Source of the DNA: a virus
IMG/VR virus record: IMGVR_UViG_3300028831_000229
Location: 53,942 to 117,941 of that record
Length of the DNA stretch: 64,000 nt
Direction: 5' to 3' (one strand)
In this document: one piece after another, positions 1 through 64,000 of the stretch
Layout: the number at the start of each line of letters is the position of its first letter
Numbering within the stretch: position 1 is the first letter of the stretch
Notes under the pieces: generated by a model
What the model was told of the DNA's origin: nothing
Databases searched by the model: none
Seen by the model: only the letters and a program-made list of their open reading frames with translations
Made by a program: the position numbers and the translations under genes

Positions 1-1
1 C

Positions 2-1042
2 GACGGTACGTACCACATCGCGATGGCACCGCTCGGTCCGACTGGCCGTCGTCGCGATGCGATGCTGGCCGGCGGTACGCTGTGCGGCGTGCGGTCGAGC
101 ACCACGATCATGTTCCACGGTGACGCGAGCGGCATGTTCTGGGCAGGTGTGCTCGACGCCAGCGTGAACAACGTCAAGCTCGACACGCACTGCGTGTTCA
201 ACACACCGGAGCAGGCGCACCTCATCCGGCTGACCACCAACGGTCACGTCATCCGAGACGTGGAGCTGGTGCACCCGAAGCGTAGTCCGTCGGCTGGTGA
301 CGACATCAACATCGTCGGCTCGCTCACCACACCCATCCAGGGCTTGGTGATCGACAACGTCAAGTTCACGTCGTGCGCCAGGTTCGGTGTGCAGATCTCG
401 CGCGGCGTGACCAACGGCGTGATCAGCAACAGCGACTTCGGAGACGGCTGCGCCTTCGGCAGCGAAGGCGCGGGAGGGATCGATGGCTTGCGCATCGAGC
501 ATAGCAGGTTCGTGTCCACGACGCCGGGCCTGGCGCTCAACATCCAGCGCCAGACCAACACGGTCGTGTCGCACGTCGAGCTGCACGGCAGGACCATCCT
601 CTTGTACTTCTGCGATGGATGCAGGGTCGAGCACAGCACGGTGTCCGACCTCATCCAAGTCACGCCTGGTGACTACGTCGGCGCGGTGACCATCGCGAAC
701 AGCGCCCACAACGTGACGCTGACCGACCTCACGCTGACGCAGTCTTCGCCTCTCGCTGCATCGCTGGTGCGCATCACGCCGTTGCGCACCAACATGCAGG
801 CCGACTTGGCGAACATCCTCATCACCGACAGCACGCTGACCCAGAGCACGCAAGCACCGCTGGTGGTGGCGCGAGGCGTGACCGGCGTGACGATCCAGAA
901 CAGCAACCTCACCTACAACGGCGTGACGACCTACGTCCCGGTCGTGCTCGATGCCGCGGCTTCCGTGGCAACGACACCGGCCGTGAGCGTTCCGACAACC
1001 GGCATCGTGTTGAGTAACAACACGACCGTCGGCATCCCGTAG
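2..1042 (+). CDS. right-handed parallel beta-helix protein (pectate lyase-like/depolymerase-like), 5'-truncated
   Basis: Frame is open from the window start. Repeated beta-coil motifs (VIDNVKF, VISNSDF, RIEHSRF, LITDSTL, TIQNSNL). Confidence 0.7.
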   Translation, partial: DGTYHIAMAPLGPTGRRRDAMLAGGTLCGVRSSTTIMFHGDASGMFWAGVLDASVNNVKLDTHCVFNTPEQAHLIRLTTNGHVIRDVELVHPKRSPSAGDDINIVGSLTTPIQGLVIDNVKFTSCARFGVQISRGVTNGVISNSDFGDGCAFGSEGAGGIDGLRIEHSRFVSTTPGLALNIQRQTNTVVSHVELHGRTILLYFCDGCRVEHSTVSDLIQVTPGDYVGAVTIANSAHNVTLTDLTLTQSSPLAASLVRITPLRTNMQADLANILITDSTLTQSTQAPLVVARGVTGVTIQNSNLTYNGVTTYVPVVLDAAASVATTPAVSVPTTGIVLSNNTTVGIP

Positions 1043-1073
1043 CTACCAACCACGAGAAGAGGAGAAGACGACC

Positions 1074-1496
1074 ATGAGTGAAGACGAGGTGACGACGCCG
1101 GAGAGGCTCGTCATGCTGACCAAGCGCAGCTTCGCTGTGATGCTGCTCAAGCGGCTCAGCGGCGGGCTCGCTGGCGTGCTCGTTGACGAAGACGAGCACC
1201 GCTTCGTCGTGCACTTCCCGGTGCTCGGCGGCAACGTGAAGATGACGATCGACCTGGACGAGACGCGCCCCGGCGGCATCCCGATCCAGGAGGTCGACGG
1301 CTTCACCAACCTCAAGCAGCAGCGCGAGCTGCTGATGGTGCTCGCAGGTCACACTGCCTGGGAGCAACAGGAAGGCACGATGCGCAATCGCATCCTCGGC
1401 ATCGCCAAGGAGATGGAGGAGGCGGGCTACGAGAGTCTGCCTCGGTCTCTCCGTGACCACGTCGACTGGCTGGACCAGGAAGGCAGGACCGAATGA
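1074..1496 (+). CDS. hypothetical protein
   Basis: GAGGAG RBS, phage-like codon usage, ATGA overlap with next gene. Confidence 0.8.
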   Translation: MSEDEVTTPERLVMLTKRSFAVMLLKRLSGGLAGVLVDEDEHRFVVHFPVLGGNVKMTIDLDETRPGGIPIQEVDGFTNLKQQRELLMVLAGHTAWEQQEGTMRNRILGIAKEMEEAGYESLPRSLRDHVDWLDQEGRTE

Positions 1497-1759
1497 AGTG
1501 CGGCAACTGCAACACTGAAGACGGCCACGCCGAGTGGTGCATCGTGCCCAAGCAGGCGGCGCGCGACCGCCAGTTCCGTGAGCACTACGCGCGCGAGATC
1601 TACTCGGCCATGCGCGACGAGATCCGCAACGCGATCGAGAAGGCACGCGCCGACATGGCACATTACCAGCGTACCGGCGAGGGTCACCTGTCCCTCATCC
1701 GCGACTACACCATCTCGATGGACAAGCTACTCGACCACATCAACAGGATGAGCCCATGA
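1493..1759 (+). CDS. hypothetical protein with N-terminal CxxC...HxxxC
   Basis: ATGA overlaps on both sides; MKCGNC...HAEWC. Confidence 0.75.
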   Translation: MKCGNCNTEDGHAEWCIVPKQAARDRQFREHYAREIYSAMRDEIRNAIEKARADMAHYQRTGEGHLSLIRDYTISMDKLLDHINRMSP

Positions 1760-2079
1760 GCGACCGAGCCTTGTGCGAAGTGAAGTGCGACCGTTGCGGC
1801 AACACGTCCATTGTGGCGGCTGACTTGGTGGACGATCGCATCGTGCCTGCCGTCTACCCGGAGAACTGGAGCGGCGTCCACCAGCACAAGTGGAAAGTGC
1901 ACGGACCGAACAAGTTCGACCTCTGCCGCGCGTGTGCGCTCGACTTCGAGAACTGGATGAAACTGCGCGACCCCATCGGACGTCCACTTCCGTGCAGGCA
2001 TGCTGGTTGTACGCATACCGCCAACGTCGACACGAAGACCCCGTACTGCATGAACCACATCAACGACGACAACGAGTAG
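1756..2079 (+). CDS. Cys-rich putative zinc-binding protein
   Basis: CDRC...CRAC and C-terminal CxxxxC...CxxH; coupled to upstream gene. Confidence 0.75.
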   Translation: MSDRALCEVKCDRCGNTSIVAADLVDDRIVPAVYPENWSGVHQHKWKVHGPNKFDLCRACALDFENWMKLRDPIGRPLPCRHAGCTHTANVDTKTPYCMNHINDDNE

Positions 2080-2090
2080 AGGAGAAGACC

Positions 2091-2549
2091 ATGACGACCC
2101 CAATCAGTGACGAGCGCGCGCAGAAGATGACCGAGGAATACCAGCAGCTGATGGCGATTGCCGTCAAGCAGCTGGACGAGCACAAGGTGTGGTTGAAGGA
2201 CCGCATCGCGGCGCTCACCAGCATGACGAGTTTCGACCGGGCGACGCTCGCGTACCAGGTCGACCGCATCGAGCTGGAGACCGTCTACGCCGAGCCCAAC
2301 GTGACGCAGCTCCTATACGAGGACGGCGTGCTCGTGCCGAAGAAGACGATGTCGCTCGTCTGGCAGTACCCGGACGAGCTGATCGCGTTCCTCACGAGCG
2401 ACCTCGCAACCGAGGAGCTGCGCAACACGCTGGACGGCGCCAACTTCCACAGCGAAGAAGACCAGCCGGCGTTCCACCTCAAGAAGGCCACGGACGCCGA
2501 AGTCCAGGCGGAAGCCGAGAAGGCGCGGGCTCAACGAGACACACCGTGA
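2091..2549 (+). CDS. hypothetical protein
   Basis: GAGGAG RBS before ATG 2091; GTGA overlap with next gene. Confidence 0.8.
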   Translation: MTTPISDERAQKMTEEYQQLMAIAVKQLDEHKVWLKDRIAALTSMTSFDRATLAYQVDRIELETVYAEPNVTQLLYEDGVLVPKKTMSLVWQYPDELIAFLTSDLATEELRNTLDGANFHSEEDQPAFHLKKATDAEVQAEAEKARAQRDTP

Positions 2550-3178
2550 GTGACCTCGATGACATGCGGCGTGAGATGGCCGCGCTCAGTGGCAAGAGCG
2601 GGAAGAAGCGCTTGCCGAGCGAGCGCGTGCCTGACACGTCGCTCGCCAAGATGAACCGTCGCCAAGCACGTCGGCGCTCCAAGGCCAAGGGCAGCAGCAA
2701 CGAGCGTGTCGTGGCCAAGATGTTCGAGGCGTGGTGCGGCTGGAAGGTGAAGCGCACCCCGCAGAGCGGTGGCTGGTCGACCGCGGCGTTCGGCGTGACC
2801 GGCGACCTGGTCTGCGAGGACAAGCGCTTCCCGTTCCACGTCGAGTGCAAGAAGCGCGAGGACTGGCAGCTGGACGACCTGGTCACCGGCGTGCGCGTGA
2901 AGGACGAGCGATCCATCCTCGAGTGGTGGAAGCAGACGATCCGCACGTGCCCGAAGAACAAGGAGCCGCTCCTCGTCTTCACGCGGAACAACAAGGCGCA
3001 GCTGGTGATGGTGCGCTCGTTCTGGTTCTCGGATTTCCGCGATCCGGACGCCAACGAGGTCCCCAAGTTCGTCATCACCTTGCAAGACCTGCCAGTTCCC
3101 GATACCGTGAGCATCATGCGGCTGGACCTGTTCCTTGCTGCACTACCGCCGCCGAAGCGGAAGGAGAAGAGGAAGTGA
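2546..3178 (+). CDS. Holliday junction resolvase (Hjc-like PD-(D/E)xK nuclease)
   Basis: SKAKGSSNER...RTPQSGG...GDL...VECK...WWKQ...PLLVF, the pattern of phage Hjc-type resolvases. Confidence 0.85.
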   Translation: MSDLDDMRREMAALSGKSGKKRLPSERVPDTSLAKMNRRQARRRSKAKGSSNERVVAKMFEAWCGWKVKRTPQSGGWSTAAFGVTGDLVCEDKRFPFHVECKKREDWQLDDLVTGVRVKDERSILEWWKQTIRTCPKNKEPLLVFTRNNKAQLVMVRSFWFSDFRDPDANEVPKFVITLQDLPVPDTVSIMRLDLFLAALPPPKRKEKRK

Positions 3179-3528
3179 AGAGACCACGCAACATCGACTT
3201 CGTCTGCCCGGACTGCGACCACCGCGAGACGCGACTCGTCGAGACCAACGACGATGGGACCGTCATCGAGGAGCAGCACTGCGAGCAAGCGATCACCAAC
3301 ACGGACGACGTCTGCGAGCTGCCGTGCGGCGCCACCTGTGGCGGTGTCATGGTGGCTCAGGAGTACGGCGTCGGAGGCTACTCGCAGACCATCAACAAGA
3401 ACAACGCCGACTTCGCCGAGAGGCAGCGCGAGCGCCTCGAGAAGCGCTCATGGGAGCACTGGCAGAAGAAGGGCAGAGACGAGGCCGTCGATCGGCAGCG
3501 CGCTCTGGAGAAGAAATACGGAGCCTGA
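3175..3528 (+). CDS. FmdB-like zinc-ribbon protein
   Basis: GTG start in GTGA overlap; DFVCPDCDH...CGG. Confidence 0.6.
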   Translation: MKRPRNIDFVCPDCDHRETRLVETNDDGTVIEEQHCEQAITNTDDVCELPCGATCGGVMVAQEYGVGGYSQTINKNNADFAERQRERLEKRSWEHWQKKGRDEAVDRQRALEKKYGA

Positions 3529-3577
3529 CGTGCCTGCAACCCCAATCCGTCTGAAGTTCAACGACGAGGAGAAGACG

Positions 3578-3862
3578 ATGCCCCGTCTCAAGCGAGAAGA
3601 GCAGATCGAGCTGCTCAGGAACCTGGCCACCACGATGGTGAAGTCCGTGGCCGAGAAGCCCGAGGAGGTGGTCGTCCGCATGGTCGACACGCAGCACAAC
3701 CTCGTGTTCGAGATCTGCGTCGCGTCCAGTGACATGGGCCTCGTGCTCGGCCGTGACGGCTGCACCGCGGAGTCGATGCGCGACGTCATGTACGTCGCGT
3801 GCAAGAAGACCGACTTCAAGATCACGCTGGACATCGTGACCAAGGACAAGCGCGGTGGCTAG
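3578..3862 (+). CDS. khpA: KH-domain RNA-binding protein, KhpA/YlqC-like
   Basis: 94 aa; VKSVAEKPEEV...VASSDMGLVLGRDGCTAESMR matches the KhpA pattern (DMGxVIGxxGxT). GAGGAG RBS. Confidence 0.8.
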   Translation: MPRLKREEQIELLRNLATTMVKSVAEKPEEVVVRMVDTQHNLVFEICVASSDMGLVLGRDGCTAESMRDVMYVACKKTDFKITLDIVTKDKRGG

Positions 3863-4034
3863 CCTGTGTCCCGGCTGCCTCCGGGACGACTGCGACGGAT
3901 GCACTGCCTTGCAGGACGTGCGTACCAAATGCGATCACCCCGAGCACCGGCGCGGCACGCGCGGTGGTCTTGGTGCGAACCAGGAGGTCTGCATGAACTG
4001 CGGGGAGACCGTGCTCAAGCGACGCTCGAAGTGA
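3855..4034 (+). CDS. small Cys-rich protein (59 aa, absent from the ORF track)
   Basis: GTG start overlapping khpA end; translates as MASLCPGCLRDDCDGC...KCDHPEH...CMNCGETVLKRRSK. Confidence 0.6.
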   Translation: MASLCPGCLRDDCDGCTALQDVRTKCDHPEHRRGTRGGLGANQEVCMNCGETVLKRRSK

Positions 4035-4106
4035 GCACGACGCGCTGAGGCCGCTCGTGCACAACGAGTGAGCACAGCGCGGTATGTGCATGCACAGCGG
4101 GTCGAG

Positions 4107-4145
4107 GCTGGCGTGCTGGCATTCCGTCGACGCCAGCACGCCAGC
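4107..4145. repeat. perfect 14-bp inverted repeat, putative operator or hairpin
   Basis: GCTGGCGTGCTGGC-N11-GCCAGCACGCCAGC, intergenic, just upstream of a promoter candidate. Confidence 0.75.
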
Positions 4146-4154
4146 TTGCAGTGG

Positions 4155-4183
4155 TTGCCTTGTGCACCGCGGCGCGTTACAGT
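4155..4183 (+). promoter_or_regulatory. sigma70-type promoter candidate for the terminase operon (possibly leaderless mRNA)
   Basis: TTGCCT-N17-TACAGT, with ATG 6 nt downstream and no RBS. Confidence 0.5.
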
Positions 4184-4189
4184 GCGCAC

Positions 4190-4441
4190 ATGCCGGGCAT
4201 CAGGCGGCGCACAGTCAGAAAACCAGCTGCCATGGCCAGGGCACGCTGGTATGCCGCGCGGGGTTACCCGCACAGTTTCATCGCGGCCAAGGTCGGCGTC
4301 ACACGCAACACGGTGCGGAAGTGGTGCGTCAAGTACGAGGCCAGGCGCTCACTTGACAGGCTGGTTGCACGCATCATGGGCTTGTCGGAGACGCAGCGGC
4401 GTGCGTTGATGGATCGCATCACCACGAGGACCGCGTCATGA
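4190..4441 (+). CDS. small helix-turn-helix protein
   Basis: GYPHSFIAAKVGVTRNTVRKW HTH; ATGA overlap with small terminase. Confidence 0.7.
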   Translation: MPGIRRRTVRKPAAMARARWYAARGYPHSFIAAKVGVTRNTVRKWCVKYEARRSLDRLVARIMGLSETQRRALMDRITTRTAS

Positions 4442-5232
4442 ACAAGAAGCCCGTCGACCTCATCAAGGCAGACGCCAAGCTGCGCGAGATCAAGAAGCGC
4501 AAGCCCAAGGTCGCCGCTGCCAAGGAGACACCACCGCCGCTCGCGTTGCCGGCCGCCGCGACACCAGCCGTGGCATCGCCAGCAGCCGAAGAGACCGCGG
4601 CTCAGGAAGATGAAGCTTGGGCCTGGACACCGGAGCGCGAGAAGGCAGTGCAACAGGTGGTTGCTGGCATTCCCAAGACGCAGATCGCGGACAAGCTCGG
4701 CGTCCACCGCAACACGGTCAACAACTGGTGCAAGCACCCAGAGTTCGTGGCACGCGTGCGAGAGCTGACCGATGACCGCGTCAACACCACGCGCCAGCGC
4801 CGACACGTGGAGACGCAGCTCTTCACGGACAAGATCGCCAAGGCCGCGCACACGATGCTCGATGTCGCGATCAAGAACCCGAAGGACGGCACCGCTGTCC
4901 GCGCTGCGCGCGAGTGGCTCGGTGAGTACCGCTCCTTCCGTGCGGAAGAGCGCATCGACACGGGTGACAACGTCGCGCACGTGAAGCACGAGCACGAAGG
5001 CTCGGTCAACCACAGCCACACGCTCAGCACGAAGTCCTTCAAGGGGTTCATGCAGGAGGCGCTCGGCAGCAACATCATCGACGCCGAGTGCATCGAGGCG
5101 AACGACGTGCACGGCATCATCCTCCAGGCGACGCAGCAAGCGCTCGTGGAGGGGACGCTGCTGGACGACCTCGCGGAGGAAGAGCGCCACCTCAAGCTGG
5201 ACGCGCACACGCAGGTGGAGAAGAAGCCGTGA
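4438..5232 (+). CDS. terminase small subunit (putative)
   Basis: HTH (KTQIADKLGVHRNTVNNWCKHPEF) followed by helical region; directly upstream of and coupled to the large terminase. Confidence 0.75.
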   Translation: MNKKPVDLIKADAKLREIKKRKPKVAAAKETPPPLALPAAATPAVASPAAEETAAQEDEAWAWTPEREKAVQQVVAGIPKTQIADKLGVHRNTVNNWCKHPEFVARVRELTDDRVNTTRQRRHVETQLFTDKIAKAAHTMLDVAIKNPKDGTAVRAAREWLGEYRSFRAEERIDTGDNVAHVKHEHEGSVNHSHTLSTKSFKGFMQEALGSNIIDAECIEANDVHGIILQATQQALVEGTLLDDLAEEERHLKLDAHTQVEKKP

Positions 5233-6992
5233 TTACGCGCGCACAACTCGAGGAGACCATCCGGCGCATGCCCGATGCGCCGGTCGGCGTGGTGCTCGAA
5301 GAGCTGAGCCGCCAGGACCCGGTGCTGTGGTGCATGTTCTACCGCCGGCTGCGTGGCCATCCGCTGACGTTCGACAACAGCAGGCAGCTCACGGAGGCCG
5401 CGCTTGAGCAGACCAAGCGCGAGATCCGCGACCCGGAGAAGTACAAGCGCGAGGTGCAGTCGCGTTTGCTGCGCCATCGACCGTTCATCATGCAGCCGAT
5501 GAGCGACACGCACCCGTGGAAGGTCTACGAAAAGGCGCGGCAGATCGGCATCAGCGAGACCTCCATCAGCGAGGTCATCCACTTCCTGTGGACCAACCCG
5601 ACCACGAAGTGGATCTACACGTTCCCTCGCGACACGCAGCTCCGCGACTTCAGCACCACGCGCATCGCCGAGGCGTTCGCCGAGACGCCGCGCATGCGCT
5701 CGCTGCTCGGCACGCCGAACCAGATCTACACCAAGAAAATCGGCGAGGCGTACCTCATCCTGCGCTCAGCCTGGGAGAGCAACCTCGGTGAGGGCATCGA
5801 CGCCGACGGTGTGACCCTGGACGAGAAGGACCGCATGAAGGAAGGCGTCGAGGTCGCCTTCCGCGAGTCGATGAAGTCCTCCAAGTTCGGCTTCCTGCGC
5901 GAGGTCAGCACGCCGACGCTCCCTGGTCGTGGCGTGGACGCGAGCTTCAAGGAGAGCGACCAGCAGTGCTGGCTCGTGCGCTGCGTGAAGTGCAGGCTGG
6001 AGCAGGAGATCGCCTGGCCGGACAACATCCACCAGGAGCTGGACTACCCGCTCGGCACCAAGGAGCTGCCGGATGGTGCGTACGAGTACCGCTGCCGGCG
6101 CTCGAAGTGCCAAGGCTTGCTCGACCGCGTGCACGGTCGCTGGGTACCGCGGTTCCCCGACAAGAAGAACATCCGCGGCTACCACATGCCGCAGACGATC
6201 GCGCCGTGGATCACCGCGACGCGCCTGATGCAGAACAAGATCGACTACAAGTTCATCCAGCTCTGGACGAACTACTGCCTGGGGCTGCCGGCGATCAGCA
6301 ACGACGTGCTACTCAGCGATGCCGACTACGACGCAGCGTGCGCGGGTCACCAGCTCGTCCTGCGCCGCACGCGCGACTGGCACAACATCTCGGTCGGCAT
6401 CGACTGGGGCCACCTCAACTGGGTGGTCGTCATCGCGCAGAGCACGCATAACAACCTCTTCTACCTGCTCAACCTCGGTGTGTTCGAGGACAACTACTCG
6501 CAGGAGCTGGAGAGCGTCAAGGACATCGAGAAGTTCATCGCGCCCTACGAGCCTGACCGCATCATCGCGGATGCCGGCTTCGGCAAGGACCGCAACGCGT
6601 ACCTGATGCGGAAGTTCTCGCCGCGTGGTCTCGGCCGGTTCTACAGCTGCCAGTACAACCCGTCGACCAAGCACAGCCGCACCTTCCAGCCGGTGTGGTC
6701 GGCGCCTGACCAGGGACGTCTGCTGGTCGACCGCACCATGAGCATCAAGACGGTGTGCCGCGCAGTGAAGGAGCGCGAGTTCGGCATCCCTGACCTTGGC
6801 TTGGAGAAGACGCAGCTCTGGAAGCGTCACTTCAAGAACCTCGCGCCGCTGCGTGTGGAAGAAGAGGGAGAGATCGTCGAGGACATCAGCCACACCGGCG
6901 ATGACCACCTGGTGCACGCCACGGTCTACGCGTGGCTCGGCATCGAGCACATCACGAAAGGCGGACGGTTCTCGTTCGACTTCCTGGGATGA
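5229..6992 (+). CDS. terL: terminase large subunit (lambda gpA/SPO1-Twort-like family)
   Basis: Walker A KARQIGISE, Walker B VTLDE, coupling motif STPT, CxxC zinc finger, nuclease motifs VGIDWG...IIAD...DDHLVHA. Confidence 0.93.
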   Translation: MITRAQLEETIRRMPDAPVGVVLEELSRQDPVLWCMFYRRLRGHPLTFDNSRQLTEAALEQTKREIRDPEKYKREVQSRLLRHRPFIMQPMSDTHPWKVYEKARQIGISETSISEVIHFLWTNPTTKWIYTFPRDTQLRDFSTTRIAEAFAETPRMRSLLGTPNQIYTKKIGEAYLILRSAWESNLGEGIDADGVTLDEKDRMKEGVEVAFRESMKSSKFGFLREVSTPTLPGRGVDASFKESDQQCWLVRCVKCRLEQEIAWPDNIHQELDYPLGTKELPDGAYEYRCRRSKCQGLLDRVHGRWVPRFPDKKNIRGYHMPQTIAPWITATRLMQNKIDYKFIQLWTNYCLGLPAISNDVLLSDADYDAACAGHQLVLRRTRDWHNISVGIDWGHLNWVVVIAQSTHNNLFYLLNLGVFEDNYSQELESVKDIEKFIAPYEPDRIIADAGFGKDRNAYLMRKFSPRGLGRFYSCQYNPSTKHSRTFQPVWSAPDQGRLLVDRTMSIKTVCRAVKEREFGIPDLGLEKTQLWKRHFKNLAPLRVEEEGEIVEDISHTGDDHLVHATVYAWLGIEHITKGGRFSFDFLG

Positions 6993-7017
6993 GCAGCACA
7001 CAGAAAGAACAGGCGTC

Positions 7018-7242
7018 ATGGCACTTGTTGTCGAGCTTGGCAGGCAGAGGCAGCGCAGGACCACGAGCGATCAGATGCTCGCGGAGTGCGCGACGGTGGC
7101 GTGCAGGGACTGCCGAGCGGTCCTGGTCGAGATGCAAGACGCCGTGCACCACGGGATCGACACGGACGGTTGGTGGCGTGCGCAATTCAAGCTGGCTCGC
7201 GAGAGCGTGAGCGCAGGACACCATGTCCACCTCCAACCTTGA
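7018..7242 (+). CDS. hypothetical protein (CxxC)
   Basis: ATG after purine-rich leader; fills the gap between terL and the YkgJ-like gene. Confidence 0.55.
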   Translation: MALVVELGRQRQRRTTSDQMLAECATVACRDCRAVLVEMQDAVHHGIDTDGWWRAQFKLARESVSAGHHVHLQP

Positions 7243-7546
7243 CTGCACCAAGTGCGGTGCCTGCTGCTGGGTGAAGCACTGGTCGCACGGCTACACGCCG
7301 CTGACCGACTTCGACCTCACCAACGTCCCTGGCACGTTGGTCGTGGAGCGCCAGTATGGACGCGTAAAGCTCCGCGTGCTCCAAGACAAGCCGCGACACG
7401 GTGGCTTCGCGTGCATCGCGCTCGCCGGTCGCATCGGCCAGCGTGTCAGCTGCTCCATCTACGAGCAGCGCCCTCAGTTCTGTCGAGAGTTCAAGCCGGG
7501 CTCGCCTGCCTGCCTCAAGGCCAGGCGCAGAGCCGGCGTAAGCTGA
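7223..7546 (+). CDS. YkgJ family CxxCxxCC cysteine-cluster protein
   Basis: DCTKCGACC...CIAL...CSIYEQRPQFCREF. Confidence 0.85.
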   Translation: MSTSNLDCTKCGACCWVKHWSHGYTPLTDFDLTNVPGTLVVERQYGRVKLRVLQDKPRHGGFACIALAGRIGQRVSCSIYEQRPQFCREFKPGSPACLKARRRAGVS

Positions 7547-7568
7547 CCACCAGCAAGGAGAAGAGAAG

Positions 7569-8069
7569 ATGAGCGTATGCAGGATGGATGACTCGCCGTG
7601 GTGCACGCCGGGCACGTGCAAGGACTGCGATGCGGCACGAGGTGAGCCCACCAAAGAGGTGACGAGGATGAGCGTCACGCACGTGGCAGTCACGCCGCGT
7701 GGTCTGGAGCTTGGCGGCTACGTCAAGAGCGAGCGCTTGGTGCCTCGCATGCACAACCAACAGGGAGACAAGCAGATGGCGACCTTCGGTGAAGTGGAAC
7801 CAGTGATCAAGACCGAGCACGACATCGAGAAGGCGATCGAGATGGTCACGGCGCTCACGCGCAACCTGCTCTCGCTGCCCGCCGACATCGAGGTCGGCGT
7901 GCACATCCGACCGCACTACCGGCAGTACATCGCGACCGTGGAGGTCGCCGGGTTCGTGCTGGTGCAGAAGCACGCACGCATGAGCCTGGCGATCGAGGCG
8001 CTGCTCAGCGACCTCAGCGACCGCGTGCACAAGCGCATCGCGGAAGCTCAGGCCCTGCTCAGCAAGTAG
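7569..8069 (+). CDS. hypothetical protein
   Basis: AAGGAG RBS; true start could be a downstream ATG. Confidence 0.65.
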   Translation: MSVCRMDDSPWCTPGTCKDCDAARGEPTKEVTRMSVTHVAVTPRGLELGGYVKSERLVPRMHNQQGDKQMATFGEVEPVIKTEHDIEKAIEMVTALTRNLLSLPADIEVGVHIRPHYRQYIATVEVAGFVLVQKHARMSLAIEALLSDLSDRVHKRIAEAQALLSK

Positions 8070-8107
8070 CCACGGCTACAACGAGAAGACGAGAAGACGA
8101 GAAGAGG

Positions 8108-8506
8108 ATGAAGAGGAAGCCGCCCTGCACGCCGCACAGCGTGCACAAGAGCCGGCGCCTGGAGCGTGTCGTCCAAGAGCTGAGCAAGCCACAGTCGCTT
8201 GAGCCGCTTGACGAAGCCGTGCGCCAACGCATCGCCGCTCTGGCTCCGAGAGCATGGACACGTCCCTGGTTCGAGCAGGTGATCGAGGCGTGCATCGGTC
8301 GCAACAAGCTGCTCGCGTGGGACGTGGACACGGTGATCGACAGGAAGGCTGTGAGCACGGTGACCGTGCATCTGACCTTCTGGCCAGACGTGGTCAACAC
8401 GATGTACGCCGATCACCTGGCTCACGTGTTCGAGCTGGAGTGCTGGCCCTACAAACCAGCTGGCACGCTCTTCCGCGTGCGAGTCCACAAGGCCCCAACA
8501 TCATGA
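8108..8506 (+). CDS. hypothetical protein with shared N-terminal basic motif
   Basis: Purine-rich leader (tandem GAGAAGAC); ATGA overlap with next gene. Confidence 0.7.
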   Translation: MKRKPPCTPHSVHKSRRLERVVQELSKPQSLEPLDEAVRQRIAALAPRAWTRPWFEQVIEACIGRNKLLAWDVDTVIDRKAVSTVTVHLTFWPDVVNTMYADHLAHVFELECWPYKPAGTLFRVRVHKAPTS

Positions 8507-8898
8507 GCAAGCAACTCGAACTGAGAGGTAGCACGCACCGCGAGACGGCTCGTGCGTGGTGGCGCGTGATGCACCAACGCGACTACCCGACGATCTGCGA
8601 GGTCTGTCAGGATCCGATCGGTGACGCGCTCTACCAGCGCACGCGGTTCGGCGCGTACATCTTCCCTGTGGAGGAGCCAGGCGTGCTCTTGGAGTACGTC
8701 TGCAAGCGCTGCTACGACTGCAACTACGGCTGGCTCTACGAGGTGCGCTGCAAGGAGTGCGGGTCCGTGCACACGCGCAACCAGAAGTGCGACGGGCCGT
8801 ACACGTGCTCGCACCACTGCGACACGTGCAAGCGCAACACGCTGCACGAGCGGACCGACGTGCACATGGCTGACACAACCAAGGATGACCGTCCATGA
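8503..8898 (+). CDS. multi-zinc-finger protein
   Basis: Four CxxC pairs; ATGA overlaps on both sides. Confidence 0.75.
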   Translation: MSKQLELRGSTHRETARAWWRVMHQRDYPTICEVCQDPIGDALYQRTRFGAYIFPVEEPGVLLEYVCKRCYDCNYGWLYEVRCKECGSVHTRNQKCDGPYTCSHHCDTCKRNTLHERTDVHMADTTKDDRP

Positions 8899-9446
8899 AG
8901 TACCTCAACTTGGAGCACAGCAAGAAAAGAAAGACAGCGCTTGGTTTGGATGACCCGTCAATCGTCCGTGCAGCAGCCGAAGCCAGGGTTGCTGGTCGAC
9001 GAGCGCGTGCCAAGACGCGTGGTGAACATTGCGAATGCGGCTACGTGAGTAGCGGCTCGTTCCTGCGGTGTCGTTGGTGCACTGAGAGTGGCATGCGCTA
9101 TCTGCCCCGCTATGTGCCAGGTGCGTTGCAATGCTGGAGCCTCCACAAGAAAGGTGACAAGTGGTACCGATGTGAGCGTGCCGACGGTCACGAGGCGCAG
9201 CACAGCTGGGGGTCTGTGCTCAGTTGGAGCGTCGGCGATCAGCGCGTGCGGGTAGTCTGCGGCGTGTGCAAGACCGACGTGATCACCGTACGCAACGGTG
9301 ACGACGATCCGCCGTGGTACGTCCGCTGTCCGATCTGCAACGAGGGACGGCAGACCGGACCTGTGGCCAGCCGATGCACGATGCAGCTGATGCCACCGCC
9401 TGATGACCTGCAACCGTTCGCCAGCGGCCCGAAGGAGGCCACATGA
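8895..9446 (+). CDS. Cys/His-rich hypothetical protein
   Basis: Several CxxC/CxC motifs; ATGA overlaps on both sides. Confidence 0.7.
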   Translation: MKYLNLEHSKKRKTALGLDDPSIVRAAAEARVAGRRARAKTRGEHCECGYVSSGSFLRCRWCTESGMRYLPRYVPGALQCWSLHKKGDKWYRCERADGHEAQHSWGSVLSWSVGDQRVRVVCGVCKTDVITVRNGDDDPPWYVRCPICNEGRQTGPVASRCTMQLMPPPDDLQPFASGPKEAT

Positions 9447-9952
9447 GACGTCGCAACCTGGAACTCCAGCACAGCAAGAAGCGCCAGCCGCCACGCGAGC
9501 CCTCAGAGTTCGACGGCATCGATCGCTCGGTTGCCCCGGCTGGTCAGTGGCTCACAGGACCACTCGGCGTGAGTGCTGACGAGGAGACGACCTCCAACTG
9601 GACGCACAAGGACGAGGCGTTCTTCATCAACCCCAAGCAGCTCGAGAAGCTGATCAAGATGATGGAGGACGAGAAGCCCAAGAGCCGTGTCCTGGCGCCA
9701 GGCGCGCTCACCTTCATCGCCAAGCCGCGCGCCGCGCCGAGCCGCTTCAACCTGCGCTGGGACAACCTGCTGCTCAAGCCGCTGGTGCCGATGCCGAGCA
9801 TCCTCACGCTCGAGGTCAGCGAGAAGGAGACGCTCGACCGGATGCAGCGCTACCTGAACTTCCCCGCCAACGACCACGTGGACGCGCTCAAGCACGCCAT
9901 GGAGAGCGTCCGCCGCGGGGCTTTGCTTGACCTCATCAAGGAGAAGCTCTGA
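9443..9952 (+). CDS. hypothetical protein
   Basis: GGAGG RBS; coupled to neighbours. Confidence 0.75.
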   Translation: MRRRNLELQHSKKRQPPREPSEFDGIDRSVAPAGQWLTGPLGVSADEETTSNWTHKDEAFFINPKQLEKLIKMMEDEKPKSRVLAPGALTFIAKPRAAPSRFNLRWDNLLLKPLVPMPSILTLEVSEKETLDRMQRYLNFPANDHVDALKHAMESVRRGALLDLIKEKL

Positions 9953-10527
9953 TGTCGAAGAAGCCTCCACTGCTCACCGGCAGCAAGCACAAGCGTCCGC
10001 TCACGGTGACGCAGCCCAACGCGCTGCTTAGCGAGTTCGCCGACAAGCTCAACGACCTGACGATGGTACTCTGCGAGCACGGAGTCGGCGGACAGCTGAC
10101 CATCAAGGTGCTCTGGCAGACTGCCGCAGCTCTAGGCATCGGCCCTGACGGTGGTGGCATCGCCACTGCCGCAGGACCGGTTGCGATCGAAGTAGTCAAC
10201 GCTGACGTGTTGAAGCGCATCGCAAAGATCGAGGAGTTGGCACGCGCAGGGACCGTGACGCCTGCGATGCTGGACGAGCTGCGCATCGAGGACCGACCGC
10301 ACAACTTCCGCCAGGATCTGAGTCGCCGCTTCAAGGGACCGCCGTCCGAGACCTGCGAGCTGTGCGGTCGCGATCCGCGCAACACCGTCCACAGGCTGTC
10401 CAGCACGCGTCAGGTGTCTCAAGCGGAGATCGGTGCCGAAGTTGACAGGCTGACACGTGCAGGGAAGCGCGTCACCGGAGTGACGGTGAGCGGACCGTAC
10501 GCCGAGGTCCAGTGGGAGGAGCCGTGA
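9952..10527 (+). CDS. hypothetical protein
   Basis: AGGAG RBS; TGATG overlap; CELC motif. Confidence 0.75.
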   Translation: MSKKPPLLTGSKHKRPLTVTQPNALLSEFADKLNDLTMVLCEHGVGGQLTIKVLWQTAAALGIGPDGGGIATAAGPVAIEVVNADVLKRIAKIEELARAGTVTPAMLDELRIEDRPHNFRQDLSRRFKGPPSETCELCGRDPRNTVHRLSSTRQVSQAEIGAEVDRLTRAGKRVTGVTVSGPYAEVQWEEP

Positions 10528-10898
10528 GCGCCGCGCTCGACTGCCGCACGTGCGGCGCCTGCTGCGTCAGCTCGCAGGACACGCCGTACGGCTGGGCCGA
10601 CGTCAGCCAGGAGGACGCCGCCAAGATGAGCCGGCGCGTCCGTCTCAAGCTGGTGCAGACGGGAGGAGGCTGGCGCTTCAACGAGTGCCACCTCGCCACG
10701 CCGACCACCTGGCGAGACGACCTCAACTGCGCTCCCTGCTCCTTCCTCCAAGGCACGCCAGGCCAGCGCGTGACGTGCCGCATCTACGAGACCAGGCCGA
10801 GCGTCTGCCAGCGCTTCAAGCCGGGAAGCCGCAGCTGCTTGGAGGCGCGGCGAGAGCAGACCTTCAGACTGGCAGACCAAGCAGAGGAGAACCCGTGA
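10524..10898 (+). CDS. YkgJ family CxxCxxCC cysteine-cluster protein (second copy)
   Basis: LDCRTCGACC...CSFL...CRIYETRPSVCQRF; GGAGG RBS with GTG start. Confidence 0.85.
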   Translation: MSAALDCRTCGACCVSSQDTPYGWADVSQEDAAKMSRRVRLKLVQTGGGWRFNECHLATPTTWRDDLNCAPCSFLQGTPGQRVTCRIYETRPSVCQRFKPGSRSCLEARREQTFRLADQAEENP

Positions 10899-11275
10899 AG
10901 ACCATCGAGACCACGCAACTGATCGTCCTGGCCACGCTCGCAGAGATGCAGCTCTTCGAGTCGGCCGCCATCACCTACGCCAAGGCCCTCCAGCACCACG
11001 CCGCAGAACCGCACGAGCGCAACGCGCTGGTCGAGTACGCGGTGCACGAGCAGGGAAGAGCCGTCGAGACCTTCCGCGTGACCTGCCTGACGTGCCAGGA
11101 GACCGTGACGGTGACCAGAGCCGAGCTGGAGCCGACGCTCGCAGCCGCTGGCGAGCACGTCCAGGCCGCCTGGGAGACCGTCAAGCGGATCCTCCGCAGG
11201 TGCCAGGAGTGCGACGGCACCTGCGCGCCAGGCGTCTGCGAGCGGCTGCGCGAGTGCATCGAGGGAGAGTCGTGA
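10895..11275 (+). CDS. hypothetical protein (CxxC motifs)
   Basis: GAGGAG RBS, GTG start, GTGA overlaps. Confidence 0.7.
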   Translation: MKTIETTQLIVLATLAEMQLFESAAITYAKALQHHAAEPHERNALVEYAVHEQGRAVETFRVTCLTCQETVTVTRAELEPTLAAAGEHVQAAWETVKRILRRCQECDGTCAPGVCERLRECIEGES

Positions 11276-11514
11276 CGACCACGCTGACGCTGACAGAGAG
11301 CCGCCGCAAGGTGGCGTGCAGCCTCTGTGGGAAGCGCGTCAGCGTGCCGCGCGACCAGATGGCGCTCGTGGAGGCGGCGAACCAGCACCAGGACGTCAAC
11401 GAGGCGCTCCAGGACGGCTACAGCACCGTCCCTGTTGGCGAGCCTGGCCAGGAGCACGAGACCGTCATCGTCTGCGACGCCTGCTGGACGACCGCCTCTG
11501 GGAGGACGCCGTGA
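11272..11514 (+). CDS. small zinc-finger protein
   Basis: CSLC...CDAC; GTGA overlaps. Confidence 0.7.
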   Translation: MTTTLTLTESRRKVACSLCGKRVSVPRDQMALVEAANQHQDVNEALQDGYSTVPVGEPGQEHETVIVCDACWTTASGRTP

Positions 11515-11765
11515 CGCGGAGACGCCGCTGCACCTTCTGCGGTCGCCTGATGCCAGCCACGCAGACCAAGCGTGACCCTGACTGCGTGGAGAGCGGCTGC
11601 ACCACGCAGCACTGGATGTGCAGGAGCGAGGTCAGTTGCGCTCTGGCCATCAGGGAGACGCGCTCGTGGACGCCGCAGGACGTGTCTGTGCCGCCTCCTG
11701 GGAGAGGTGGTGGAAAACGCCGCACCAAGCAAAAGGCCGCCGCTAGGAGGAACCGTGCCAGGTAG
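11511..11765 (+). CDS. small basic Cys-rich protein
   Basis: GGAGG RBS, GTG start, CTFCG motif. Confidence 0.6.
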   Translation: MTRRRRCTFCGRLMPATQTKRDPDCVESGCTTQHWMCRSEVSCALAIRETRSWTPQDVSVPPPGRGGGKRRTKQKAAARRNRAR

Positions 11766-12036
11766 GAAGCCACCACAGCTCACCGGCAGCATCCACAGGA
11801 GCACCGCTCTAGGGACAGCCACAGGCCACAGCACAGAGCCTGCGTGTGCCACGTGCAGCACAGCAGCACAGTACGCCAAGGAGTATCCAGACCTCATGGG
11901 AAGCGACCACGCAACGCCAGCACACTGTGCCGACCACTGTCCTTCACCGGACGAGCATTCGACCTGTGAGCCACGCAGCAAGCAGTACATCTCAGGACGC
12001 TACAGAGGGACCATCACTCTCACACGCCTCGCCTGA
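11755..12036 (+). CDS. hypothetical protein with shared N-terminal basic motif
   Basis: AGGAGG RBS before GTG 11755; N-terminus similar to that of the 9952 gene. Confidence 0.65.
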   Translation: MPGRKPPQLTGSIHRSTALGTATGHSTEPACATCSTAAQYAKEYPDLMGSDHATPAHCADHCPSPDEHSTCEPRSKQYISGRYRGTITLTRLA

Positions 12037-12492
12037 GCTTGCACCACAGCACCGGCCGGTCAGGCTCCTTGGCCCTGTCTCCGCCAGCCACCTCGCGCGT
12101 GCGCATGCGTGCTAAAGGCTGGGTGCGTTGACAGGAAACTCCAGCGCCCTGAGCGCTGGCCTCAGCGTGCCGTCGCGCTCGACCGCTCCTCCGGGTCGGC
12201 GTGAACGGCGCGCGAATACTGATGCAGGCGGGCAGGCTGTGCTAGTAAGCCTGGCGTGGGCTACTTTTTTTTTGAATTTTGAGCGTGCGACCCGCGTGCG
12301 ATAGCGTGCACAGCGCGTGCGTACGTCACCCAGGAGAACGCTGTGGCTCGCGCACAGCGCACCTACGCGACCAACGTGTACACCCGCACGTGGCGCCTGT
12401 CGTACACCACGCGTCGCCTTCAAGCGCTACACGAAACCAGTAAGTCTCGGCAGACCTGCTGGTGCGGTCTATGTAGAACGAGGCGTAGAACG
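12037..12492. other. non-coding convergence region with hairpins, T-tract and phased GCGTGC repeats (candidate terminus, packaging site or origin)
   Basis: No credible ORF. Hairpins at 12141-12159, 12165-12213 and 12233-12253; T9 at 12265-12273; GCGTGC at 12283, 12294, 12304 and 12315. Confidence 0.5.
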
Positions 12493-13053
12493 TTAGCGGC
12501 TGGCCAGCCGGCCAGCGATGGACATGCGGAGGTCAACCGGGAGTGGCTCGGGCGGCGTTGGGAGGCCGGGAGGGTTCTGCGGCAGCTCGCCGTCCAGCGC
12601 GCAGCGAATCTGCTCACCCACGATGTTGTTGAGCCACGCCTTGCCTTCGGCTCCGGTCGGCGTGTCCTGGATGAACACGTACGCCACCAACAAAACGCGG
12701 TCGCCAGCAAGCGGTATTTCCATGGGTGGCGCGATGGCTGCGTGCGCGGTCGGCGAGCGGAAGCTCGAGACGGGTATCTCGCCAGCCTTGCGATGCGTAT
12801 ACACGTATGACTGACCGTCGAGCTGGTCGACCAGGTAGTTCACGCGGTGCGCGAAGTCGTGGTGGTTCGCCAGCCGTGTCTCCGCGTCCGGTGGCGCGGC
12901 GTACAGGCAGCCGAAGTAGAACATGCTGGGTGTTGGCTCTGGCAACAGGTTGGCGAACACGGCGCGTGCGCGCTCGCTAAGCACTGGCAGCATAGGCTCC
13001 AGGATGCTCTCCACGCGAAGTGCGGACTGAACGGTGGTTGGTGTATCTCGCAT
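12493..13053 (-). CDS. hypothetical protein
   Basis: 186-aa ORF ending the minus-strand gene block. Confidence 0.65.
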   Translation of the reverse strand: MRDTPTTVQSALRVESILEPMLPVLSERARAVFANLLPEPTPSMFYFGCLYAAPPDAETRLANHHDFAHRVNYLVDQLDGQSYVYTHRKAGEIPVSSFRSPTAHAAIAPPMEIPLAGDRVLLVAYVFIQDTPTGAEGKAWLNNIVGEQIRCALDGELPQNPPGLPTPPEPLPVDLRMSIAGRLASR

Positions 13054-13106
13054 GGCTACGAGCCTACCATCACCACGCCTTATGGGAGCGCGTAGAATCG
13101 CGCTGG

Positions 13107-13250
13107 TTAACGCGGAGGCCGACCGTCGTACTCGTCAGGCGGCTCGCGGTCGTCGCCTGCCACAGCGCGTGTGAGCGCGGCCAGCACGATGATGGCCGGG
13201 CTGAACAACACGAGCACCACGGTGCCGACCGTGTACGCGATGCGCTTCAC
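13107..13250 (-). CDS. small membrane protein (47 aa, absent from the ORF track)
   Basis: GGAGG RBS, GTG start; MKRIAYTVGTVVLVLFSPAIIVLAALTRAVAGDD has one hydrophobic helix. Confidence 0.65.
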   Translation of the reverse strand: MKRIAYTVGTVVLVLFSPAIIVLAALTRAVAGDDREPPDEYDGRPPR

Positions 13251-13252
13251 GG

Positions 13253-13543
13253 TCAGCCTCCTTGGTCAGCGTAGTAGGCGCTGTACTCGGCCTGAGACCA
13301 CACCTTGTACGGGTAGTTTCGTGGCGGAGGCCAGTCGGTCACCACGCGTGCGGTGCGGATGGCGACGGCGTGCTCGACCACCGCGCTGTAGCAGTCGTTG
13401 CACGCAGGGTAGATGATGAAGTCCATGCGTGGGTTGCGCACCAGCATCGCGACCATCACCGCGAGTGGTGCGTGGTACACGCCGCAGAATTGGCAGCGGT
13501 CCTCAGTGGGCGGCTTCTCTTCTTCGACCTGCGGTTCACACAC
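13253..13543 (-). CDS. zinc-finger hypothetical protein
   Basis: CQFC...CNDC; AAGGAG RBS. Confidence 0.7.
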   Translation of the reverse strand: MCEPQVEEEKPPTEDRCQFCGVYHAPLAVMVAMLVRNPRMDFIIYPACNDCYSAVVEHAVAIRTARVVTDWPPPRNYPYKVWSQAEYSAYYADQGG

Positions 13544-13835
13544 GTGCTCGCTCCTTCTGTTGTTGAGCCTTGCGCTCGGTGATCTTGTCCAGGATGTGCT
13601 TCGCGATCGCTTCGTCGTCTTCGCCGAACGTGTTGTCCGGTGCGCGCTTGACCTCGGCGAGCTTCTCTTCCACCCAGCGACCAGCAGCGCGCAGGTTCTC
13701 CTGCAACAGCTGCGGATTCGTCATCACGCGCATCGCATCAGCGATGCCGCCACCAGGCGGCACCGCCAACACCGCGGCGTACTCACACACGAGGCGCTTG
13801 ACCATCGGACCCATCTTCTTGCTCGTCTTCTCCAC
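13536..13835 (-). CDS. hypothetical protein
   Basis: TAAGGAG RBS, GTG start. Confidence 0.75.
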   Translation of the reverse strand: MEKTSKKMGPMVKRLVCEYAAVLAVPPGGGIADAMRVMTNPQLLQENLRAAGRWVEEKLAEVKRAPDNTFGEDDEAIAKHILDKITERKAQQQKERARV

Positions 13836-13847
13836 GTCTGCTGCTCC

Positions 13848-14768
13848 TTACTTGATCCGCTTCATCATCGCACGGACGGTCGTCTTCTGTCGTTCCTCTT
13901 CTGCGACCACCTCATCAAACAGTTCTTGATCCTTGCGCGCGGTGATGGCTTGCTCAACCAGGCGATTCAGCTCGCGCGGTGGGAGTGCGTCCAGCTCCCA
14001 CGACTTCGGACCGAACTCGGCGATGTACGCCTTCGCACGCGAATCGGTCAGCTTCGCAGGATTCGGTGGCGGGTTGAACGCCTTGACCTGCGCTGTCGTG
14101 AGCGCGACCGACACGACCTCCAGCTCCGACACACCGAACTCGCGGAGCCTGTCTTCGATGTCACGCACCATGTCCTTGCCGCTCGGGTCGTGGTCACCGA
14201 GATAGAGGATGACCGGCTTCTTGGTGTCGTTGCCATACAGCTCCAGCAAGCGCTCGGCCTCGGTGTCGTTTGCGGCGTTGCACGCCGTCATCAATCGCTG
14301 AGCGCTCTCGTACATCGCGCTCGCGGAGCTGTAGCCCTTGTTCACCATGAGCGTCACGTGGTGGCTACGCGTGATCGGCGAGAGCACGCCGGCCAGTGCC
14401 ATCTTCTCGACCCACACCTCCACGTAGAACTCCTGGTTGCGCCAGCGCGGCAGCTTGAACGAGTACACCGCCGCATCAAGGATGTCGTTGATGTGGCGCC
14501 AGTCGGCCGGTGACTCCGGCTCGCGTCCGCGATCCTCGATCGAGTCCCAGTCGATCTCGCCAGCGTAACGTCCATCGGTGAGCACACCGGTGAGCATCTT
14601 GTAGTTCTTGACGTTGTTCGCGAGCCATCCGCGGGACACGAACTGGTAGTAGATCTGGCGCGCGGTCAGCTTCTGGCCGCCGTACTCGCCGATGATGGCG
14701 TTGGCGCGATCGATCTTCTCCTGGGTCTCTGCTCGGAACTTGATGGTGCGGAACTGTTCGGTGCTCAC
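13848..14768 (-). CDS. DNA topoisomerase VI subunit A/Spo11-like wHTH-TOPRIM protein
   Basis: LTARQIYY (catalytic Tyr motif), VEVWVEK (TOPRIM Glu), KGYSS, YLGDHDPSG (DxD), WELDAL; GAGGAG RBS before GTG 14768. Confidence 0.8.
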   Translation of the reverse strand: MSTEQFRTIKFRAETQEKIDRANAIIGEYGGQKLTARQIYYQFVSRGWLANNVKNYKMLTGVLTDGRYAGEIDWDSIEDRGREPESPADWRHINDILDAAVYSFKLPRWRNQEFYVEVWVEKMALAGVLSPITRSHHVTLMVNKGYSSASAMYESAQRLMTACNAANDTEAERLLELYGNDTKKPVILYLGDHDPSGKDMVRDIEDRLREFGVSELEVVSVALTTAQVKAFNPPPNPAKLTDSRAKAYIAEFGPKSWELDALPPRELNRLVEQAITARKDQELFDEVVAEEERQKTTVRAMMKRIK

Positions 14769-14828
14769 GGTGTTCTCCTCGGTGGGCGCATTTCGCGCGC
14801 GCAGCGCTTGCGTTTGCCTGGGTTTGAT

Positions 14829-14852
14829 TGTAGAACACCAATGTAGAACAAA
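14829..14852. promoter_or_regulatory. direct repeat TGTAGAACA x2 in a divergent intergenic region, putative operator
   Basis: Copies at 14829-14837 and 14842-14850; the reverse complement recurs at 18466-18474. Confidence 0.5.
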
Positions 14853-14863
14853 CAAGGATGACC

Positions 14864-15301
14864 ATGGGCACTCGTAAGTGGAGTCACGTGTACATCGCGG
14901 CAGCGTCCGGTGACCTCGACCGGGTCACGCGCGTGCGAGCGCAGCTGGTCGCAGGTGGGCTCATGGTGACGTCACGGTGGATCGACGAGGTGACGGTGAG
15001 TGGGGCGAATCCATCGGACATCACCGAGCGCAAGCGCCGCGCAGAGTCCGACATGCAGGATGTCAACCAGAGCGACGTCATGCTCTTCCTCGTACCGGAC
15101 GCGCGCTTCCAAACACGCGGCGCCTGGTTCGAGCTGGGCTACGCGCACCACGCTGGGCTGCCGTTCATCTCCGCAGGACGTCGCGAGGATCTCGACCGCT
15201 CGGTGTTCACCGCGCTGGGCGAAGAGTTCGAGCACGACGTGGACGCCATCATCCGGCTGCTGCGGATCGATTGGCCCGATGACCAAGGAAAGGGAAGCTG
15301 A
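14864..15301 (+). CDS. nucleoside 2-deoxyribosyltransferase / DNPH1-like N-glycosidase
   Basis: VYIAA...DMQDVNQSDV...GAWFELGYA (catalytic Glu motif). Confidence 0.8.
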   Translation: MGTRKWSHVYIAAASGDLDRVTRVRAQLVAGGLMVTSRWIDEVTVSGANPSDITERKRRAESDMQDVNQSDVMLFLVPDARFQTRGAWFELGYAHHAGLPFISAGRREDLDRSVFTALGEEFEHDVDAIIRLLRIDWPDDQGKGS

Positions 15302-15302
15302 C

Positions 15303-15494
15303 ATGGCGCTATTCGAGACCAAGCGCGATGGCGACAACAAGACAAAGGTCTTCGGCGTTCGTATGAGCGAGCGCGAGATCTTCGTCCTCAAGCGCTACGC
15401 GAAGAAGCACAAGCTCAAGCCCAGCAACTTCGTCCGCAAGGCAATCAAGATCCTCATCCGAGACACGGACACCAAACCAGGAGACAGCAAGTGA
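15303..15494 (+). CDS. ribbon-helix-helix DNA-binding protein
   Basis: VFGVRMSERE...LKRYAKK...SNFVRKAI. Confidence 0.7.
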   Translation: MALFETKRDGDNKTKVFGVRMSEREIFVLKRYAKKHKLKPSNFVRKAIKILIRDTDTKPGDSK

Positions 15495-15898
15495 AGACCA
15501 TCATCGCTACGAGCACCCTCATCTTCTGCGCCATCGTCGGCCTCATGGCTGCGTGTGGCACCTCTTCCTCGGGCAACGAGGTCGTCGGTCAGGTGAAGAA
15601 GGTCGTCAACAAGACGCCGTTCATCTGCCCGAACTACACCGAGGTCGATGTCTCCCTGGGCGTCGTGCGCAACGGCATCGGCTCGATGTCGCACGAAGAC
15701 CTCGTGCTGGCGCTCGACAACAGCGCCAAGAACAGCATCGACAAGCTCAAGCGCGCGGCCGAGGATGGGTCGGTCGTCAAGCTGACCTACAACGTCGAGC
15801 GCGTGTCGCCGTGTTGGCCGGATCATCGTCTCGATCCGGCCATCGTCATCGAAGCCACGCCGTCACCGTCGCTCGTCACGCCGGAGCAGTCGAAGTGA
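15491..15898 (+). CDS. putative lipoprotein
   Basis: Signal peptide ending LMAAC-G (lipobox). Confidence 0.7.
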   Translation: MKTIIATSTLIFCAIVGLMAACGTSSSGNEVVGQVKKVVNKTPFICPNYTEVDVSLGVVRNGIGSMSHEDLVLALDNSAKNSIDKLKRAAEDGSVVKLTYNVERVSPCWPDHRLDPAIVIEATPSPSLVTPEQSK

Positions 15899-16107
15899 AG
15901 GGCTTCAAGAAGCAGCTGTTCGTGACCACGATGGACGCGGACGGCGACAAGATGTTCCTCGCGCACGAGGACGTGACCGACGCCGACGATGGCCAGCTTG
16001 TCGGCGTCTACGAGCTGGTCGACGTGCACCGCGTGTCGGTGAAGCGCGAGCTGAAGCCGGTGAAGGGCAAGAAGAACACCAAGGCCAAGAAGGGAAGCAA
16101 GCGATGA
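15895..16107 (+). CDS. hypothetical protein, Lys-rich tail
   Basis: GTGA and ATGA overlaps with neighbours. Confidence 0.7.
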   Translation: MKGFKKQLFVTTMDADGDKMFLAHEDVTDADDGQLVGVYELVDVHRVSVKRELKPVKGKKNTKAKKGSKR

Positions 16108-16991
16108 TTCACGTCCACGCACCAGCGACGTACAAGACCAGCCGCGGCACGGTCTACCTGAAGGAGCCCGGTGTCGCGCTGCTCTCGAAGCCGGAGTTCG
16201 AGCCGACGGCTGTGCGGTCGTTCCTCGAAGGGTTCGAGGACACGTTCGACGCCGAGGACTACGTCAACGATTTCTACCAGTCGCAGTGGACTAACACGCC
16301 ACGCTACGCGAACCCGCTGACGATGGACGACGGCGCGTCGCTCGTGAAGTTCGCCGGCCAGCTCTGCTACATGAGCATGGGCGAGCAGCGCACGCGCAAC
16401 GCCGATGGCCAGAAGTACCTCGACCACATCAAGGAGAGCGGTCACGGCTCGGTCCTCGAGCACGCGAACTACTCGTTCCTGTTCTGGGGCATCGACCGGT
16501 CGGTCACGCACGAGCTGGTGCGCCATCGCGCCGGCATGGCGTACTCGCAGGTCAGCCAGCGCTACGTCAGCGGCAAGACGCTCCGCTTCGTGGAACGCCC
16601 GGAGTACCAGAACGACACGATGCTCCATCTGCTGTTCGAGCAGCGCATCGACGCCGCGCGTGAGAACTACGACCGCGTCGCCGAGATGCTCCAGAACTCG
16701 ATGCCGAACCTGAAGGGCATGGCGCGCACCGACGCACGCAAGGCGGTCAACCAGACCGCGCGATCCGGGTTGCCGAACGAGACCGAGGCGCCGATCGTGG
16801 TCACCGGCAACGCGCGCGCCTGGCGTCACGTCATCGAGATGCGTGCGTCGAAGTTCGCCGAGACCACAATCCGGAAGCTGTTCGGCACCGTATGCTCGAT
16901 CCTGAAGGACGTGTCTCCGCTCATCTTCAGCGACTACGAGCCGGAGAGCGAAACGCTGCACGCCGTGTCGACGCGTTTCCGTAAGGTCTGA
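16104..16991 (+). CDS. thyX: FAD-dependent thymidylate synthase
   Basis: GHGSVLEH, HELVRHR-x7-S (RHRAGMAYSQVSQRY), ARSGLPN, NARAWRH. Confidence 0.95.
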   Translation: MIHVHAPATYKTSRGTVYLKEPGVALLSKPEFEPTAVRSFLEGFEDTFDAEDYVNDFYQSQWTNTPRYANPLTMDDGASLVKFAGQLCYMSMGEQRTRNADGQKYLDHIKESGHGSVLEHANYSFLFWGIDRSVTHELVRHRAGMAYSQVSQRYVSGKTLRFVERPEYQNDTMLHLLFEQRIDAARENYDRVAEMLQNSMPNLKGMARTDARKAVNQTARSGLPNETEAPIVVTGNARAWRHVIEMRASKFAETTIRKLFGTVCSILKDVSPLIFSDYEPESETLHAVSTRFRKV

Positions 16992-16998
16992 CCGTGGC

Positions 16999-17277
16999 GT
17001 GAGCGCACGCTATCGGAGCGTTTCCGTCCGAGTCCCGTACGGAAATCTGGTATCGTGCAGCGTGCCCGTCGTCGGCCCCGTGGAGACGCTCTCCGTCATC
17101 GTCGGCAAGCTGCAAGACGAGGTGGCGAAGCTGCGTGCTGAGCGCGATCTCTCGCGTGCGGAGGTGCTGCGCCTGCGTCGCTTGCTGGCTCGAGTCATGG
17201 GACAGCTCCGTCACAAGGACGCCATCGACCGCATCGCCGACGCTATTCGTCCTCACGAAGGCGACGGGGAAAGCTAG
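16999..17277 (+). CDS. coiled-coil hypothetical protein
   Basis: Heptad pattern; fills the gap after thyX. Confidence 0.55.
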   Translation: MSARYRSVSVRVPYGNLVSCSVPVVGPVETLSVIVGKLQDEVAKLRAERDLSRAEVLRLRRLLARVMGQLRHKDAIDRIADAIRPHEGDGES

Positions 17278-17332
17278 CACGCAAAGCATGCTGGCATTCC
17301 TGGCGTGACCTGTGCTAGGGTCAGCACCGAGG

Positions 17333-17629
17333 ATGAACGCCATGCTTTCCGCAGTCGTTCGAGCAACGCGCCGGCAGCGGCGACGTTTCGTGTCCTCTGG
17401 TAGACTCGCGGGCGTGCAGGTACCGCTACCAGAGGTCAACGACCTCTCGCGTCCAGAGGACGCGAGCCAGCGGGCGATCTACCAGCTGCTCATCCGCGAG
17501 TGGTGGCCGCACCTGCTGCACGGTCCGACGCGCTACGCGTACAACGAGACGCACATCGTCTTCGGCTGCACGTGCGGCGCAAGCTTGACGGTCACGCACG
17601 AAGCGGCGCAGCAGCTCGGCTTGCTGTAG
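17333..17629 (+). CDS. hypothetical protein
   Basis: ATG after an extended -10-like element TGcTAGGGT; CTCG motif. Confidence 0.6.
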   Translation: MNAMLSAVVRATRRQRRRFVSSGRLAGVQVPLPEVNDLSRPEDASQRAIYQLLIREWWPHLLHGPTRYAYNETHIVFGCTCGASLTVTHEAAQQLGLL

Positions 17630-17638
17630 GCTCGTCGC

Positions 17639-18100
17639 ATGAGCCACTCGACGAACTACGCGTTCCCACCGCTGAGCGTACGAGCGCAATGCATCCAGGT
17701 CGTGGACGGCTTCACGTTGCAGCTGCTCATCGACTGCGGCTTCGGCAACTACCACGTCGAGACCGTGCGTCTGCGTGACATCGAGCCGACGAGCGACGAG
17801 GACATCTGGCACCTGACCGAAGAGCGGGGACGTCAACGCGAACTTCAGCAGTGGCTACGCGACCTGCTCAAGCCGGTGATGGTCACCGACGCGGCGCTGC
17901 TCAACGACTGGCCGGTCCGCGTCGTCGTTCACAAGATCGATCCAAGCTCATCAGTGACGCGCTACCCGAAGCGCGTCCCGCAATGGGAGGTCGACGTCTA
18001 CGTGCTCGACCCTGTCGAGCGTCCTCACCGTCCGCAACACGAGATCCACGTCAACGCACAGCTCAAGGAGTTGGGGCTGGCGCAGGCGTTTCGTCGATGA
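17639..18100 (+). CDS. staphylococcal nuclease (SNase)-fold protein, probably degenerate
   Basis: VVDGFTL..LIDCGF...VRLRDIE...VNAQL..GLA; canonical DGDT is DGFT here. Confidence 0.65.
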   Translation: MSHSTNYAFPPLSVRAQCIQVVDGFTLQLLIDCGFGNYHVETVRLRDIEPTSDEDIWHLTEERGRQRELQQWLRDLLKPVMVTDAALLNDWPVRVVVHKIDPSSSVTRYPKRVPQWEVDVYVLDPVERPHRPQHEIHVNAQLKELGLAQAFRR

Positions 18101-18392
18101 CGAAGGTGATCGCCACGACCGTCTTCTGAGACGTGTGCATGCGCGACACACGTAGCGTGCCATGCTTGCCGAGCCAGTCCTTCGGGATGAGGTCGCGAAG
18201 GTACGTCCGGCAATCGTAGAGCGGTTGCTCGGTGCGCGTCGCCTTTGCGAGGAGATGCGCTTCGTCGCTCGGGTGGCGGTCGAAGACGAGCTGACCGTTT
18301 CCGCTGATGTAGCAGTGCCTGTTCTTGTGGTCCTGGATCATGGCGGTGGGTTCCTCGGTTTGGATGTCATTCTCGTGTGGTAGGGTCTGCAT
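18063..18392 (-). CDS. hypothetical protein
   Basis: 109-aa ORF with phage-like codon usage, divergent from the lysis cassette. Confidence 0.6.
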   Translation of the reverse strand: MQTLPHENDIQTEEPTAMIQDHKNRHCYISGNGQLVFDRHPSDEAHLLAKATRTEQPLYDCRTYLRDLIPKDWLGKHGTLRVSRMHTSQKTVVAITFVIDETPAPAPTP

Positions 18393-18487
18393 GGGTCCAT
18401 GGTGCTACACGGCATGCATTTACTGCAAGCATTCACTTGCAAAGGCATCCGTGGTCGGGCACATTTGTTCTACAAAGGAGACCGACG

Positions 18488-19075
18488 ATGAAGAAGATCC
18501 TGCGTGTTCTGTTCCTGTTCATGGTGCTTTGCGTTTGCTTCGCGCACGTCGCGGTGGCGGATACCGCCACAGCGGGTACGAACACGATGACCGTGTTCGA
18601 CGACCTGGCTCACATCGCTGCCTACACGCTCAGCATCCTGCTCATGGGCTTGCTGACGCTCGCGGCGAACAAGCTCCGCCAGAAGTGGCATCTCGACGTG
18701 CCGCAGGCGTGGCTCGACAAGGTGCACAGCTACATCGACCTCGGCATCGCGTACGCCGAGGAACAGGGGCGCAAGGCGGTCACCGGCACGTCGGTCGCCA
18801 CCAACGACAAGCTCGATACGGCGTTCGGCTTCGTCCTGAAGTTCCTGGGCGACGACAAGCAGCTGGTCGCGCTCGGCGAGGAGAAGATCAAGCAGCTCAT
18901 CGAGGCGCGCCTCAACCAGACCAGAGTCGACACGCAGCCGTTCCTTTCGTCGAGCGCCACCGATGCGCCGGTCGTGCACTCGGTCGTCACCAGTCCCACG
19001 GGTGGCGCGCAGACCATCGTCATGAACGACGGCACCACGAAGCCGCTGACCACCAGCCAGGAGAAGCCCCAGTGA
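18488..19075 (+). CDS. putative holin (LL-H-like)
   Basis: AAAGGAG RBS; two hydrophobic segments then GIAYAEE...DKLDTA; first gene of the endolysin operon. Confidence 0.65.
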   Translation: MKKILRVLFLFMVLCVCFAHVAVADTATAGTNTMTVFDDLAHIAAYTLSILLMGLLTLAANKLRQKWHLDVPQAWLDKVHSYIDLGIAYAEEQGRKAVTGTSVATNDKLDTAFGFVLKFLGDDKQLVALGEEKIKQLIEARLNQTRVDTQPFLSSSATDAPVVHSVVTSPTGGAQTIVMNDGTTKPLTTSQEKPQ

Positions 19076-19443
19076 AGAAGATCCTCAAGCTCCCCGTCCT
19101 CGTCGCGCTCTGCGCGCTGTTCGTCGCGTGCACGCACAGCGCGCGGCAGGACACCATCACCTCGGCGTTCATCGCCACCAATGCCGCGCGCGACGCCTAC
19201 GTGCAGTACGACGCCGCGCAGCAGGACAAGATCGTCAAGGAGGCGACGAGCCTCGATGACGGCAAGGCGAAGCTCGCGGCGTACCGCGAGAAGCGCACGA
19301 AGTACCTGGCGCTGTTCCCGGTCGTCTACACCAGCATCAAGGTGGCGTCCGACGCGAACGACGACCTGTCCATCAAGAACATGCAGACCTCGCTCAAGCA
19401 GCTGCTCGACGCTGTTCTACCGCTACTCGGAGGTGCGCTGTGA
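19072..19443 (+). CDS. lysis-cassette lipoprotein (spanin-like candidate)
   Basis: GTG start; KKILK + hydrophobic stretch + lipobox LFVAC. Confidence 0.65.
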   Translation: MKKILKLPVLVALCALFVACTHSARQDTITSAFIATNAARDAYVQYDAAQQDKIVKEATSLDDGKAKLAAYREKRTKYLALFPVVYTSIKVASDANDDLSIKNMQTSLKQLLDAVLPLLGGAL

Positions 19444-19730
19444 GCAACGCTCTCGACATCCTGAAGAAGGGCATCGGCTACGCCGAGCCCGTCATCCACG
19501 CGTTCCAGCTCGTCCAGAGCCTCACCGGCGTCGGCGGCACGGAGGCCGCGACCGCGCTGAAGGCCATCGACGCGATCGTGAACGCGGTCAACGACGGCAT
19601 CACCAACGGCGCTAACCCGAAGGACATCATCGCCGAGCTGGACAAGCTCGCCGCCGGTGTCACGGCGAACGACGCCAAGGCGGACGCCGACCTCGCGTCG
19701 AGGTTCCCGACCGGAGGCCAGACCCCGTGA
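19440..19730 (+). CDS. hypothetical helical protein in lysis cassette
   Basis: GGAGG RBS; GTGA overlaps on both sides. Confidence 0.75.
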   Translation: MSNALDILKKGIGYAEPVIHAFQLVQSLTGVGGTEAATALKAIDAIVNAVNDGITNGANPKDIIAELDKLAAGVTANDAKADADLASRFPTGGQTP

Positions 19731-20551
19731 TCGTCGGCGTCGACTACGCGAGCGTGGACGCGAACAACAAGCCGGACTTCGCGGCGGCGAAGAAGTTCGG
19801 CGTGCAGTTCGTCATCTTGCGCGGCACGTACGGCACCTGGCTCGATCCGGTCGTACATCGCGACTGGCAAGCCATCAAGGACGCCGGTCTCGTGCGCGGC
19901 GCGTACATGTTCCCCGTGTACTCGGGGAATCCCATCACCGAGGCGACAGCGTTCATCAACGCTGTCGGTCCGCTCGGTCCTGGCGACCTGCCTCCGACGC
20001 TCGACATCGAGTTCCCGGGCCACGGGCTCGTGGACACCGGGAAGACGCCGGCACAGGCGCTCGCGTGGCTCGAAGCCGCAGCTCAGGTTCTGCTCGACCA
20101 CTACGGCACGCTCTTGAACTACACGAGCGGTCGCGTGTGGCACGAGGATCTTCGCGACATCGCGTCGAAGCTGTTCGCGTCGACGCACAACTGGCTGGCG
20201 CGCTACACGTACGGCGAGCACCAGGCTCCTCATCTCGGTGAGAGCCTGGTGCCCGGTGTCGTGCCGCCGCAGCTCGGTGACAAGGACGACTACTGGATCC
20301 ACCAGTGCCAAGGCGACGCCTGGTACGTGCCTGGCTTCCGGCAGGTCGACCTCAACCTCTTCCGCATGCTCGGTCAGGGTGCGAAGGGCGAGCGCGTGCG
20401 CTTCGTCCAGAGCGTGACCGGCGAGCGGATCGATGGTGACTTCGGAGCCAAGACGGCGGCGTCCGTCATCGCGTACCAGCAGCGCAAAGGACTGGTGGCC
20501 GACGGCATCGTCGGTCTGAACACGTTCTGCCAGATGGTGTGGGAACACTAA
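19727..20551 (+). CDS. endolysin: GH25 muramidase + C-terminal peptidoglycan-binding domain
   Basis: IVGVDYA, RGAYMF, PPTLDIE (DxE), VDLN; DGDFGAKT...YQ...GLVADGIVG. Confidence 0.92.
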   Translation: MIVGVDYASVDANNKPDFAAAKKFGVQFVILRGTYGTWLDPVVHRDWQAIKDAGLVRGAYMFPVYSGNPITEATAFINAVGPLGPGDLPPTLDIEFPGHGLVDTGKTPAQALAWLEAAAQVLLDHYGTLLNYTSGRVWHEDLRDIASKLFASTHNWLARYTYGEHQAPHLGESLVPGVVPPQLGDKDDYWIHQCQGDAWYVPGFRQVDLNLFRMLGQGAKGERVRFVQSVTGERIDGDFGAKTAASVIAYQQRKGLVADGIVGLNTFCQMVWEH

Positions 20552-20571
20552 CCCACGAAGGAGAAGAGACG

Positions 20572-21153
20572 ATGAGCAAGCAGACCGATCGCCTGTGCAG
20601 CAAGATCAACCGCCTCACGGATCGCGCCGAGCGCCTCCTACGGCGCTACCAGAACAAGATGACGGACCTCGGCTCGAAGGAGTGGAAGAGCACCGACAAC
20701 GCTCGCCGCATTTTCGACGCAGCGAACCGTGCGACGAACCGCAACTACCGCGCGGCGCCCACGAAGCGCGAGGTCGAAGTCCTGCTGAAGAAGTGGGGAA
20801 CCATCGACCTCGGCACAGTGTACGCCATCACCAAGGTGCTCAAGCTGCCGGACCACGACAAGCTGCTGACCGAGGTGGCGGCGCTCGACGAGAATACCGG
20901 CAAGATGGGGCTGCTGCACATGCTCCACGACTCCGTGTGCGCCGACGTCGAGAACGACCGCAAGCGCCGCACCGCGGAGGCGAAGAAGGCGAAGCGCGAG
21001 CGCGACAAGCAGCGGCGTGCGAACGCCAGCAACGCCAAGGCGAAGGTGCTCGCCGAGACCGTGACGGAGGAGCAGTACGAGGACAACGAGTCGGACCCCG
21101 GCATCGAGGAAGATGCCGTCGATCCCAACGACGAAGACGCCATCGAAGAGTAG
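20572..21153 (+). CDS. hypothetical protein, acidic C-terminus
   Basis: AAGGAG RBS before ATG 20572. Confidence 0.8.
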   Translation: MSKQTDRLCSKINRLTDRAERLLRRYQNKMTDLGSKEWKSTDNARRIFDAANRATNRNYRAAPTKREVEVLLKKWGTIDLGTVYAITKVLKLPDHDKLLTEVAALDENTGKMGLLHMLHDSVCADVENDRKRRTAEAKKAKRERDKQRRANASNAKAKVLAETVTEEQYEDNESDPGIEEDAVDPNDEDAIEE

Positions 21154-21163
21154 GAGAACGCAG

Positions 21164-21433
21164 ATGAAAAACACGCATGGTCCGACGCAGGACAGGATCG
21201 TTGACTGGCTTCGCCAGAACGGGCAGCAGTACCAGCTCACCACCGAAGAGCTGGCTACGATCCTCGGCATCGACAAGAACAAGGTGAAGCACGCCGTCGC
21301 GCGGCTCTTCGCCTCCGGTGTCGTGCTGCGATCGCAAGGTCGGCCGGCGAAGTGGTCGATCGCTCCGCAGGTGGTTCAGACGCCACCACAGGGGCACACG
21401 GCATCGCTCCACGGAACGATGCCTCGGGCGTAA
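21164..21433 (+). CDS. winged-helix protein with Z-alpha/FaeA-like wing
   Basis: QDRIVDWL...TTEELATILGIDKNKVKHAVARL...GRPAKWSI; AGGAG RBS. Confidence 0.75.
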   Translation: MKNTHGPTQDRIVDWLRQNGQQYQLTTEELATILGIDKNKVKHAVARLFASGVVLRSQGRPAKWSIAPQVVQTPPQGHTASLHGTMPRA

Positions 21434-21438
21434 CAACG

Positions 21439-21670
21439 GTCGCTGAGGTAGAGGCGTGATGTCCACCCAATCACAGCCTCCCTCAGCGGCTCGCTGCTGG
21501 CAGACCAGCGAGACGCGCAGACGTCTGCCTCCTTCGGGATCTCTGTTGTCGCCTCCACGTTCAAGCACAGCGTCGATGTGGCGCAACGTGGAGTCGAGAG
21601 TGGAGATCCTTCTTAGCAAGGGTATAGATCACTTACAGCGTCCTATAGGAGGAAGGCGAAAACGTGCGTT
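21439..21670 (+). ncRNA. candidate structured non-coding RNA (strand inferred)
   Basis: Intergenic region of about 230 nt with at least six compatible helices containing G-U pairs (see findings). Confidence 0.5.
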
Positions 21671-21689
21671 TGCCGTCGAGTCTTCGTGC

Positions 21690-21718
21690 TTGACACCGCC
21701 ATTGGATGCTGGCATGCT
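21690..21718 (+). promoter_or_regulatory. sigma70-type promoter candidate overlapped by a GCTGGCA tandem repeat
   Basis: TTGACA-N17-CATGCT. Confidence 0.55.
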
Positions 21719-21732
21719 GGCAGTCTTCTACG

Positions 21733-22002
21733 ATGCCGCCTGCACGCGCTACACGAGCCGCGAAGCTCTTCGCGTTGATGGAGCGCTACGAGTCGTGGAT
21801 CGGCATGAAGCACCACCTGCTCACGGTGGAGCGCCTGGTGCCGAACCGACTCGTGCCGCAATTCTGGTGCCGGTGCACGTGCGGGCGCAGGATCGTGGCG
21901 ACCGCGAACGAGCTGGCGTTCGAGCGTGTCAAGTCGTGCGGCAGCTGCCAGTACAGGCGGCGCCGCGTCTCGCGCGTGATGCGCCGCGCTGGCAAGCGCT
22001 AG
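21733..22002 (+). CDS. small zinc-binding protein resembling the N-terminal module of phage HNH/AP2 endonucleases
   Basis: LTV...WCRCTCG...L....KSCGSC with no nuclease domain following. Confidence 0.65.
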   Translation: MPPARATRAAKLFALMERYESWIGMKHHLLTVERLVPNRLVPQFWCRCTCGRRIVATANELAFERVKSCGSCQYRRRRVSRVMRRAGKR

Positions 22003-22012
22003 GAAGCGCTGG

Positions 22013-22033
22013 GCTCGCGCAGGCGAGCGTTTT
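22013..22033 (+). terminator. possible intrinsic terminator
   Basis: GCTCGC-gcag-GCGAGC followed by GTTTT. Confidence 0.4.
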
Positions 22034-22140
22034 CCGGTTCGGACCGGCCTCCGGCCGGCCTCCAGCCGCGCAATCGCGCAGCTGGCAATTCTGCTGGCAC
22101 TCGGGTACGATGCCAGCACTACCAGCAGTAGAGGAGTCAC

Positions 22141-22812
22141 ATGTTCATCGTCCAGCAACAGGATACAGGCAGCACACGCGGTCTCTACGTGGTGTTCGAG
22201 GGACCGGACGGCAGCGGGAAGTCGACGCTCTCACAGCTCTTCACCGACAAGCTCCTGGAGATCGGAGGCAGCGGCGCCGCGTTCCTCCAGACGTTTCCGT
22301 CCAAGGACGGTCCTGTCGGGCAGCTCATCCGCCGGTCGTTCACGCGCGAGGTCGAGCTGAGCGAGGAGACGCTCGGCTACCTGATGATTGCCGATGGTCA
22401 CGATCGCTGTGATGGGCTGTACAAGCGGCTCGAGACCGGCATCACGGTCGTGTGTGATCGTCACCCGCTGGTCAGCGCCTGGGCGTACCAGACCGAGGTG
22501 TTCACGATGGACGAGCTGGTGGCGATTCAGCAACGCCAGCGCTTCGTCGAACCGGACGTCGTGTTCATCCTCGACGTGCCGCCGGAGGTTGCGGTCGAGC
22601 GCATCAAGGCGCGCCACGGGCTGGCCAACCTCGTCTTCGAGAAGGACGATGACGGCTACCGCAACCGGCTCCGTCATCGGTACAGTGGCTACGCCGCGTT
22701 GAACGACCACAGCGTGGTGCTGGACGGCACGCGCCCGCTCGACGAGCTGCTCGAGGCGTGCATGAGCCTGGTGCGCGAGCACTTCACGGAGAAGAAGGAG
22801 CTGGCATCGTGA
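22141..22812 (+). CDS. tmk: thymidylate kinase
   Basis: VFEGPDGSGKST P-loop, VVCDR, SAWAYQ, PDVVFILDV. Confidence 0.92.
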   Translation: MFIVQQQDTGSTRGLYVVFEGPDGSGKSTLSQLFTDKLLEIGGSGAAFLQTFPSKDGPVGQLIRRSFTREVELSEETLGYLMIADGHDRCDGLYKRLETGITVVCDRHPLVSAWAYQTEVFTMDELVAIQQRQRFVEPDVVFILDVPPEVAVERIKARHGLANLVFEKDDDGYRNRLRHRYSGYAALNDHSVVLDGTRPLDELLEACMSLVREHFTEKKELAS

Positions 22813-22946
22813 CGTCGCTCGATTGGTTTGTCTGTGACCTGCTGGTGGAAGCCGTGCACCAACAGTATTCACGCCTTCATGCGGTCGGCGGCACCGCTTT
22901 CATCTGTGAACGCAACGTGCACGCACGTTGGCGGAGCGTACCGTGA
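22809..22946 (+). CDS. small hypothetical protein (45 aa)
   Basis: AAGGAG RBS; GTGA overlaps with both tmk and dcd. Confidence 0.45.
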   Translation: MTSLDWFVCDLLVEAVHQQYSRLHAVGGTAFICERNVHARWRSVP

Positions 22947-23551
22947 GCATCCTCAGCTACCACGACATCTACAACGCGAAGCTGGCCGGTGACATCGTCA
23001 TCGACCCGTACGACCCGCAGTGCCTCGGCACCAACAGCTACGACGTGCACCTCGCGTCCACGCTGCTCACCTACAAGAAGAAGATCGACGAGCGATCGTT
23101 CGCGCCGCTGCCGCTCGATTGCAAGGAGGAGCGCGAGACGGTCGAAGCCGTCATCCCGGCAGACGGTCTCGTGCTCCAGCCTGGCAAGCTGTACCTCGCG
23201 TCGACCGTCGAGTACACCGAGACGCACAAGCACGTGCCGTTCCTCGAAGGCAAGTCGTCGCTCGGTCGGCTCGGTCTGAACATCCACATCACCGCCGGCA
23301 AGGGCGACGTCGGCTTCTGCGGTCACTGGACGATGGAGCTGTCGGTCGTCGAGCCGCTTCGCATCTACGCCGGCATGCCGATCGGCGTCCTCATCTACTA
23401 CACGGTCTCGTCTCAGCCGATCGTCGACTACGCGGCGAAGCCGAGTCAGAAGTACGCCGCGCAGCACACGCGCAGCGACAACCCCAAGCCCGTCGCGTCC
23501 CGCATGTGGAAGAACTTCCCCGACGGTCGACCGCTCACGCGGAAGGAGTAA
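22943..23551 (+). CDS. dcd: dCTP deaminase
   Basis: NSYDVHL, EGKSSLGRLGL, AGKGDVGFCGHWTMEL, YAGMPIG, KY. Confidence 0.92.
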   Translation: MSILSYHDIYNAKLAGDIVIDPYDPQCLGTNSYDVHLASTLLTYKKKIDERSFAPLPLDCKEERETVEAVIPADGLVLQPGKLYLASTVEYTETHKHVPFLEGKSSLGRLGLNIHITAGKGDVGFCGHWTMELSVVEPLRIYAGMPIGVLIYYTVSSQPIVDYAAKPSQKYAAQHTRSDNPKPVASRMWKNFPDGRPLTRKE

Positions 23552-23556
23552 CCGTC

Positions 23557-23847
23557 ATGGGCACCATGCCTGGCTACAAGCAAGTCACGTTGTACATCGA
23601 TCCTCTGGTCTATGAGCAGGCTGCGCACGTAGCCAAGATGGTCGGCGAACCCGGCTACACCTTCATCAACAAAGCCATCGCCGATGCCATCAAGGCACGG
23701 ACAACGCCCGAGCAACGCAAGGCGATCGAAATCCTCACGAGCAGTGGAGGCAAGAAGAATGAGCGACGAGAAGACGCAGGAACCGACGACAGCGGAGGTG
23801 CAGGCAAGAAGCGTAAGGATTCGCGGAAAGGTCGTGCATCTCGGTGA
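23557..23847 (+). CDS. ribbon-helix-helix-like protein
   Basis: KQVTLYIDPLVYEQA...FINKAIADAI; AAGGAG RBS. Confidence 0.65.
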   Translation: MGTMPGYKQVTLYIDPLVYEQAAHVAKMVGEPGYTFINKAIADAIKARTTPEQRKAIEILTSSGGKKNERREDAGTDDSGGAGKKRKDSRKGRASR

Positions 23848-24142
23848 GCCGTTGTTCCACACCAAGATGCTGATGCCAGACAGCTCCGTCCAGGAGATCC
23901 CGGTCACCGACCGCTACGGCTTGCCGTGCGACCCGAAGTTCTACGCGAAGCCGTCGTGCAAGCGCTGTAACGGGCGCGGCGTCGTCAGCATCACGAACCT
24001 CACCACCATCTCGAACGGTGTCCGCCACACGCGCCCGGGTCCGAACCTGGTCCGCTGCGGCTGCGTCGATCGCGAGTACGAACGGACCGAGCGCGCGCTG
24101 CTTGCCGCCTACCCGGACCTCGCCACCACCAAAGTCAAGTAG
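23759..24142 (+). CDS. zinc-finger protein (CxxCxGxG...CxC)
   Basis: GGAGG RBS; CKRCNGRG...RCGCV. Confidence 0.7.
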   Translation: MSDEKTQEPTTAEVQARSVRIRGKVVHLGEPLFHTKMLMPDSSVQEIPVTDRYGLPCDPKFYAKPSCKRCNGRGVVSITNLTTISNGVRHTRPGPNLVRCGCVDREYERTERALLAAYPDLATTKVK

Positions 24143-24233
24143 ATGGTGTTGATCTCGGCGCCGACTTGGGTATGCTTGGGTGGCACGTCCGCCAGGCAGC
24201 TGCCGAGCGGCGACCTCAAGGAGAAAACAGACC

Positions 24234-24407
24234 ATGGCGAAGAAGTCCCCGCTCGACGCGCTCACCGGTGGTGGCGCGAGCAAGAAGAAGGCAAAGGCGA
24301 AGGCCGGCAAGAAGACCGACGCCAAGAAGGCGAAGGCCAAGACCAAGAAGGCCGGCAAGAAGTCCGCCGGCAAGAAGGCCGCGAAGAAGAGCGGCGGCGG
24401 GCGGTAG
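24234..24407 (+). CDS. histone H1-like Lys/Ala-rich small protein (57 aa)
   Basis: AAGGAG RBS; KKAKAK repeats; own promoter candidate (TTGATC-N16-TATGCT, 24149-24176) and terminator. Confidence 0.8.
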   Translation: MAKKSPLDALTGGGASKKKAKAKAGKKTDAKKAKAKTKKAGKKSAGKKAAKKSGGGR

Positions 24408-24434
24408 CTCGCAGCCAGCGCTCTGCGGCGTCAC

Positions 24435-24474
24435 AGCCCCGCACGTTTCACCCACGTGCGGGGCTTTTCATTTC
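24435..24474 (+). terminator. intrinsic terminator
   Basis: AGCCCCGCACGT-N7-ACGTGCGGGGCT followed by a T-rich tail. Confidence 0.85.
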
Positions 24475-24489
24475 TACGAGGAGAGCAGC

Positions 24490-25605
24490 ATGAGGCTACC
24501 GGTTCTGAACTACCCCGAAGGTAAGGAGCTGCAACGATCGACGTGCCTCGGCACCGACCAGTGCTCCGGCTGCAAGCTGTTCGTGAAGAACGGCGGTCGC
24601 TGTGACGGCTGCACGAGCGCTCACAAGGAGCTGCTCTCGCCGAACTACGTCGCCTGCTACAAGGAGTGCAGCCAGTGCGGCGGTGGCGGCTTCGAGGGTG
24701 TCGAGGCGCTCAGCATCTGCTGCCGCTCGCCGCTGAAGGACATCTACATGCAGGCGGTCACCGGCGGCGACTGGAACCAGCCAGCATTCAAGGTGCACGC
24801 TCGCGAGCAGATCAAGCTCAAGAAGAAGGGCGTGTTCTACGTGACCGCTGGCTCCGTCGGCACGATTGTACGCGAGGAAGACGGCTACCTGGTGCCGCCG
24901 GACACCGAAGCGGTGGCCGTTTCGCTTGCTCGCGTGTGGTCGGGGAAGCGCTTCTCGAGCGACGACATGCACGACTACCTGCGGCTGCCGCGCAAGACGA
25001 AGCTGATGCTGATGACGATGAACCGAGACGACGTGCTGGAGCAAGCGTACGCCGCCGAGCTGTATGCTGACCCGCACGAGTTCACCAAGGTCGGCTTCAC
25101 CTGGTGGATGCCGATCGCATTCAGCGCGTACCGCGGCGACGCGCACATGCAGCAGGTCTTCAACTTCTACCGCACGCTTCAGACGCTCGACCGATCGCAC
25201 GGCTGGTGGTTCGTGGGCAACTACCGGCGTCCCGGTCTCCACCTCGAAGACCTGTTCGATAAGGTGATGGAGAAGCTGCCGCAGCTGGTGTTCAACACGC
25301 AGTTCCTCGTCTCCGAGGAGATCATCAAGAAGCAACTCGCCGACGTGAAATGGTTCCACGAGCGCTACCCGGCGAGCGTCGCTTTCTGGTTCGTCGGTGC
25401 TGCGTCGCCAACGATCTTCGCGTCCGTTCGCAAGATCGTCGGTGAGCGCCCGCTCTACTGGGTGAGCGGCAACCCGCATCACTTCGCGACGCAAGGCAAG
25501 GAGTTCGTCGCGAACGGCACCGGTAGGAAGTCGCGGCTCGCGAAGCACGAGCTGGTGACGCACAACCTGCAAGCCTTTCAAGACTTGGTGGAGCGCTATG
25601 GCTGA
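24490..25605 (+). CDS. Cys-rich N-terminus + DUF4417-like domain protein
   Basis: About 10 Cys in the first 80 aa; MPIAFSAY..D..MQQVFNFYRT resembles the DUF4417 core (PDFSLY.D....QI.N.YR). GAGGAG RBS. Confidence 0.55.
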   Translation: MRLPVLNYPEGKELQRSTCLGTDQCSGCKLFVKNGGRCDGCTSAHKELLSPNYVACYKECSQCGGGGFEGVEALSICCRSPLKDIYMQAVTGGDWNQPAFKVHAREQIKLKKKGVFYVTAGSVGTIVREEDGYLVPPDTEAVAVSLARVWSGKRFSSDDMHDYLRLPRKTKLMLMTMNRDDVLEQAYAAELYADPHEFTKVGFTWWMPIAFSAYRGDAHMQQVFNFYRTLQTLDRSHGWWFVGNYRRPGLHLEDLFDKVMEKLPQLVFNTQFLVSEEIIKKQLADVKWFHERYPASVAFWFVGAASPTIFASVRKIVGERPLYWVSGNPHHFATQGKEFVANGTGRKSRLAKHELVTHNLQAFQDLVERYG

Positions 25606-26275
25606 CCTCGCACAGCTCTCGATCGACTGGGACTTCTTCGTCCGCATGGTGATTCCGTGGCAGGACTCCATCACCGAGACGGACGAGTTCCGCCTGCATC
25701 GGTGGAAGGAACGCGCTGTGCCTTCGCAGCTGCTACCGCCACCACGTACGTGGTGGCAGGAGTTCGCCCGTGGACGCTACATCCTTGGAAGCTGCGCCGT
25801 CTACGTCGCGGACTCACACCGCTATGCGGAGCGCGTGCTCGCGCAGAGCGGCGACGGTATCTCGCGACTGATCCACGTCGATGCACACCACGACCTCGGC
25901 TACGACGACTTCAAGCAAGTCGACTGCGGGAATTGGTTGCGCTTCGTGATGGAACGTCGAACCGCGGTGCAGCTGCGCATCGTCTACCCGGACTGGAAGG
26001 GGCTTGCGGACCTTCAGCGTCGTGATCGTCCGTGGTGCGTGGAGCCGGCGCTCTCCAAGCGCATCGTGGTCGGCTGCTGGTCGACCGAGCAGATGTTCTT
26101 CGCACACGAGCACGTCGCGAAGATCTTCGTGTGCCGGTCGAGCGCGTTCACGCATCCTCGTCACGACCGCGCATTCTGCGCGTTCGTCGAGGCGATCTGT
26201 GCTTCGACGGGCACGAAGGCGCTGACGCCGTTCGTCGAGGATGAAGGCATCAACCCCCTCGAGCCGCGCCTGTAA
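25598..26275 (+). CDS. ureohydrolase/arginase-fold (UPF0489-like) protein
   Basis: LSIDWDFF, DSH, HVDAHHD, DCGNW, VCRSS. Confidence 0.75.
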   Translation: MADLAQLSIDWDFFVRMVIPWQDSITETDEFRLHRWKERAVPSQLLPPPRTWWQEFARGRYILGSCAVYVADSHRYAERVLAQSGDGISRLIHVDAHHDLGYDDFKQVDCGNWLRFVMERRTAVQLRIVYPDWKGLADLQRRDRPWCVEPALSKRIVVGCWSTEQMFFAHEHVAKIFVCRSSAFTHPRHDRAFCAFVEAICASTGTKALTPFVEDEGINPLEPRL

Positions 26276-26283
26276 GTGCGCGA

Positions 26284-26312
26284 TTGTCTGAGGGGTCCAG
26301 ACGCGTTACTCT
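26284..26312 (+). promoter_or_regulatory. sigma70-type promoter candidate
   Basis: TTGTCT-N17-TACTCT; shares CGCGT-TAC with the 4155 promoter. Confidence 0.5.
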
Positions 26313-26323
26313 AGGAGGCAGCG

Positions 26324-27136
26324 ATGGGCAAGCAGAAAATCAAGTCGGCGGCATCGATCATCAAGGAGAGCATCAGCAAGGACCCTGGACCGTTCAAGGC
26401 CATCCGCGTCTCCACCTGCGTGCCGAACGACTGGAACCCGAACAAGATGGATCCGTCGACGCGTGACAAGCTCGTCCGCGGCATCAAGATGCTGCGCGAC
26501 CAAGGTGCTGAGGTGCCGCCGATCATCGTGCGTCGGCACCCCGACAAGACCGTTGCGAAGTACCAGATCATCGACGGCTTCCATCGCTGGGATATCTACC
26601 GCGCCGATGGCATCGAGCGCATCAACGCCTTCGTCCTCAACGTCGACACGAAGACGGCGATGATCCTCACCGACACGCTGAACTACCTGCGGGGCGAGCC
26701 GGCGCCGGACGATTACGCGGAATACTTCCGCCGGCTCATCACGGAGACGCAGACGCCAGTCGCCGAGCTTGGCGAGCTGGTGCACAAGAACCCCGATGAG
26801 ATCGAAGCCATCCTCGATGCCTACGACATCGAGATCGAGCACATCGACGTCGTGGTGGAAGGGGACGGCGAGTCGCGCGCGAAGGACGAAGACGACGTGT
26901 TCGTCGAGGTGAAGTTCGTCATGTCGCGGTCTCAGCAGGAAGTCGTCGAGCGTGAGCTGTCACGCATCGGTGCGCTGCTCAACGGCAAGAACATCCGCGG
27001 ACGCGCTCTCGAGTACATGGCGGTCAACAGCTCGCAGACCGAGCTGGACAACCTGATGGGTCAGGGCGTCGCCGACGTGCCGAAGAAGGAGAAGCTCTCG
27101 AAGCTCAAGAAGAAGATGAAGGAGAAAGCAGCATGA
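26324..27136 (+). CDS. ParB/Srx N-terminal domain protein (IbrB-like)
   Basis: PNDWNPNKM, PPIIVR, YQIIDGFHRW, N..RG. Confidence 0.88.
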   Translation: MGKQKIKSAASIIKESISKDPGPFKAIRVSTCVPNDWNPNKMDPSTRDKLVRGIKMLRDQGAEVPPIIVRRHPDKTVAKYQIIDGFHRWDIYRADGIERINAFVLNVDTKTAMILTDTLNYLRGEPAPDDYAEYFRRLITETQTPVAELGELVHKNPDEIEAILDAYDIEIEHIDVVVEGDGESRAKDEDDVFVEVKFVMSRSQQEVVERELSRIGALLNGKNIRGRALEYMAVNSSQTELDNLMGQGVADVPKKEKLSKLKKKMKEKAA

Positions 27137-27456
27137 TCGGAGACGACGATTTCACCTTCATGGCCGACTCGTTCCCAGGGCTGGTCTCTCAGCTCCAGGA
27201 GAGCGCGGTCAAGCAAGCGGAAGACGCTCACCTCGCTGATCGCGAGAAGCGTCGCGCGCTCGCGGAGGCCAACAACCAGGGGCTCAACATCTCGGAGCTG
27301 TCGATGGCCGCGTTGGAGTCGCATCGTGCGAAGCAACAGCTCGAAGCGGACATCGACAAGATCAACCAAGAAGCCGCAGACGCGGCAGCAAAGAAGGAAG
27401 CCGATGCCAAGCAACTCCCCCAAGACCGGTTCCCCGCGCCACCAATCACCGTATAG
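27133..27456 (+). CDS. hypothetical helical protein
   Basis: AAGGAG RBS; ATGA overlap. Confidence 0.7.
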   Translation: MIGDDDFTFMADSFPGLVSQLQESAVKQAEDAHLADREKRRALAEANNQGLNISELSMAALESHRAKQQLEADIDKINQEAADAAAKKEADAKQLPQDRFPAPPITV

Positions 27457-27622
27457 CGCGTCGCCGTACGGCGTCGGAGCCAACCAGGACTTTCGATGCA
27501 CGTGCGGCTACCGCTTCATCGGCAAGAGCGCGACGTGTCCGAATTGCGGCAACCTCGCCAAGTCGGAAGGCGAGATCACGCGCAAGGTCGACGACGCGCC
27601 CGACCTCTTCAAGGCAGGCTAA
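27404..27622 (+). CDS. zinc-ribbon protein
   Basis: FRCTCG...TCPNCG. Confidence 0.65.
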   Translation: MPSNSPKTGSPRHQSPYSASPYGVGANQDFRCTCGYRFIGKSATCPNCGNLAKSEGEITRKVDDAPDLFKAG

Positions 27623-27625
27623 CCC

Positions 27626-28069
27626 ATGCGCACCTTCGCTCAGCTCTCACTGCTCGTCACGAAAGACCCCGACCAGCGCCTCAAGCTGTTCGACCAGCTG
27701 CTTGCGCTCGACGACTCCGACGCGAACACGGCGAAGACGTTCCAGGCGAGCGACATCACGCTCTCCGCGAACGCGACCGACACCGCGGTCGCGTTCGGTG
27801 GCGTGACGAACGCCGACACGCTCCTCATCATCGCGTACCAGGAGATCGCGGTGAAGCTGAACGCAGGTGGTTCGCCCGGCACGCAGCAGTCGTTCCGCGT
27901 GAAGCCGCTGCCGCTGACCGGCAGCGCTGATCCACTGTCGTCGTTTCAGCTCGCCGACCAGCCTGGTGTGCTCTTCATTCGCGGTAAGGTCACGAGCATT
28001 CACCTCAGCAACCCGAGCAGCGGTTCTACCGCTGAAGCGGTCATCGTCCTCGTTGGCGAGGCTTCGTAA
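27626..28069 (+). CDS. hypothetical protein, possibly virion structural
   Basis: Beta-rich, small-residue composition; start of the head gene region. Confidence 0.7.
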   Translation: MRTFAQLSLLVTKDPDQRLKLFDQLLALDDSDANTAKTFQASDITLSANATDTAVAFGGVTNADTLLIIAYQEIAVKLNAGGSPGTQQSFRVKPLPLTGSADPLSSFQLADQPGVLFIRGKVTSIHLSNPSSGSTAEAVIVLVGEAS

Positions 28070-28078
28070 GGAGACACC

Positions 28079-29026
28079 ATGACGGCTCTATCAGTTTTCC
28101 CCGGCCAGACCGCGAAGGAGGTCTCGCCGAATCCGAAGTGCAACAACTGCCTCCACTACATGAGCAACGGCGGTCGCTCCGGCGTCTGCGTCATCGGCTT
28201 GAGCCCGTGGCTGTGCGGTGATGGCGACAACCAGGTCGCCGGCTACGCTCCGCTGGATGGCCAGGCTCCGTCCGATCCCGGCAGCTTCGCCGATCCGGGT
28301 CGTGCGAACGCGAACGTTGACCAGCTTCAGATGGTGCCGATGTCGCTCACCGTGCTCGGCGACGAACACGCAGAGATGGCGAAGAGCATCCACGACGAGC
28401 TGGATCGGCCGCAGAAGATGTGCTGCCCGCTCCACCAGAACTCCGGCGTCGCGAAGAGCTACAACGCGAGCGTCGGTGCCGTCGTGTGCCAGTGCAAGCG
28501 CATCGCGAGCAAGAGCGTGGCGCAGAAGCTGTGGAAGGCGCTCGAGAACAAGGAGCGCGTGCACCTGACGTTCAACGACGTCGTGTTCTTCGTGCGTGGC
28601 ATCCGCAAGGGCATGACGCCGTTCGACATCGCCATCTCGAAGCTCCACGCCGGCACCGACAACTCCGGTCTGAACAAGTCGCTCTACGCGCCGGACAAGC
28701 TCAAGCTCGGCGACAACAACGCGCTCGCGAAGAGCCTCTACGGTGACGACTGGACGTCGCAGTTCACGGGCACGCCGTTGTTCGACGAAGCCGTGAAGCT
28801 GCGTGAGCGCGAGATCGAGCATTGCGAGGCTGAGCTGAAGCGTCGCATCGAGCGCGCAGCGCAGCGGAAGAAGGAGGCCGCGCAGGCGGCGAAGATCCAG
28901 GCCGAGAGCCCGTACGATTACGAGGCCGAGTACCAGCGCGACGAGAAGCTGCGCATCGACAAGTCGAAGCTGATGCTCAAGCTCCAGCAGCACCGCAACA
29001 AGCAGCTCTCGCCGAAGAAGGGATAG
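28079..29026 (+). CDS. head-region protein with multiple K-[S/A/G] motifs
   Basis: TAAGGAG RBS; MAKS, VAKS, LWKA, IRKG, LNKSLY, LAKSLY; directly before the portal gene. Confidence 0.75.
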   Translation: MTALSVFPGQTAKEVSPNPKCNNCLHYMSNGGRSGVCVIGLSPWLCGDGDNQVAGYAPLDGQAPSDPGSFADPGRANANVDQLQMVPMSLTVLGDEHAEMAKSIHDELDRPQKMCCPLHQNSGVAKSYNASVGAVVCQCKRIASKSVAQKLWKALENKERVHLTFNDVVFFVRGIRKGMTPFDIAISKLHAGTDNSGLNKSLYAPDKLKLGDNNALAKSLYGDDWTSQFTGTPLFDEAVKLREREIEHCEAELKRRIERAAQRKKEAAQAAKIQAESPYDYEAEYQRDEKLRIDKSKLMLKLQQHRNKQLSPKKG

Positions 29027-29029
29027 CCC

Positions 29030-30877
29030 ATGCAGGTCGAACCGACTCCACCAGCGTATCCGGTCACACCGGACATGCGAAAGGCGTTCGCCGACGCGTT
29101 CGAGGAGCTGCGCGACAAGGCGTGGACTCTCGAGCCGTCCACTGCGGTGAAACCCTCACCGCAGCAGCCGAAGTCGTGGCTCACCGATCCGTACGCACTG
29201 ATGGAGACGGTCGGCATGGGCTACCGCAACGCACCGAGCGTGTTGACGTTCGATACGCTGCGCATGACTGGCGATCGGAACACCGTCATCGCGGCAATCA
29301 TCCTCACGCGCGTCAATCAGGTCGCTGCGTTCTGCCGCCCGCAGGAGAACAAGTACAGCGTCGGCTTCAAGATCAGGTTGCGCGGCAGCGCGCACATGCA
29401 TCGCCGGCCGACCAAGGAAGAGAACGCGAAGGCGCAGTTCATCGAGCACTACCTTCTCAACACCGGGCTCGAGTTCAACCTCGGACGTGATGGCTTCGAG
29501 CAAGGCGTGCGCAAGCTCGTTCGCGACTCGCTGACCTACGACCAGATGACGTTCGAGAAGGTCCGCACGTTCGGCGGTCGGCCGCACAGCTTCCACGTCG
29601 TGCCGGCCGACACCATCCGCATCGTGGCGCCGAAGATCCCCAAGGGCACGCCACCGGATCGAGCGGATCTGAAGCGCCAGCTCAAGTACGTGCAGGTCAT
29701 CAACGGCGAGATCGTCACCGAGTACACGCACGACGAACTCGCGTTCGCGGTGCGCAACCCGCGCTCGTACATCAAGGTCTACGGCTACGGTCTGCCGGAG
29801 ATCGAGGTGCTGATGACGACCGTCACCTCGCACCTCTGGGCGGAGGAGTGGAACCGGCGGCAGTTCTCGCAAGGCTCGACGATCAAGGGCGTCGTCAACT
29901 TTCAGGGCAACATCCCGGCTCAGCAGTTCGAGGCGTTCAAGCGCCAGTGGTACGCGCAGATCAGCGGTGTGAGCAACGCGTGGAAGACGCCGGTGGTGAA
30001 CACCGACGGCATGACGTTCATCCCGCTTCAAGGGAACAACGTCGAGATGGGGTACCAGATGTGGATGGAGTACCTCATCAAGATCGCGAGCGCCATCTAC
30101 CAGATCGATCCGGCCGAGATCAATTTCGACCTCCGTGGTGGCTCGCAGCAGCAGCCGCTCTTCATGTCGTCGAACGAGGCGCAGCAGAAGGTCAGCAAGG
30201 ATCGTGGGCTCCAGCCGCTGCTCCGGTTCGTCGAGGACACCGTCAATCGGCATGTGGTCTGGCAGATCGATGACGCCTTCGAGCTGGCGTTCGTGGGCCT
30301 CGATGCCAAGACCGAAGACCAGGCGATGCAGCTGCGCCAGCAGCAGGTCACCACCATCTACACGCTCAACGAGGTGCGTGCGATGGAGGACTTGCCACCG
30401 CTGAAGCACGGCGACATGCCGCTGAACCCTGTCTACGCTGGTGCCAAGCAGCAAGCTGACATGGCGGAGCAGCAACAGCAGATGGGTGGCATGCCTGGCG
30501 GCGCACCTGGCGGTGGAGGCATGCCTGGTGGTCAGCCAGGCATGCCTCCTGGCCAGGACCAGCAGGATCAAGGTCAGGAGGCCGAGCCTGGCGGTCAGCC
30601 GGCGCCAGCACAGCCGTATGCGGGTCGCTTCGCCGGCAAGCAGCCTGGTCAGGAAGAGAAGCAAGGCGCCGACAACCTGCGGCGTTTTCACGACGAGGCC
30701 AGCGACGATTCGACCTCATCGCCGGAGCGTGGTGACCACGAGACGTCATCGGACAGCGACGACTCGTCGGAGGACAAGCGCTACGTTCATCTTCACGACT
30801 GGGACTCGACAGTGCACGCGTCCGTCAACGACAACGACCTCGTCAAGTCGACCGTCGTCTACGACGTCATCGAGTAG
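29030..30877 (+). CDS. portal protein
   Basis: IILTRVNQV, LVRDSLTYDQ, RNPRS..YGYG.PEIE, F.QG....G, NAWKTPV, IDPAEI, SKDRGLQPLL, TLNEVR; SPO1/Twort-like portal with Gly/Gln/Pro tail. Confidence 0.93.
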   Translation: MQVEPTPPAYPVTPDMRKAFADAFEELRDKAWTLEPSTAVKPSPQQPKSWLTDPYALMETVGMGYRNAPSVLTFDTLRMTGDRNTVIAAIILTRVNQVAAFCRPQENKYSVGFKIRLRGSAHMHRRPTKEENAKAQFIEHYLLNTGLEFNLGRDGFEQGVRKLVRDSLTYDQMTFEKVRTFGGRPHSFHVVPADTIRIVAPKIPKGTPPDRADLKRQLKYVQVINGEIVTEYTHDELAFAVRNPRSYIKVYGYGLPEIEVLMTTVTSHLWAEEWNRRQFSQGSTIKGVVNFQGNIPAQQFEAFKRQWYAQISGVSNAWKTPVVNTDGMTFIPLQGNNVEMGYQMWMEYLIKIASAIYQIDPAEINFDLRGGSQQQPLFMSSNEAQQKVSKDRGLQPLLRFVEDTVNRHVVWQIDDAFELAFVGLDAKTEDQAMQLRQQQVTTIYTLNEVRAMEDLPPLKHGDMPLNPVYAGAKQQADMAEQQQQMGGMPGGAPGGGGMPGGQPGMPPGQDQQDQGQEAEPGGQPAPAQPYAGRFAGKQPGQEEKQGADNLRRFHDEASDDSTSSPERGDHETSSDSDDSSEDKRYVHLHDWDSTVHASVNDNDLVKSTVVYDVIE

Positions 30878-30886
30878 GAGCACGCC

Positions 30887-33568
30887 ATGAAGCTCGTCAT
30901 CGACCTCTCGAAGGGCCGCCCGAAGGGGTCCACCAACAAGGACCACAAGTGGATCGCGCGCTACACGAACGCGAAAGGCGAGATCGTGCGCGTCTACCCG
31001 GACAAGCGGCATGGTGTGATGACGGACAAGGAGCAGCTCAAGCTGCATCCTGGTGTGTCGATCAACCAGGTCGTGAGCGACGTGATGATCGGCGGTCCGA
31101 CTGGTGAGACGAAGCGCGATGGTCGTCCGAGCGTGCGCGAAGGCGAGTTCGTGCGCTACGAGGTGGCACACGAGAGCGAGCTGCGTGACCCGCGCAATCG
31201 CGAGAACTACACGCGCGACGCGATCTCTCGCGAGAAGGTCGGGCAGTACCACGTGTTCGGCTATCCGAAGGTGCACGCCATCGAGCGCGATGAGAAAGAG
31301 AAGCCGGTGCGCTTCGCCGGCTACACGCACATCGAGTACCACCCGTCGGTGCGTGCGCACGGCTACCGGACGCCGAAGAAGATCGAAACCTTCAAGGTCG
31401 AGCCTCACGAGATCAAGACGACGGAGGAACAAGCTCCGCAACGCGGCTTCAACGCGGCGGAGCTGCCGCTCCATGGAGACCGTGGTCCTCAGCGCATCGC
31501 TGGCGGCTCTGTGTCCGGGCGCGGTCCGGTAGCGCCTCCGCACACGAAGAAGGAGCACGACTTCTCGATGGAGTCGATCGCTCGACGTGAGCAGATCGAG
31601 AACATGCGTCTCGACGAGCAGGTCGATCCGCTCTCGTTCGCGGCGAAGCTGTACGACAAGGCAGCGTTGAAGGCCAAGGAGAAGGCGACACCCGGTGCGC
31701 GTTCGGTGCTCGAGTTCCAGGACTGGCAGCTCGCGAAGTACCACGATCGTCAAGAGCTGATGGACAAGCTCCAGAAGCAACCTGTCGGCGCGCTCATCTC
31801 GCTCGGCTACGCCAAGCCGACTGCGACGTCTCGCAAGCTCAACGAGGCGCTCATCGCGGAATGGACGCCGATCATCATGGGCCTGAGCGGCGACAACTTC
31901 GCTGCGTTCAAGGAGACCGACGACTACCGCGCCGCGGCAGCGCGCGATGCAGAGCGCACGAAGCGCGGGCTCCAGCGCAACAAAGGAGGCACCGACTCGC
32001 GGAAGTACGTCAACGCGTACAAGCGAACCGTGGTGAGCGACCTCTTCCAGGCTGGCGCCGAGAAGCTGCTGCGCATCGCTCGGCAGTACGAGGTCGACAC
32101 GGAGAATCCGCGCCATCGCTTCGACAAGCTCGCCTACGCTTCGGTAGCGAATGAGATCCGCAAGCAGAGCCGCATCAAGGCAGAGGAAGCTGGCCTCCTC
32201 GTACCCGTGAAGCACGAAGGCGAGATCGAGCAGGCGATGCGCGAGAACGCGCGCGGCGGCGGATCGATGGAGCCGCTCTCGCCGCATGAGGCTGCCGAGC
32301 TGAAGCAAGTCACGCCGGTTGCGCGAACCGCGCTCGCCGAGATCATGCCGAAGCTCCCGGATGCATACAGGCGTGTCGTGGAGGCACGCCTGTGGCTCGA
32401 CGAGCCGTCGGACGGTGGCGTGCCATTGCTCGATGCTCCGCAGTCTCGCGCGGAGACGATGACGCGCAAGCAGCGTCACGAGAAGCTCGATGAGAAGATC
32501 GCAGAGGCTGAGGAGCGCGGAGAGACCGTGGCGCGCGACCGACGCAAGCCGCGTTCGTGGGAGCGCGAGTGGACCGGCTTCGGTTCGATCGCTGACAAGT
32601 ACCAGACCTGGATCGATCCAGAGACCGGTACCTCGTTCAACATCGACGAGTACAGTGTTGGCCACCAGCGTGAGGTACTCCAGAACTACTACCGCATGGG
32701 CGTCGCTCACATCATCCGCGAGCTGTCGGTGCCCGTGACGCGCACGAAGCCTGGGAAGCACGACGCGCCGGTTTCGCATCCTCGTGCGTTCCAGCCGAGC
32801 GCCGAGTGGAAGCAGCGCGAGAACCACGTCATCGTGCCGCTCACGAACAAGGAAATCGCGCGCCTCTCACCGGAGGAGCAACTGACCTACACCGCAGTCG
32901 GAGGTGAACCCCGTGTGCTCACGCAACAAGGCAAGGCTGTCAAGCGCTACCTCCAGATCGAGACCAAGCTGGCTACTCAGAATCGCCGTCGGTGGATGGC
33001 TCCTGGTCATCAGCGCGAGGTGGATACTTCGACCGTCTCGATCGAGAAGCTGAAGAAGCCGCGCGCCGTCGGTTGGAAGATCGAACACACCTCTCCGCTC
33101 GAGAACCAAGCGGTGCGCTTCTTCACGTCGTCGGCCAACCAGGCGCTGGCTGGTCGTCTCGGGATGCATGATCTGCACGAGTACGCGCAGCAGGTGCACC
33201 AGCAGAACGTCTCGCCGGGCACGTACGCGGAGAACCTCTACCGCCGAGCGCGAAAGCACTACAAGGTGTTCCACGAGGTCAACAACATGACCGACAAGCA
33301 GCTCGATCGTGAGCACAGCCAGCACGCGCGTCGTGTGCAGGTGCTTCAGAGCAAGCTGCGCACGGTGAAGGACGACGACACGCACAAGCGGATCCTCCAC
33401 GACATCTCGGTGTCCGAGGGGCGCGTGCACATCATGGACTTCGTTCGGCAGACGCGTGGCACCACCAAGAGCATGGTGGTCACCAAGAAGGACACCCCAT
33501 TGTCGCTCATCAAGGCGTTCCTCGACTACGACTTCGAGCTGGATCGGCTCGGTGTGGAGATGAACTGA
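30887..33568 (+). CDS. 893-aa head-region protein containing a sigma-70-like domain (regions 2 and 4)
   Basis: SDLFQAGAEKLLRIARQYEV...RFDKLAYASVANEIRKQSR (region 2-like); LAEIMPKLPDAYRRVVEARLWLD and REVLQNYYRMGVAHIIREL (region 4-like). Confidence 0.65.
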   Translation: MKLVIDLSKGRPKGSTNKDHKWIARYTNAKGEIVRVYPDKRHGVMTDKEQLKLHPGVSINQVVSDVMIGGPTGETKRDGRPSVREGEFVRYEVAHESELRDPRNRENYTRDAISREKVGQYHVFGYPKVHAIERDEKEKPVRFAGYTHIEYHPSVRAHGYRTPKKIETFKVEPHEIKTTEEQAPQRGFNAAELPLHGDRGPQRIAGGSVSGRGPVAPPHTKKEHDFSMESIARREQIENMRLDEQVDPLSFAAKLYDKAALKAKEKATPGARSVLEFQDWQLAKYHDRQELMDKLQKQPVGALISLGYAKPTATSRKLNEALIAEWTPIIMGLSGDNFAAFKETDDYRAAAARDAERTKRGLQRNKGGTDSRKYVNAYKRTVVSDLFQAGAEKLLRIARQYEVDTENPRHRFDKLAYASVANEIRKQSRIKAEEAGLLVPVKHEGEIEQAMRENARGGGSMEPLSPHEAAELKQVTPVARTALAEIMPKLPDAYRRVVEARLWLDEPSDGGVPLLDAPQSRAETMTRKQRHEKLDEKIAEAEERGETVARDRRKPRSWEREWTGFGSIADKYQTWIDPETGTSFNIDEYSVGHQREVLQNYYRMGVAHIIRELSVPVTRTKPGKHDAPVSHPRAFQPSAEWKQRENHVIVPLTNKEIARLSPEEQLTYTAVGGEPRVLTQQGKAVKRYLQIETKLATQNRRRWMAPGHQREVDTSTVSIEKLKKPRAVGWKIEHTSPLENQAVRFFTSSANQALAGRLGMHDLHEYAQQVHQQNVSPGTYAENLYRRARKHYKVFHEVNNMTDKQLDREHSQHARRVQVLQSKLRTVKDDDTHKRILHDISVSEGRVHIMDFVRQTRGTTKSMVVTKKDTPLSLIKAFLDYDFELDRLGVEMN

Positions 33569-36500
33569 TGCGGATGCACAAGCCAGCTACCGTTCTTCCT
33601 CTGCGTATCGCGCAGGTCCCGCTGCCGGCGTACCCGGTGCTCGGCAACATCAAGCCTGGTGGCGTGCTGCTCAGCGGCAAGCTCGCGAGCGCGGTCGACA
33701 CGCTCAAGCTGGACACGCGCGACATGCCGCCGTCGCGCTTCAAGAGCGTGCGTGACGACATCTCGCGCTACAGCCCGATCCCTGTGACGCGTGTGGCGTT
33801 GCGACGCAGCGAGCACGCGTACATCGGGATCATCGACTCGAACAACGAGCCGTACATCTTCGCGCTCAACAGCCAGGGCATCCTCGTCAAGCGCGCGCCG
33901 GACGCCGAGCACGCGTGGCAGCTGTTCGACCACTACATGGATGCCGAGCGCGCAACGGCGCTCGAGACACGGCGCTACGTCGCGGCCAAGGAGCAAGCAT
34001 CACTCGTCATCAAGGCCGACATCAAGCAGCCGGGTTCACGTGGCGGGAAGTTCTACTTCGACAAGCACGGCAAGGTGCGCTACGGCAAGCAGCCGATGCA
34101 CGATCACCACGTGCACGTCGAACTGCCGGCAAAGCACGAGCTGGAAGGTGACGCGGCAGAGCTGCACAAGCACGTTCGCAAGCAGAACCCTGCCACCGTA
34201 CACGAGGCGCGGAAGCACATCCGGTCGTGGATCAAGGACAACTACAGCGCGAACGCCAAGCAGATCGATCAGACGACCGCGCACATGCTGCGCTACTTCC
34301 ACGAGGAGGGTGCGCTCCACCTGCACCAGCACGATACGCAGCCGACCGCACAGCCGACCAAGGACGTTCCGCACTTCTTCAAGAAGCGCGAGGCGCTCAC
34401 GCGTCCGGTTCTGCCATCACCGTTCGACGCGCAAGGGACGCGTCTCCTGGTCAACGGATCGCCTGTGCGGCTGTCGGCTGACGCCGAGCACGCGTGCTAC
34501 GCGTTCGCCAAGCGCTTCCTCGTCAACGAAGGCACGGTGAAGGGTCACGCCGAGTTCGTGCGTGGCTTCGAGAAGAGTCTCCAGTCGATGGGCGTGCCGA
34601 AGGGCACCTACGACTACAAGAACTTCGTCAAGCGCATCACCACCGAGCCGGAGAAGGAGAAGGCACCGAAGAGCAAGGAGCAGCCGACGCCGAAGACGCA
34701 TCCTCACCTCTTCATCAAGCAGGACGGTCAGTTCGTCCGACTCTCGGACGTTCGGACGCCGGCAGGTAACTTCTACACCGGCAAGGGCAAGCGCGGTACG
34801 TGGGCTCGTGCTCTGCGCGAAGAGGACATCACGATGAACGTCGCCAACGGCGGCGCTCCGAAGGGTTGGAAGGGCAAGGTCATCTTCGATCCCACGAAGG
34901 ACTACTACCTCACGTGGCGTCATCCCGACACCGACGAGATCGGCTACGTCTATCCGTCGCGCGCGTCTGCCTACCAGAGGAAGTTCGAGGAGGCGTCGAA
35001 GCTCGGTCTCAACATCGACCGCATCCGCGAAGGCGTGGTGCGTGACATCGAGAAGAGCGGCAACAGCATGCCGGAGCGCGTCGCAGCGCTCTGCACCTAC
35101 TTGATCGACAAGGAGCACTTCCGCGTGGGAGAAGAGTCGCACGCTGAGGACACCGGCACGTTCGGTATCGGCTCGCTGCGCGTCGAGCACGTGAAGGTGG
35201 ACGGCAAGCACGTCATCTTCGATTTCCCGGGGAAGAAGGATGAGCCGTGGCGCCGCGTCGTCGACTTCAGCAAGATGCCGGAGGCGCTCCACATCATCAA
35301 GAGCTGCCTGGCGCACAAGCACAAGAAGGATCGCGTCTGGGAAGAGCTGGGTGGTGGCTGGTCGGTGGACAGCAAGGTCATCAACGAGTATCTCGACGGC
35401 TACTCGAAGGACGGCGTGAAGTTCACGGCGAAGATGTTCCGCACGTTCCACGCGAACAAGTACATGAAGAAGATGCTCGACACCCTCGAGACGCTGGCCG
35501 CAGAGCACGGCTGGGATGATGCGACGGTGAAGAAGATCTACAAGGGGTTCAAGGTCAACGACAGAGCCGGCAAGAAGCTGCTCGACATGAAGGCGCCTGG
35601 TGGCGGCACGGTGCGCCAGGCACTCGGTCTCGAGGAGAATCACGGCGCCAAGGGCAAAGGCAAGGCGATCATCGGCGTGCTTCCGACCATCGCAACGAAG
35701 CTCGGTCACACGGTGTCCAGCTGCCGCAACAGCTACATCGATCCGGTGCTCGTGACGCCGTTCGGCGCGAAGCATGGATGGGACGAGCGCACGCTCGGCG
35801 AGAAGAAGACGCGTGACGATCTTCCGGCGTTCGAGAAGAAGCACGTCGCGAAGCCGGCGAAGCAACCGAAGGCGCCTGCATCGCCGATGAAGAAGGCCGG
35901 GATTCCGAGCCATCAAGAGCTGGCAAAGGCCAGCGAGAAGCTGCTGACCAAGGTCACGCAGAAGCACGCCGATCTGGCTCCCATGATCGATAGCTACAAG
36001 GAGACGGCGATCAAGCGGCGCTGGAACGTGCCGGCAGAAGCGTGTGGCAATTGCGATCGTGCGACCGGAGAGTTCGTCTCACAGGCACCGGCGTCGGCTG
36101 GCTTGAAGAAGTACCGCTTCGACACCTTCACGCCGGAGGGTATCGCGCGCGTTCAGAAGCTGTACGGGATGAGCGACAAGACCATCGCCGAGATGCGGAA
36201 GCGTGACCGCAAGTCGATCAAGGACGGTCACGCTGATCCGGAAGACATGTTCCACGAAGTCGCGGTCACGCCAGACGGCACCGTGATCGACTGGACGGCC
36301 AATCAGTTTGCACAGAGCGACAAGACGCTGCCCGTTCCTTTTGTGTACAAGATTGACCACACAAAGAACAGCAAGCCGCACAGCGGCATCGAGGACGAGG
36401 AGGCGTACGCGAAGGCGCTGCCGTACGGTCACGTGGCCTACGCGCGGCACTCGAAGACCGGCAAGCTCGTCCAGGTGAAGGCGAAGGGCGTGAAGCCGGT

Positions 36501-39144
36501 GCAGATGAACACGCAGGCACCTTTCCTTGTGCACCCCGATCAGCAGCCGTTCCATCCCAAGAAGAACGAGAAGGACTACAAGGTCTGGCGCACCGTGCAT
36601 GATGCGAAGCCGCAGACCTACGACGAGACGGTCCGCGCGATTCACGGCGCGATCAAGCACCACTTCGGCGCGGATGACGAAGAGCTGACCGACAGCGTGG
36701 TGGATCATTTCCAAGAGGAAGGGGCGATGCACGCGCCGGATCATGAGCCAGAGGACAGCGTTGACGAAGATGACGATCACATCAAGCGTGACTATCTCAA
36801 GATCGACCACGGGAAGTACGCGACCGACATCGCAAATGCACGCTCTGCGGCACACGGCGCCGTTCTCTCCGCAGCACGCAACGCTGTGTACGAAGCTCAC
36901 GGTGCGCATCTCTTCACGGCATACACGGAGCGGTTGTTCCGTGATCGGAAGGAGACTCCGTACGGCGGGTTCAAGATCGACGAAGGCGTGCACCAGCTGG
37001 CCGATCAAGCTCAGGCGAATGTGCAGGAGGAGGCGCAACGTGCAGGCGACGAGGCTGAGCGTCAAGCAGGAGAGCACGCCGATCAGGACATCGCAGACAG
37101 ACGGCACGCGAACGAGATGCTCCGGCAAGGGCTTGTCACGTTCGAGCACATCGATCCGACGCCGGCTGAGCACGCGCTCGAACGTATGAACGATGCGCTT
37201 CCGAAGGTGATTACTCAGATCAGTAACGCCATAAAGCAGGTCGCACCAGCGTTGGCATCGTTCTACGACGTGGAGAACAAGTTCGAGGATGAACCGGAGC
37301 ACGAGGACGTTACCTTCGAGCGGTCGGATGTCAGTGACCCGGAGACCGACCTCTCTGAGATCCTCGACTTCATGAGCAACTACGGTGGCGACGACGCTGT
37401 TACCAGTGATGACTTGGAGCCGGAGTCTGTCGATTTGCCGGAACTCCCCGATGAGCCGTCCTTTGACGGCGATGATGAAGAGGACGCGGAAGACGACGAG
37501 ACCTACCAAGCCGAGTTGGCAGCGTACAACGGTGTGATCAAACAGCGCGCGGCTACGCTGAATGCTGCACGCTTGAAGTATGCCGAGCAAGCCGTGACCG
37601 GGCTGTCGAAGTTGGAGACGGTGCTGAAGAACGCGACAGCGACGCTCAAGGCCAGAGGGAAGGAGGCGACCGCTGCACGCGAGAAGCTCGAGAAGGACTT
37701 CGATGAGAAGACCGGTGACGGCAGCTTCGATGACGATCTGGTGTTCATGAACCAGAAGGAGTTCCCGCAGGTCGCGAAGGAGATGAACCCAGAGGAAGAG
37801 GAGGACGAAGAGATCGCTGATGAAGGTGAAGGCGATGAAGGCGACGAGGAAGAGGAGCCGCAGGAGGACGCGCGCTATGACGACGCACGTCGTGCTGCGC
37901 AGACACTGCGTGACCACGTCAGAAGCATCATCGACGGTGACTTCGAGAGCGCGTACGACGGTGAAGAAGTCACCACGGGTCTGGAGTCCGCAGTTGAGCA
38001 GGTGCGCACCTTGCGGAAGGAGTACGCCTCGGTCATCAAGAAACTGTCGAAGAAGAAAGGCAAGGTCTCCAAGGCGGTTCCGATCATCCAGCGACCGGGC
38101 GTACGCGGTGGCCATTTCCACTTCAACACGAAGGGCAAGGTCGTCTACGAACGGCACATCACATACAACGCGCCAGCTCGGTCATGGCGTGGCTTCGATG
38201 ACCTGGCGTTTCGTCGTGTGATGGACGAGCACAAGCACGTCGAGGTCGCGCACAAGAAGCACGTCAAGCGTCTGGCTGACGAAATGAAGACCCTGCGTGC
38301 AAAGAAGCAGATCGTTCCGAAGCACCGCCGTGCAGCTCTTCAGCTGAAGATCAACAAGCTACGCGCTCAGCAGCTCGACCATCGCATGGTCGTTGCTGCT
38401 GCTCGCGAGCAGCGGCTGCGCGTCAACAAGCAGCGAGCTGTTGCGAAGCAGAAGTTCGTGGCTACCCAGCGCCTGGCCTCGAAGAAGAAGCAGACCGCGA
38501 CGGCGAGGAAGCGTAAGCGCGAGATGATCATGCCGATTGGCGTGGGCATGGGGATCGGCACGCACACGATCAGGGAGAAGCCGGTAAAGCCGAAGGTCAA
38601 GACGTTGGAGCGCATGGTCTATCGCAAGGACGTGGAGACCGATCCACCTGTGAAGGAAGCGCCGAAGGTCGAGCCTGCGCCAGAACAGGAGCCCAAGAAG
38701 GAGCCGCAGACCGCACAGGAGCGCGCAGCAGCTGCAAGCGCTGCCAAGTGGGATCCGCAGTCCAGGTCGTGGGTGGTCAACGGGAAACCGATGGTCACGC
38801 CGGCTTCGGAGAAGTACCGCGAGGCTCCTCGCGAAGTGGTGTCCTACAAGCAGAAGACCTACGAGGAGCAGGTGGCCGAAGAGCAGCGAAAGCGTGCGTA
38901 CTTCGACGCGAGCGCCAAGCGTGCCCGAGCGAAATACGAGGCGCTGCGTGCAGCCAAGGAAGCGGAGGTCGTGCACCAGAAGGAGCACGCACCACCGCCT
39001 GTGGAGGAGAAAGAAGCCCAGGGCATGAAGAAGCGCGGCGTGCTCTCCAAGCTCGGTGGCCTCTTCCGTCGGAAGAAGGACACTGGCACAATCACCGCGT
39101 CGTTCGTGGACTCGCACAACATCTTCAAGGTGAGCTACCTATGA
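33568..39144 (+). CDS. 1858-aa polyvalent protein: DNA topoisomerase IB + papain-like Cys-His-Asp domain + acidic and basic domains
   Basis: Topo IB pentad FRVG (R519), GKK (K556), KMFRT (R625), LGHT (H714), NSYI (Y723); GNC...H...IDWTANQF. Confidence 0.88.
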   Translation: MRMHKPATVLPLRIAQVPLPAYPVLGNIKPGGVLLSGKLASAVDTLKLDTRDMPPSRFKSVRDDISRYSPIPVTRVALRRSEHAYIGIIDSNNEPYIFALNSQGILVKRAPDAEHAWQLFDHYMDAERATALETRRYVAAKEQASLVIKADIKQPGSRGGKFYFDKHGKVRYGKQPMHDHHVHVELPAKHELEGDAAELHKHVRKQNPATVHEARKHIRSWIKDNYSANAKQIDQTTAHMLRYFHEEGALHLHQHDTQPTAQPTKDVPHFFKKREALTRPVLPSPFDAQGTRLLVNGSPVRLSADAEHACYAFAKRFLVNEGTVKGHAEFVRGFEKSLQSMGVPKGTYDYKNFVKRITTEPEKEKAPKSKEQPTPKTHPHLFIKQDGQFVRLSDVRTPAGNFYTGKGKRGTWARALREEDITMNVANGGAPKGWKGKVIFDPTKDYYLTWRHPDTDEIGYVYPSRASAYQRKFEEASKLGLNIDRIREGVVRDIEKSGNSMPERVAALCTYLIDKEHFRVGEESHAEDTGTFGIGSLRVEHVKVDGKHVIFDFPGKKDEPWRRVVDFSKMPEALHIIKSCLAHKHKKDRVWEELGGGWSVDSKVINEYLDGYSKDGVKFTAKMFRTFHANKYMKKMLDTLETLAAEHGWDDATVKKIYKGFKVNDRAGKKLLDMKAPGGGTVRQALGLEENHGAKGKGKAIIGVLPTIATKLGHTVSSCRNSYIDPVLVTPFGAKHGWDERTLGEKKTRDDLPAFEKKHVAKPAKQPKAPASPMKKAGIPSHQELAKASEKLLTKVTQKHADLAPMIDSYKETAIKRRWNVPAEACGNCDRATGEFVSQAPASAGLKKYRFDTFTPEGIARVQKLYGMSDKTIAEMRKRDRKSIKDGHADPEDMFHEVAVTPDGTVIDWTANQFAQSDKTLPVPFVYKIDHTKNSKPHSGIEDEEAYAKALPYGHVAYARHSKTGKLVQVKAKGVKPVQMNTQAPFLVHPDQQPFHPKKNEKDYKVWRTVHDAKPQTYDETVRAIHGAIKHHFGADDEELTDSVVDHFQEEGAMHAPDHEPEDSVDEDDDHIKRDYLKIDHGKYATDIANARSAAHGAVLSAARNAVYEAHGAHLFTAYTERLFRDRKETPYGGFKIDEGVHQLADQAQANVQEEAQRAGDEAERQAGEHADQDIADRRHANEMLRQGLVTFEHIDPTPAEHALERMNDALPKVITQISNAIKQVAPALASFYDVENKFEDEPEHEDVTFERSDVSDPETDLSEILDFMSNYGGDDAVTSDDLEPESVDLPELPDEPSFDGDDEEDAEDDETYQAELAAYNGVIKQRAATLNAARLKYAEQAVTGLSKLETVLKNATATLKARGKEATAAREKLEKDFDEKTGDGSFDDDLVFMNQKEFPQVAKEMNPEEEEDEEIADEGEGDEGDEEEEPQEDARYDDARRAAQTLRDHVRSIIDGDFESAYDGEEVTTGLESAVEQVRTLRKEYASVIKKLSKKKGKVSKAVPIIQRPGVRGGHFHFNTKGKVVYERHITYNAPARSWRGFDDLAFRRVMDEHKHVEVAHKKHVKRLADEMKTLRAKKQIVPKHRRAALQLKINKLRAQQLDHRMVVAAAREQRLRVNKQRAVAKQKFVATQRLASKKKQTATARKRKREMIMPIGVGMGIGTHTIREKPVKPKVKTLERMVYRKDVETDPPVKEAPKVEPAPEQEPKKEPQTAQERAAAASAAKWDPQSRSWVVNGKPMVTPASEKYREAPREVVSYKQKTYEEQVAEEQRKRAYFDASAKRARAKYEALRAAKEAEVVHQKEHAPPPVEEKEAQGMKKRGVLSKLGGLFRRKKDTGTITASFVDSHNIFKVSYL

Positions 39145-39863
39145 GCAACTACCGCGCCTACTACGCGTACGACGGTGACGAAGAGCGCTACCTGCGCTTT
39201 CTCGAAGCACCGGGCGACGGCCTCGGGATGGTTCTCGGCGACGCGCCAACCGTGGAGGACGTGTTGGCTCGTGGCGGTACCGTCTTCGTGAAGGCGATGA
39301 AGGAAGAGCAGCCACCGAAGCTCGTCATCACCGATCGCAAGAAGAAGTGCATGAAGTGCGGTAGCCGCGAGTGGACCGACATGCACAAGGACGGCGTGGG
39401 CGACTGTTGCGACAAGCGCATGCGCAAGGCACTGCCGAAGAAGGACAAGAGCGCGGCGCCAGCCAAGAAGGCGAAGTCGTCCAAGGCCAACAAGCAGGTC
39501 GCCGGCAAGACCGGCAAGGTGCGCAGCTCGTACCCGCAGGAAGCCGGCGGTCAGCCGGCACCGCAACCGACGCCGCAAGAGCAGTCGGCTCCTCCGAAGC
39601 CGAACCCGGCGCGCACGCCGCCGGATGCCGAAGAGGGACCGCCGATCGCCAGTCCGAGCGAGCTGGCGAACATCCTCGGCACGCCGGTGACGTCGTTGCA
39701 GCGCATCGCGCACCGGTTCCGCGACAACAAGAAGCTCGGCGGACGGTCGGGCTTCGTGACCTTCATGAAGACGCGCCTGAAGCGCATGGCCAACAAGCAC
39801 AAGCTCGACGGAGATTACTTCGGGCTGATCTACGACGCGCTGTGCCCCAAGAAGCCGGCGTGA
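39141..39863 (+). CDS. head-region hypothetical protein
   Basis: ATGA overlap; FVKA and MRKA sites, KTGKVRSSYP tag-like segment. Confidence 0.75.
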   Translation: MSNYRAYYAYDGDEERYLRFLEAPGDGLGMVLGDAPTVEDVLARGGTVFVKAMKEEQPPKLVITDRKKKCMKCGSREWTDMHKDGVGDCCDKRMRKALPKKDKSAAPAKKAKSSKANKQVAGKTGKVRSSYPQEAGGQPAPQPTPQEQSAPPKPNPARTPPDAEEGPPIASPSELANILGTPVTSLQRIAHRFRDNKKLGGRSGFVTFMKTRLKRMANKHKLDGDYFGLIYDALCPKKPA

Positions 39864-39909
39864 CCTAACCCCTGAATGCTGGCATACTAGCCAGGCTGGA
39901 GACCCACCG

Positions 39910-40302
39910 ATGCCAGGAAAGCACACCGCCAAGCAGAAGCGCCAAGCGAAGCACGTCGCAGCTTCGGAGCGCGCTCGCGGCATGAGCCCGAAGAGAGCCG
40001 AGAGCGTCGGCTGGGCCACCGTGAACAAGCAGAAGAAAACGCGCAAGTCCTTCGACGTGATCTCGTTGGACGAAGCGCACGCTCGCCTTCGGAAGGACAT
40101 GGGCGGAGGAGGCGGCGAGGTGAAACCGCAGGTGAGCGCGACGCCGTTCAATCGACGTCGTGCGCCGAAGGAGACGGTCAGGATGAAACCGATCACCAAC
40201 GCGGAAGCCGCTGCGAACCTTCGCGCCGGCAAGTTCCACGAGAAGTCGCTCACCCTCGGTCTCACGCAACTCGCGCGCGCCTTGCGCAAGGCGCGGCGGT
40301 AA
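39910..40302 (+). CDS. small basic protein with ChaB-like N-terminal motif
   Basis: TAKQKRQAKHVAASE...G.S.KRAE...WATVNK. Confidence 0.6.
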   Translation: MPGKHTAKQKRQAKHVAASERARGMSPKRAESVGWATVNKQKKTRKSFDVISLDEAHARLRKDMGGGGGEVKPQVSATPFNRRRAPKETVRMKPITNAEAAANLRAGKFHEKSLTLGLTQLARALRKARR

Positions 40303-40372
40303 CAGGATCAACCACCGCAAGCGTCGAGTGACGCTGGCGGGCATCAATGCAACGTCACTCACGGAGAACATC

Positions 40373-40939
40373 ATGAGCAAGCAGAACGAAGACCAGGATC
40401 TGACGAAGTCGCTCGGCGACCTGTTTCAGGAGGAGCTGGGCAAGTCGACCGACGCGAAGGTGCTCGACTGCCCGCACTGCGGTGAAGGCATCAGCAAGGC
40501 CGACGTCATCGCCAAGGCGAAGGGCGGTCTGCCGGGCAAGGCGAAGAAGGAGATGGAGTCCGAGAAGCAGAACTCGGCGAGCGGCAAGGGCGCCAACGCG
40601 CGCTACGGCAACGCGCCGAAGCCGCACGTCGCCACCAAGAAGGCCGGCAAGAAGGTCGCGAAGACGAGCCCGGCGTACCCTGGCGCGATGGCGGCGAAGA
40701 AGAGCGATGCCGAGGACGACGTGAGCACCGAGGACGACACCTCCGAGGAGACCACGGAGACCACCGAGGAGAACGTCCAGAAGTCGGCGCGGCCGACGAT
40801 CTACGGCACGGAGCACGTCCAGTATTACACCGACCCGTCGGCGACCGGTGACGCGGCGATCGCCAAGATGATCGCGGAAGGCGGTCTCGGTCAGCAGCCG
40901 ACGCAGCCGATCGACAAGAACCACAAGCGCACCTGGTAG
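40373..40939 (+). CDS. head-region protein with multiple K-[S/A] motifs and CPHC
   Basis: GGAG RBS; LTKS, LGKS, ISKA, IAKA, VQKS. Confidence 0.75.
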   Translation: MSKQNEDQDLTKSLGDLFQEELGKSTDAKVLDCPHCGEGISKADVIAKAKGGLPGKAKKEMESEKQNSASGKGANARYGNAPKPHVATKKAGKKVAKTSPAYPGAMAAKKSDAEDDVSTEDDTSEETTETTEENVQKSARPTIYGTEHVQYYTDPSATGDAAIAKMIAEGGLGQQPTQPIDKNHKRTW

Positions 40940-40951
40940 GAGGCAACCGTC

Positions 40952-41191
40952 ATGATCGCACGCTGCAAGTTCCAGGTCACGAATGTGCTCCCGGCGTATC
41001 CGAACTCGGAGCCGGAGAGCACCGCCAAGCGTCTGGTGCTCGAGACGCGATACGACAACACCGTCGCCGAGGATCAGGCGTTCACCAAGTACACGCCGAC
41101 CGGTCGTATGGACGTCGTGATCGATAACCCGAACGTCACGAGCCAGCTCAACGTCGGCGATCACGTCTACATCGACATCACGAAGATCTAG
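40952..41191 (+). CDS. small phage protein of unknown function
   Basis: AGGAGG RBS; RCKF...ED..F.KYTP.G.....IDNP motif recalled from other phages. Confidence 0.75.
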   Translation: MIARCKFQVTNVLPAYPNSEPESTAKRLVLETRYDNTVAEDQAFTKYTPTGRMDVVIDNPNVTSQLNVGDHVYIDITKI

Positions 41192-41221
41192 CGACCACGC
41201 AACCAACCACGCAGGCATACA

Positions 41222-44200
41222 ATGAACCTCGACGATCTATTCGGTGGCGTCATCCTCGGTGGCACCACACTGGTGAAGGCTCAGGTCATCACCCCGGTTC
41301 GGGCAGCACGTCTGCCTGCGTTGCGCGATCTCACCGCAAAGCTCGAAGCGCTGTACGACGAGCGCCTTTCGCTCATGATGGAAGACATCGACCGCGTTCT
41401 CGCGAACGCGGATGCGCGCAAGGCACTCGGCTTGTACGTCGTCGACGGGGGACTCTCCGGTGGATCGGACCTGCGCAAGGCTGTGCTGCACGAGGTTCAA
41501 CAGCCGCAGTTCATCAACGATCTCTTCAAGGCCGCTCCGAAGACGGTGCCGACGCGTGTCGGCGGCAACAAGAGCGACCAAGGCACCGCACAGAAGTTCG
41601 AGCACGGCACGTACAGCACGCACCAGACCCCCAAGGGGAAGACGCAGCTGACGTTCCGCAGCCACACTGGCGTGACCGAAGACCTCGGTCAACACGGTGA
41701 CCCCAAGGCAGTCGAGAGCGCGCAGTCGAAGCACCTCGCGTCTCACGGCTACGCGCCGACTGGCAAGAAGGTCGGTCGTCCGTCTACCGGACAGAAGGCC
41801 GAGCGCAAGGAAGTGACGCAGGCGACCGCTGGCTCTCGCGGTGGCAAGTATTACGTCACGGCGAGCGGCAAGATTCGCTACGGCACGAAGCCGCAAGGCG
41901 AGTTCGCGCGCGAAGCCGACCCGTCCGAGATCGCGCAGCACCTCTCGCACTACCGTCCGTTACCGTTCATGGGGACGAATGGCAACGACGCGAAGCTGAT
42001 CAAGCACCTCATGGACAACGGTGAGGAGCTTGGCTTCTCCGACACGGACATCCAGTTTCTGTCGCTCTGGTACGGCGCGCACGACAAGAAGACGGGCTCT
42101 TTCAAGGGCGGCACGCTCTTCCGCGACTTCCGCGACATGTTCAAGGACTCGAAGACGAAGAAGGACGGCTTGACCGACGACATGCTCGCTGACGACCTCA
42201 GCAAGCTGAAGCTGAACGTCGACGGTCAAAGCATGAGCTACCAGGAAGCCGTCATGGAGTTCATGAAGCTCCAGTTCTGGGAAGGCGACAAGACGAAGAG
42301 CGAGGACGAGCGCGCGACCTACTTCCACGAGACGATCCAGCCGCTGATGGACGATCTCTTCGACAAGTACGAGAAGACGAAGACGAACCCCGAAGTCCTC
42401 AAGCACATGGAGGACATCGGCAAGCACATCGAGCAGACGCGCTACAAATTCTTCTTCAACGCCGCACAGCACGATGACGCGATGAAGGATCTGGACGAGA
42501 AGCTGCGCCAGGAGCCAGACCCGACCAAGATGACGACCGACGCTCTCGCGGCGATGAGCGCGCTCGACATGCTGTTCATTCCGAAGGAAGGCGAGCGTCA
42601 GGTTGGTCGTGGTGCAGGCCACCTCAAGGGTGTCGTGTCTCCGAACGCGACGCTGCTGGACGATGAAGAGAACCCGCTTCTCGCCGAGCCACATCGCCTG
42701 TCGACGTTGAACAACTCGCAGCTCCAGATGCTGTACGTGGCCTCGCAGCTGAACGGCATGTGGGACGGCGAGCAGCGCAAGTACGATGCGACCTCGACGA
42801 TGCACAGCAAGCTCGGTGACGAGGCGCTGAAGCGTCTCGCGCGCAAGGCAGGTACCGACAGCACGCAGCTGTCGCTCGTTCGCAAGCAGCTCGACGAGTC
42901 GGTCAAGACGATCGCGCAGCAGCTCAACGACGCCAACACCGGCAAGAACCCGTTGCTGAAGAAGTTCATCGAGCACGGTGCCGACGTGCTCAACGACAGC
43001 ACCGCAGCGGATAAGATCCGCTCCGACATGGCGGACCTCGAAGAGCTGCGCACCAAGGCGCTCGAGGCGCAGAAGAACGACGAGTTCGAGCTTCCGAAGA
43101 GCATGGCCGATGGGCGGCTCGGTGCTGTGCACCAGAAGACGCCGTTGCCGCACCAGCTGTACACCAACGACAAGGGCGAGCAGCAAGCGTACGGCATGTT
43201 CAAGCACCAGCGCCAAGGCATCAACTGGATGCTGGCTGCGAAGCGTGGCGTGCTCGCGTTCGACGCCGGCATGGGTAAGACGCCGACCGTCATCACGTTC
43301 CTCGAGCACCTGCGCGAAACCGGCAAGATGAAGGAAGGCGAGCAGGCGATGATCTTCCTGCCGCCGTCGGTCATGAACCAGTGGCCGAAGGAGATCAACG
43401 ACTACGCGCCCGGCGTCAAGAACGACGAGGTGCTCAACCTCGCCGGTCTGTCGCTCGCGCAACGCAAGGAGGTGTTGAAGAGCGACGTCGCGAAGCAAGC
43501 GAAGTACATCCTGGTCTCGACCGGTACACTCAACGGCGGTGGTGAGAAGGAGGGTGCCGACATCGCTGGCGGGGACTTCGACGACGGCGTCGTGAACGAC
43601 GGTACCGGCGGCACGGACGACGAGATGACCGAACTGCTCAAGAGCATCCAGGGACCTGTGTTCATCGACGAGGTGCACACCGGTGGCTTCAAGGAAGCTG
43701 GCACCGTTCGCCACGAGATCGCGAAGAAGGTGATGGACGGGCGCGAGTACAGCTTCGGCATGACAGCGACGCCGATGCCGAACGGACCGAGCGACCTCTT
43801 CCATCTCGGCAACCTCTTCGCGCCTGGCAAGATCGGCACCGCGGACGAATGGGCTGGTGCCACGCACGGCGTGCAGTGGAACGACGGCGAAGCGCGCTGG
43901 GAGGTCGGCAACCCCGAGGGTCTCCAGGAGATGCGCGACAAGGTGCGTCCGTTCGTCTTCCACAAGCTCATCACGGATCCGGAGGTCGTGAAGGATGTCG
44001 GCTCGCTGCTCGGTGAGAAACATGAGGATCCGGATCTGATGAAGATCCAGCCGTCGGACGATCATCCGATCTGGGAGTACCACAAGCCTGGTGGCAAGGT
44101 GGACCAGCTCGCGCAGGCGTTGTTCTCGCGCATGGTGCAGGAAGCCGAGGAAGCCGGTGATGACGATCGTCTCGAGCGGCTCAACAAGAGCGCGGGCTTC

Positions 44201-46363
44201 GTGCGTGGTGGTCTGCGCGACTCGCTGCGGCGGCAGTCTGAGATCACGCCGGAGCTGTTCGACCCGTCGTACAAAGGGGGCTCGCCGAAGATCGAGAAGT
44301 TCGTCGCCGACGCAGTGAAGCACTTCAAGGGTGGTGGTGGTACGCAGGACAAGCCGTTGGTGATGTTCTCGTCGTTGCCTGGCAAGGCGTTCCCCATCGT
44401 GAAGCGCGAGCTGGTGAAGGCCGGCATCGATCCGTCGCTCATCGGAGAGATCCACGGTGGCAAGAGCGCTCGTGAGCGTGCGTTCGAGCAGGACATGACG
44501 AACGCCGGCAAGCGCAAGATCCTGCTCGTCGGCACCAAAAGCGGTGGCGCTGGCCTCAACCTCCAGAAGAAGGCGAACCGCGTGATGTACCTCGACCAGC
44601 CGATGGACCCGGCGTCGAAGCGCCAGGCGGTTGGTCGCGTGTGGCGTCCTGGTCAGCGCGACACGGTGCTGGAGTCGAATTACACGTTCACGTCGCCGTA
44701 CGGTGAGAGCTGGGACGAGAAGTCGAAGCGTCGGCTTGGCGCCAAGCAGGCGCTCGTCACGGCGATGATGGGGGACATGGACATGCAGTCACTCGACTTC
44801 ACGCAGGCGGCGAACGACGCGCTCGGTGGTCTCGGCATCAAGCCGGAGCCGCAGCGCGAGCCGCAGAAGCCGTGGGGCAACAGCGGCAAGAAGAAGAAGC
44901 GCATCATCGGCGGTCAGAACGACAACGATCCGGACAACCTCATCGACGACGAGGAGGCGGACGTCTCGTCCATGAAAATCTCGCCGGAGGTCGAAGCGCT
45001 TGCACGTCGCATGCGTCCCGAGAAGCTCATGCGTGATCCGGAGGAGGAGTTCGAGGAGGACGACGACGCGCCGACGCTCGAGGAGATGCTCAACCCCAAG
45101 ACGCACGAGAACCTCATCAGCGAAGCGAAGGGTCTCGCACAGAAGATGAACGTGGGCGAGGAGCAGCGTCTGTGGGATCGCGCGTTCGACATGAACGCGA
45201 TGCCGATCAAGTGGCGCACGCAGGAGGTGCTGCTCCAGAGCGCGAAGAACACCAAGCAGCGTGAAGAGGCGAAGGCCGGCGCTGACCGTCTCGCTGCGCA
45301 GTGCCTCGGGTGGTACCGTGACCTCGGCAAGGAAGCGGCTGTCGCTCAGAAGCAAGGCCACACCGACGTCGCGAAGAAGCTGATCGCGCAGGCTGAGAAG
45401 TTCCGCAACGACATGCCGGACGCGTTCAAGCAGTACAAGGATCCGAAGGATGCTGTTGCCGCGCTGAGTGCGAAGGCGACGGGTGCGGAGCCGCCACCGA
45501 AGAAGAGTGCGCAGGAGATCAAGATTGAGACACAGGCGAAGAACGTCAAGCTCGCCAAGGAGCAGGAGGCGCTCGTCAGCGAGTCCGGTGTCGAGCCCAA
45601 GAAGGGCGAGCACATCACCAGCGCGAAGAAGGATCCGGCGAGTGGCCAGATCGTCGTCAACCTCCGCTCGGCAACCGGCTCGCGTGAGGTGAAGGTGCCT
45701 GGCAAGGTGCAAGAAGCGAAGGACGTGTTGTCCGATCTCGACAAGCAGACCGGCGGGAAGCCGGCCAAGGGCGCAGTCTCGCTTGCGAAGAAGTCACCGT
45801 TTGAGGCAGACTCGCACGACCACAAGATCTTCACGCTCCTTCAGAAGAAGGGCGTGACGACGGAAGAAGAAGCGAAGGAAGCGATGAAGCCGTACCTGGC
45901 GAAGCTCGGTGTGAAGAAGAACGAGCTGGACAAGTGGGCTTCGACGATGCTCAAGCACTTCAAGGGTGCTGGTGCGTTCGACAAGGCGTCTGCTCCGAAG
46001 GCCGAGGCATCTGCTCCGAAGGCCGAGGCCAAGCCTGCGACGAAGGAAAGCGCGTCGCTCGTGGGCGCCGACGACGCGAAGCTTGGTGCTGCTGTGCAAG
46101 AAGCAGCCGACAATGCGCCGTCGTCGCACGGCTTTGGCGACGACAAGGTGTTCGTCCATCGGCTCTACGAGAAGCTGAAGGGAAGGCTCGGCACCATGAC
46201 GATGGACCAGTTCAAGCGGAAGCTCGTCGACCTGAATCGCCAGCGTCACGTCACTCTGTCTCGCGCTGATGTGGTCGGTGCGATGGACAAGGACGACGTC
46301 AAGAACTCGACCATCGAGGACAGGGGCGCTACGTTCAACTTCATCAATCGCAAGAGGAGCTAA
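41222..46363 (+). CDS. 1713-aa polyvalent protein with SNF2-family helicase/ATPase
   Basis: HQRQGINW, LAFDAGMGKT (I), FIDEVH (II), MTATP (III), GGAGLNLQ (V), QAVGRVWRPGQ (VI). Confidence 0.92.
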   Translation: MNLDDLFGGVILGGTTLVKAQVITPVRAARLPALRDLTAKLEALYDERLSLMMEDIDRVLANADARKALGLYVVDGGLSGGSDLRKAVLHEVQQPQFINDLFKAAPKTVPTRVGGNKSDQGTAQKFEHGTYSTHQTPKGKTQLTFRSHTGVTEDLGQHGDPKAVESAQSKHLASHGYAPTGKKVGRPSTGQKAERKEVTQATAGSRGGKYYVTASGKIRYGTKPQGEFAREADPSEIAQHLSHYRPLPFMGTNGNDAKLIKHLMDNGEELGFSDTDIQFLSLWYGAHDKKTGSFKGGTLFRDFRDMFKDSKTKKDGLTDDMLADDLSKLKLNVDGQSMSYQEAVMEFMKLQFWEGDKTKSEDERATYFHETIQPLMDDLFDKYEKTKTNPEVLKHMEDIGKHIEQTRYKFFFNAAQHDDAMKDLDEKLRQEPDPTKMTTDALAAMSALDMLFIPKEGERQVGRGAGHLKGVVSPNATLLDDEENPLLAEPHRLSTLNNSQLQMLYVASQLNGMWDGEQRKYDATSTMHSKLGDEALKRLARKAGTDSTQLSLVRKQLDESVKTIAQQLNDANTGKNPLLKKFIEHGADVLNDSTAADKIRSDMADLEELRTKALEAQKNDEFELPKSMADGRLGAVHQKTPLPHQLYTNDKGEQQAYGMFKHQRQGINWMLAAKRGVLAFDAGMGKTPTVITFLEHLRETGKMKEGEQAMIFLPPSVMNQWPKEINDYAPGVKNDEVLNLAGLSLAQRKEVLKSDVAKQAKYILVSTGTLNGGGEKEGADIAGGDFDDGVVNDGTGGTDDEMTELLKSIQGPVFIDEVHTGGFKEAGTVRHEIAKKVMDGREYSFGMTATPMPNGPSDLFHLGNLFAPGKIGTADEWAGATHGVQWNDGEARWEVGNPEGLQEMRDKVRPFVFHKLITDPEVVKDVGSLLGEKHEDPDLMKIQPSDDHPIWEYHKPGGKVDQLAQALFSRMVQEAEEAGDDDRLERLNKSAGFVRGGLRDSLRRQSEITPELFDPSYKGGSPKIEKFVADAVKHFKGGGGTQDKPLVMFSSLPGKAFPIVKRELVKAGIDPSLIGEIHGGKSARERAFEQDMTNAGKRKILLVGTKSGGAGLNLQKKANRVMYLDQPMDPASKRQAVGRVWRPGQRDTVLESNYTFTSPYGESWDEKSKRRLGAKQALVTAMMGDMDMQSLDFTQAANDALGGLGIKPEPQREPQKPWGNSGKKKKRIIGGQNDNDPDNLIDDEEADVSSMKISPEVEALARRMRPEKLMRDPEEEFEEDDDAPTLEEMLNPKTHENLISEAKGLAQKMNVGEEQRLWDRAFDMNAMPIKWRTQEVLLQSAKNTKQREEAKAGADRLAAQCLGWYRDLGKEAAVAQKQGHTDVAKKLIAQAEKFRNDMPDAFKQYKDPKDAVAALSAKATGAEPPPKKSAQEIKIETQAKNVKLAKEQEALVSESGVEPKKGEHITSAKKDPASGQIVVNLRSATGSREVKVPGKVQEAKDVLSDLDKQTGGKPAKGAVSLAKKSPFEADSHDHKIFTLLQKKGVTTEEEAKEAMKPYLAKLGVKKNELDKWASTMLKHFKGAGAFDKASAPKAEASAPKAEAKPATKESASLVGADDAKLGAAVQEAADNAPSSHGFGDDKVFVHRLYEKLKGRLGTMTMDQFKRKLVDLNRQRHVTLSRADVVGAMDKDDVKNSTIEDRGATFNFINRKRS

Positions 46364-46366
46364 GCC

Positions 46367-46777
46367 GTGGCACACGAACTCGACAACCACTACATCTTCG
46401 AGACCGTCAAGGCGAAGAACAGCAAGAGCGGGAAGGCTCTGAAGGTGACCACGCCGAGTGACGCCGTGCGCATCCACAGCAAAGGGGAGCTGCTCGCTCA
46501 GCTGGAGCACTACTCGCGTCCGTTCATCAAGCACACGGTGCAGCCGAACACGCCGTTCGCGCGGAAGCACTACGTCGAGAAGATCCGGCCGGCGCTGCGC
46601 TTCTACTGCAAGAAGTTCGGGGTGAAGGTGCCGCAGTGGCTCGAGAACGACGACTACTTCAAGAACCTCGATGACGATCAGAAGCGCGACCTCTTCGGTA
46701 CCACGGAGCTGTCGTTCCGCGAGTTCATGCCGGCGAGCAAGTTCGGCAGCGCCGCGGTCGAGCAGGAGCAGGGGTAA
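46367..46777 (+). CDS. hypothetical protein
   Basis: GAGGAG RBS, GTG start, TAATG overlap. Confidence 0.75.
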   Translation: MAHELDNHYIFETVKAKNSKSGKALKVTTPSDAVRIHSKGELLAQLEHYSRPFIKHTVQPNTPFARKHYVEKIRPALRFYCKKFGVKVPQWLENDDYFKNLDDDQKRDLFGTTELSFREFMPASKFGSAAVEQEQG

Positions 46778-47730
46778 TGGCGGCGAAGCTCCTCACCGAC
46801 AAGCAGCGGCGTGCGGTCCAGCGCGCGATCAACGATCACCATCTCGCCTTCATGGCGGAGGTGCTCGGTCCGTCGGCCATCTCGGAGGAGGACTACAAGC
46901 GGCTCAAGGCCGCGGGCAAGATCCGCAACTCGACACCGCTCGTCACGGACGCGGCTACCGCGGCGCACATCCTCGGCGTGGTCACGCACGGCATGGCGAG
47001 CAAGGATGCCGAGAAGCTCAGCGCTGGCACGTTCTGGGAGATGGTGCGCGAGCAACCGCACGTGATGTCGCAGACGGAGCGCGAGGCGGTCGCCATCACG
47101 CGTGAACGCGTCGGCGAGCACATCAAGGGCCTCGGCAACAAGCTCGACACGGCGACCGGCCACATCATCGTGGACGCGAACGACAAGCTGCGCCGGCAGA
47201 ACCTCGGCAAGGTCCGCGAGGCGGTAGCCGCAGGCACGGCTTCACGTGAGAACGCGCAGCAGATCGCGCAGCGCATCCGCACGGCAACCGGAGATGTGAA
47301 GCGCGACTGGGCGAAGATCGCGCAGACCGAGATGCACAACGCGTCCGAGGAAGCGAAGGCTGTAGCGTTGATCGAGCAGCACGGTGGCGATCCTCTCGTG
47401 TACAAGCGCACGCGACCGGACGCCTGCCCGTTCTGCAAGCTGCTCTACATGGACGGCAACAAGCCGCGCGTGTTCCGTCTGAGCGATCTGCAAGCGAACG
47501 GCACCAACGTCGGACGCAAGGCCAACCGTCCACGGCTGTCGGGCTCGAACGCTACCGAGTACAAGGCGGTGCTCGGTGCGATGCATCCGTGGTGTCAATG
47601 CACGCTCCACCATCTGCCGGAAGGCATGGCGTTCAACGCGGACGGCCAGCTCACCTACGTCGGCACCAAGAAGTCGATGCTGACCGTCGAGTCGCTCGAC
47701 CGGGCTCTTCTCAACCACGAGTGCGAGTGA
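46777..47730 (+). CDS. MuF/SPP1 gp7-like minor head protein
   Basis: RDWAKIAQTEMHNA, DACPFC, MHPWCQCTL. Confidence 0.85.
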   Translation: MAAKLLTDKQRRAVQRAINDHHLAFMAEVLGPSAISEEDYKRLKAAGKIRNSTPLVTDAATAAHILGVVTHGMASKDAEKLSAGTFWEMVREQPHVMSQTEREAVAITRERVGEHIKGLGNKLDTATGHIIVDANDKLRRQNLGKVREAVAAGTASRENAQQIAQRIRTATGDVKRDWAKIAQTEMHNASEEAKAVALIEQHGGDPLVYKRTRPDACPFCKLLYMDGNKPRVFRLSDLQANGTNVGRKANRPRLSGSNATEYKAVLGAMHPWCQCTLHHLPEGMAFNADGQLTYVGTKKSMLTVESLDRALLNHECE

Positions 47731-47731
47731 C

Positions 47732-48601
47732 ATGAAGAGCGCGTTCGCCAAGATCGTCACCGAGACCAAGCCGGTCTCTGTGAAGCCGCTGAAGAAGGGC
47801 ATCAGTGGTGCGCTGCTGGCGACCTACCGCGGCGGTCTTCGCGCCGTGCTCAAGCTCGCCAAGGAGAAGCTACCGAACGGCAACAAGCGTCAGCGCGGAC
47901 TGCCGGTCATCACGCAGCCGCAGCGCGAGGTCGCGTTCTACGAGCTGGCGGTCTACCTCGGCAAGGACTACGAAGCGCTGGTGCCGGAGACGGTGCTCAC
48001 GCACTACAACGGCACGGTGGCGAGCGCGCAGCTCTACCTGCCTGGCGCGATGAACCTCCACGACATCAACCCGAAGCTGGTCGACCTGCGTGGCTCGAAC
48101 CGCTGGCGCGACGAGCTGAAGGCGACCGCGTTGAAGGTGCCCAAGCCGTTCTGGCGCAAGCTGCTGGCGCTCGACATCCTCGCAGGCGCGCGCGACCGGC
48201 ACGCGCATAACGTCGGCGTGACGATGCACCTCAAGGACAACAAGCCGACGTTCCGGCTGCACGCCTGGGATAACGCCTGCACCTTCGGCTTGACCTTCAA
48301 GCGCTACCACAACGTTTTCCACAAGTACATCTTCCGCGACTACGTCAACTTCGACGACGTGTGGCCGGTTTGGGACACCATCACGCTCGACGGGTTGACC
48401 GGCGCCATCGGACCTTACCTCGAGCCGGCCGAGGTCACCGACACGTTCCTCCGCTGCCAGTTCTTTCAGGACTACCCGTACCGGCTGCCGTGGCGCGTCG
48501 TCAGCGAGGGCAAGGACCGCTCGAGGGACTTCCCCGACTACGCGGCCTACTTCAAGCCGGTCCTGGAGCAACCCCAGCATCTCGTGGCGTTGTCCGCGTA
48601 A
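47732..48601 (+). CDS. PI3/4-kinase-like (HipA/CtkA-like) protein kinase
   Basis: GISG..., AVLK, REVAFY, LVPETV, SAQLY, DIL....DRHAHN, WDNA..FG. Confidence 0.8.
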   Translation: MKSAFAKIVTETKPVSVKPLKKGISGALLATYRGGLRAVLKLAKEKLPNGNKRQRGLPVITQPQREVAFYELAVYLGKDYEALVPETVLTHYNGTVASAQLYLPGAMNLHDINPKLVDLRGSNRWRDELKATALKVPKPFWRKLLALDILAGARDRHAHNVGVTMHLKDNKPTFRLHAWDNACTFGLTFKRYHNVFHKYIFRDYVNFDDVWPVWDTITLDGLTGAIGPYLEPAEVTDTFLRCQFFQDYPYRLPWRVVSEGKDRSRDFPDYAAYFKPVLEQPQHLVALSA

Positions 48602-48637
48602 CCTGTGTATATTCAAACCCAGCAGTGAGGGCATCCG

Positions 48638-49348
48638 ATGCATGAACAAGTAGAGCGGCTCCTGGAGGAGGACGACTTCTCCATGTACGTGCCGGGTACT
48701 GCGACCAGCGGCTTCGAGGTGCTCTACAAGAGCGGCTCGAAGGAGGACATCGAGCAGACACGACCGATCGGCGGCTACTGCTCGACCGAGACGCTCGATC
48801 GGCAGGAAGAGGTCGTGGTAGCGAAGGGGCTCGACTTCAGCGAGTTCGTGGCGTGGGGGTGGTTCAACGACAACCACAAGCAAGGCACCAGCGAGGTGCT
48901 TGGCTATCCGAAGCTCGCGCGGCTGGTGAAGGGCAACCGCTGGTGGACGGAAGGCAACCTCCTTCACGGCTACTCGAACTCCGACAAGATCTGGGAGTTG
49001 GCCAAGGCGCTCAAGAAGAGCGGTGCGCCACGCAAGCTCGGCTTCTCGATCGAAGGCAAGGTCCGTGAGCGCGACGGCGGCAACCGCATCGTTCGCGCCA
49101 CGGTGCGGAACGTCGCCATCACCAACTGCCCGGTGAACACCGACTGTTCCTGGGACATCATGTCGAAGGCGTTCGCGCCGATCGACATCGTCGAGCGCGC
49201 TCAGCGCAAGGCGATGCACAAGAGCACCGAGTACGTCAGGCAGACCGCGTACTCGTTCAACGAGGCTGTGGAGAAGGTTCGCAGGATGCGACCGCACCTC
49301 AGCAAGTCAACCTGTCAGCGCATCGTACGCCTGGCGATGCACCGCTAG
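48638..49348 (+). CDS. prohead protease
   Basis: GYCST...DRQEEVV...GLDF, WFNDNH, LGFSIEG, VAIT..PVN; position before scaffold and capsid. Confidence 0.9.
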   Translation: MHEQVERLLEEDDFSMYVPGTATSGFEVLYKSGSKEDIEQTRPIGGYCSTETLDRQEEVVVAKGLDFSEFVAWGWFNDNHKQGTSEVLGYPKLARLVKGNRWWTEGNLLHGYSNSDKIWELAKALKKSGAPRKLGFSIEGKVRERDGGNRIVRATVRNVAITNCPVNTDCSWDIMSKAFAPIDIVERAQRKAMHKSTEYVRQTAYSFNEAVEKVRRMRPHLSKSTCQRIVRLAMHR

Positions 49349-49362
49349 AAAGGAACCCATCC

Positions 49363-49689
49363 ATGCCTGCGTTTCCCGCTCAGCAGTTCCGAGACATCAA
49401 CAACTCCGGGTTTCATCGGGGCGCTGTCTCGGTGACCGGCACCAAGGTCGTCGACCTTGGCATCGGCCACAACAACTTCAATGTCCACCTCGATCTGTTG
49501 TCGAACCTGGCAGCGGACGCGAACGCCGCCTCGAACATCTCGTGGAACTACCACCCGACGATCAAGGGTGCGTTCGTCATCTCCGCGTGGAAAGCGACCG
49601 CGGCCGGTACCACCACGCTCATCGCGGCGACCGCCGCCGTCAACATCTCGTTCATCGCCATCGCCGGTGCGTCTCAGATCGGCGGGTAG
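49363..49689 (+). CDS. small virion protein (possible head decoration)
   Basis: Ala/Thr/Ile-rich beta protein in the head operon. Confidence 0.6.
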   Translation: MPAFPAQQFRDINNSGFHRGAVSVTGTKVVDLGIGHNNFNVHLDLLSNLAADANAASNISWNYHPTIKGAFVISAWKATAAGTTTLIAATAAVNISFIAIAGASQIGG

Positions 49690-49720
49690 CCTCAGCAACA
49701 CCTAGCAAGGAGAAGAAGCA

Positions 49721-50095
49721 ATGCAGAAGCCGAACCTTCCGATCAACATGTTCGAGAACCGGAACGTCGTGAAGGTGCTCCAGGGCGCCTCGTTCCAGAT
49801 CCCGGACAGCACCACCGGTCCGTCGCCGGCCGGCATCAGCTCCGGCCTCTCGCCGGCCACCATCCTCGACTCGCGGCGCGTGAGCGTCGGCGGTCAGCTC
49901 GTCACGTCGTTCAGCGACACCGCTGGCAACGCGGTCGTGGACGTCGCCGCGGAGCTGCGCCCCGGTGATACCGTCGCGGTCAGCGCTGCCGGCGCCACGT
50001 GCGTCTGCACCGTCACCTCGCTCAGCGGCACGGTGCGGACCTTCGGTCCGATCCCGTCGACGGCCGTCGCTGGCGTCATCCTGGTCTGGGGCTAA
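49721..50095 (+). CDS. small virion protein (possible head decoration)
   Basis: AAGGAG RBS; Ser/Thr/Val-rich. Confidence 0.6.
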   Translation: MQKPNLPINMFENRNVVKVLQGASFQIPDSTTGPSPAGISSGLSPATILDSRRVSVGGQLVTSFSDTAGNAVVDVAAELRPGDTVAVSAAGATCVCTVTSLSGTVRTFGPIPSTAVAGVILVWG

Positions 50096-50125
50096 CCCAG
50101 GAGCTGCCACCCACGGAGGAACACC

Positions 50126-51019
50126 ATGAAGAAGAACAAGATGAAGAAGGGCGGCAAGGCCGTCGTCAGCGAAGAGGCGCTGCTGAAGAGCCTCAACGAG
50201 CTGGAGGAGGCGGTCCTCAAGGGTGGCGACGAGCTGCTCGACCAGGATCCCGAAGGTGGTCTCTCCACCGAAGGCGAGCCGCTCTCGAAGAAGGCTCCCA
50301 AGGGCAAGGCCGACGTCGCGAAGGCGGACGACGGCTCCTCGGACGATGCCTCGGACGACGAGGACGACGTCAACAAGGGCGCCGACATGTCCGACGACGA
50401 GTCCGAGGAGGACGACGGCTCCGGCGACGGTGACGGCGACGACATGTCCGACGACGAGTCCGAGGAGAAGCCGCCGATGCCGATGAAGAAGGGCAAGAAG
50501 GGCATGTCGAAGTCTCTGCGCGAGCGCGCCGACGAAGGCGAGACCACCGCGAAGGCGATCGAGGTCTCGGACTTCATCGAGTCGATGATCGACCAGGCGA
50601 GCGACGCCTACGCCGATCTCCAGAAGGCGTTCTCCGACGAGGTCGCCTCGCTCGAAGGGCGTCTCGAGAAGAGCGAGGCGTACCAGCGCAACTTCAACGG
50701 CCGGCTCGCCAAGGGCCTCGTCGACATCGGCAAGATGCTCGTCGACACCAACAAGCTCATCAAGTCGCTGGTCAACTCGCCGAACCCGCAGATGCGCAAG
50801 AGCATCCTGTCGGCCGACGAGATCCAGGAGCCGTCGCGCGGCGGCGGTGGCGGCGACGAGACGCAGCTGCACCCGGCGAAGGTCGCCGAGTGGCTGTTCA
50901 ACAAGTCGATGGCCGGCGAGATCGACTCGCTGCTCGTCACGCAGTACGAAGTTCACCGCAACATCGAGGCGCTGCCCGTTCAGGTGCGCAAGGCCCTCGT
51001 CAACGACCTCCGCAAGTAG
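50126..51019 (+). CDS. capsid scaffolding protein
   Basis: Acidic and coiled-coil, directly before the capsid gene, about 15 K-[S/A/G] motifs. Confidence 0.8.
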   Translation: MKKNKMKKGGKAVVSEEALLKSLNELEEAVLKGGDELLDQDPEGGLSTEGEPLSKKAPKGKADVAKADDGSSDDASDDEDDVNKGADMSDDESEEDDGSGDGDGDDMSDDESEEKPPMPMKKGKKGMSKSLRERADEGETTAKAIEVSDFIESMIDQASDAYADLQKAFSDEVASLEGRLEKSEAYQRNFNGRLAKGLVDIGKMLVDTNKLIKSLVNSPNPQMRKSILSADEIQEPSRGGGGGDETQLHPAKVAEWLFNKSMAGEIDSLLVTQYEVHRNIEALPVQVRKALVNDLRK

Positions 51020-51040
51020 GTCAGGAAGGAGACAAGGAAC

Positions 51041-52450
51041 ATGACCCGTATCATCGGAATGCAGGACTACGAGGGCTTCGCTGGCTTCCACGGTTTCGCG
51101 CAGGCGACCGAGTCGGACGTCGAGGCTCTGAACAAGGCGCTCGCCGCCGGCTACCAGGCGCCGCGCGCGGATGGTGGTGGTGCTCTCCGCGTCGAGTCGC
51201 TGGAGCAGACCATGCGCATCCTCACGTTCAACCAGCAGCACATCCAGTTCTGGCGGGACTTCCCGAAGCTGCCGGCCTACTCGACGGTCGAGGAGTACAA
51301 CGTCCAGACGTCGTACGGCATGGACAACGGCGGCTTCACCCGCGAGGGCGAGCTGCCGCAGGTCCAGGACGCCGGCTACCAGCGCAAGTCGGCGCTGGTG
51401 AAGTTCCTCACCACGCAGCGCGAGGTCACGCACGTGCAGACGCTGGTCAAGCCGGCGCACGGCAACCAGATCGCGCTCGAGACGACCAACGGCGCGATCT
51501 GGATCCTCCAGCAGATGGAGCAGGCGCTGTTCCGCGGCAACAGCGACATCATCCCGGAGTCGTTCGACGGCGTGTACACGCAGATCGTCGGTGATCCCGA
51601 CGCGCTCGCCACGAACGTGCTCGATCTCCGCGGCGGTGTCCTCACCGAGGACCGCATCGAGGAGGCCAGCAACCTCGTGATCGAGGGCTTCGGCGTCCCG
51701 TCCGACCTGTACGCGGCGCCGCGCGCGCTGAGCGACATGGTCAAGACGATGTACCCGCGCGAGCGCGTCGGTCTGCCGGCGCCGGTCAACGGTCGCATCG
51801 GCATGGCGGTGTCCGAGGTGCAGACCCAGGCCGGCGTGGTCCGTCTCAAGGCGAACCAGTTCCTGCGCGCCGGTGGCATCGGCAAGACCACGGCTCCGGT
51901 CTCGCAGACCGCGCCGCGCGCTCCGAACGCGCCGACCATCGCGGTCGCCGACCCCGGCGCCACCGCGGGCTCGCTGTTCACCGCGGCGGACGTCGGCACG
52001 TTCCGCTACCGCGTCACCGCGGTCAACCGCTTCGGCGAGTCCGCGGCGTCCGCGTCCTCGGCGCAGGCGATCGCGGCGGCGGGCGAGTCCGTCAACGTGA
52101 CCATCACCGACGGCGGTGGTGGCGACACGGCGACCGGCTACCGCGTCTACCGCTCGGCGGTCGGCGGCGCGGCCGGTACCGAGAAGCTCATCGGCGAGAT
52201 CAAGCGCGCCGCGTCGGGCACCACGCTCTACGCGGACCTCAACGCCGATCTGCCGGCGACCTCGCGCGCGTTCATGATGCAGATGAACCTCCAGGCGGTG
52301 AGCTTCCGCCAGCTCGCGCCGATGCTGAAGATCCCGCTCGCCACGATCGCGCTGTCGATCCGGTGGGCGCAGGTGCTGTACGGCATGCCGATCGTCTACC
52401 AGCCGCGCAAGCACGTCATCTTCAAGAACTGCTACGACCGCGTGGCGTAG
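51041..52450 (+). CDS. major capsid protein (SPO1/Twort-like) with FN3-like insertion
   Basis: LNKALAAGY...GGALRVESLEQTM, STVEEY, REG, E.ALFRGN, FDG, DLRG, YRVTAVN..GES, LAPMLKIPLA. Confidence 0.95.
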   Translation: MTRIIGMQDYEGFAGFHGFAQATESDVEALNKALAAGYQAPRADGGGALRVESLEQTMRILTFNQQHIQFWRDFPKLPAYSTVEEYNVQTSYGMDNGGFTREGELPQVQDAGYQRKSALVKFLTTQREVTHVQTLVKPAHGNQIALETTNGAIWILQQMEQALFRGNSDIIPESFDGVYTQIVGDPDALATNVLDLRGGVLTEDRIEEASNLVIEGFGVPSDLYAAPRALSDMVKTMYPRERVGLPAPVNGRIGMAVSEVQTQAGVVRLKANQFLRAGGIGKTTAPVSQTAPRAPNAPTIAVADPGATAGSLFTAADVGTFRYRVTAVNRFGESAASASSAQAIAAAGESVNVTITDGGGGDTATGYRVYRSAVGGAAGTEKLIGEIKRAASGTTLYADLNADLPATSRAFMMQMNLQAVSFRQLAPMLKIPLATIALSIRWAQVLYGMPIVYQPRKHVIFKNCYDRVA

Positions 52451-52475
52451 CAGGTGCAGCTGACCTGAACCCGTG

Positions 52476-52513
52476 AGGGGAGCGGGAACATCTCCCGCTC
52501 CCCTTTGTCTTTT
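52476..52513 (+). terminator. intrinsic terminator after capsid gene
   Basis: AGGGGAGCGGGA-N5-TCCCGCTCCCCT followed by TTGTCTTTT. Confidence 0.88.
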
Positions 52514-52527
52514 CAAGGAGAAGAGAA

Positions 52528-53334
52528 ATGAGTGACACGAAGATGAAGCTGTACTGCGGCGACCTGAAGGGCGACACCGTGAACACGACGTGCTCGTTCG
52601 GCCAGGTCACCTTCGATGCGCACGGCTGCGCGGAGGTCGAGGCCACCGAAGAGGACGTGGCGAAGCTCACCGCGCTCGGCTGGACCGGTTCGCCACCGGC
52701 TCCGCAGCTCACGCCGGAGGAGCAAGTCAAGGCGGACATGCCGCGCGAGATGGTGCTGCTGCACGCGCCCGACCTGAAGGGCGAGAAGGTCAGCACCTCG
52801 TTCGGCACCGTTCACTTCGACGAGAACGGCATGGCCGAGTGGAACGCTTCGGCGGACGACCTGGTGAAGCTCCACGCGCTGCGCTGGGTGCTGGAGCCGC
52901 AGCCGACCATGGAGAACACGGCGCGCACGCTCGCGCACGAGCCGCTGCGCGGTCCGACGATCGAGGAATACGTCTCCGCCGGCTACCTGCCGGAGGAGTA
53001 CCCGCCGCAAGGCTACGAGAAGCGCGCGAGCGCCGGTCTCACCGCGTTCGAGAGCGGCGGCAAGGTGCCGTGGGACGAGCGCCTGGTGCAGGCGCGCCGC
53101 GAGCAGGTGACGCGTGAGCGCGCCGAGCAGGCGGCTCGCGACGCGGCGCAGCTCAAGGCGAACGCCGCGCAGTCCGAGATCGCGGCGCGCAACGTCGTCG
53201 CCGAGCCGGAGCCGGTGACGCCGCCGATCACGGTCGTCGAGACGCCGGCACCGACGCCGGTCGCCGAAGACCCGGTGCCGGCTCCGAGCGCCAAGCAGCA
53301 AGCCAAGGCCGAGGCCAAGGCGAAGGCGAAGTAG
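52528..53334 (+). CDS. head-associated protein with duplicated ~45-aa N-terminal domain
   Basis: DLKG..V...SFG.V.FD..G.AE..A...D..KL.AL.W occurs twice. Confidence 0.75.
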   Translation: MSDTKMKLYCGDLKGDTVNTTCSFGQVTFDAHGCAEVEATEEDVAKLTALGWTGSPPAPQLTPEEQVKADMPREMVLLHAPDLKGEKVSTSFGTVHFDENGMAEWNASADDLVKLHALRWVLEPQPTMENTARTLAHEPLRGPTIEEYVSAGYLPEEYPPQGYEKRASAGLTAFESGGKVPWDERLVQARREQVTRERAEQAARDAAQLKANAAQSEIAARNVVAEPEPVTPPITVVETPAPTPVAEDPVPAPSAKQQAKAEAKAKAK

Positions 53335-53358
53335 CCACCACCAACGCGGAGGAAGCTC

Positions 53359-54141
53359 GTGCCCCCTTCTCTCTACTCACCGTACATCGCGCTCTCGCAG
53401 TTGAGCGGAGCGTACTTGCGCAAGCAGTACCTCGCAGGCTTCACCTTCCTGGGTGATGACGGCAAGCCGCTCGCCGACGAGTGGTTCGAGGAGTTCATCC
53501 AGAACGCCATCGGCAAGTTGGAGGAGGTGCTCAACGTCGATGTTCTCCAACGGAACAACGTCGCGGAGAAGCACGACTACCACTCGCAGGACTGGGACGC
53601 CTTCGGCTTCATCCAGCTCTTCCGCTTCCCCGCGCAGAGCGTTCAAGAAGTGCGTGCGGTGGTGACGCCTGGACAGACCGTCCAGGTGTTCCCGTCCACG
53701 TACGTCCGTATCCAACTCGAGCACTCGCAGATCCACCTCGTACCGACCGCTGGTTCGCTCGCAACCATCTCCATCGGCCAAGGCATGGAGTGGTTGCCAT
53801 TCTTCAGCGGTCGCACATACGTGCCGCATCTGTGGGAGGTCGACTACGTCTCCGGGTTCAACCCGGATCAGATTCCGCGCATCGTCGCCGACTCGATCAT
53901 GAAGTGGGCGGCGATCGACATCTTGACGATCCTCAGCGACACCGTGACGCCGCTTGGTGTCACGTCTACGAGCCAAGGCGTCGATGGCTTGTCGCAGAGC
54001 CGCAGCTACCAGCTGCCAGCGTTCAAGGCGCGCATCGACGCGTACAACGCCGACCTCGGCTTGCCGCCGCACAGCCCGCAGGACGGCATGCTCGCGCAGA
54101 TTCGCGAGCAGTACGTCGGCATCCTGATGGCGAGCGTGTAG
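53359..54141 (+). CDS. head-tail adaptor/neck protein
   Basis: Position after capsid; EKHDY...FIQL...P, VDYVSG, GVDGLSQS. Confidence 0.75.
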   Translation: MPPSLYSPYIALSQLSGAYLRKQYLAGFTFLGDDGKPLADEWFEEFIQNAIGKLEEVLNVDVLQRNNVAEKHDYHSQDWDAFGFIQLFRFPAQSVQEVRAVVTPGQTVQVFPSTYVRIQLEHSQIHLVPTAGSLATISIGQGMEWLPFFSGRTYVPHLWEVDYVSGFNPDQIPRIVADSIMKWAAIDILTILSDTVTPLGVTSTSQGVDGLSQSRSYQLPAFKARIDAYNADLGLPPHSPQDGMLAQIREQYVGILMASV

Positions 54142-54143
54142 CC

Positions 54144-54953
54144 ATGAAGGTCATCCGCATGGGAGCCGTCCAGGTCGGTGGTGTCACCATCGGCAAGCCG
54201 TCACCAGCTGGTACCTGGGCACCGTCGTTCGACAACCAGACGGTCGATTTCGACCGTGATGCCTTCACGCGCATGCTCGCCGACAAAGGCTACAGCGTGC
54301 AGTGGGAGAAGGCGATGTGGTGCCCGAACCGGAGCAACGACGAGAAGACGCGGCAGCACGACATCAACTGCACCATCTGCGATGGCTCTGGCTTCTTCTA
54401 CTACGCGTCCGAGATCACGCCGATGCTGATGACCGGCATCTCGATGCAGCAAGCCTTCCACGCGTACGGTCGCTGGGACCCTGGTCAGATGATGGTCACC
54501 GCGCTGCCGGAGAAGCGCATCAACTACTGGGACAGGCTGACGCTCCAGAACGGCACGGTGCGCTTCTTCGAGATGGTGACGCGGCAGCGCAACGTCACCA
54601 GCGACGTGTTCAAGTTCGCCCCACTCGAGATCGAAGCCGTGACGTGGAAGGCGCGTGACGGCTCGCTGCGCAGCTACATCGCAGGTCAAGACTTTCAGGT
54701 GAGCGTGCTCGGCACCGGCATCACCTGGCTCATCACGACCGGGCGTCCCGACGGCGATTCGACGTACTCGGTGGCGTACACGTGCAGGCCGCGGTACGTC
54801 GTTCAAGACCTCGTGCACCACCACCGCGACTCGACCGTCGAAGGAGTCCACTACGAGTTCCCCACGCAAGCAGTAGCTCGGTTCGCGTTCCTCATCCGTG
54901 ACGAGAGCAAAGATGCCGCTCAAGTTCAATATCAAGATCCCTTCAAGCAGTAG
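54144..54953 (+). CDS. neck/head-closure protein
   Basis: VQWEKAMWCP...CTICDGSG, pattern seen in SPO1/Twort-like neck genes. Confidence 0.75.
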   Translation: MKVIRMGAVQVGGVTIGKPSPAGTWAPSFDNQTVDFDRDAFTRMLADKGYSVQWEKAMWCPNRSNDEKTRQHDINCTICDGSGFFYYASEITPMLMTGISMQQAFHAYGRWDPGQMMVTALPEKRINYWDRLTLQNGTVRFFEMVTRQRNVTSDVFKFAPLEIEAVTWKARDGSLRSYIAGQDFQVSVLGTGITWLITTGRPDGDSTYSVAYTCRPRYVVQDLVHHHRDSTVEGVHYEFPTQAVARFAFLIRDESKDAAQVQYQDPFKQ

Positions 54954-55701
54954 CGCAGCGATCCACGCGAAGCTGCGTCCGGCTGTCGAGAAGGCGTTGG
55001 CCGACGCGAAGCCCAAGCTCGTCGTGCTCATCGTCGATCGCGTCACGATGGAGGCCGACACGAAGCTGCACAGCCAGGCTGCCGCGTACAAGAAGGCGAT
55101 CCAGGATCCGCACGCCATCACAGTGGACGAGCACGGCATCAAGGTCCACATCAAGGACCCGACCGTGCTGGCGTTGGACGGCGGCGTGAACTCGTTCGAC
55201 ATCAAAGCCAAGATGCTTCCGTATGCGAAGCACTTCTCGAAGAAGGGCGCGCCGTATATCGACGTGCCCTTCACGCACCAACCGTACGGGCGCTTCTTCG
55301 GAGGCAAGGACGGCGTGCCGAAGAACGTGCTCAAGAGCCTCTACAAGAAGGCCAACAAGATCGAGAGCGACGACATCCGCGTGCGGACCAACGTTCATGG
55401 TGCAGCGCCCAAGAGCTTCGAGCGTGAGCTGACCTTCGGTGACAAGAAGGTCACCACACAGGTGCATCACAAGACCAGCATCCACGCGAACATGATCATG
55501 TCGCGCACGCGTGGCGTGAGCAGCGGCTCGTTCAAGACGATCCGCCGCATCTCGGCTGCGAGTGACGCGATGTCCTGGTGGCATCCTGGCTTCCAGGGTC
55601 TCGGCATCTTCCGCAAGGTGTTCGATCAGCTGAAGCGCGACATCAACCACGTCATCGGCGACAGCTTCCGTCGCGTCGGACTGAAAGCGAGGTTCAAGTG
55701 A
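54913..55701 (+). CDS. neck/tail completion protein
   Basis: FDIK...YIDVPF.H...FKTIRRIS...SWWHPG; position. Confidence 0.7.
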   Translation: MPLKFNIKIPSSSSAAIHAKLRPAVEKALADAKPKLVVLIVDRVTMEADTKLHSQAAAYKKAIQDPHAITVDEHGIKVHIKDPTVLALDGGVNSFDIKAKMLPYAKHFSKKGAPYIDVPFTHQPYGRFFGGKDGVPKNVLKSLYKKANKIESDDIRVRTNVHGAAPKSFERELTFGDKKVTTQVHHKTSIHANMIMSRTRGVSSGSFKTIRRISAASDAMSWWHPGFQGLGIFRKVFDQLKRDINHVIGDSFRRVGLKARFK

Positions 55702-56435
55702 CCATCGACCAGGATCGCTACAACCGCGAGAACAACTACACCGTGCCGGCGAACCAGCCGCTCGGCATGCGTATCCCGGAGTACGTGTTCGCGCAGCTCA
55801 TCGGCTTCGTGTTCCAGGAGATCCGGCGCACGATCGACACCAACTCGCTCATCGACGAGCTGTTCGCGTTCACGACCAAGGACACCATCAAGCGCTTCAA
55901 GGAGTACCTACGCGACCACAAGAACTTCTACGTGGGCGTCAACTGGCCGCAGGAAGACGTCCACCTGCCGCTCATCACCGTCATCAGCCAGTCCGAGGAA
56001 GAGGCGACCGATCTCGCGTTCCTTGGCGACGCTGTCGGCGTGGAGCAGTTCGGCACGTTCGGTGGTGGCCAGAAGCTCACCCAGCGTCAGGCCAAGGCCG
56101 TGCCGCTGCGGTCGACCACGCAGATCTACATCGCGTCGACGGACGACGAGCTGACGTTGCTGTTGTACAACGTCGTCCGCTTCATCTTCCTCTCGAACAA
56201 GCTCCAGCTCTCGCAGCTCTACGACATCCACAACCTCGTCGTGAGCGGGCAGGCGTTGGAATACGACCAGGAGCTGCATCCGGTCAAGGGCTTCTACCGG
56301 ACCATCCAGCTCCAGTACCTGACCCTGTTCGACTGGAACCTCTCCGAGGAGGCGGCCAAGATCGTGTCGCTCGACCTCGTCGTCGAGGCGCTGGCCGGTG
56401 GGGTGAAAACCCAGACGCCGGTACCGAGCCCGTAG
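55698..56435 (+). CDS. tail terminator/completion protein
   Basis: GTGA overlap; position before the sheath gene. Confidence 0.65.
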   Translation: MTIDQDRYNRENNYTVPANQPLGMRIPEYVFAQLIGFVFQEIRRTIDTNSLIDELFAFTTKDTIKRFKEYLRDHKNFYVGVNWPQEDVHLPLITVISQSEEEATDLAFLGDAVGVEQFGTFGGGQKLTQRQAKAVPLRSTTQIYIASTDDELTLLLYNVVRFIFLSNKLQLSQLYDIHNLVVSGQALEYDQELHPVKGFYRTIQLQYLTLFDWNLSEEAAKIVSLDLVVEALAGGVKTQTPVPSP

Positions 56436-56472
56436 AACCCACCCGGCATCCAGTGTAGAATAGGAGGCACCC

Positions 56473-56772
56473 ATGTCCGATGATGTCAAGACCAAAGAGC
56501 AGGAACCGCTGGCCAAGGCGGCGCCGGCAACTCGTCCGGTTGTCGGACGTCAGTTCCCAGGGCAGCAGCACTACGCGGTGACGCTGCCGGAGGAGGAGGC
56601 GGCGCGTGTCGAGTTGCAGAAGCAGTACGACGATCCGAACGCCGTGCCGCTCAACGTCTACTTCTCGGTCAAGCAGATCCGCAACCCGGTGATGCAGGCG
56701 TCCATGCGCGCGTATACCAAGGTCGAGCGCGCCACGGTCGATGCCTGGGACGAGATCTTCCGCGACCACTAA
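56473..56772 (+). CDS. hypothetical tail-region protein
   Basis: AGGAGG RBS; TAGAAT -10-like element at 56456-56461. Confidence 0.75.
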   Translation: MSDDVKTKEQEPLAKAAPATRPVVGRQFPGQQHYAVTLPEEEAARVELQKQYDDPNAVPLNVYFSVKQIRNPVMQASMRAYTKVERATVDAWDEIFRDH

Positions 56773-56787
56773 CAGAAAGGAGCCATC

Positions 56788-58581
56788 ATGTCGAAGCGTG
56801 TACTGTTCAATGGCGCGGTCCTCGTTCGTCCAGGTGCGGCGACGAAGATCGATGCCTCCCAGTTCCAGAACATCATCCTCGCAGGTCTCGGTATCGTCGG
56901 CCTGATCGGCACGGCTGACGGTGGTCAGCCGCGCACGGTGCAGGTCTTCAACTCTGCCGACGCCGTCAAGCAGTTCTACCAGAGCGGTGACATCGTCGAG
57001 GCTGCCGCGATGGTGGCTGACCCGAGCAACGACCCGCGCATCCCGAACGGTGCGGCGGCCATCGTCTGCTACAAGGTCAACAACTCCACGCAGGCGGCTC
57101 GCACGGTTGCGCCGTTCGTGTTCACGTCGCGCAAGTACGGCTTGCTCGCGAACAACATCCAGGTCGGCATCACCGTCCCGTCTGGCTCGCAGCGCGTCGT
57201 GACGGTGACCGACATCGATGCGTTCGGCACGACCGTCACCGAGACGTCTCCGACGCTCGGAACCACGGCGCGCTTCGCGATCCAGTACACCGGCGCCGGC
57301 TCGGCGGCGACGCTCACCACGACGGCGACGCAGCTGACCACCAACATCACCGGCGGTGGTGCGAACGAAGCGCTGACGCTCAACTTCGCCGACTTCCCGA
57401 ACCTCGCGGTGATGCTCCAGTTCATCGCGGCCTACGCACCGAACGGTGTGCAGGTCTACTCGGTCACGTCGATCGTCAGCAACGCGGCGAGCTTCAACCC
57501 GGCGAACGTCGACCTCCAGTCGGCGGTCGCTATCAAGGCGTCGCCGGTCAACATCATGGCCGTCAACTGGGAGATCGGTGACTGGATCAACAACCAGTCG
57601 CAGATCATCAGCGCTGCCGTGACGCTCGCGCAGGCGATCACCGCGGCGGTCACGACGTCCGGCCTGACCGGTGGCACCAAGGGCAGCTCGGCGAACACCG
57701 ATTGGGTCACTGGCTTCACCGCGCTGCGCGGTACGCGCATCAACCAGCTTGTGCCGCTGGTCAGCGCGGACGGCACGGCACCGGACACCTTCACCTTCGC
57801 GTCGGTCGCTGCCGCGGCTGTCGCGCATGGCAAGTTCGTCTCGAGCACGCTCGGCAAGAACGAGTGCCAGATCTGGATGGGGCAGAGCGCGACGCTCACG
57901 AACCTCGTCCTGACGGCGAACACACAGAACTCCGAGCACCTCTGCCTCTTCGGTCAGAAGGCCAAGCGCCTCAAGACGGCGGACGGCACGCTTCCATTCT
58001 TCGCCGAGTGGTCGGCGGCGGCTGTCGCGGCTGGCATGCGCGCCGGAGCGAACCTCGGTGAGCCGCTCACGTGGAAGTACCCGAGCGTCCTCGGCGTGAG
58101 CAGCGACTCGTCGTGGTCGGAGTCGAACAACGACGACGTCACGAACCTGACGCTCAACGGTGTCAACGTCATCAACAATCTCGCGTCGAAGGGCTTCCGC
58201 TTCGACAAGATGCAGACGACGTACACCAAGCAGGACAACGACGCCTACGTCGAAGAGACGATCGTCCAGATCTGGAAGCTCGTTTCGTTCAACCTCCGCA
58301 CCACGCTCGAAGACACGTACGTCGGTCGCGGCGGTACCGTGGCGCTCGGGAGCACGGTGCCGGCGACGGTCGCGAAGGTGATGCAGCCGTTGAAGGATGC
58401 GGGCGCCATCACCGATTCGATCGTGAACGGCAAGGTCATCAACGCCTGGCGCAACGTCAACTGGACGATCAACGGCGACGTCATGACGGTCAACGTCACC
58501 GTCAGCCCGACGCCCGGCATCAACTTCATCCTCACCACCATCGTGCTCGTGCCGGCGCAGATCAGCGGCGTCGCGGCATAA
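56788..58581 (+). CDS. contractile tail sheath protein
   Basis: FNG....RPG, GLIGTADGG.P, F.SG, LTGG, GEPLTWK, TTY...E, P....NFI. Confidence 0.93.
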   Translation: MSKRVLFNGAVLVRPGAATKIDASQFQNIILAGLGIVGLIGTADGGQPRTVQVFNSADAVKQFYQSGDIVEAAAMVADPSNDPRIPNGAAAIVCYKVNNSTQAARTVAPFVFTSRKYGLLANNIQVGITVPSGSQRVVTVTDIDAFGTTVTETSPTLGTTARFAIQYTGAGSAATLTTTATQLTTNITGGGANEALTLNFADFPNLAVMLQFIAAYAPNGVQVYSVTSIVSNAASFNPANVDLQSAVAIKASPVNIMAVNWEIGDWINNQSQIISAAVTLAQAITAAVTTSGLTGGTKGSSANTDWVTGFTALRGTRINQLVPLVSADGTAPDTFTFASVAAAAVAHGKFVSSTLGKNECQIWMGQSATLTNLVLTANTQNSEHLCLFGQKAKRLKTADGTLPFFAEWSAAAVAAGMRAGANLGEPLTWKYPSVLGVSSDSSWSESNNDDVTNLTLNGVNVINNLASKGFRFDKMQTTYTKQDNDAYVEETIVQIWKLVSFNLRTTLEDTYVGRGGTVALGSTVPATVAKVMQPLKDAGAITDSIVNGKVINAWRNVNWTINGDVMTVNVTVSPTPGINFILTTIVLVPAQISGVAA

Positions 58582-58599
58582 CCAGAAGGGAGCAAGTCC

Positions 58600-59079
58600 A
58601 TGTCGCGTCCAGCACTGCCCACAGGCACCGGCACCCGGGTCTTCTCGGGTGCACGCTGCATCTTCAAGTACAACGACGGCATCGTCGGTTTCGCGCAAGG
58701 CGTGTCCGGCTCGGAGGAGATCATCTACGAGCCGGTCGACACGCTCGATCACCTGGAGGTGCGCGAGCATGCGCCGGTCGGCTACCGTGTCACGTTCACC
58801 GCGCAGATCTTCCGCACCATCGCGGTCGGTCCGAGCACGGACGTCGACGGTCCCGGCTCGCTCAAGGAGCAGAACATCTTCCCGAAGTTCGCCGACATCC
58901 TGCGGCTCCAGGGTGTCGATGCTCTGCTCCAGGACCACGTCAGCGGCAAGATCATCCACCTGCTCCAGCAGGTGAAGACGGCGTCGTACAACTTCAGCGT
59001 GACCGCGCGAGGCATCGTCGGTCAGAACGTCACGTTCGTCGCGATCCGCGCGATGGACGAGAGCGAGGTCACGCCGTAG
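58600..59079 (+). CDS. tail tube protein
   Basis: 159 aa directly after sheath; VGFAQGVS....YEPV...EH.PVGY...NVTF. Confidence 0.88.
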   Translation: MSRPALPTGTGTRVFSGARCIFKYNDGIVGFAQGVSGSEEIIYEPVDTLDHLEVREHAPVGYRVTFTAQIFRTIAVGPSTDVDGPGSLKEQNIFPKFADILRLQGVDALLQDHVSGKIIHLLQQVKTASYNFSVTARGIVGQNVTFVAIRAMDESEVTP

Positions 59080-59120
59080 AGCAACCCACAACCCGACATT
59101 CGTAGAAGAGGAGACACGAG

Positions 59121-59519
59121 ATGAGCGAAGAGAAGAGTGAAGGCACCGAAGTGATCACCATCGTGAACGTCAGCGAGGCCAACGGCGAGAAGAAGCTGGA
59201 GACTGAGCTGACCTTCACGATGGAGTGGACGAACCCGGAGACCGGCAAGAAGCTCTCCGGCACGTTCACCGCGCAGCGGCCGAACATCGGCATGGTGCAG
59301 CGGATCGCCGTGATCAAGGCTCGCCTCAACGGTGGCGAGCGCGTTCCGGCGGACATCGACTTCCTCAACGAGATCGTGGCGTACTGCTCGGTGGTCCTCA
59401 CGGACACACCGAAGTGGTGGACCCCGGAGGCGTTCTTCGACGCAAGCCCACTGCGCAAGGTGTGGGACCACGTGAGGTCGTGGGAGAACTCCTTTCGCAG
59501 CAAGCGCGTGGTCGAATGA
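59121..59519 (+). CDS. tail assembly chaperone (G-like)
   Basis: Between tube and tape measure; ends ...WENSFR. Confidence 0.8.
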   Translation: MSEEKSEGTEVITIVNVSEANGEKKLETELTFTMEWTNPETGKKLSGTFTAQRPNIGMVQRIAVIKARLNGGERVPADIDFLNEIVAYCSVVLTDTPKWWTPEAFFDASPLRKVWDHVRSWENSFRSKRVVE

Positions 59520-60030
59520 CCTCGAACTGCTCAGGTCGATAGCTGCGAACCAGCTCAAGCGTGACTGGTTGCAGCGGTGGTGGTGCCGCAAGTACAACCG
59601 CCCGAGCAAGGACCCGTTGCTGCTTGAGTACACGATGGAGGAGTTGATGATCGAGTACCTGAAGGATGCGATCGAGATGGACCCGGGCGAAGCGTTCCCG
59701 ACGCAGACGCTCGAGGACGGTGTTCAGTTCACGCGCACCGGTGACGAGGTCGTCGATGCCTGGGAGAAGGACATCGCCAAAGGCGCCGCGCCGGACTTCA
59801 GCAAGGCGTTCAAGAACGAGGCAGATCGCAAGGTGTTCGAGGCGTGGCTCAAGCCGAAGAAGAGCGGTGGCAGCACGCCGCCGGCTGCTGCGGCTGCGAT
59901 GCCGATCGTCGAACCCGTTGCACCAGAGCCTCCAAAGACGCCGGACCAGCTGCTCGATGAAGAGCTGCCGGACTGGCTCACGGAAGCGATGGGTGATGGC
60001 TTCAGCGACGACTACAACAAGGAGCAGTAG
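59494..60030 (+). CDS. tail assembly chaperone extension (T-like), probably reached by +1 frameshift
   Basis: +1 frame open from 59476 with no good start/RBS; TCC TTT CGC at 59490-59498. Confidence 0.7.
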   Translation, partial: FAASAWSNDLELLRSIAANQLKRDWLQRWWCRKYNRPSKDPLLLEYTMEELMIEYLKDAIEMDPGEAFPTQTLEDGVQFTRTGDEVVDAWEKDIAKGAAPDFSKAFKNEADRKVFEAWLKPKKSGGSTPPAAAAAMPIVEPVAPEPPKTPDQLLDEELPDWLTEAMGDGFSDDYNKEQ

Positions 60031-60032
60031 CA

Positions 60033-62480
60033 ATGGCTGACGACATCCAACTCCAGGTAGGCATCGACCTCGATGCTCTCAAGCAGTCTGCCGAGCGCGG
60101 CGCAACCGTGCTCGGTCAGGCGTTTCAAGGTGCGATGTCGTCAGCGCTCAGCGGTCACACGCTGGGTAGTGGGATGGCGCCGTCGCAGCTGCCGCCTGGT
60201 CAAGCACCAGCGCAGCAGATGCTCACGGCGCTTTCTCACATCCAGCAGACGTTGCAGCAAGGTTTCGTAGCGCTCATCGCTGCCGTCGCCAACGGCGGCG
60301 GTGGCGGCGTTGGTGGTCCGTCAGGCGCACCGGGCTCTGGCTCGCCACCGCGTGGACCGAATGGTCAGTTCGTCTCGCCGAACGCACCGCAGCGTCAGGA
60401 GACGTGGGGCCAGTCGATGATGGCTGGTCTCCGCTTCGCGGATCAGTTTCCGATGAGCAGCTTCGCGAACATGATCCAGACCGACTTCCACCGCACTGGC
60501 GTCTATCAGTTCCTCAACCAAGCGCTCGGCAGCATCCCGGTCGTCGGCAAGCTCTTCGGTCTCGGCGCGGAGTACGCGCAGGCGAGCGACGAGTACATGA
60601 AGCAGTCACTCGACGTGTTCCGCTCCGGTGGTCGCGACGCGCGACGCAACTTCCGTGGCGTCGCCGAGCAGGAGGCTGGTCACAAGTTCCTTCAGCAGGT
60701 CGGCATCACGCTGCCCGAGTACGCGAACATGCAGATCAGCGCGTCGTCCTACGGCAGCTACGCCGCTGACCCGCTCGCTGCCATCCAGGGACGCTACGGG
60801 CTGGCTGACAAGGGTGCCGACTTGATGCGCACGCTCGTTCAAGGCGGTGGCACCGTCGACAAGAACGGCGTGAACGACATCAAATTCAAGGCCGGCGAAA
60901 CCGAGTGGCGCACGTTCGCTGATGTACTCGCCGTGGCGATCGGGACGAACCTGGATCGCGGTCGCTGGGGTGAAGCGTTCACCGCGTTGTCGGCTGCTGC
61001 GCGGCGAATCACCAGCGGCAACATCGACAAGGAAGGTCTGCTCGCAACGGAGACGTTCGTTGGCAACATGGGAGCGCGCTTTCAAGGAGACAGCGCCGCG
61101 CACATGAGCATGGTCGCGACGCTTCAAGGTCTGCAAGGCGGTCAAGGTGGCGGCCTCGCGCAGATCATGGCGCTGCAAGCCGGTGGTCTGAGCGGTGGTG
61201 GTGGCTACTTCGATGCGCAAGCACGCGTCGACCTCGGCGCTGCTGCTGGCGGCGTCGGGCTCGAGGACGTGCTGAAACGCTACACGAATCTTGGCTTCGT
61301 GCGCGCGTACATGGTGAGTGGCACCGAAGCGGATTTGAATCGCGCGTACATCCTGCTCTCGCGCATGTTGCCTGGGTACAAGCCGACCGACATCAAGGAG
61401 ATGCTGCGTGCTCTTCGTGTGCAAGGTGGCGTGAGCGGTCCAACCGAAGCGTTGCGTTCGATGATGGGGCGCAACATCGGTAGTCCGATGGCGCTCCAAG
61501 GTGACAAGGAGGCCAGCTTTCTGCCGAAGCAAGAAGGCGAGGTCATCGGTTCGGCTGTCAGCGGCAGCTACAAGGGCGCCGACGCTACCGACCGCATCGA
61601 CGTGGACGAGAACTACGGCGCATCACGTGGTGGCGGCATCGGCGGCATTGAGAACCGAGAGGAAGGCCGCGCGCAAGGCGGCTTCCGCACGCAGCCTCCT
61701 GTTGAAACCGTCATCGACATCGGCGACATCAACGTCCCGATCCCGAGGAACTACGGTGACGAAGGCTACGGTCAGAAGCGTGACGCATGGCCGACCGGTC
61801 CTGGTGAGCAGAGTCCACCTGGCTACCTGCCCGGCTGGCGTCCTTCACGACCGACGGATCCGAACGGCGCGCGCCACATGGCGCGTGACATCGTGGTCGG
61901 CAGCGGTCAGGCAGGCGAGAAGGTCTACGCGCCGGTCGACGGTACGTGGTTGACGCAGACGCCGGTGTTGGCAATCGCTGGTAGCCCTGATGAAGGCTAC
62001 GTCGGCGAGATGCTCGGCGACAACAAAGTGACCTACCGTTTCGTGCACATCAACTTCGATGCGACCCTGAAGAAAGGGCTACGCGTCACGCAAGGCCAGT
62101 GCATCGGCACGGTCGCGAAGAACAACAAGAACTCGAAGCCGCACCTCCACCTCGAAGCACGCAAGAATGTTGACGGGAAGCCAGCTGTCGTCGATCCGAT
62201 GTCGACGATGAACGGCGGCGAGCGTGACATCATGACCGGCATCAAGCGGCCAGCGGCACCTGGACAAGCGTCTCCACCGAGCGGCGAGACACACGACGAT
62301 GCTGTGCAGGGTCAGGGTGGTCGAACGTCGTCTACGCCGTCCGCGCCGATCTCGCGCAATGACCGCGGCGATCGCATGGATGTCCACATCTTCGTGCACG
62401 ACACGCGCGTCTCCGTGGCTCGTCGCATCGTGCCTGGCGGCGCGCCCGGTCAGAACTTCAACAAGAAGGGAGTCGGCTGA
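60033..62480 (+). CDS. tape measure protein with C-terminal M23 peptidase domain
   Basis: Gly/Ala-rich helical body after the chaperones; HMARD (HxxxD), VYAPVDG, FVH, V.QGQ.IG, PHLHLE (HxH). Confidence 0.8.
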   Translation: MADDIQLQVGIDLDALKQSAERGATVLGQAFQGAMSSALSGHTLGSGMAPSQLPPGQAPAQQMLTALSHIQQTLQQGFVALIAAVANGGGGGVGGPSGAPGSGSPPRGPNGQFVSPNAPQRQETWGQSMMAGLRFADQFPMSSFANMIQTDFHRTGVYQFLNQALGSIPVVGKLFGLGAEYAQASDEYMKQSLDVFRSGGRDARRNFRGVAEQEAGHKFLQQVGITLPEYANMQISASSYGSYAADPLAAIQGRYGLADKGADLMRTLVQGGGTVDKNGVNDIKFKAGETEWRTFADVLAVAIGTNLDRGRWGEAFTALSAAARRITSGNIDKEGLLATETFVGNMGARFQGDSAAHMSMVATLQGLQGGQGGGLAQIMALQAGGLSGGGGYFDAQARVDLGAAAGGVGLEDVLKRYTNLGFVRAYMVSGTEADLNRAYILLSRMLPGYKPTDIKEMLRALRVQGGVSGPTEALRSMMGRNIGSPMALQGDKEASFLPKQEGEVIGSAVSGSYKGADATDRIDVDENYGASRGGGIGGIENREEGRAQGGFRTQPPVETVIDIGDINVPIPRNYGDEGYGQKRDAWPTGPGEQSPPGYLPGWRPSRPTDPNGARHMARDIVVGSGQAGEKVYAPVDGTWLTQTPVLAIAGSPDEGYVGEMLGDNKVTYRFVHINFDATLKKGLRVTQGQCIGTVAKNNKNSKPHLHLEARKNVDGKPAVVDPMSTMNGGERDIMTGIKRPAAPGQASPPSGETHDDAVQGQGGRTSSTPSAPISRNDRGDRMDVHIFVHDTRVSVARRIVPGGAPGQNFNKKGVG

Positions 62481-64000
62481 TGCCGGATCCGAACTCAGGC
62501 TTGAGCGACGATGATCTTGCTGGCGTCTCTGCGTTTGAAGCGCAGAGCGAAGAGATCCACGTCAACGCCAGGCTCAGCAAGGTCTACGATGTCAACAGCG
62601 TGTTCCACGTGCTGTGGGTGCCTCGTTCGGGCAACTACAACGTGACCGGTCTGCTCGGTGTCTCGACCGCCAACGAGTTCGCCAAGGTCTTCAAGCAAGG
62701 CAACGCGCAGTGGCTCGCTGACGATGAAGGCTTCAGCGACGTACTCTCGGCGAACTGGAACAAGGACGTCGAGGGTCCGTTCGGCGTGTTTTCGTTCACG
62801 CTGCGTCCACGTGCTCCGTCTCTGCCCGAGTACGTCGACATCATGCGGCCAGGCGATCTCGTCTTCCTCTACGCCAGCGACCGTGCGACGTACAACGATG
62901 ACCCGCTCAGCTGCACGTTGCTGACCTACGGCATCATCGGTCGACCGTTCCGCACCACTGCATCCGAAGGTGGGCCTGATGTCGAGACCACCATGGTCAG
63001 CGGCGCAGACCTCGGTGTCATCTTCAGCAGGACCGCAACGGTGTTCGACCAGGCGTTCGCGGAGATCGAGAACACGCTCTTCACGCAGCAGTGGATCGAG
63101 CAGCTCTTCTCCACGCAGTCGGCCGGCAGCCCTCTCGAGCACGTGCTCACGTTGCTCGACCTCTTCTACAACCAACAAGCAACCGGGTCGAAGGTCGTGG
63201 CGGCGCAGTGGCAGCTCATGACTCAGACGGACACGCCGACGCCTCTCGCATCGCTGATCGACGTCACGTCGTTCGTTCAGCCGGCGATGTTTGGCTACTC
63301 GTTGCCGGAGGTGTTCTCGGTCGCACAGTCCGGCAACGTGTGGGTGTTGTTGAACAGCTACGCGAACAAGGTCGTGAACGAGTTCTTCTTCGACGTGCGT
63401 GAGTACCAGACCGAGTACACGGACGTGCTCAAGCAGTTGGCTGGGTACGCGACAGGGGTGCTGACCGATTCGGATGCCTCGCGGCAGTCGACGCTGGTAC
63501 AGCGTCTCGCCACCGGATCGACCTTCGCATCGATCAAGGGCAAGTTCGACCAGACCGACTACGCGCAGGTCGCCACGCATCCGGTGATGGCGCTCATCTT
63601 CCGGCAGCGCCCGTACGATCGCGACAGCTTCACCACGCTTCCACAGCACATCCTCGAGTCGGAGGAGGTGTTCACCGATGACCTCGGCTTCTCCGACAAC
63701 GACGTCGTCAACTTCTTCCGCATCAGGTTCCCGTCCATGCCGAACGAGTTCCAGGAACTCGTCTACGGCATCCACGTCAACCTTCAGAGCGTCCACCGCT
63801 TCGGCATTCGCCGCATGGAGGCGGAGACGCGGTTCAACTTCGGTTCAAGCAGCGCGAGCACGTCGTACGCGAAGGGGAGCAACCGTCCGCAGGACTTCAG
63901 TGACATGTTCGACTGGTACAGCGGTCTCATGTCGACGTGGTACGCCGCGAACGAGGAGATGCTCAGCGGCACGATCACTTGCCGCTTCCGACCGGACATC
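62480..64000 (+). CDS. baseplate hub-like protein, 3'-truncated (absent from the ORF track)
   Basis: TGATG overlap; open to window end: MPDPNSG...GVFSFTL...MRPGDLV...NEFFFD...NEEMLSGTITCRFRPDI. Confidence 0.7.
   Translation, partial: MPDPNSGLSDDDLAGVSAFEAQSEEIHVNARLSKVYDVNSVFHVLWVPRSGNYNVTGLLGVSTANEFAKVFKQGNAQWLADDEGFSDVLSANWNKDVEGPFGVFSFTLRPRAPSLPEYVDIMRPGDLVFLYASDRATYNDDPLSCTLLTYGIIGRPFRTTASEGGPDVETTMVSGADLGVIFSRTATVFDQAFAEIENTLFTQQWIEQLFSTQSAGSPLEHVLTLLDLFYNQQATGSKVVAAQWQLMTQTDTPTPLASLIDVTSFVQPAMFGYSLPEVFSVAQSGNVWVLLNSYANKVVNEFFFDVREYQTEYTDVLKQLAGYATGVLTDSDASRQSTLVQRLATGSTFASIKGKFDQTDYAQVATHPVMALIFRQRPYDRDSFTTLPQHILESEEVFTDDLGFSDNDVVNFFRIRFPSMPNEFQELVYGIHVNLQSVHRFGIRRMEAETRFNFGSSSASTSYAKGSNRPQDFSDMFDWYSGLMSTWYAANEEMLSGTITCRFRPDI

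Follow-up and report, generated by a model that had tools for sequence, protein, structure and literature searches.

Leaders and lysine protease-type sites at the module joints of candidate capsid cargo proteins in an SPO1-type phage

In its head module, an uncultured 118-kb phage with a head of the SPO1 type encodes large enzymes that are probably packaged into the capsid, cleaved there into separate parts and injected together with the DNA. We base this reading on two features of the proteins, shared leader domains and joints made of a lysine cut site plus a short tag; our literature search returned no paper describing such an arrangement. The phage and its relatives are known from metagenomic contigs, and the window analyzed here is a stretch of 64,000 nucleotides, in which all features given below by start and end position lie on the + strand. 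The explanation as a whole has, in our estimate, a probability of about 0.68: addressed cargo would be cut by a lysine-specific prohead protease and delivered with the DNA, and positions 28079-52450 would be a single late head operon of a phage with an SPO1-type capsid, with inserted and expanded capsid cargo genes.

The portal gene (29030..30877; Pfam Phage_portal E 1.4e-23, phrog_12 E 1.7e-53) and the gene of an SPO1/Twort-type prohead protease (48638..49348; phrog_1028 E 8e-51) are separated by 17,760 bases holding 11 genes, all on the same strand, which bears out the roughly 18 kb of non-canonical genes named in the original prediction. In 10 of 11 contigs a leader gene adjoins the downstream side of the portal, in the eleventh it sits one gene further off, and the order leader gene, protease, scaffold, capsid is invariant among related contigs. 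A core block (46367..48601), coding for a 136-aa protein, a weakly MuF-like 317-aa protein (Phage_Mu_F E 0.0037, under the family cut-off) and a 289-aa protein, occurs in all related contigs that extend that far. Because the intergenic gaps of the head block are small (-4 to 70 bases) and the one strong terminator-like hairpin lies downstream of the capsid gene (52475..52505; a 13-pair stem with 9 G-C pairs, then a T-run), we regard the block as a single operon ending there; the terminator-like hairpins at 27000-46999 number 18 against a shuffle mean of 18.2, and only two of them are on the + strand, both within genes. That these are instead late cytoplasmic enzymes for DNA topology, remodelling and transcription, placed in the head operon by chance and never virion cargo, with leader and tags serving oligomerisation, localisation or docking to replication factors, strikes us as quite improbable: the slot between portal and protease is constant across 12 contigs, and the genes share an operon with scaffold and capsid. 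In its favor, the SNF2 helicases of SPO1-group phages are encoded outside the head modules.

Sites of the form [LIVMFY]-x-K-[SAG] were counted against expectations from 2000 shuffles per protein. The scaffold protein (50126..51019) has 14 sites against 2.0 expected, one fewer than the approximately 15 originally reported, and the protease has 8 against 0.95. In the scaffold, motif lysines are kept far more often than other lysines (33/42 vs 10/54), which indicates that the sites are under selection; in the protease, the corresponding figures are 26/32 and 18/36, and self-trimming is likely. Orthologues in relatives are likewise enriched, one of these relatives having 43% G+C. The major capsid protein (51041..52450; phrog_752 E 2.6e-94; SPO1 Gp6.1, 9vel, E 9.8e-83) contains LNK-A at K32/A33 (51134-51139), exactly as claimed, and the site is kept in 2/2 relatives, as are K18 and K606 of the portal, both candidate trimming sites. 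We expect the prohead protease to cleave the capsid protein behind K32 and to break up the scaffold at some 14 sites.

Enrichment over background had been put forward as a check on the whole idea, and it divides the proteins. Per lysine, the head block holds 62/646 sites and the remaining called genes 61/1335 (Fisher P 2.6e-5, with the gene at 39141 excluded and the gene at 40373 taken from a start at 40328), an excess that stems from four proteins: scaffold, protease, a 315-aa protein (7 vs 1.7) and a 203-aa open reading frame (5 vs 1.1). The giants show no enrichment in the same shuffles (1858-aa protein 10 vs 9.5, SNF2 protein 9 vs 10.2, 893-aa protein 3 vs 3.4), chance-level counts that suit cytoplasmic enzymes, and a position-weight matrix derived from the flanks failed to separate cargo sites from background. 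For the giants, the argument is one of position and conservation.

The 1858-aa protein opens with a leader domain (residues 1-149; 33568..34014) whose C-terminal end reads LVIK149-A. Homologues of residues 13-146 are found in 54 further cluster representatives, which are 110-1547 aa long and carry unrelated payloads, and the match begins at residue 1-43, i.e. N-terminally, in every one. A lysine site lies at the leader end (-5 to +30 residues) in 40/51 representatives against 19.6% expected (binomial P 2e-19, not an exact value since the rows are related) and in 10/10 new viral loci. In an AF2 model (pLDDT 79), a long helix spanning 113-153 ends at the K149 site; the leader fold has no solved counterpart indicating a binding partner. 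Scanning 52 of the proteins for what follows the leader returned 2H phosphoesterase (12), NUDIX (10), LigT (7), DUF5661 (5), topoisomerase I (4) and EncFtn-like (2) payloads, together with three ADP-ribosyltransferase and two GNAT families, each found once. One leader in front of freely changing payloads that are typical counter-defence enzymes, with a protease-type site conserved precisely at its end, is a poor fit to cytoplasmic enzymes. As cargo, the 1858-aa protein would be addressed to the prohead by this domain of roughly 130 residues, which the prohead protease would then remove at K149.

The sites inside the chain recur in a similar setting. K149, K949 and K1502 each stand 3-10 residues upstream of a conserved tag, either a GxRGG-aromatic hairpin or PYGHxAY. 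Directly after K149 comes tag A (GSRGGKFYFDKHGKVRYG hairpin; 34033..34095), which the AF2 model folds into a hairpin at 161-173. Tag B (PYGHVAYARHSKTGKLVQVKAKGVKP; 36421..36522) directly follows K949 and is homologous, from residues 948-952 onward, to tags behind leader or internal sites in P0008, P0009, P0011, P0012, P0020, P0048 and P0049. At 38071..39144, VSK1502-A is followed by tag A (GVRGGHFHF...) and the last payload (1503-1858); homologues of residues 1500-1843 occur in P0012 (245-561) and P0010 (314-481), and in both proteins the module starts just behind I/M-E-K-AV plus tag A. The conserved K-[A/S/G] could also be part of a tag's structure or binding surface and not a cut site. Across all proteins, a lysine site occurs at most 16 residues upstream of the tag in 56/82 instances against about 10% expected; the 1858-aa protein has one before each of its three tags, a result with a chance probability of about 7e-4.

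Are these joints cut, or do they merely accompany the tags? If only the leaders were removed and the chains packaged whole, the lysine would belong to the tag, the tags would be functional modules, e.g. basic hairpins binding DNA or a host factor, and the 1858-aa protein would be one polyvalent protein. The tags are indeed basic and hairpin-shaped in the model, and 26/82 have no lysine site. Many of these 26 carry a QLGLF-type motif instead; both QLGLF-like peptides and DLDDLF are similar to the motifs by which proteins bind sliding clamps, with the consensus QL[SD]LF, a resemblance that would again suit cytoplasmic enzymes. Uncut packaging has precedent in polyvalent proteins that are single multidomain chains and in the N4 virion RNA polymerase, which is packaged unprocessed according to the accessible part of PMC5512222. 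Nevertheless, we consider whole chains unlikely, as hydrophobic-x-K-[A/S/G] is found in front of three or four mutually unrelated tag types and also at the capsid, scaffold and protease sites, and the P1' residue at tag-linked sites is only ever A (42), S (10) or G (4). Site and tag stand anywhere from 2 to 12 residues apart, a variability more easily explained by an independent element than by one common fold. We therefore favor joints, built of hydrophobic-x-K-[A/S/G], 3-10 residues and a short basic hairpin tag, at which the 1858-aa chain would be cut after K949 and K1502.

What these cuts would release is clear for one module. The topoisomerase IB payload (residues 281-645; 34408..35502) is solidly identified by Pfam Topoisom_I (E 5.8e-32, residues 470-645) and by residues 281-640 matching a topoisomerase I of known structure (6z01, E 8e-28); the unit extends to about residue 757, the point at which the homologue P0007 terminates. 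The four border sites originally listed fare unequally. K149, K949 and K1502 lie at joints with a tag behind, as in other proteins; K776 is a module border, but P0006, the sole homologue continuing past it, has no site there. Sites within folds had been named as a counterargument, and 4/10 sites of this protein (K336, K345, K496 and K578) do fall inside the topoisomerase I-matching residues. The module at 777-949 (35896..36414), ending in YAK949-A, had been called papain-like, for which a protein atlas lead to a Tox-PL-2 cluster (score 0.88, rank 11) gives a weak indication; no Pfam match was found at E up to 5. Should it be a peptidase, the chains might cut themselves before packaging or after injection, and the prohead protease would have no part in it: in the accessible part of PMC5512222, Iyer et al. 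suggest that polyvalent proteins are autoproteolyzed by peptidase domains within them, and they mention the processing of P1 DdrB. We hold self-cutting to be very improbable, since the papain-fold lead lacks HMM support, most leader proteins with such joints carry no peptidase family, and the joint motif is the one enriched in scaffold and protease.

The same logic extends to the neighboring giants, in which every site originally listed for the SNF2 protein exists, as do those in the 1858-aa protein and at portal K606 and protease K177. The SNF2 protein starts with a leader (residues 1-103; 41222..41530) containing LVK19-AQ, LRK86-A and LFK103-A. Its first site, [LI][VL]K-AQ, is found in 7/7 homologues, as is a second site at K86-104; the six internal sites do not share this conservation (0/6 in the relative G001). 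Tag A of this protein (GSRGGKYYVTASGKIRYG; 41831..41893) has no canonical site directly upstream, where it reads ERK-E and P0003 has Q for K, a point for whole chains. The helicase core (residues 660-1149; 43199..44668) is a solid SNF2 identification (Pfam SNF2-rel_dom E 1.4e-16, Helicase_C 4e-10, ResIII 6e-8), and homologues of 467-631 aa in 8 related contigs lack it. The 893-aa cargo candidate (30887..33568) begins with the 9-residue mini-leader MKLVIDLSK-G, whose K9 context LVID-x-x-K-[GA] is kept in a 1340-aa, 27% identical homologue in G001; K876 is also present, and the claimed TTK-S exists at 859-862 but without a hydrophobic P3. Residues 374-543 are weakly sigma-70-like (TIGR02937 E 4.2e-5, 23 bits vs a cut-off of 42.9), no sigma factor matched among solved structures, and the gene is missing from 10 of the 11 related contigs that show what lies downstream of the portal; its sigma identity is weak. 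Addressing to the prohead would fall to the leader of roughly 100 residues in the SNF2 protein and to the hydrophobic mini-leader in the 893-aa protein, with removal at K19 and K103 and at K9, respectively.

Several smaller genes fit the same pattern. Upstream of the portal, the 315-aa protein (28079..29026; P 0.0005 for its sites), syntenic among related contigs and without a family match in profile searches, has 4/7 sites conserved in G001, where its orthologue holds 6 against 1.4 expected; it is a candidate head-internal or core protein degraded by the protease. The 240-aa protein (39141..39863), whose gene start overlaps the 1858-aa gene by 4 bases, contains MRK96-ALPKKDKS (tag C) together with a tail of basic residues and a C-domain that is conserved; from residue 88 to 240 the protein aligns with the C-terminal ends of leader proteins in G001 (320 aa) and L004 (603 aa). 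It is the counterpart of the C-terminal half of the ancestral leader protein, now a separate gene. Tag C coincides with a lysine site in 7/10 new loci, and K96 would be a joint of the same type. The 130-aa and 188-aa proteins (39910..40939), rich in lysine sites, are encoded by a single fused gene in relatives (L004 874 aa, G001 404 aa), where the two fused counterparts have 10 vs 2.5 and 14 vs 4.9 sites; the enriched 203-aa frame, starting at 40328, contains the 188-aa protein (40373-40939). The 79-aa protein that follows (40952..41191; phrog_6978, a family of unknown function, E 3e-9) has no lysine sites. The conserved 289-aa core protein resembles a PI3K/PI4K-like kinase in the protein atlas (score 0.96, TM 0.71), with DRHAHN and WDNACTFG motifs visible; a PI3K/PI4K- or HipA-like kinase has moderate support, and 0/4 of its lysine sites are conserved. 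Of the enzyme names first proposed, topoisomerase IB and SNF2 are thus firm, the kinase is moderately so, and sigma and papain are weak. The products would be the topoisomerase IB unit, two or three further modules, the SNF2 helicase and possibly a sigma-like protein; once cut, they would be retained inside the capsid and delivered to the cell alongside the DNA, conceivably as the transcription/topology kit originally envisaged.

Finally, we would like to place these proteins beside known systems. Polyvalent proteins are predicted to be packaged in capsids (PMC5512222, in its accessible part), and a preprint, as far as its available text goes, reports that virions of Thermus phage Lalka27a contain a helicase of 1715 aa whose gene lies among those for structural proteins (10.64898/2026.04.20.719267). 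The protease described here is about 50% identical to SPO1 gp3.2, and the capsid protein shares 38% identity with its counterpart from the SPO1 group. In an alignment with the capsid protein of phage 812/K, A33 stands opposite S25, the first residue of the deposited mature 812/K chain: in phage K the sequence reads ...EDVVK24-SFQ, and the deposited chain has 439 residues, i.e. 463 minus 24. Lysine cleavage in this capsid family, as originally asserted, agrees with these chain lengths, from which we infer a lysine-specific protease family, and by analogy a maturation cut at K32-A33 is predicted here. Phage K has matching site counts in its scaffold-like gp174 (7 vs 1.5) and its protease (7 vs 1.6).

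The long proteins encoded within the head gene block of this phage are probably cargo: in the reading we favour, at a probability of about two in three, these candidate cargo proteins would be addressed to the capsid by an N-terminal leader and cut at lysine sites by the prohead protease. The block occupies 28079-52450 of the window, itself the final 64 kb of the virus record (117,941 bases; G+C 63%), and holds 17 genes, all on the plus strand, with intergenic gaps of -4 to 70 bases. Among them are the portal (29030-30877; Pfam Phage_portal, E 1.4e-23), the prohead protease (48638-49348; phrog_1028, E 8e-51; 49.7% identity to SPO1 gp3.2 over residues 36-188), a scaffold-like protein (50126-51019) and the major capsid protein (51041-52450; phrog_752, E 2.6e-94). 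Just 3' of the capsid gene lies a very strong plus-strand terminator-like hairpin with a 13-pair stem (52475-52505), the sole convincing one in the 29 kb scanned, with no credible plus-strand terminator upstream of it. Against solved structures the capsid protein matches SPO1 Gp6.1 (9vel_C, E 9.8e-83) and phage K Mcp (5lii_P, E 2.7e-29), and 782 phage records match it with a top identity of 38.6%. By this homology, and by a protease of the same family, the head module is of the SPO1/Twort type; the protease gene does not, however, directly follow the portal gene as that type would have it: the two are separated by 17,760 bases with 11 genes, compared with about 200 bases in phage K. The basic observation of the original prediction, some 18 kb of non-canonical genes between portal and protease, is real.

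That prediction took it as established that capsid proteins of this type are cut after lysine. The phage K capsid protein reads ...QFQEDVVK24↓SFQTGY (the arrow marks the putative cut), and the deposited chains of the phage K/812-type protein number 463 residues in 5lii and 439 in 9row. Because residue 15 of 9row aligns where residue 39 of 5lii does, the shorter chain starts at S25. In the capsid protein of the window (DVEALNK32↓ALAAGY), A33 aligns with S25 and K32↓A33 with K24↓S25, which makes K32↓A33 a candidate maturation cut, aligned with the first residue of the deposited phage K chain. Sites of the form [LIVMFY]-x-K-[SAG] are also in excess in the scaffold-like gp174 of phage K (7 versus 1.5 expected) and in its protease (7 versus 1.6). 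Given the chain start at S25, the aligned A33 and the enrichment in gp174 and the protease, a lysine rule for the SPO1/Twort-type protease family can reasonably be inferred; the phage K chain start speaks for the cut that was taken as established, but in the literature we found no paper stating lysine specificity for this protease.

How far does the same rule extend into the genes between portal and protease? Compared with 2000 shuffles per protein, the motif is strongly enriched in the scaffold (14 observed versus 2.0 expected), the protease (8 versus 0.95), the 315-aa protein starting at 28079 (7 versus 1.7) and the 203-aa ORF from 40328 that contains the 188-aa protein at 40373-40939 (5 versus 1.1). 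Per lysine, it occurs at 62 of 646 positions in the head block and 61 of 1335 elsewhere (P 2.6e-5, in a set without the 39141 gene), and the whole excess of the head block is due to these four proteins. Related viruses repeat the pattern: their orthologues show 6 sites versus 1.4 (315-aa type) and 10 versus 2.5 and 14 versus 4.9 (130/188-aa type), their proteases 7 and 6 versus 0.8, and their scaffolds 13 and 10 versus about 1.7. Motif lysines are also the ones that relatives keep, in 33 of 42 alignment cells of the scaffold (other lysines, 10 of 54) and in 26 of 32 of the protease (other lysines, 18 of 36). The three giant proteins are different. The 1858-aa protein has 10 sites versus 9.5 expected, the 1713-aa SNF2 protein (from 41222) 9 versus 10.2 and the 893-aa protein (30887-33568) 3 versus 3.4; the giants of relatives are likewise not enriched over shuffles, and in the SNF2 protein motif lysines (3 of 9 kept: K19, K103 and K807) are retained no more than the others (58 of 161). 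Within the head block, a raised motif count is thus confined to the four proteins; the giants stand at chance level, and because the original prediction itself named a lack of enrichment as its refutation, most motif occurrences in them are to be read as chance. A position-weight matrix trained on the sequence around 23 sites in scaffold, protease and capsid proved overfitted, ranked cargo and background sites alike and was dropped.

What singles out particular sites in the giants is their position. The first 149 residues of the 1858-aa protein form a leader, and a search with its residues 1-200 against 1.84 billion representatives returned 89 matches; besides the window's own protein, 54 representatives carry the leader, always starting at residue 1-43, in proteins of 110-1547 residues. 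A lysine site falls within -5 to +30 residues of the leader end in 40 of 51 judgeable proteins, against 19.6% expected from the motif density in the payloads of the same proteins (binomial P 2e-19, indicative only, as the rows are related). A hydrophobic run precedes the lysine (LVIK↓A, LLVIMK↓S, LVVTK↓G and others), and the sequences diverge afterwards. About ten distant members of the family (P0028, P0043, P0047, P0048, P0050, P0051, P0056, P0064, P0082 and P0090) lack the site and have, some 30 residues after the leader, the motif HGP-x-x-D-x-x-ER-x-P, perhaps a signal for another kind of processing or for docking. Behind the leader, Pfam at E ≤ 1e-5 identified diverse payloads in the 52 proteins scanned: 2_5_RNA_ligase2 (12), NUDIX (10), LigT_PEase (7), DUF5661 (5), Topoisom_I (4), EncFtn-like (2) and ADPrib_exo_Tox, DRAT, ART, Acetyltransf_1 and Acetyltransf_7 (1 each). 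The EncFtn-like family is encapsulin cargo, and encapsulin shells have the HK97 fold in common with phage capsids. An AF2 model of residues 1-200 from a 41-row alignment (pLDDT 79, above 94 at residues 61-130) consists of a helix (59-68), a four-stranded meander (75-109), a long helix (113-153) that finishes at K149, and a hairpin (161-173) that is tag A, described below. Foldseek found nothing for it at E ≤ 0.001 in PDB or BFVD, and VIA-align over 48,161 chains reached a top Z of 5.7 with generic alpha+beta folds, a result that does not imply a novel fold.

Further joints appear inside the chains. When the 1858-aa protein was compared with the representatives by BLASTP, two more homology blocks emerged besides the leader: homology to P0012 and P0010 starts at residue 1500, and a short block from residue 948-952 is common to seven other proteins. 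Both blocks always start just past a lysine site and open with a short tag, for which we distinguish tag A (P-G-x-R-G-G-[KRH]-aromatic ... G-x-[VI]-x-Y-G) and tag B (PYGHxAY-x-R-x-x-K-x-GK ... K-x-KG-x-KP). The 1858-aa protein has LVIK149↓ADIKQP followed by tag A, AYAK949↓AL followed by tag B, and KVSK1502↓AVPIIQRP followed again by tag A; the separate 240-aa protein (39141-39863) has MRK96↓ALPKKDKS, tag C. In the fetched proteins, 56 of 82 instances of tags A and B have a site at most 16 residues upstream, where about 10% would be expected; the residue after the lysine is A in 42, S in 10 and G in 4 of these, and site and tag are 2-12 residues apart. The chance of finding a site in the 17-residue window of all three tags of the 1858-aa protein is about 7e-4, and some proteins hold two to four such cassettes.

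The other 26 of the 82 tag instances lack a lysine site, and many have a QLGLF-like or QLGFxF-type peptide followed by (R)K-x-VQ-x-P. Examples are P0053, P0061, P0063, P0066, P0078, P0081 and P0088, and the SNF2 protein begins MNLDDLFGG (41222-41245); these peptides resemble the sliding-clamp-binding consensus. A further tag, K↓G-[IL]-[KR]-YG-[RK]-K-x-[ED]-W ... VPHS[ST]WW, stands right after the leader site in the loci L011, L012, L015, L019 and L020 and in P0031, P0036, P0037 and P0041.

Not every border in the 1858-aa protein has a joint. P0006 and P0007 align with it over residues 8-757 only, and P0007 stops there, so that a module border lies near K776; P0006 has no site at the same place, however, and no tag comes after. 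Of the domain borders at which the motif had been placed in this protein, those at K149, K949 and K1502 hold up, but K776 does not, and 4 of its 10 sites fall inside the topoisomerase fold. Shorter putative address segments open other proteins. In all seven SNF2 homologues compared (window, P0002-P0004, and the related contigs G001, L004 and L003), [LI][VL]K↓AQ occurs at residues 19-25 and a second site, mostly DLFK↓[AG], at residues 86-104; 2-3 sites fall in the first 125 residues and 2-6 in the 1350-1590 residues that follow. The 893-aa protein opens MKLVIDLSK↓G, its G001 homologue opens ...MLVIDVVK↓A, and other proteins with tag A begin with comparable mini-leaders (MMLILK↓A and MMRLVLK↓A, for example). 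On these comparisons, putative joints at K149, K949, K1502, K19, K103, K9 and K96 are well supported.

Related contigs allow the arrangement to be followed between genomes. Five viral contigs encode proteases 61-63% identical to the window's; one of them, G001, is a complete record of 117,394 bases with 43% G+C, compared with 63% in the window, yet it has the same gene order and 55-60% identity in the portal, protease and capsid proteins. The portal-to-protease gap of 17.8 kb in the window compares with gaps of 13.3 kb (G001) and 8.2 kb (L004). In an all-against-all BLASTP, a 320-aa protein of G001 and a 603-aa protein of L004 match residues 14-142 of the 1858-aa protein at their N-termini and the window's separate 240-aa protein at their C-termini. 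L004 also has a 472-aa protein without a helicase, which corresponds to what in the SNF2 protein are residues 1-68 and 204-571. The last ~90 residues of the SNF2 protein (1620-1709; 46079-46348) form a mobile module, which recurs inside the leader proteins of L011, L015, L019 and L020 (36-41% identity) and at the C-terminus of P0006. The 130-aa and 188-aa proteins (39910-40939) lie in different frames in the window and are one gene in L004 (874 aa), G001 (404 aa) and several new loci; their separation could be due to a split, a deletion or a frameshift.

For the 1858-aa protein, tblastn found no relatives in the phage collection and peptide patterns none in the viral contigs. A degenerate DNA pattern covering the core of the leader matched 12 viral contigs, of which 10 are new. 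The downstream side of the portal is visible in 11 contigs, and in 10 of these the leader gene comes immediately after the portal gene; in G001 and the window one gene lies between the two. The order is fixed: 147-aa protein, 315-aa protein, portal, leader protein, 130/188-aa protein and SNF2 N-domain protein, then 136-aa, MuF-like and PI3K-like proteins, protease, 108-aa and 124-aa proteins, scaffold and capsid. All ten new leader proteins have a lysine site behind the leader, and in seven a later site coincides with K↓ALP-x-K. The window's genome and G001, both complete or nearly so, are about 118 kb long, and the SPO1-group records with the best capsid matches are 130-150 kb; if capsid size were equal, the smaller genomes would leave spare room for protein cargo.

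The payloads of the window can be named with unequal confidence. In the 1858-aa protein, the leader and a topoisomerase IB are accompanied by three or more other modules set off by homology breaks. The topoisomerase matches Pfam Topoisom_I (E 5.8e-32) and the solved topoisomerase I 6z01 (E 8e-28, residues 281-640), with SYIDP visible near residue 723, and on the homology of its core to eukaryote-type topoisomerase I it is assigned to type IB. The 1713-aa protein comprises a leader, an N-domain, the SNF2 core and the mobile C-module; it matches three Pfam families (SNF2-rel_dom, Helicase_C and ResIII) as well as phrog_11801 and phrog_62, profiles of ~1900-2300 residues, the former over residues 581-731 only. 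These two names from the proposed delivery kit stand, but others do not reach the same level. A sigma-like stretch of the 893-aa protein matches TIGR02937 at E 4.2e-5 with 23.2 bits against a cut-off of 42.9, with no Pfam sigma match and no solved sigma factor matched; the papain-like module of the 1858-aa protein is an atlas lead only, and the MuF-like protein has only a sub-threshold match (E 0.0037, 18.4 bits against 29.6). No family matched modules 950-1502 and 1503-1858 of the 1858-aa protein, and Pfam at E up to 5 gave nothing credible for its residues 651-1311 and 1312-1858, the SNF2 protein ends or the 240-, 289- and 315-aa proteins. The proposed kinase is the 289-aa protein, placed by the protein atlas in PI3K/PI4K clusters (0.96; structural TM 0.71) with DRHAHN and WDNACTFG visible in its sequence, but also in HipA-like clusters (0.94). 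Its gene belongs to the conserved core and has no conserved lysine site; the protein's profile found no relative among solved structures at E up to 10, and its AF2 model from 5 sequences (pLDDT 46.6) was too low for use in a fold search.

A wider reading is possible, and we advance it tentatively. SPO1-type-head phages might share a portable 'address, cut and tag' grammar, in which a leader or mini-leader is followed by hydrophobic-x-K↓[A/S/G] and a short basic hairpin tag drawn from a small set, so that nearly any enzyme could be loaded into the capsid as a polyprotein and released as separate injected proteins. The tag left on each cut product might then act as its signal for retention in the head or for export together with the DNA. 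The window's load would be a pre-made DNA-handling set of topoisomerase IB, SNF2 ATPase and sigma-like protein, a phage counterpart of the enzymes in the poxvirus core, and that of relatives would consist of counter-defence enzymes (2H phosphoesterases, NUDIX and ADP-ribosyltransferases). If the proteins are indeed cut and injected, a large uncultured phage group delivers ready-made enzyme sets along with its DNA; in the window these include a topoisomerase IB and an SNF2 motor, and in relatives enzymes that degrade nucleotide signals or ADP-ribosylate. More kinds of counter-defence and take-over factors would then be known to travel in virions, genomes could be searched for them with a sequence rule (leader or mini-leader, lysine site, tag), and a natural tag would be at hand for putting foreign proteins into SPO1-type capsids.

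Finally, we would like to place this system among known ways of loading proteins into phage heads. It is like the Herelleviridae (SPO1, Twort/K) in its capsid protein, protease and predicted capsid cut position; phage K has its protease close behind the portal, whereas in the window the two are set apart by 17.8 kb of core genes and candidate cargo genes. In phage T4, the internal proteins IPI-III and Alt have an N-terminal capsid targeting sequence that the head protease gp21 removes, and the enzymes are injected with the DNA; the cut rule is hydrophobic-x-Glu, and the cargo consists of single small proteins with a 10-19-residue tag. Address peptide, prohead loading, address removal and injection are the points of likeness, as predicted for the window. 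The window differs in its predicted hydrophobic-x-Lys↓[A/S/G] rule and its folded leader of ~130 residues, as well as in chains that reach 1858 residues and have internal joints, with tags that would stay on the products; it does not belong to the T4 capsid-targeting-sequence system but may work like it. T4 Alt is an ADP-ribosyltransferase (PMC5512222), an activity also found among the payloads behind window-type leaders.

In the giant phages phiKZ, 201phi2-1 and SPN3US, the available parts of the reports describe many head proteins, injected ones among them, that lose propeptides at a simple motif read by the head protease (PMC10052503, PMC7411985, PMC5694885). Their capsid and protease lineages differ from those of the window. 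The processing motif of these phages ends in Glu, and we know of no shared leader domain or tag cassettes in phiKZ-type phages. In working principle the window's predicted system is like those of T4 and the giant phages; it differs from both in motif, protease lineage and retained tags. The P1 Dar proteins (DarB, DdrB, DarA and Hdf) are described, in the part of the source available, as large helicase-bearing proteins with N-terminal signals, packed into the head and linked to morphogenesis (PMC12810830). With the SNF2 protein the helicase part alone matches, leaders and joints being unrelated, and Pfam found no methyltransferase domain in it, so that it lacks the DarB-like combination of methyltransferase and helicase. 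Thermus phage Lalka27a encodes a 1715-aa helicase among its structural genes that was detected in virions, according to the available text (10.64898/2026.04.20.719267); the phage collection searched held no Thermus match to the SNF2 protein.

We found no published description of lysine-site-plus-tag joints or of the leader family. The closest category is that of the polyvalent proteins (Iyer, Burroughs, Anand, de Souza and Aravind 2017), which the accessible portion of the paper presents as giant multi-enzyme proteins predicted to be packaged in the capsid and injected, encoded beside portal, MuF and terminase genes, with SNF2 helicases, kinases, ADP-ribosyltransferases, GNATs and peptidases as typical domains and processing ascribed to their own peptidase domains (PMC5512222). 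That portion contains no shared leader domain or cut-site-plus-tag joints, and 'prohead protease' occurs in it once, in a reference title. The 1858-aa and 1713-aa proteins each join several unrelated enzyme or effector domains in one chain, and their genes lie in the head neighbourhood between portal and protease, where the MuF match is sub-threshold; by domain content and gene position, the window system can be counted among these polyvalent proteins.
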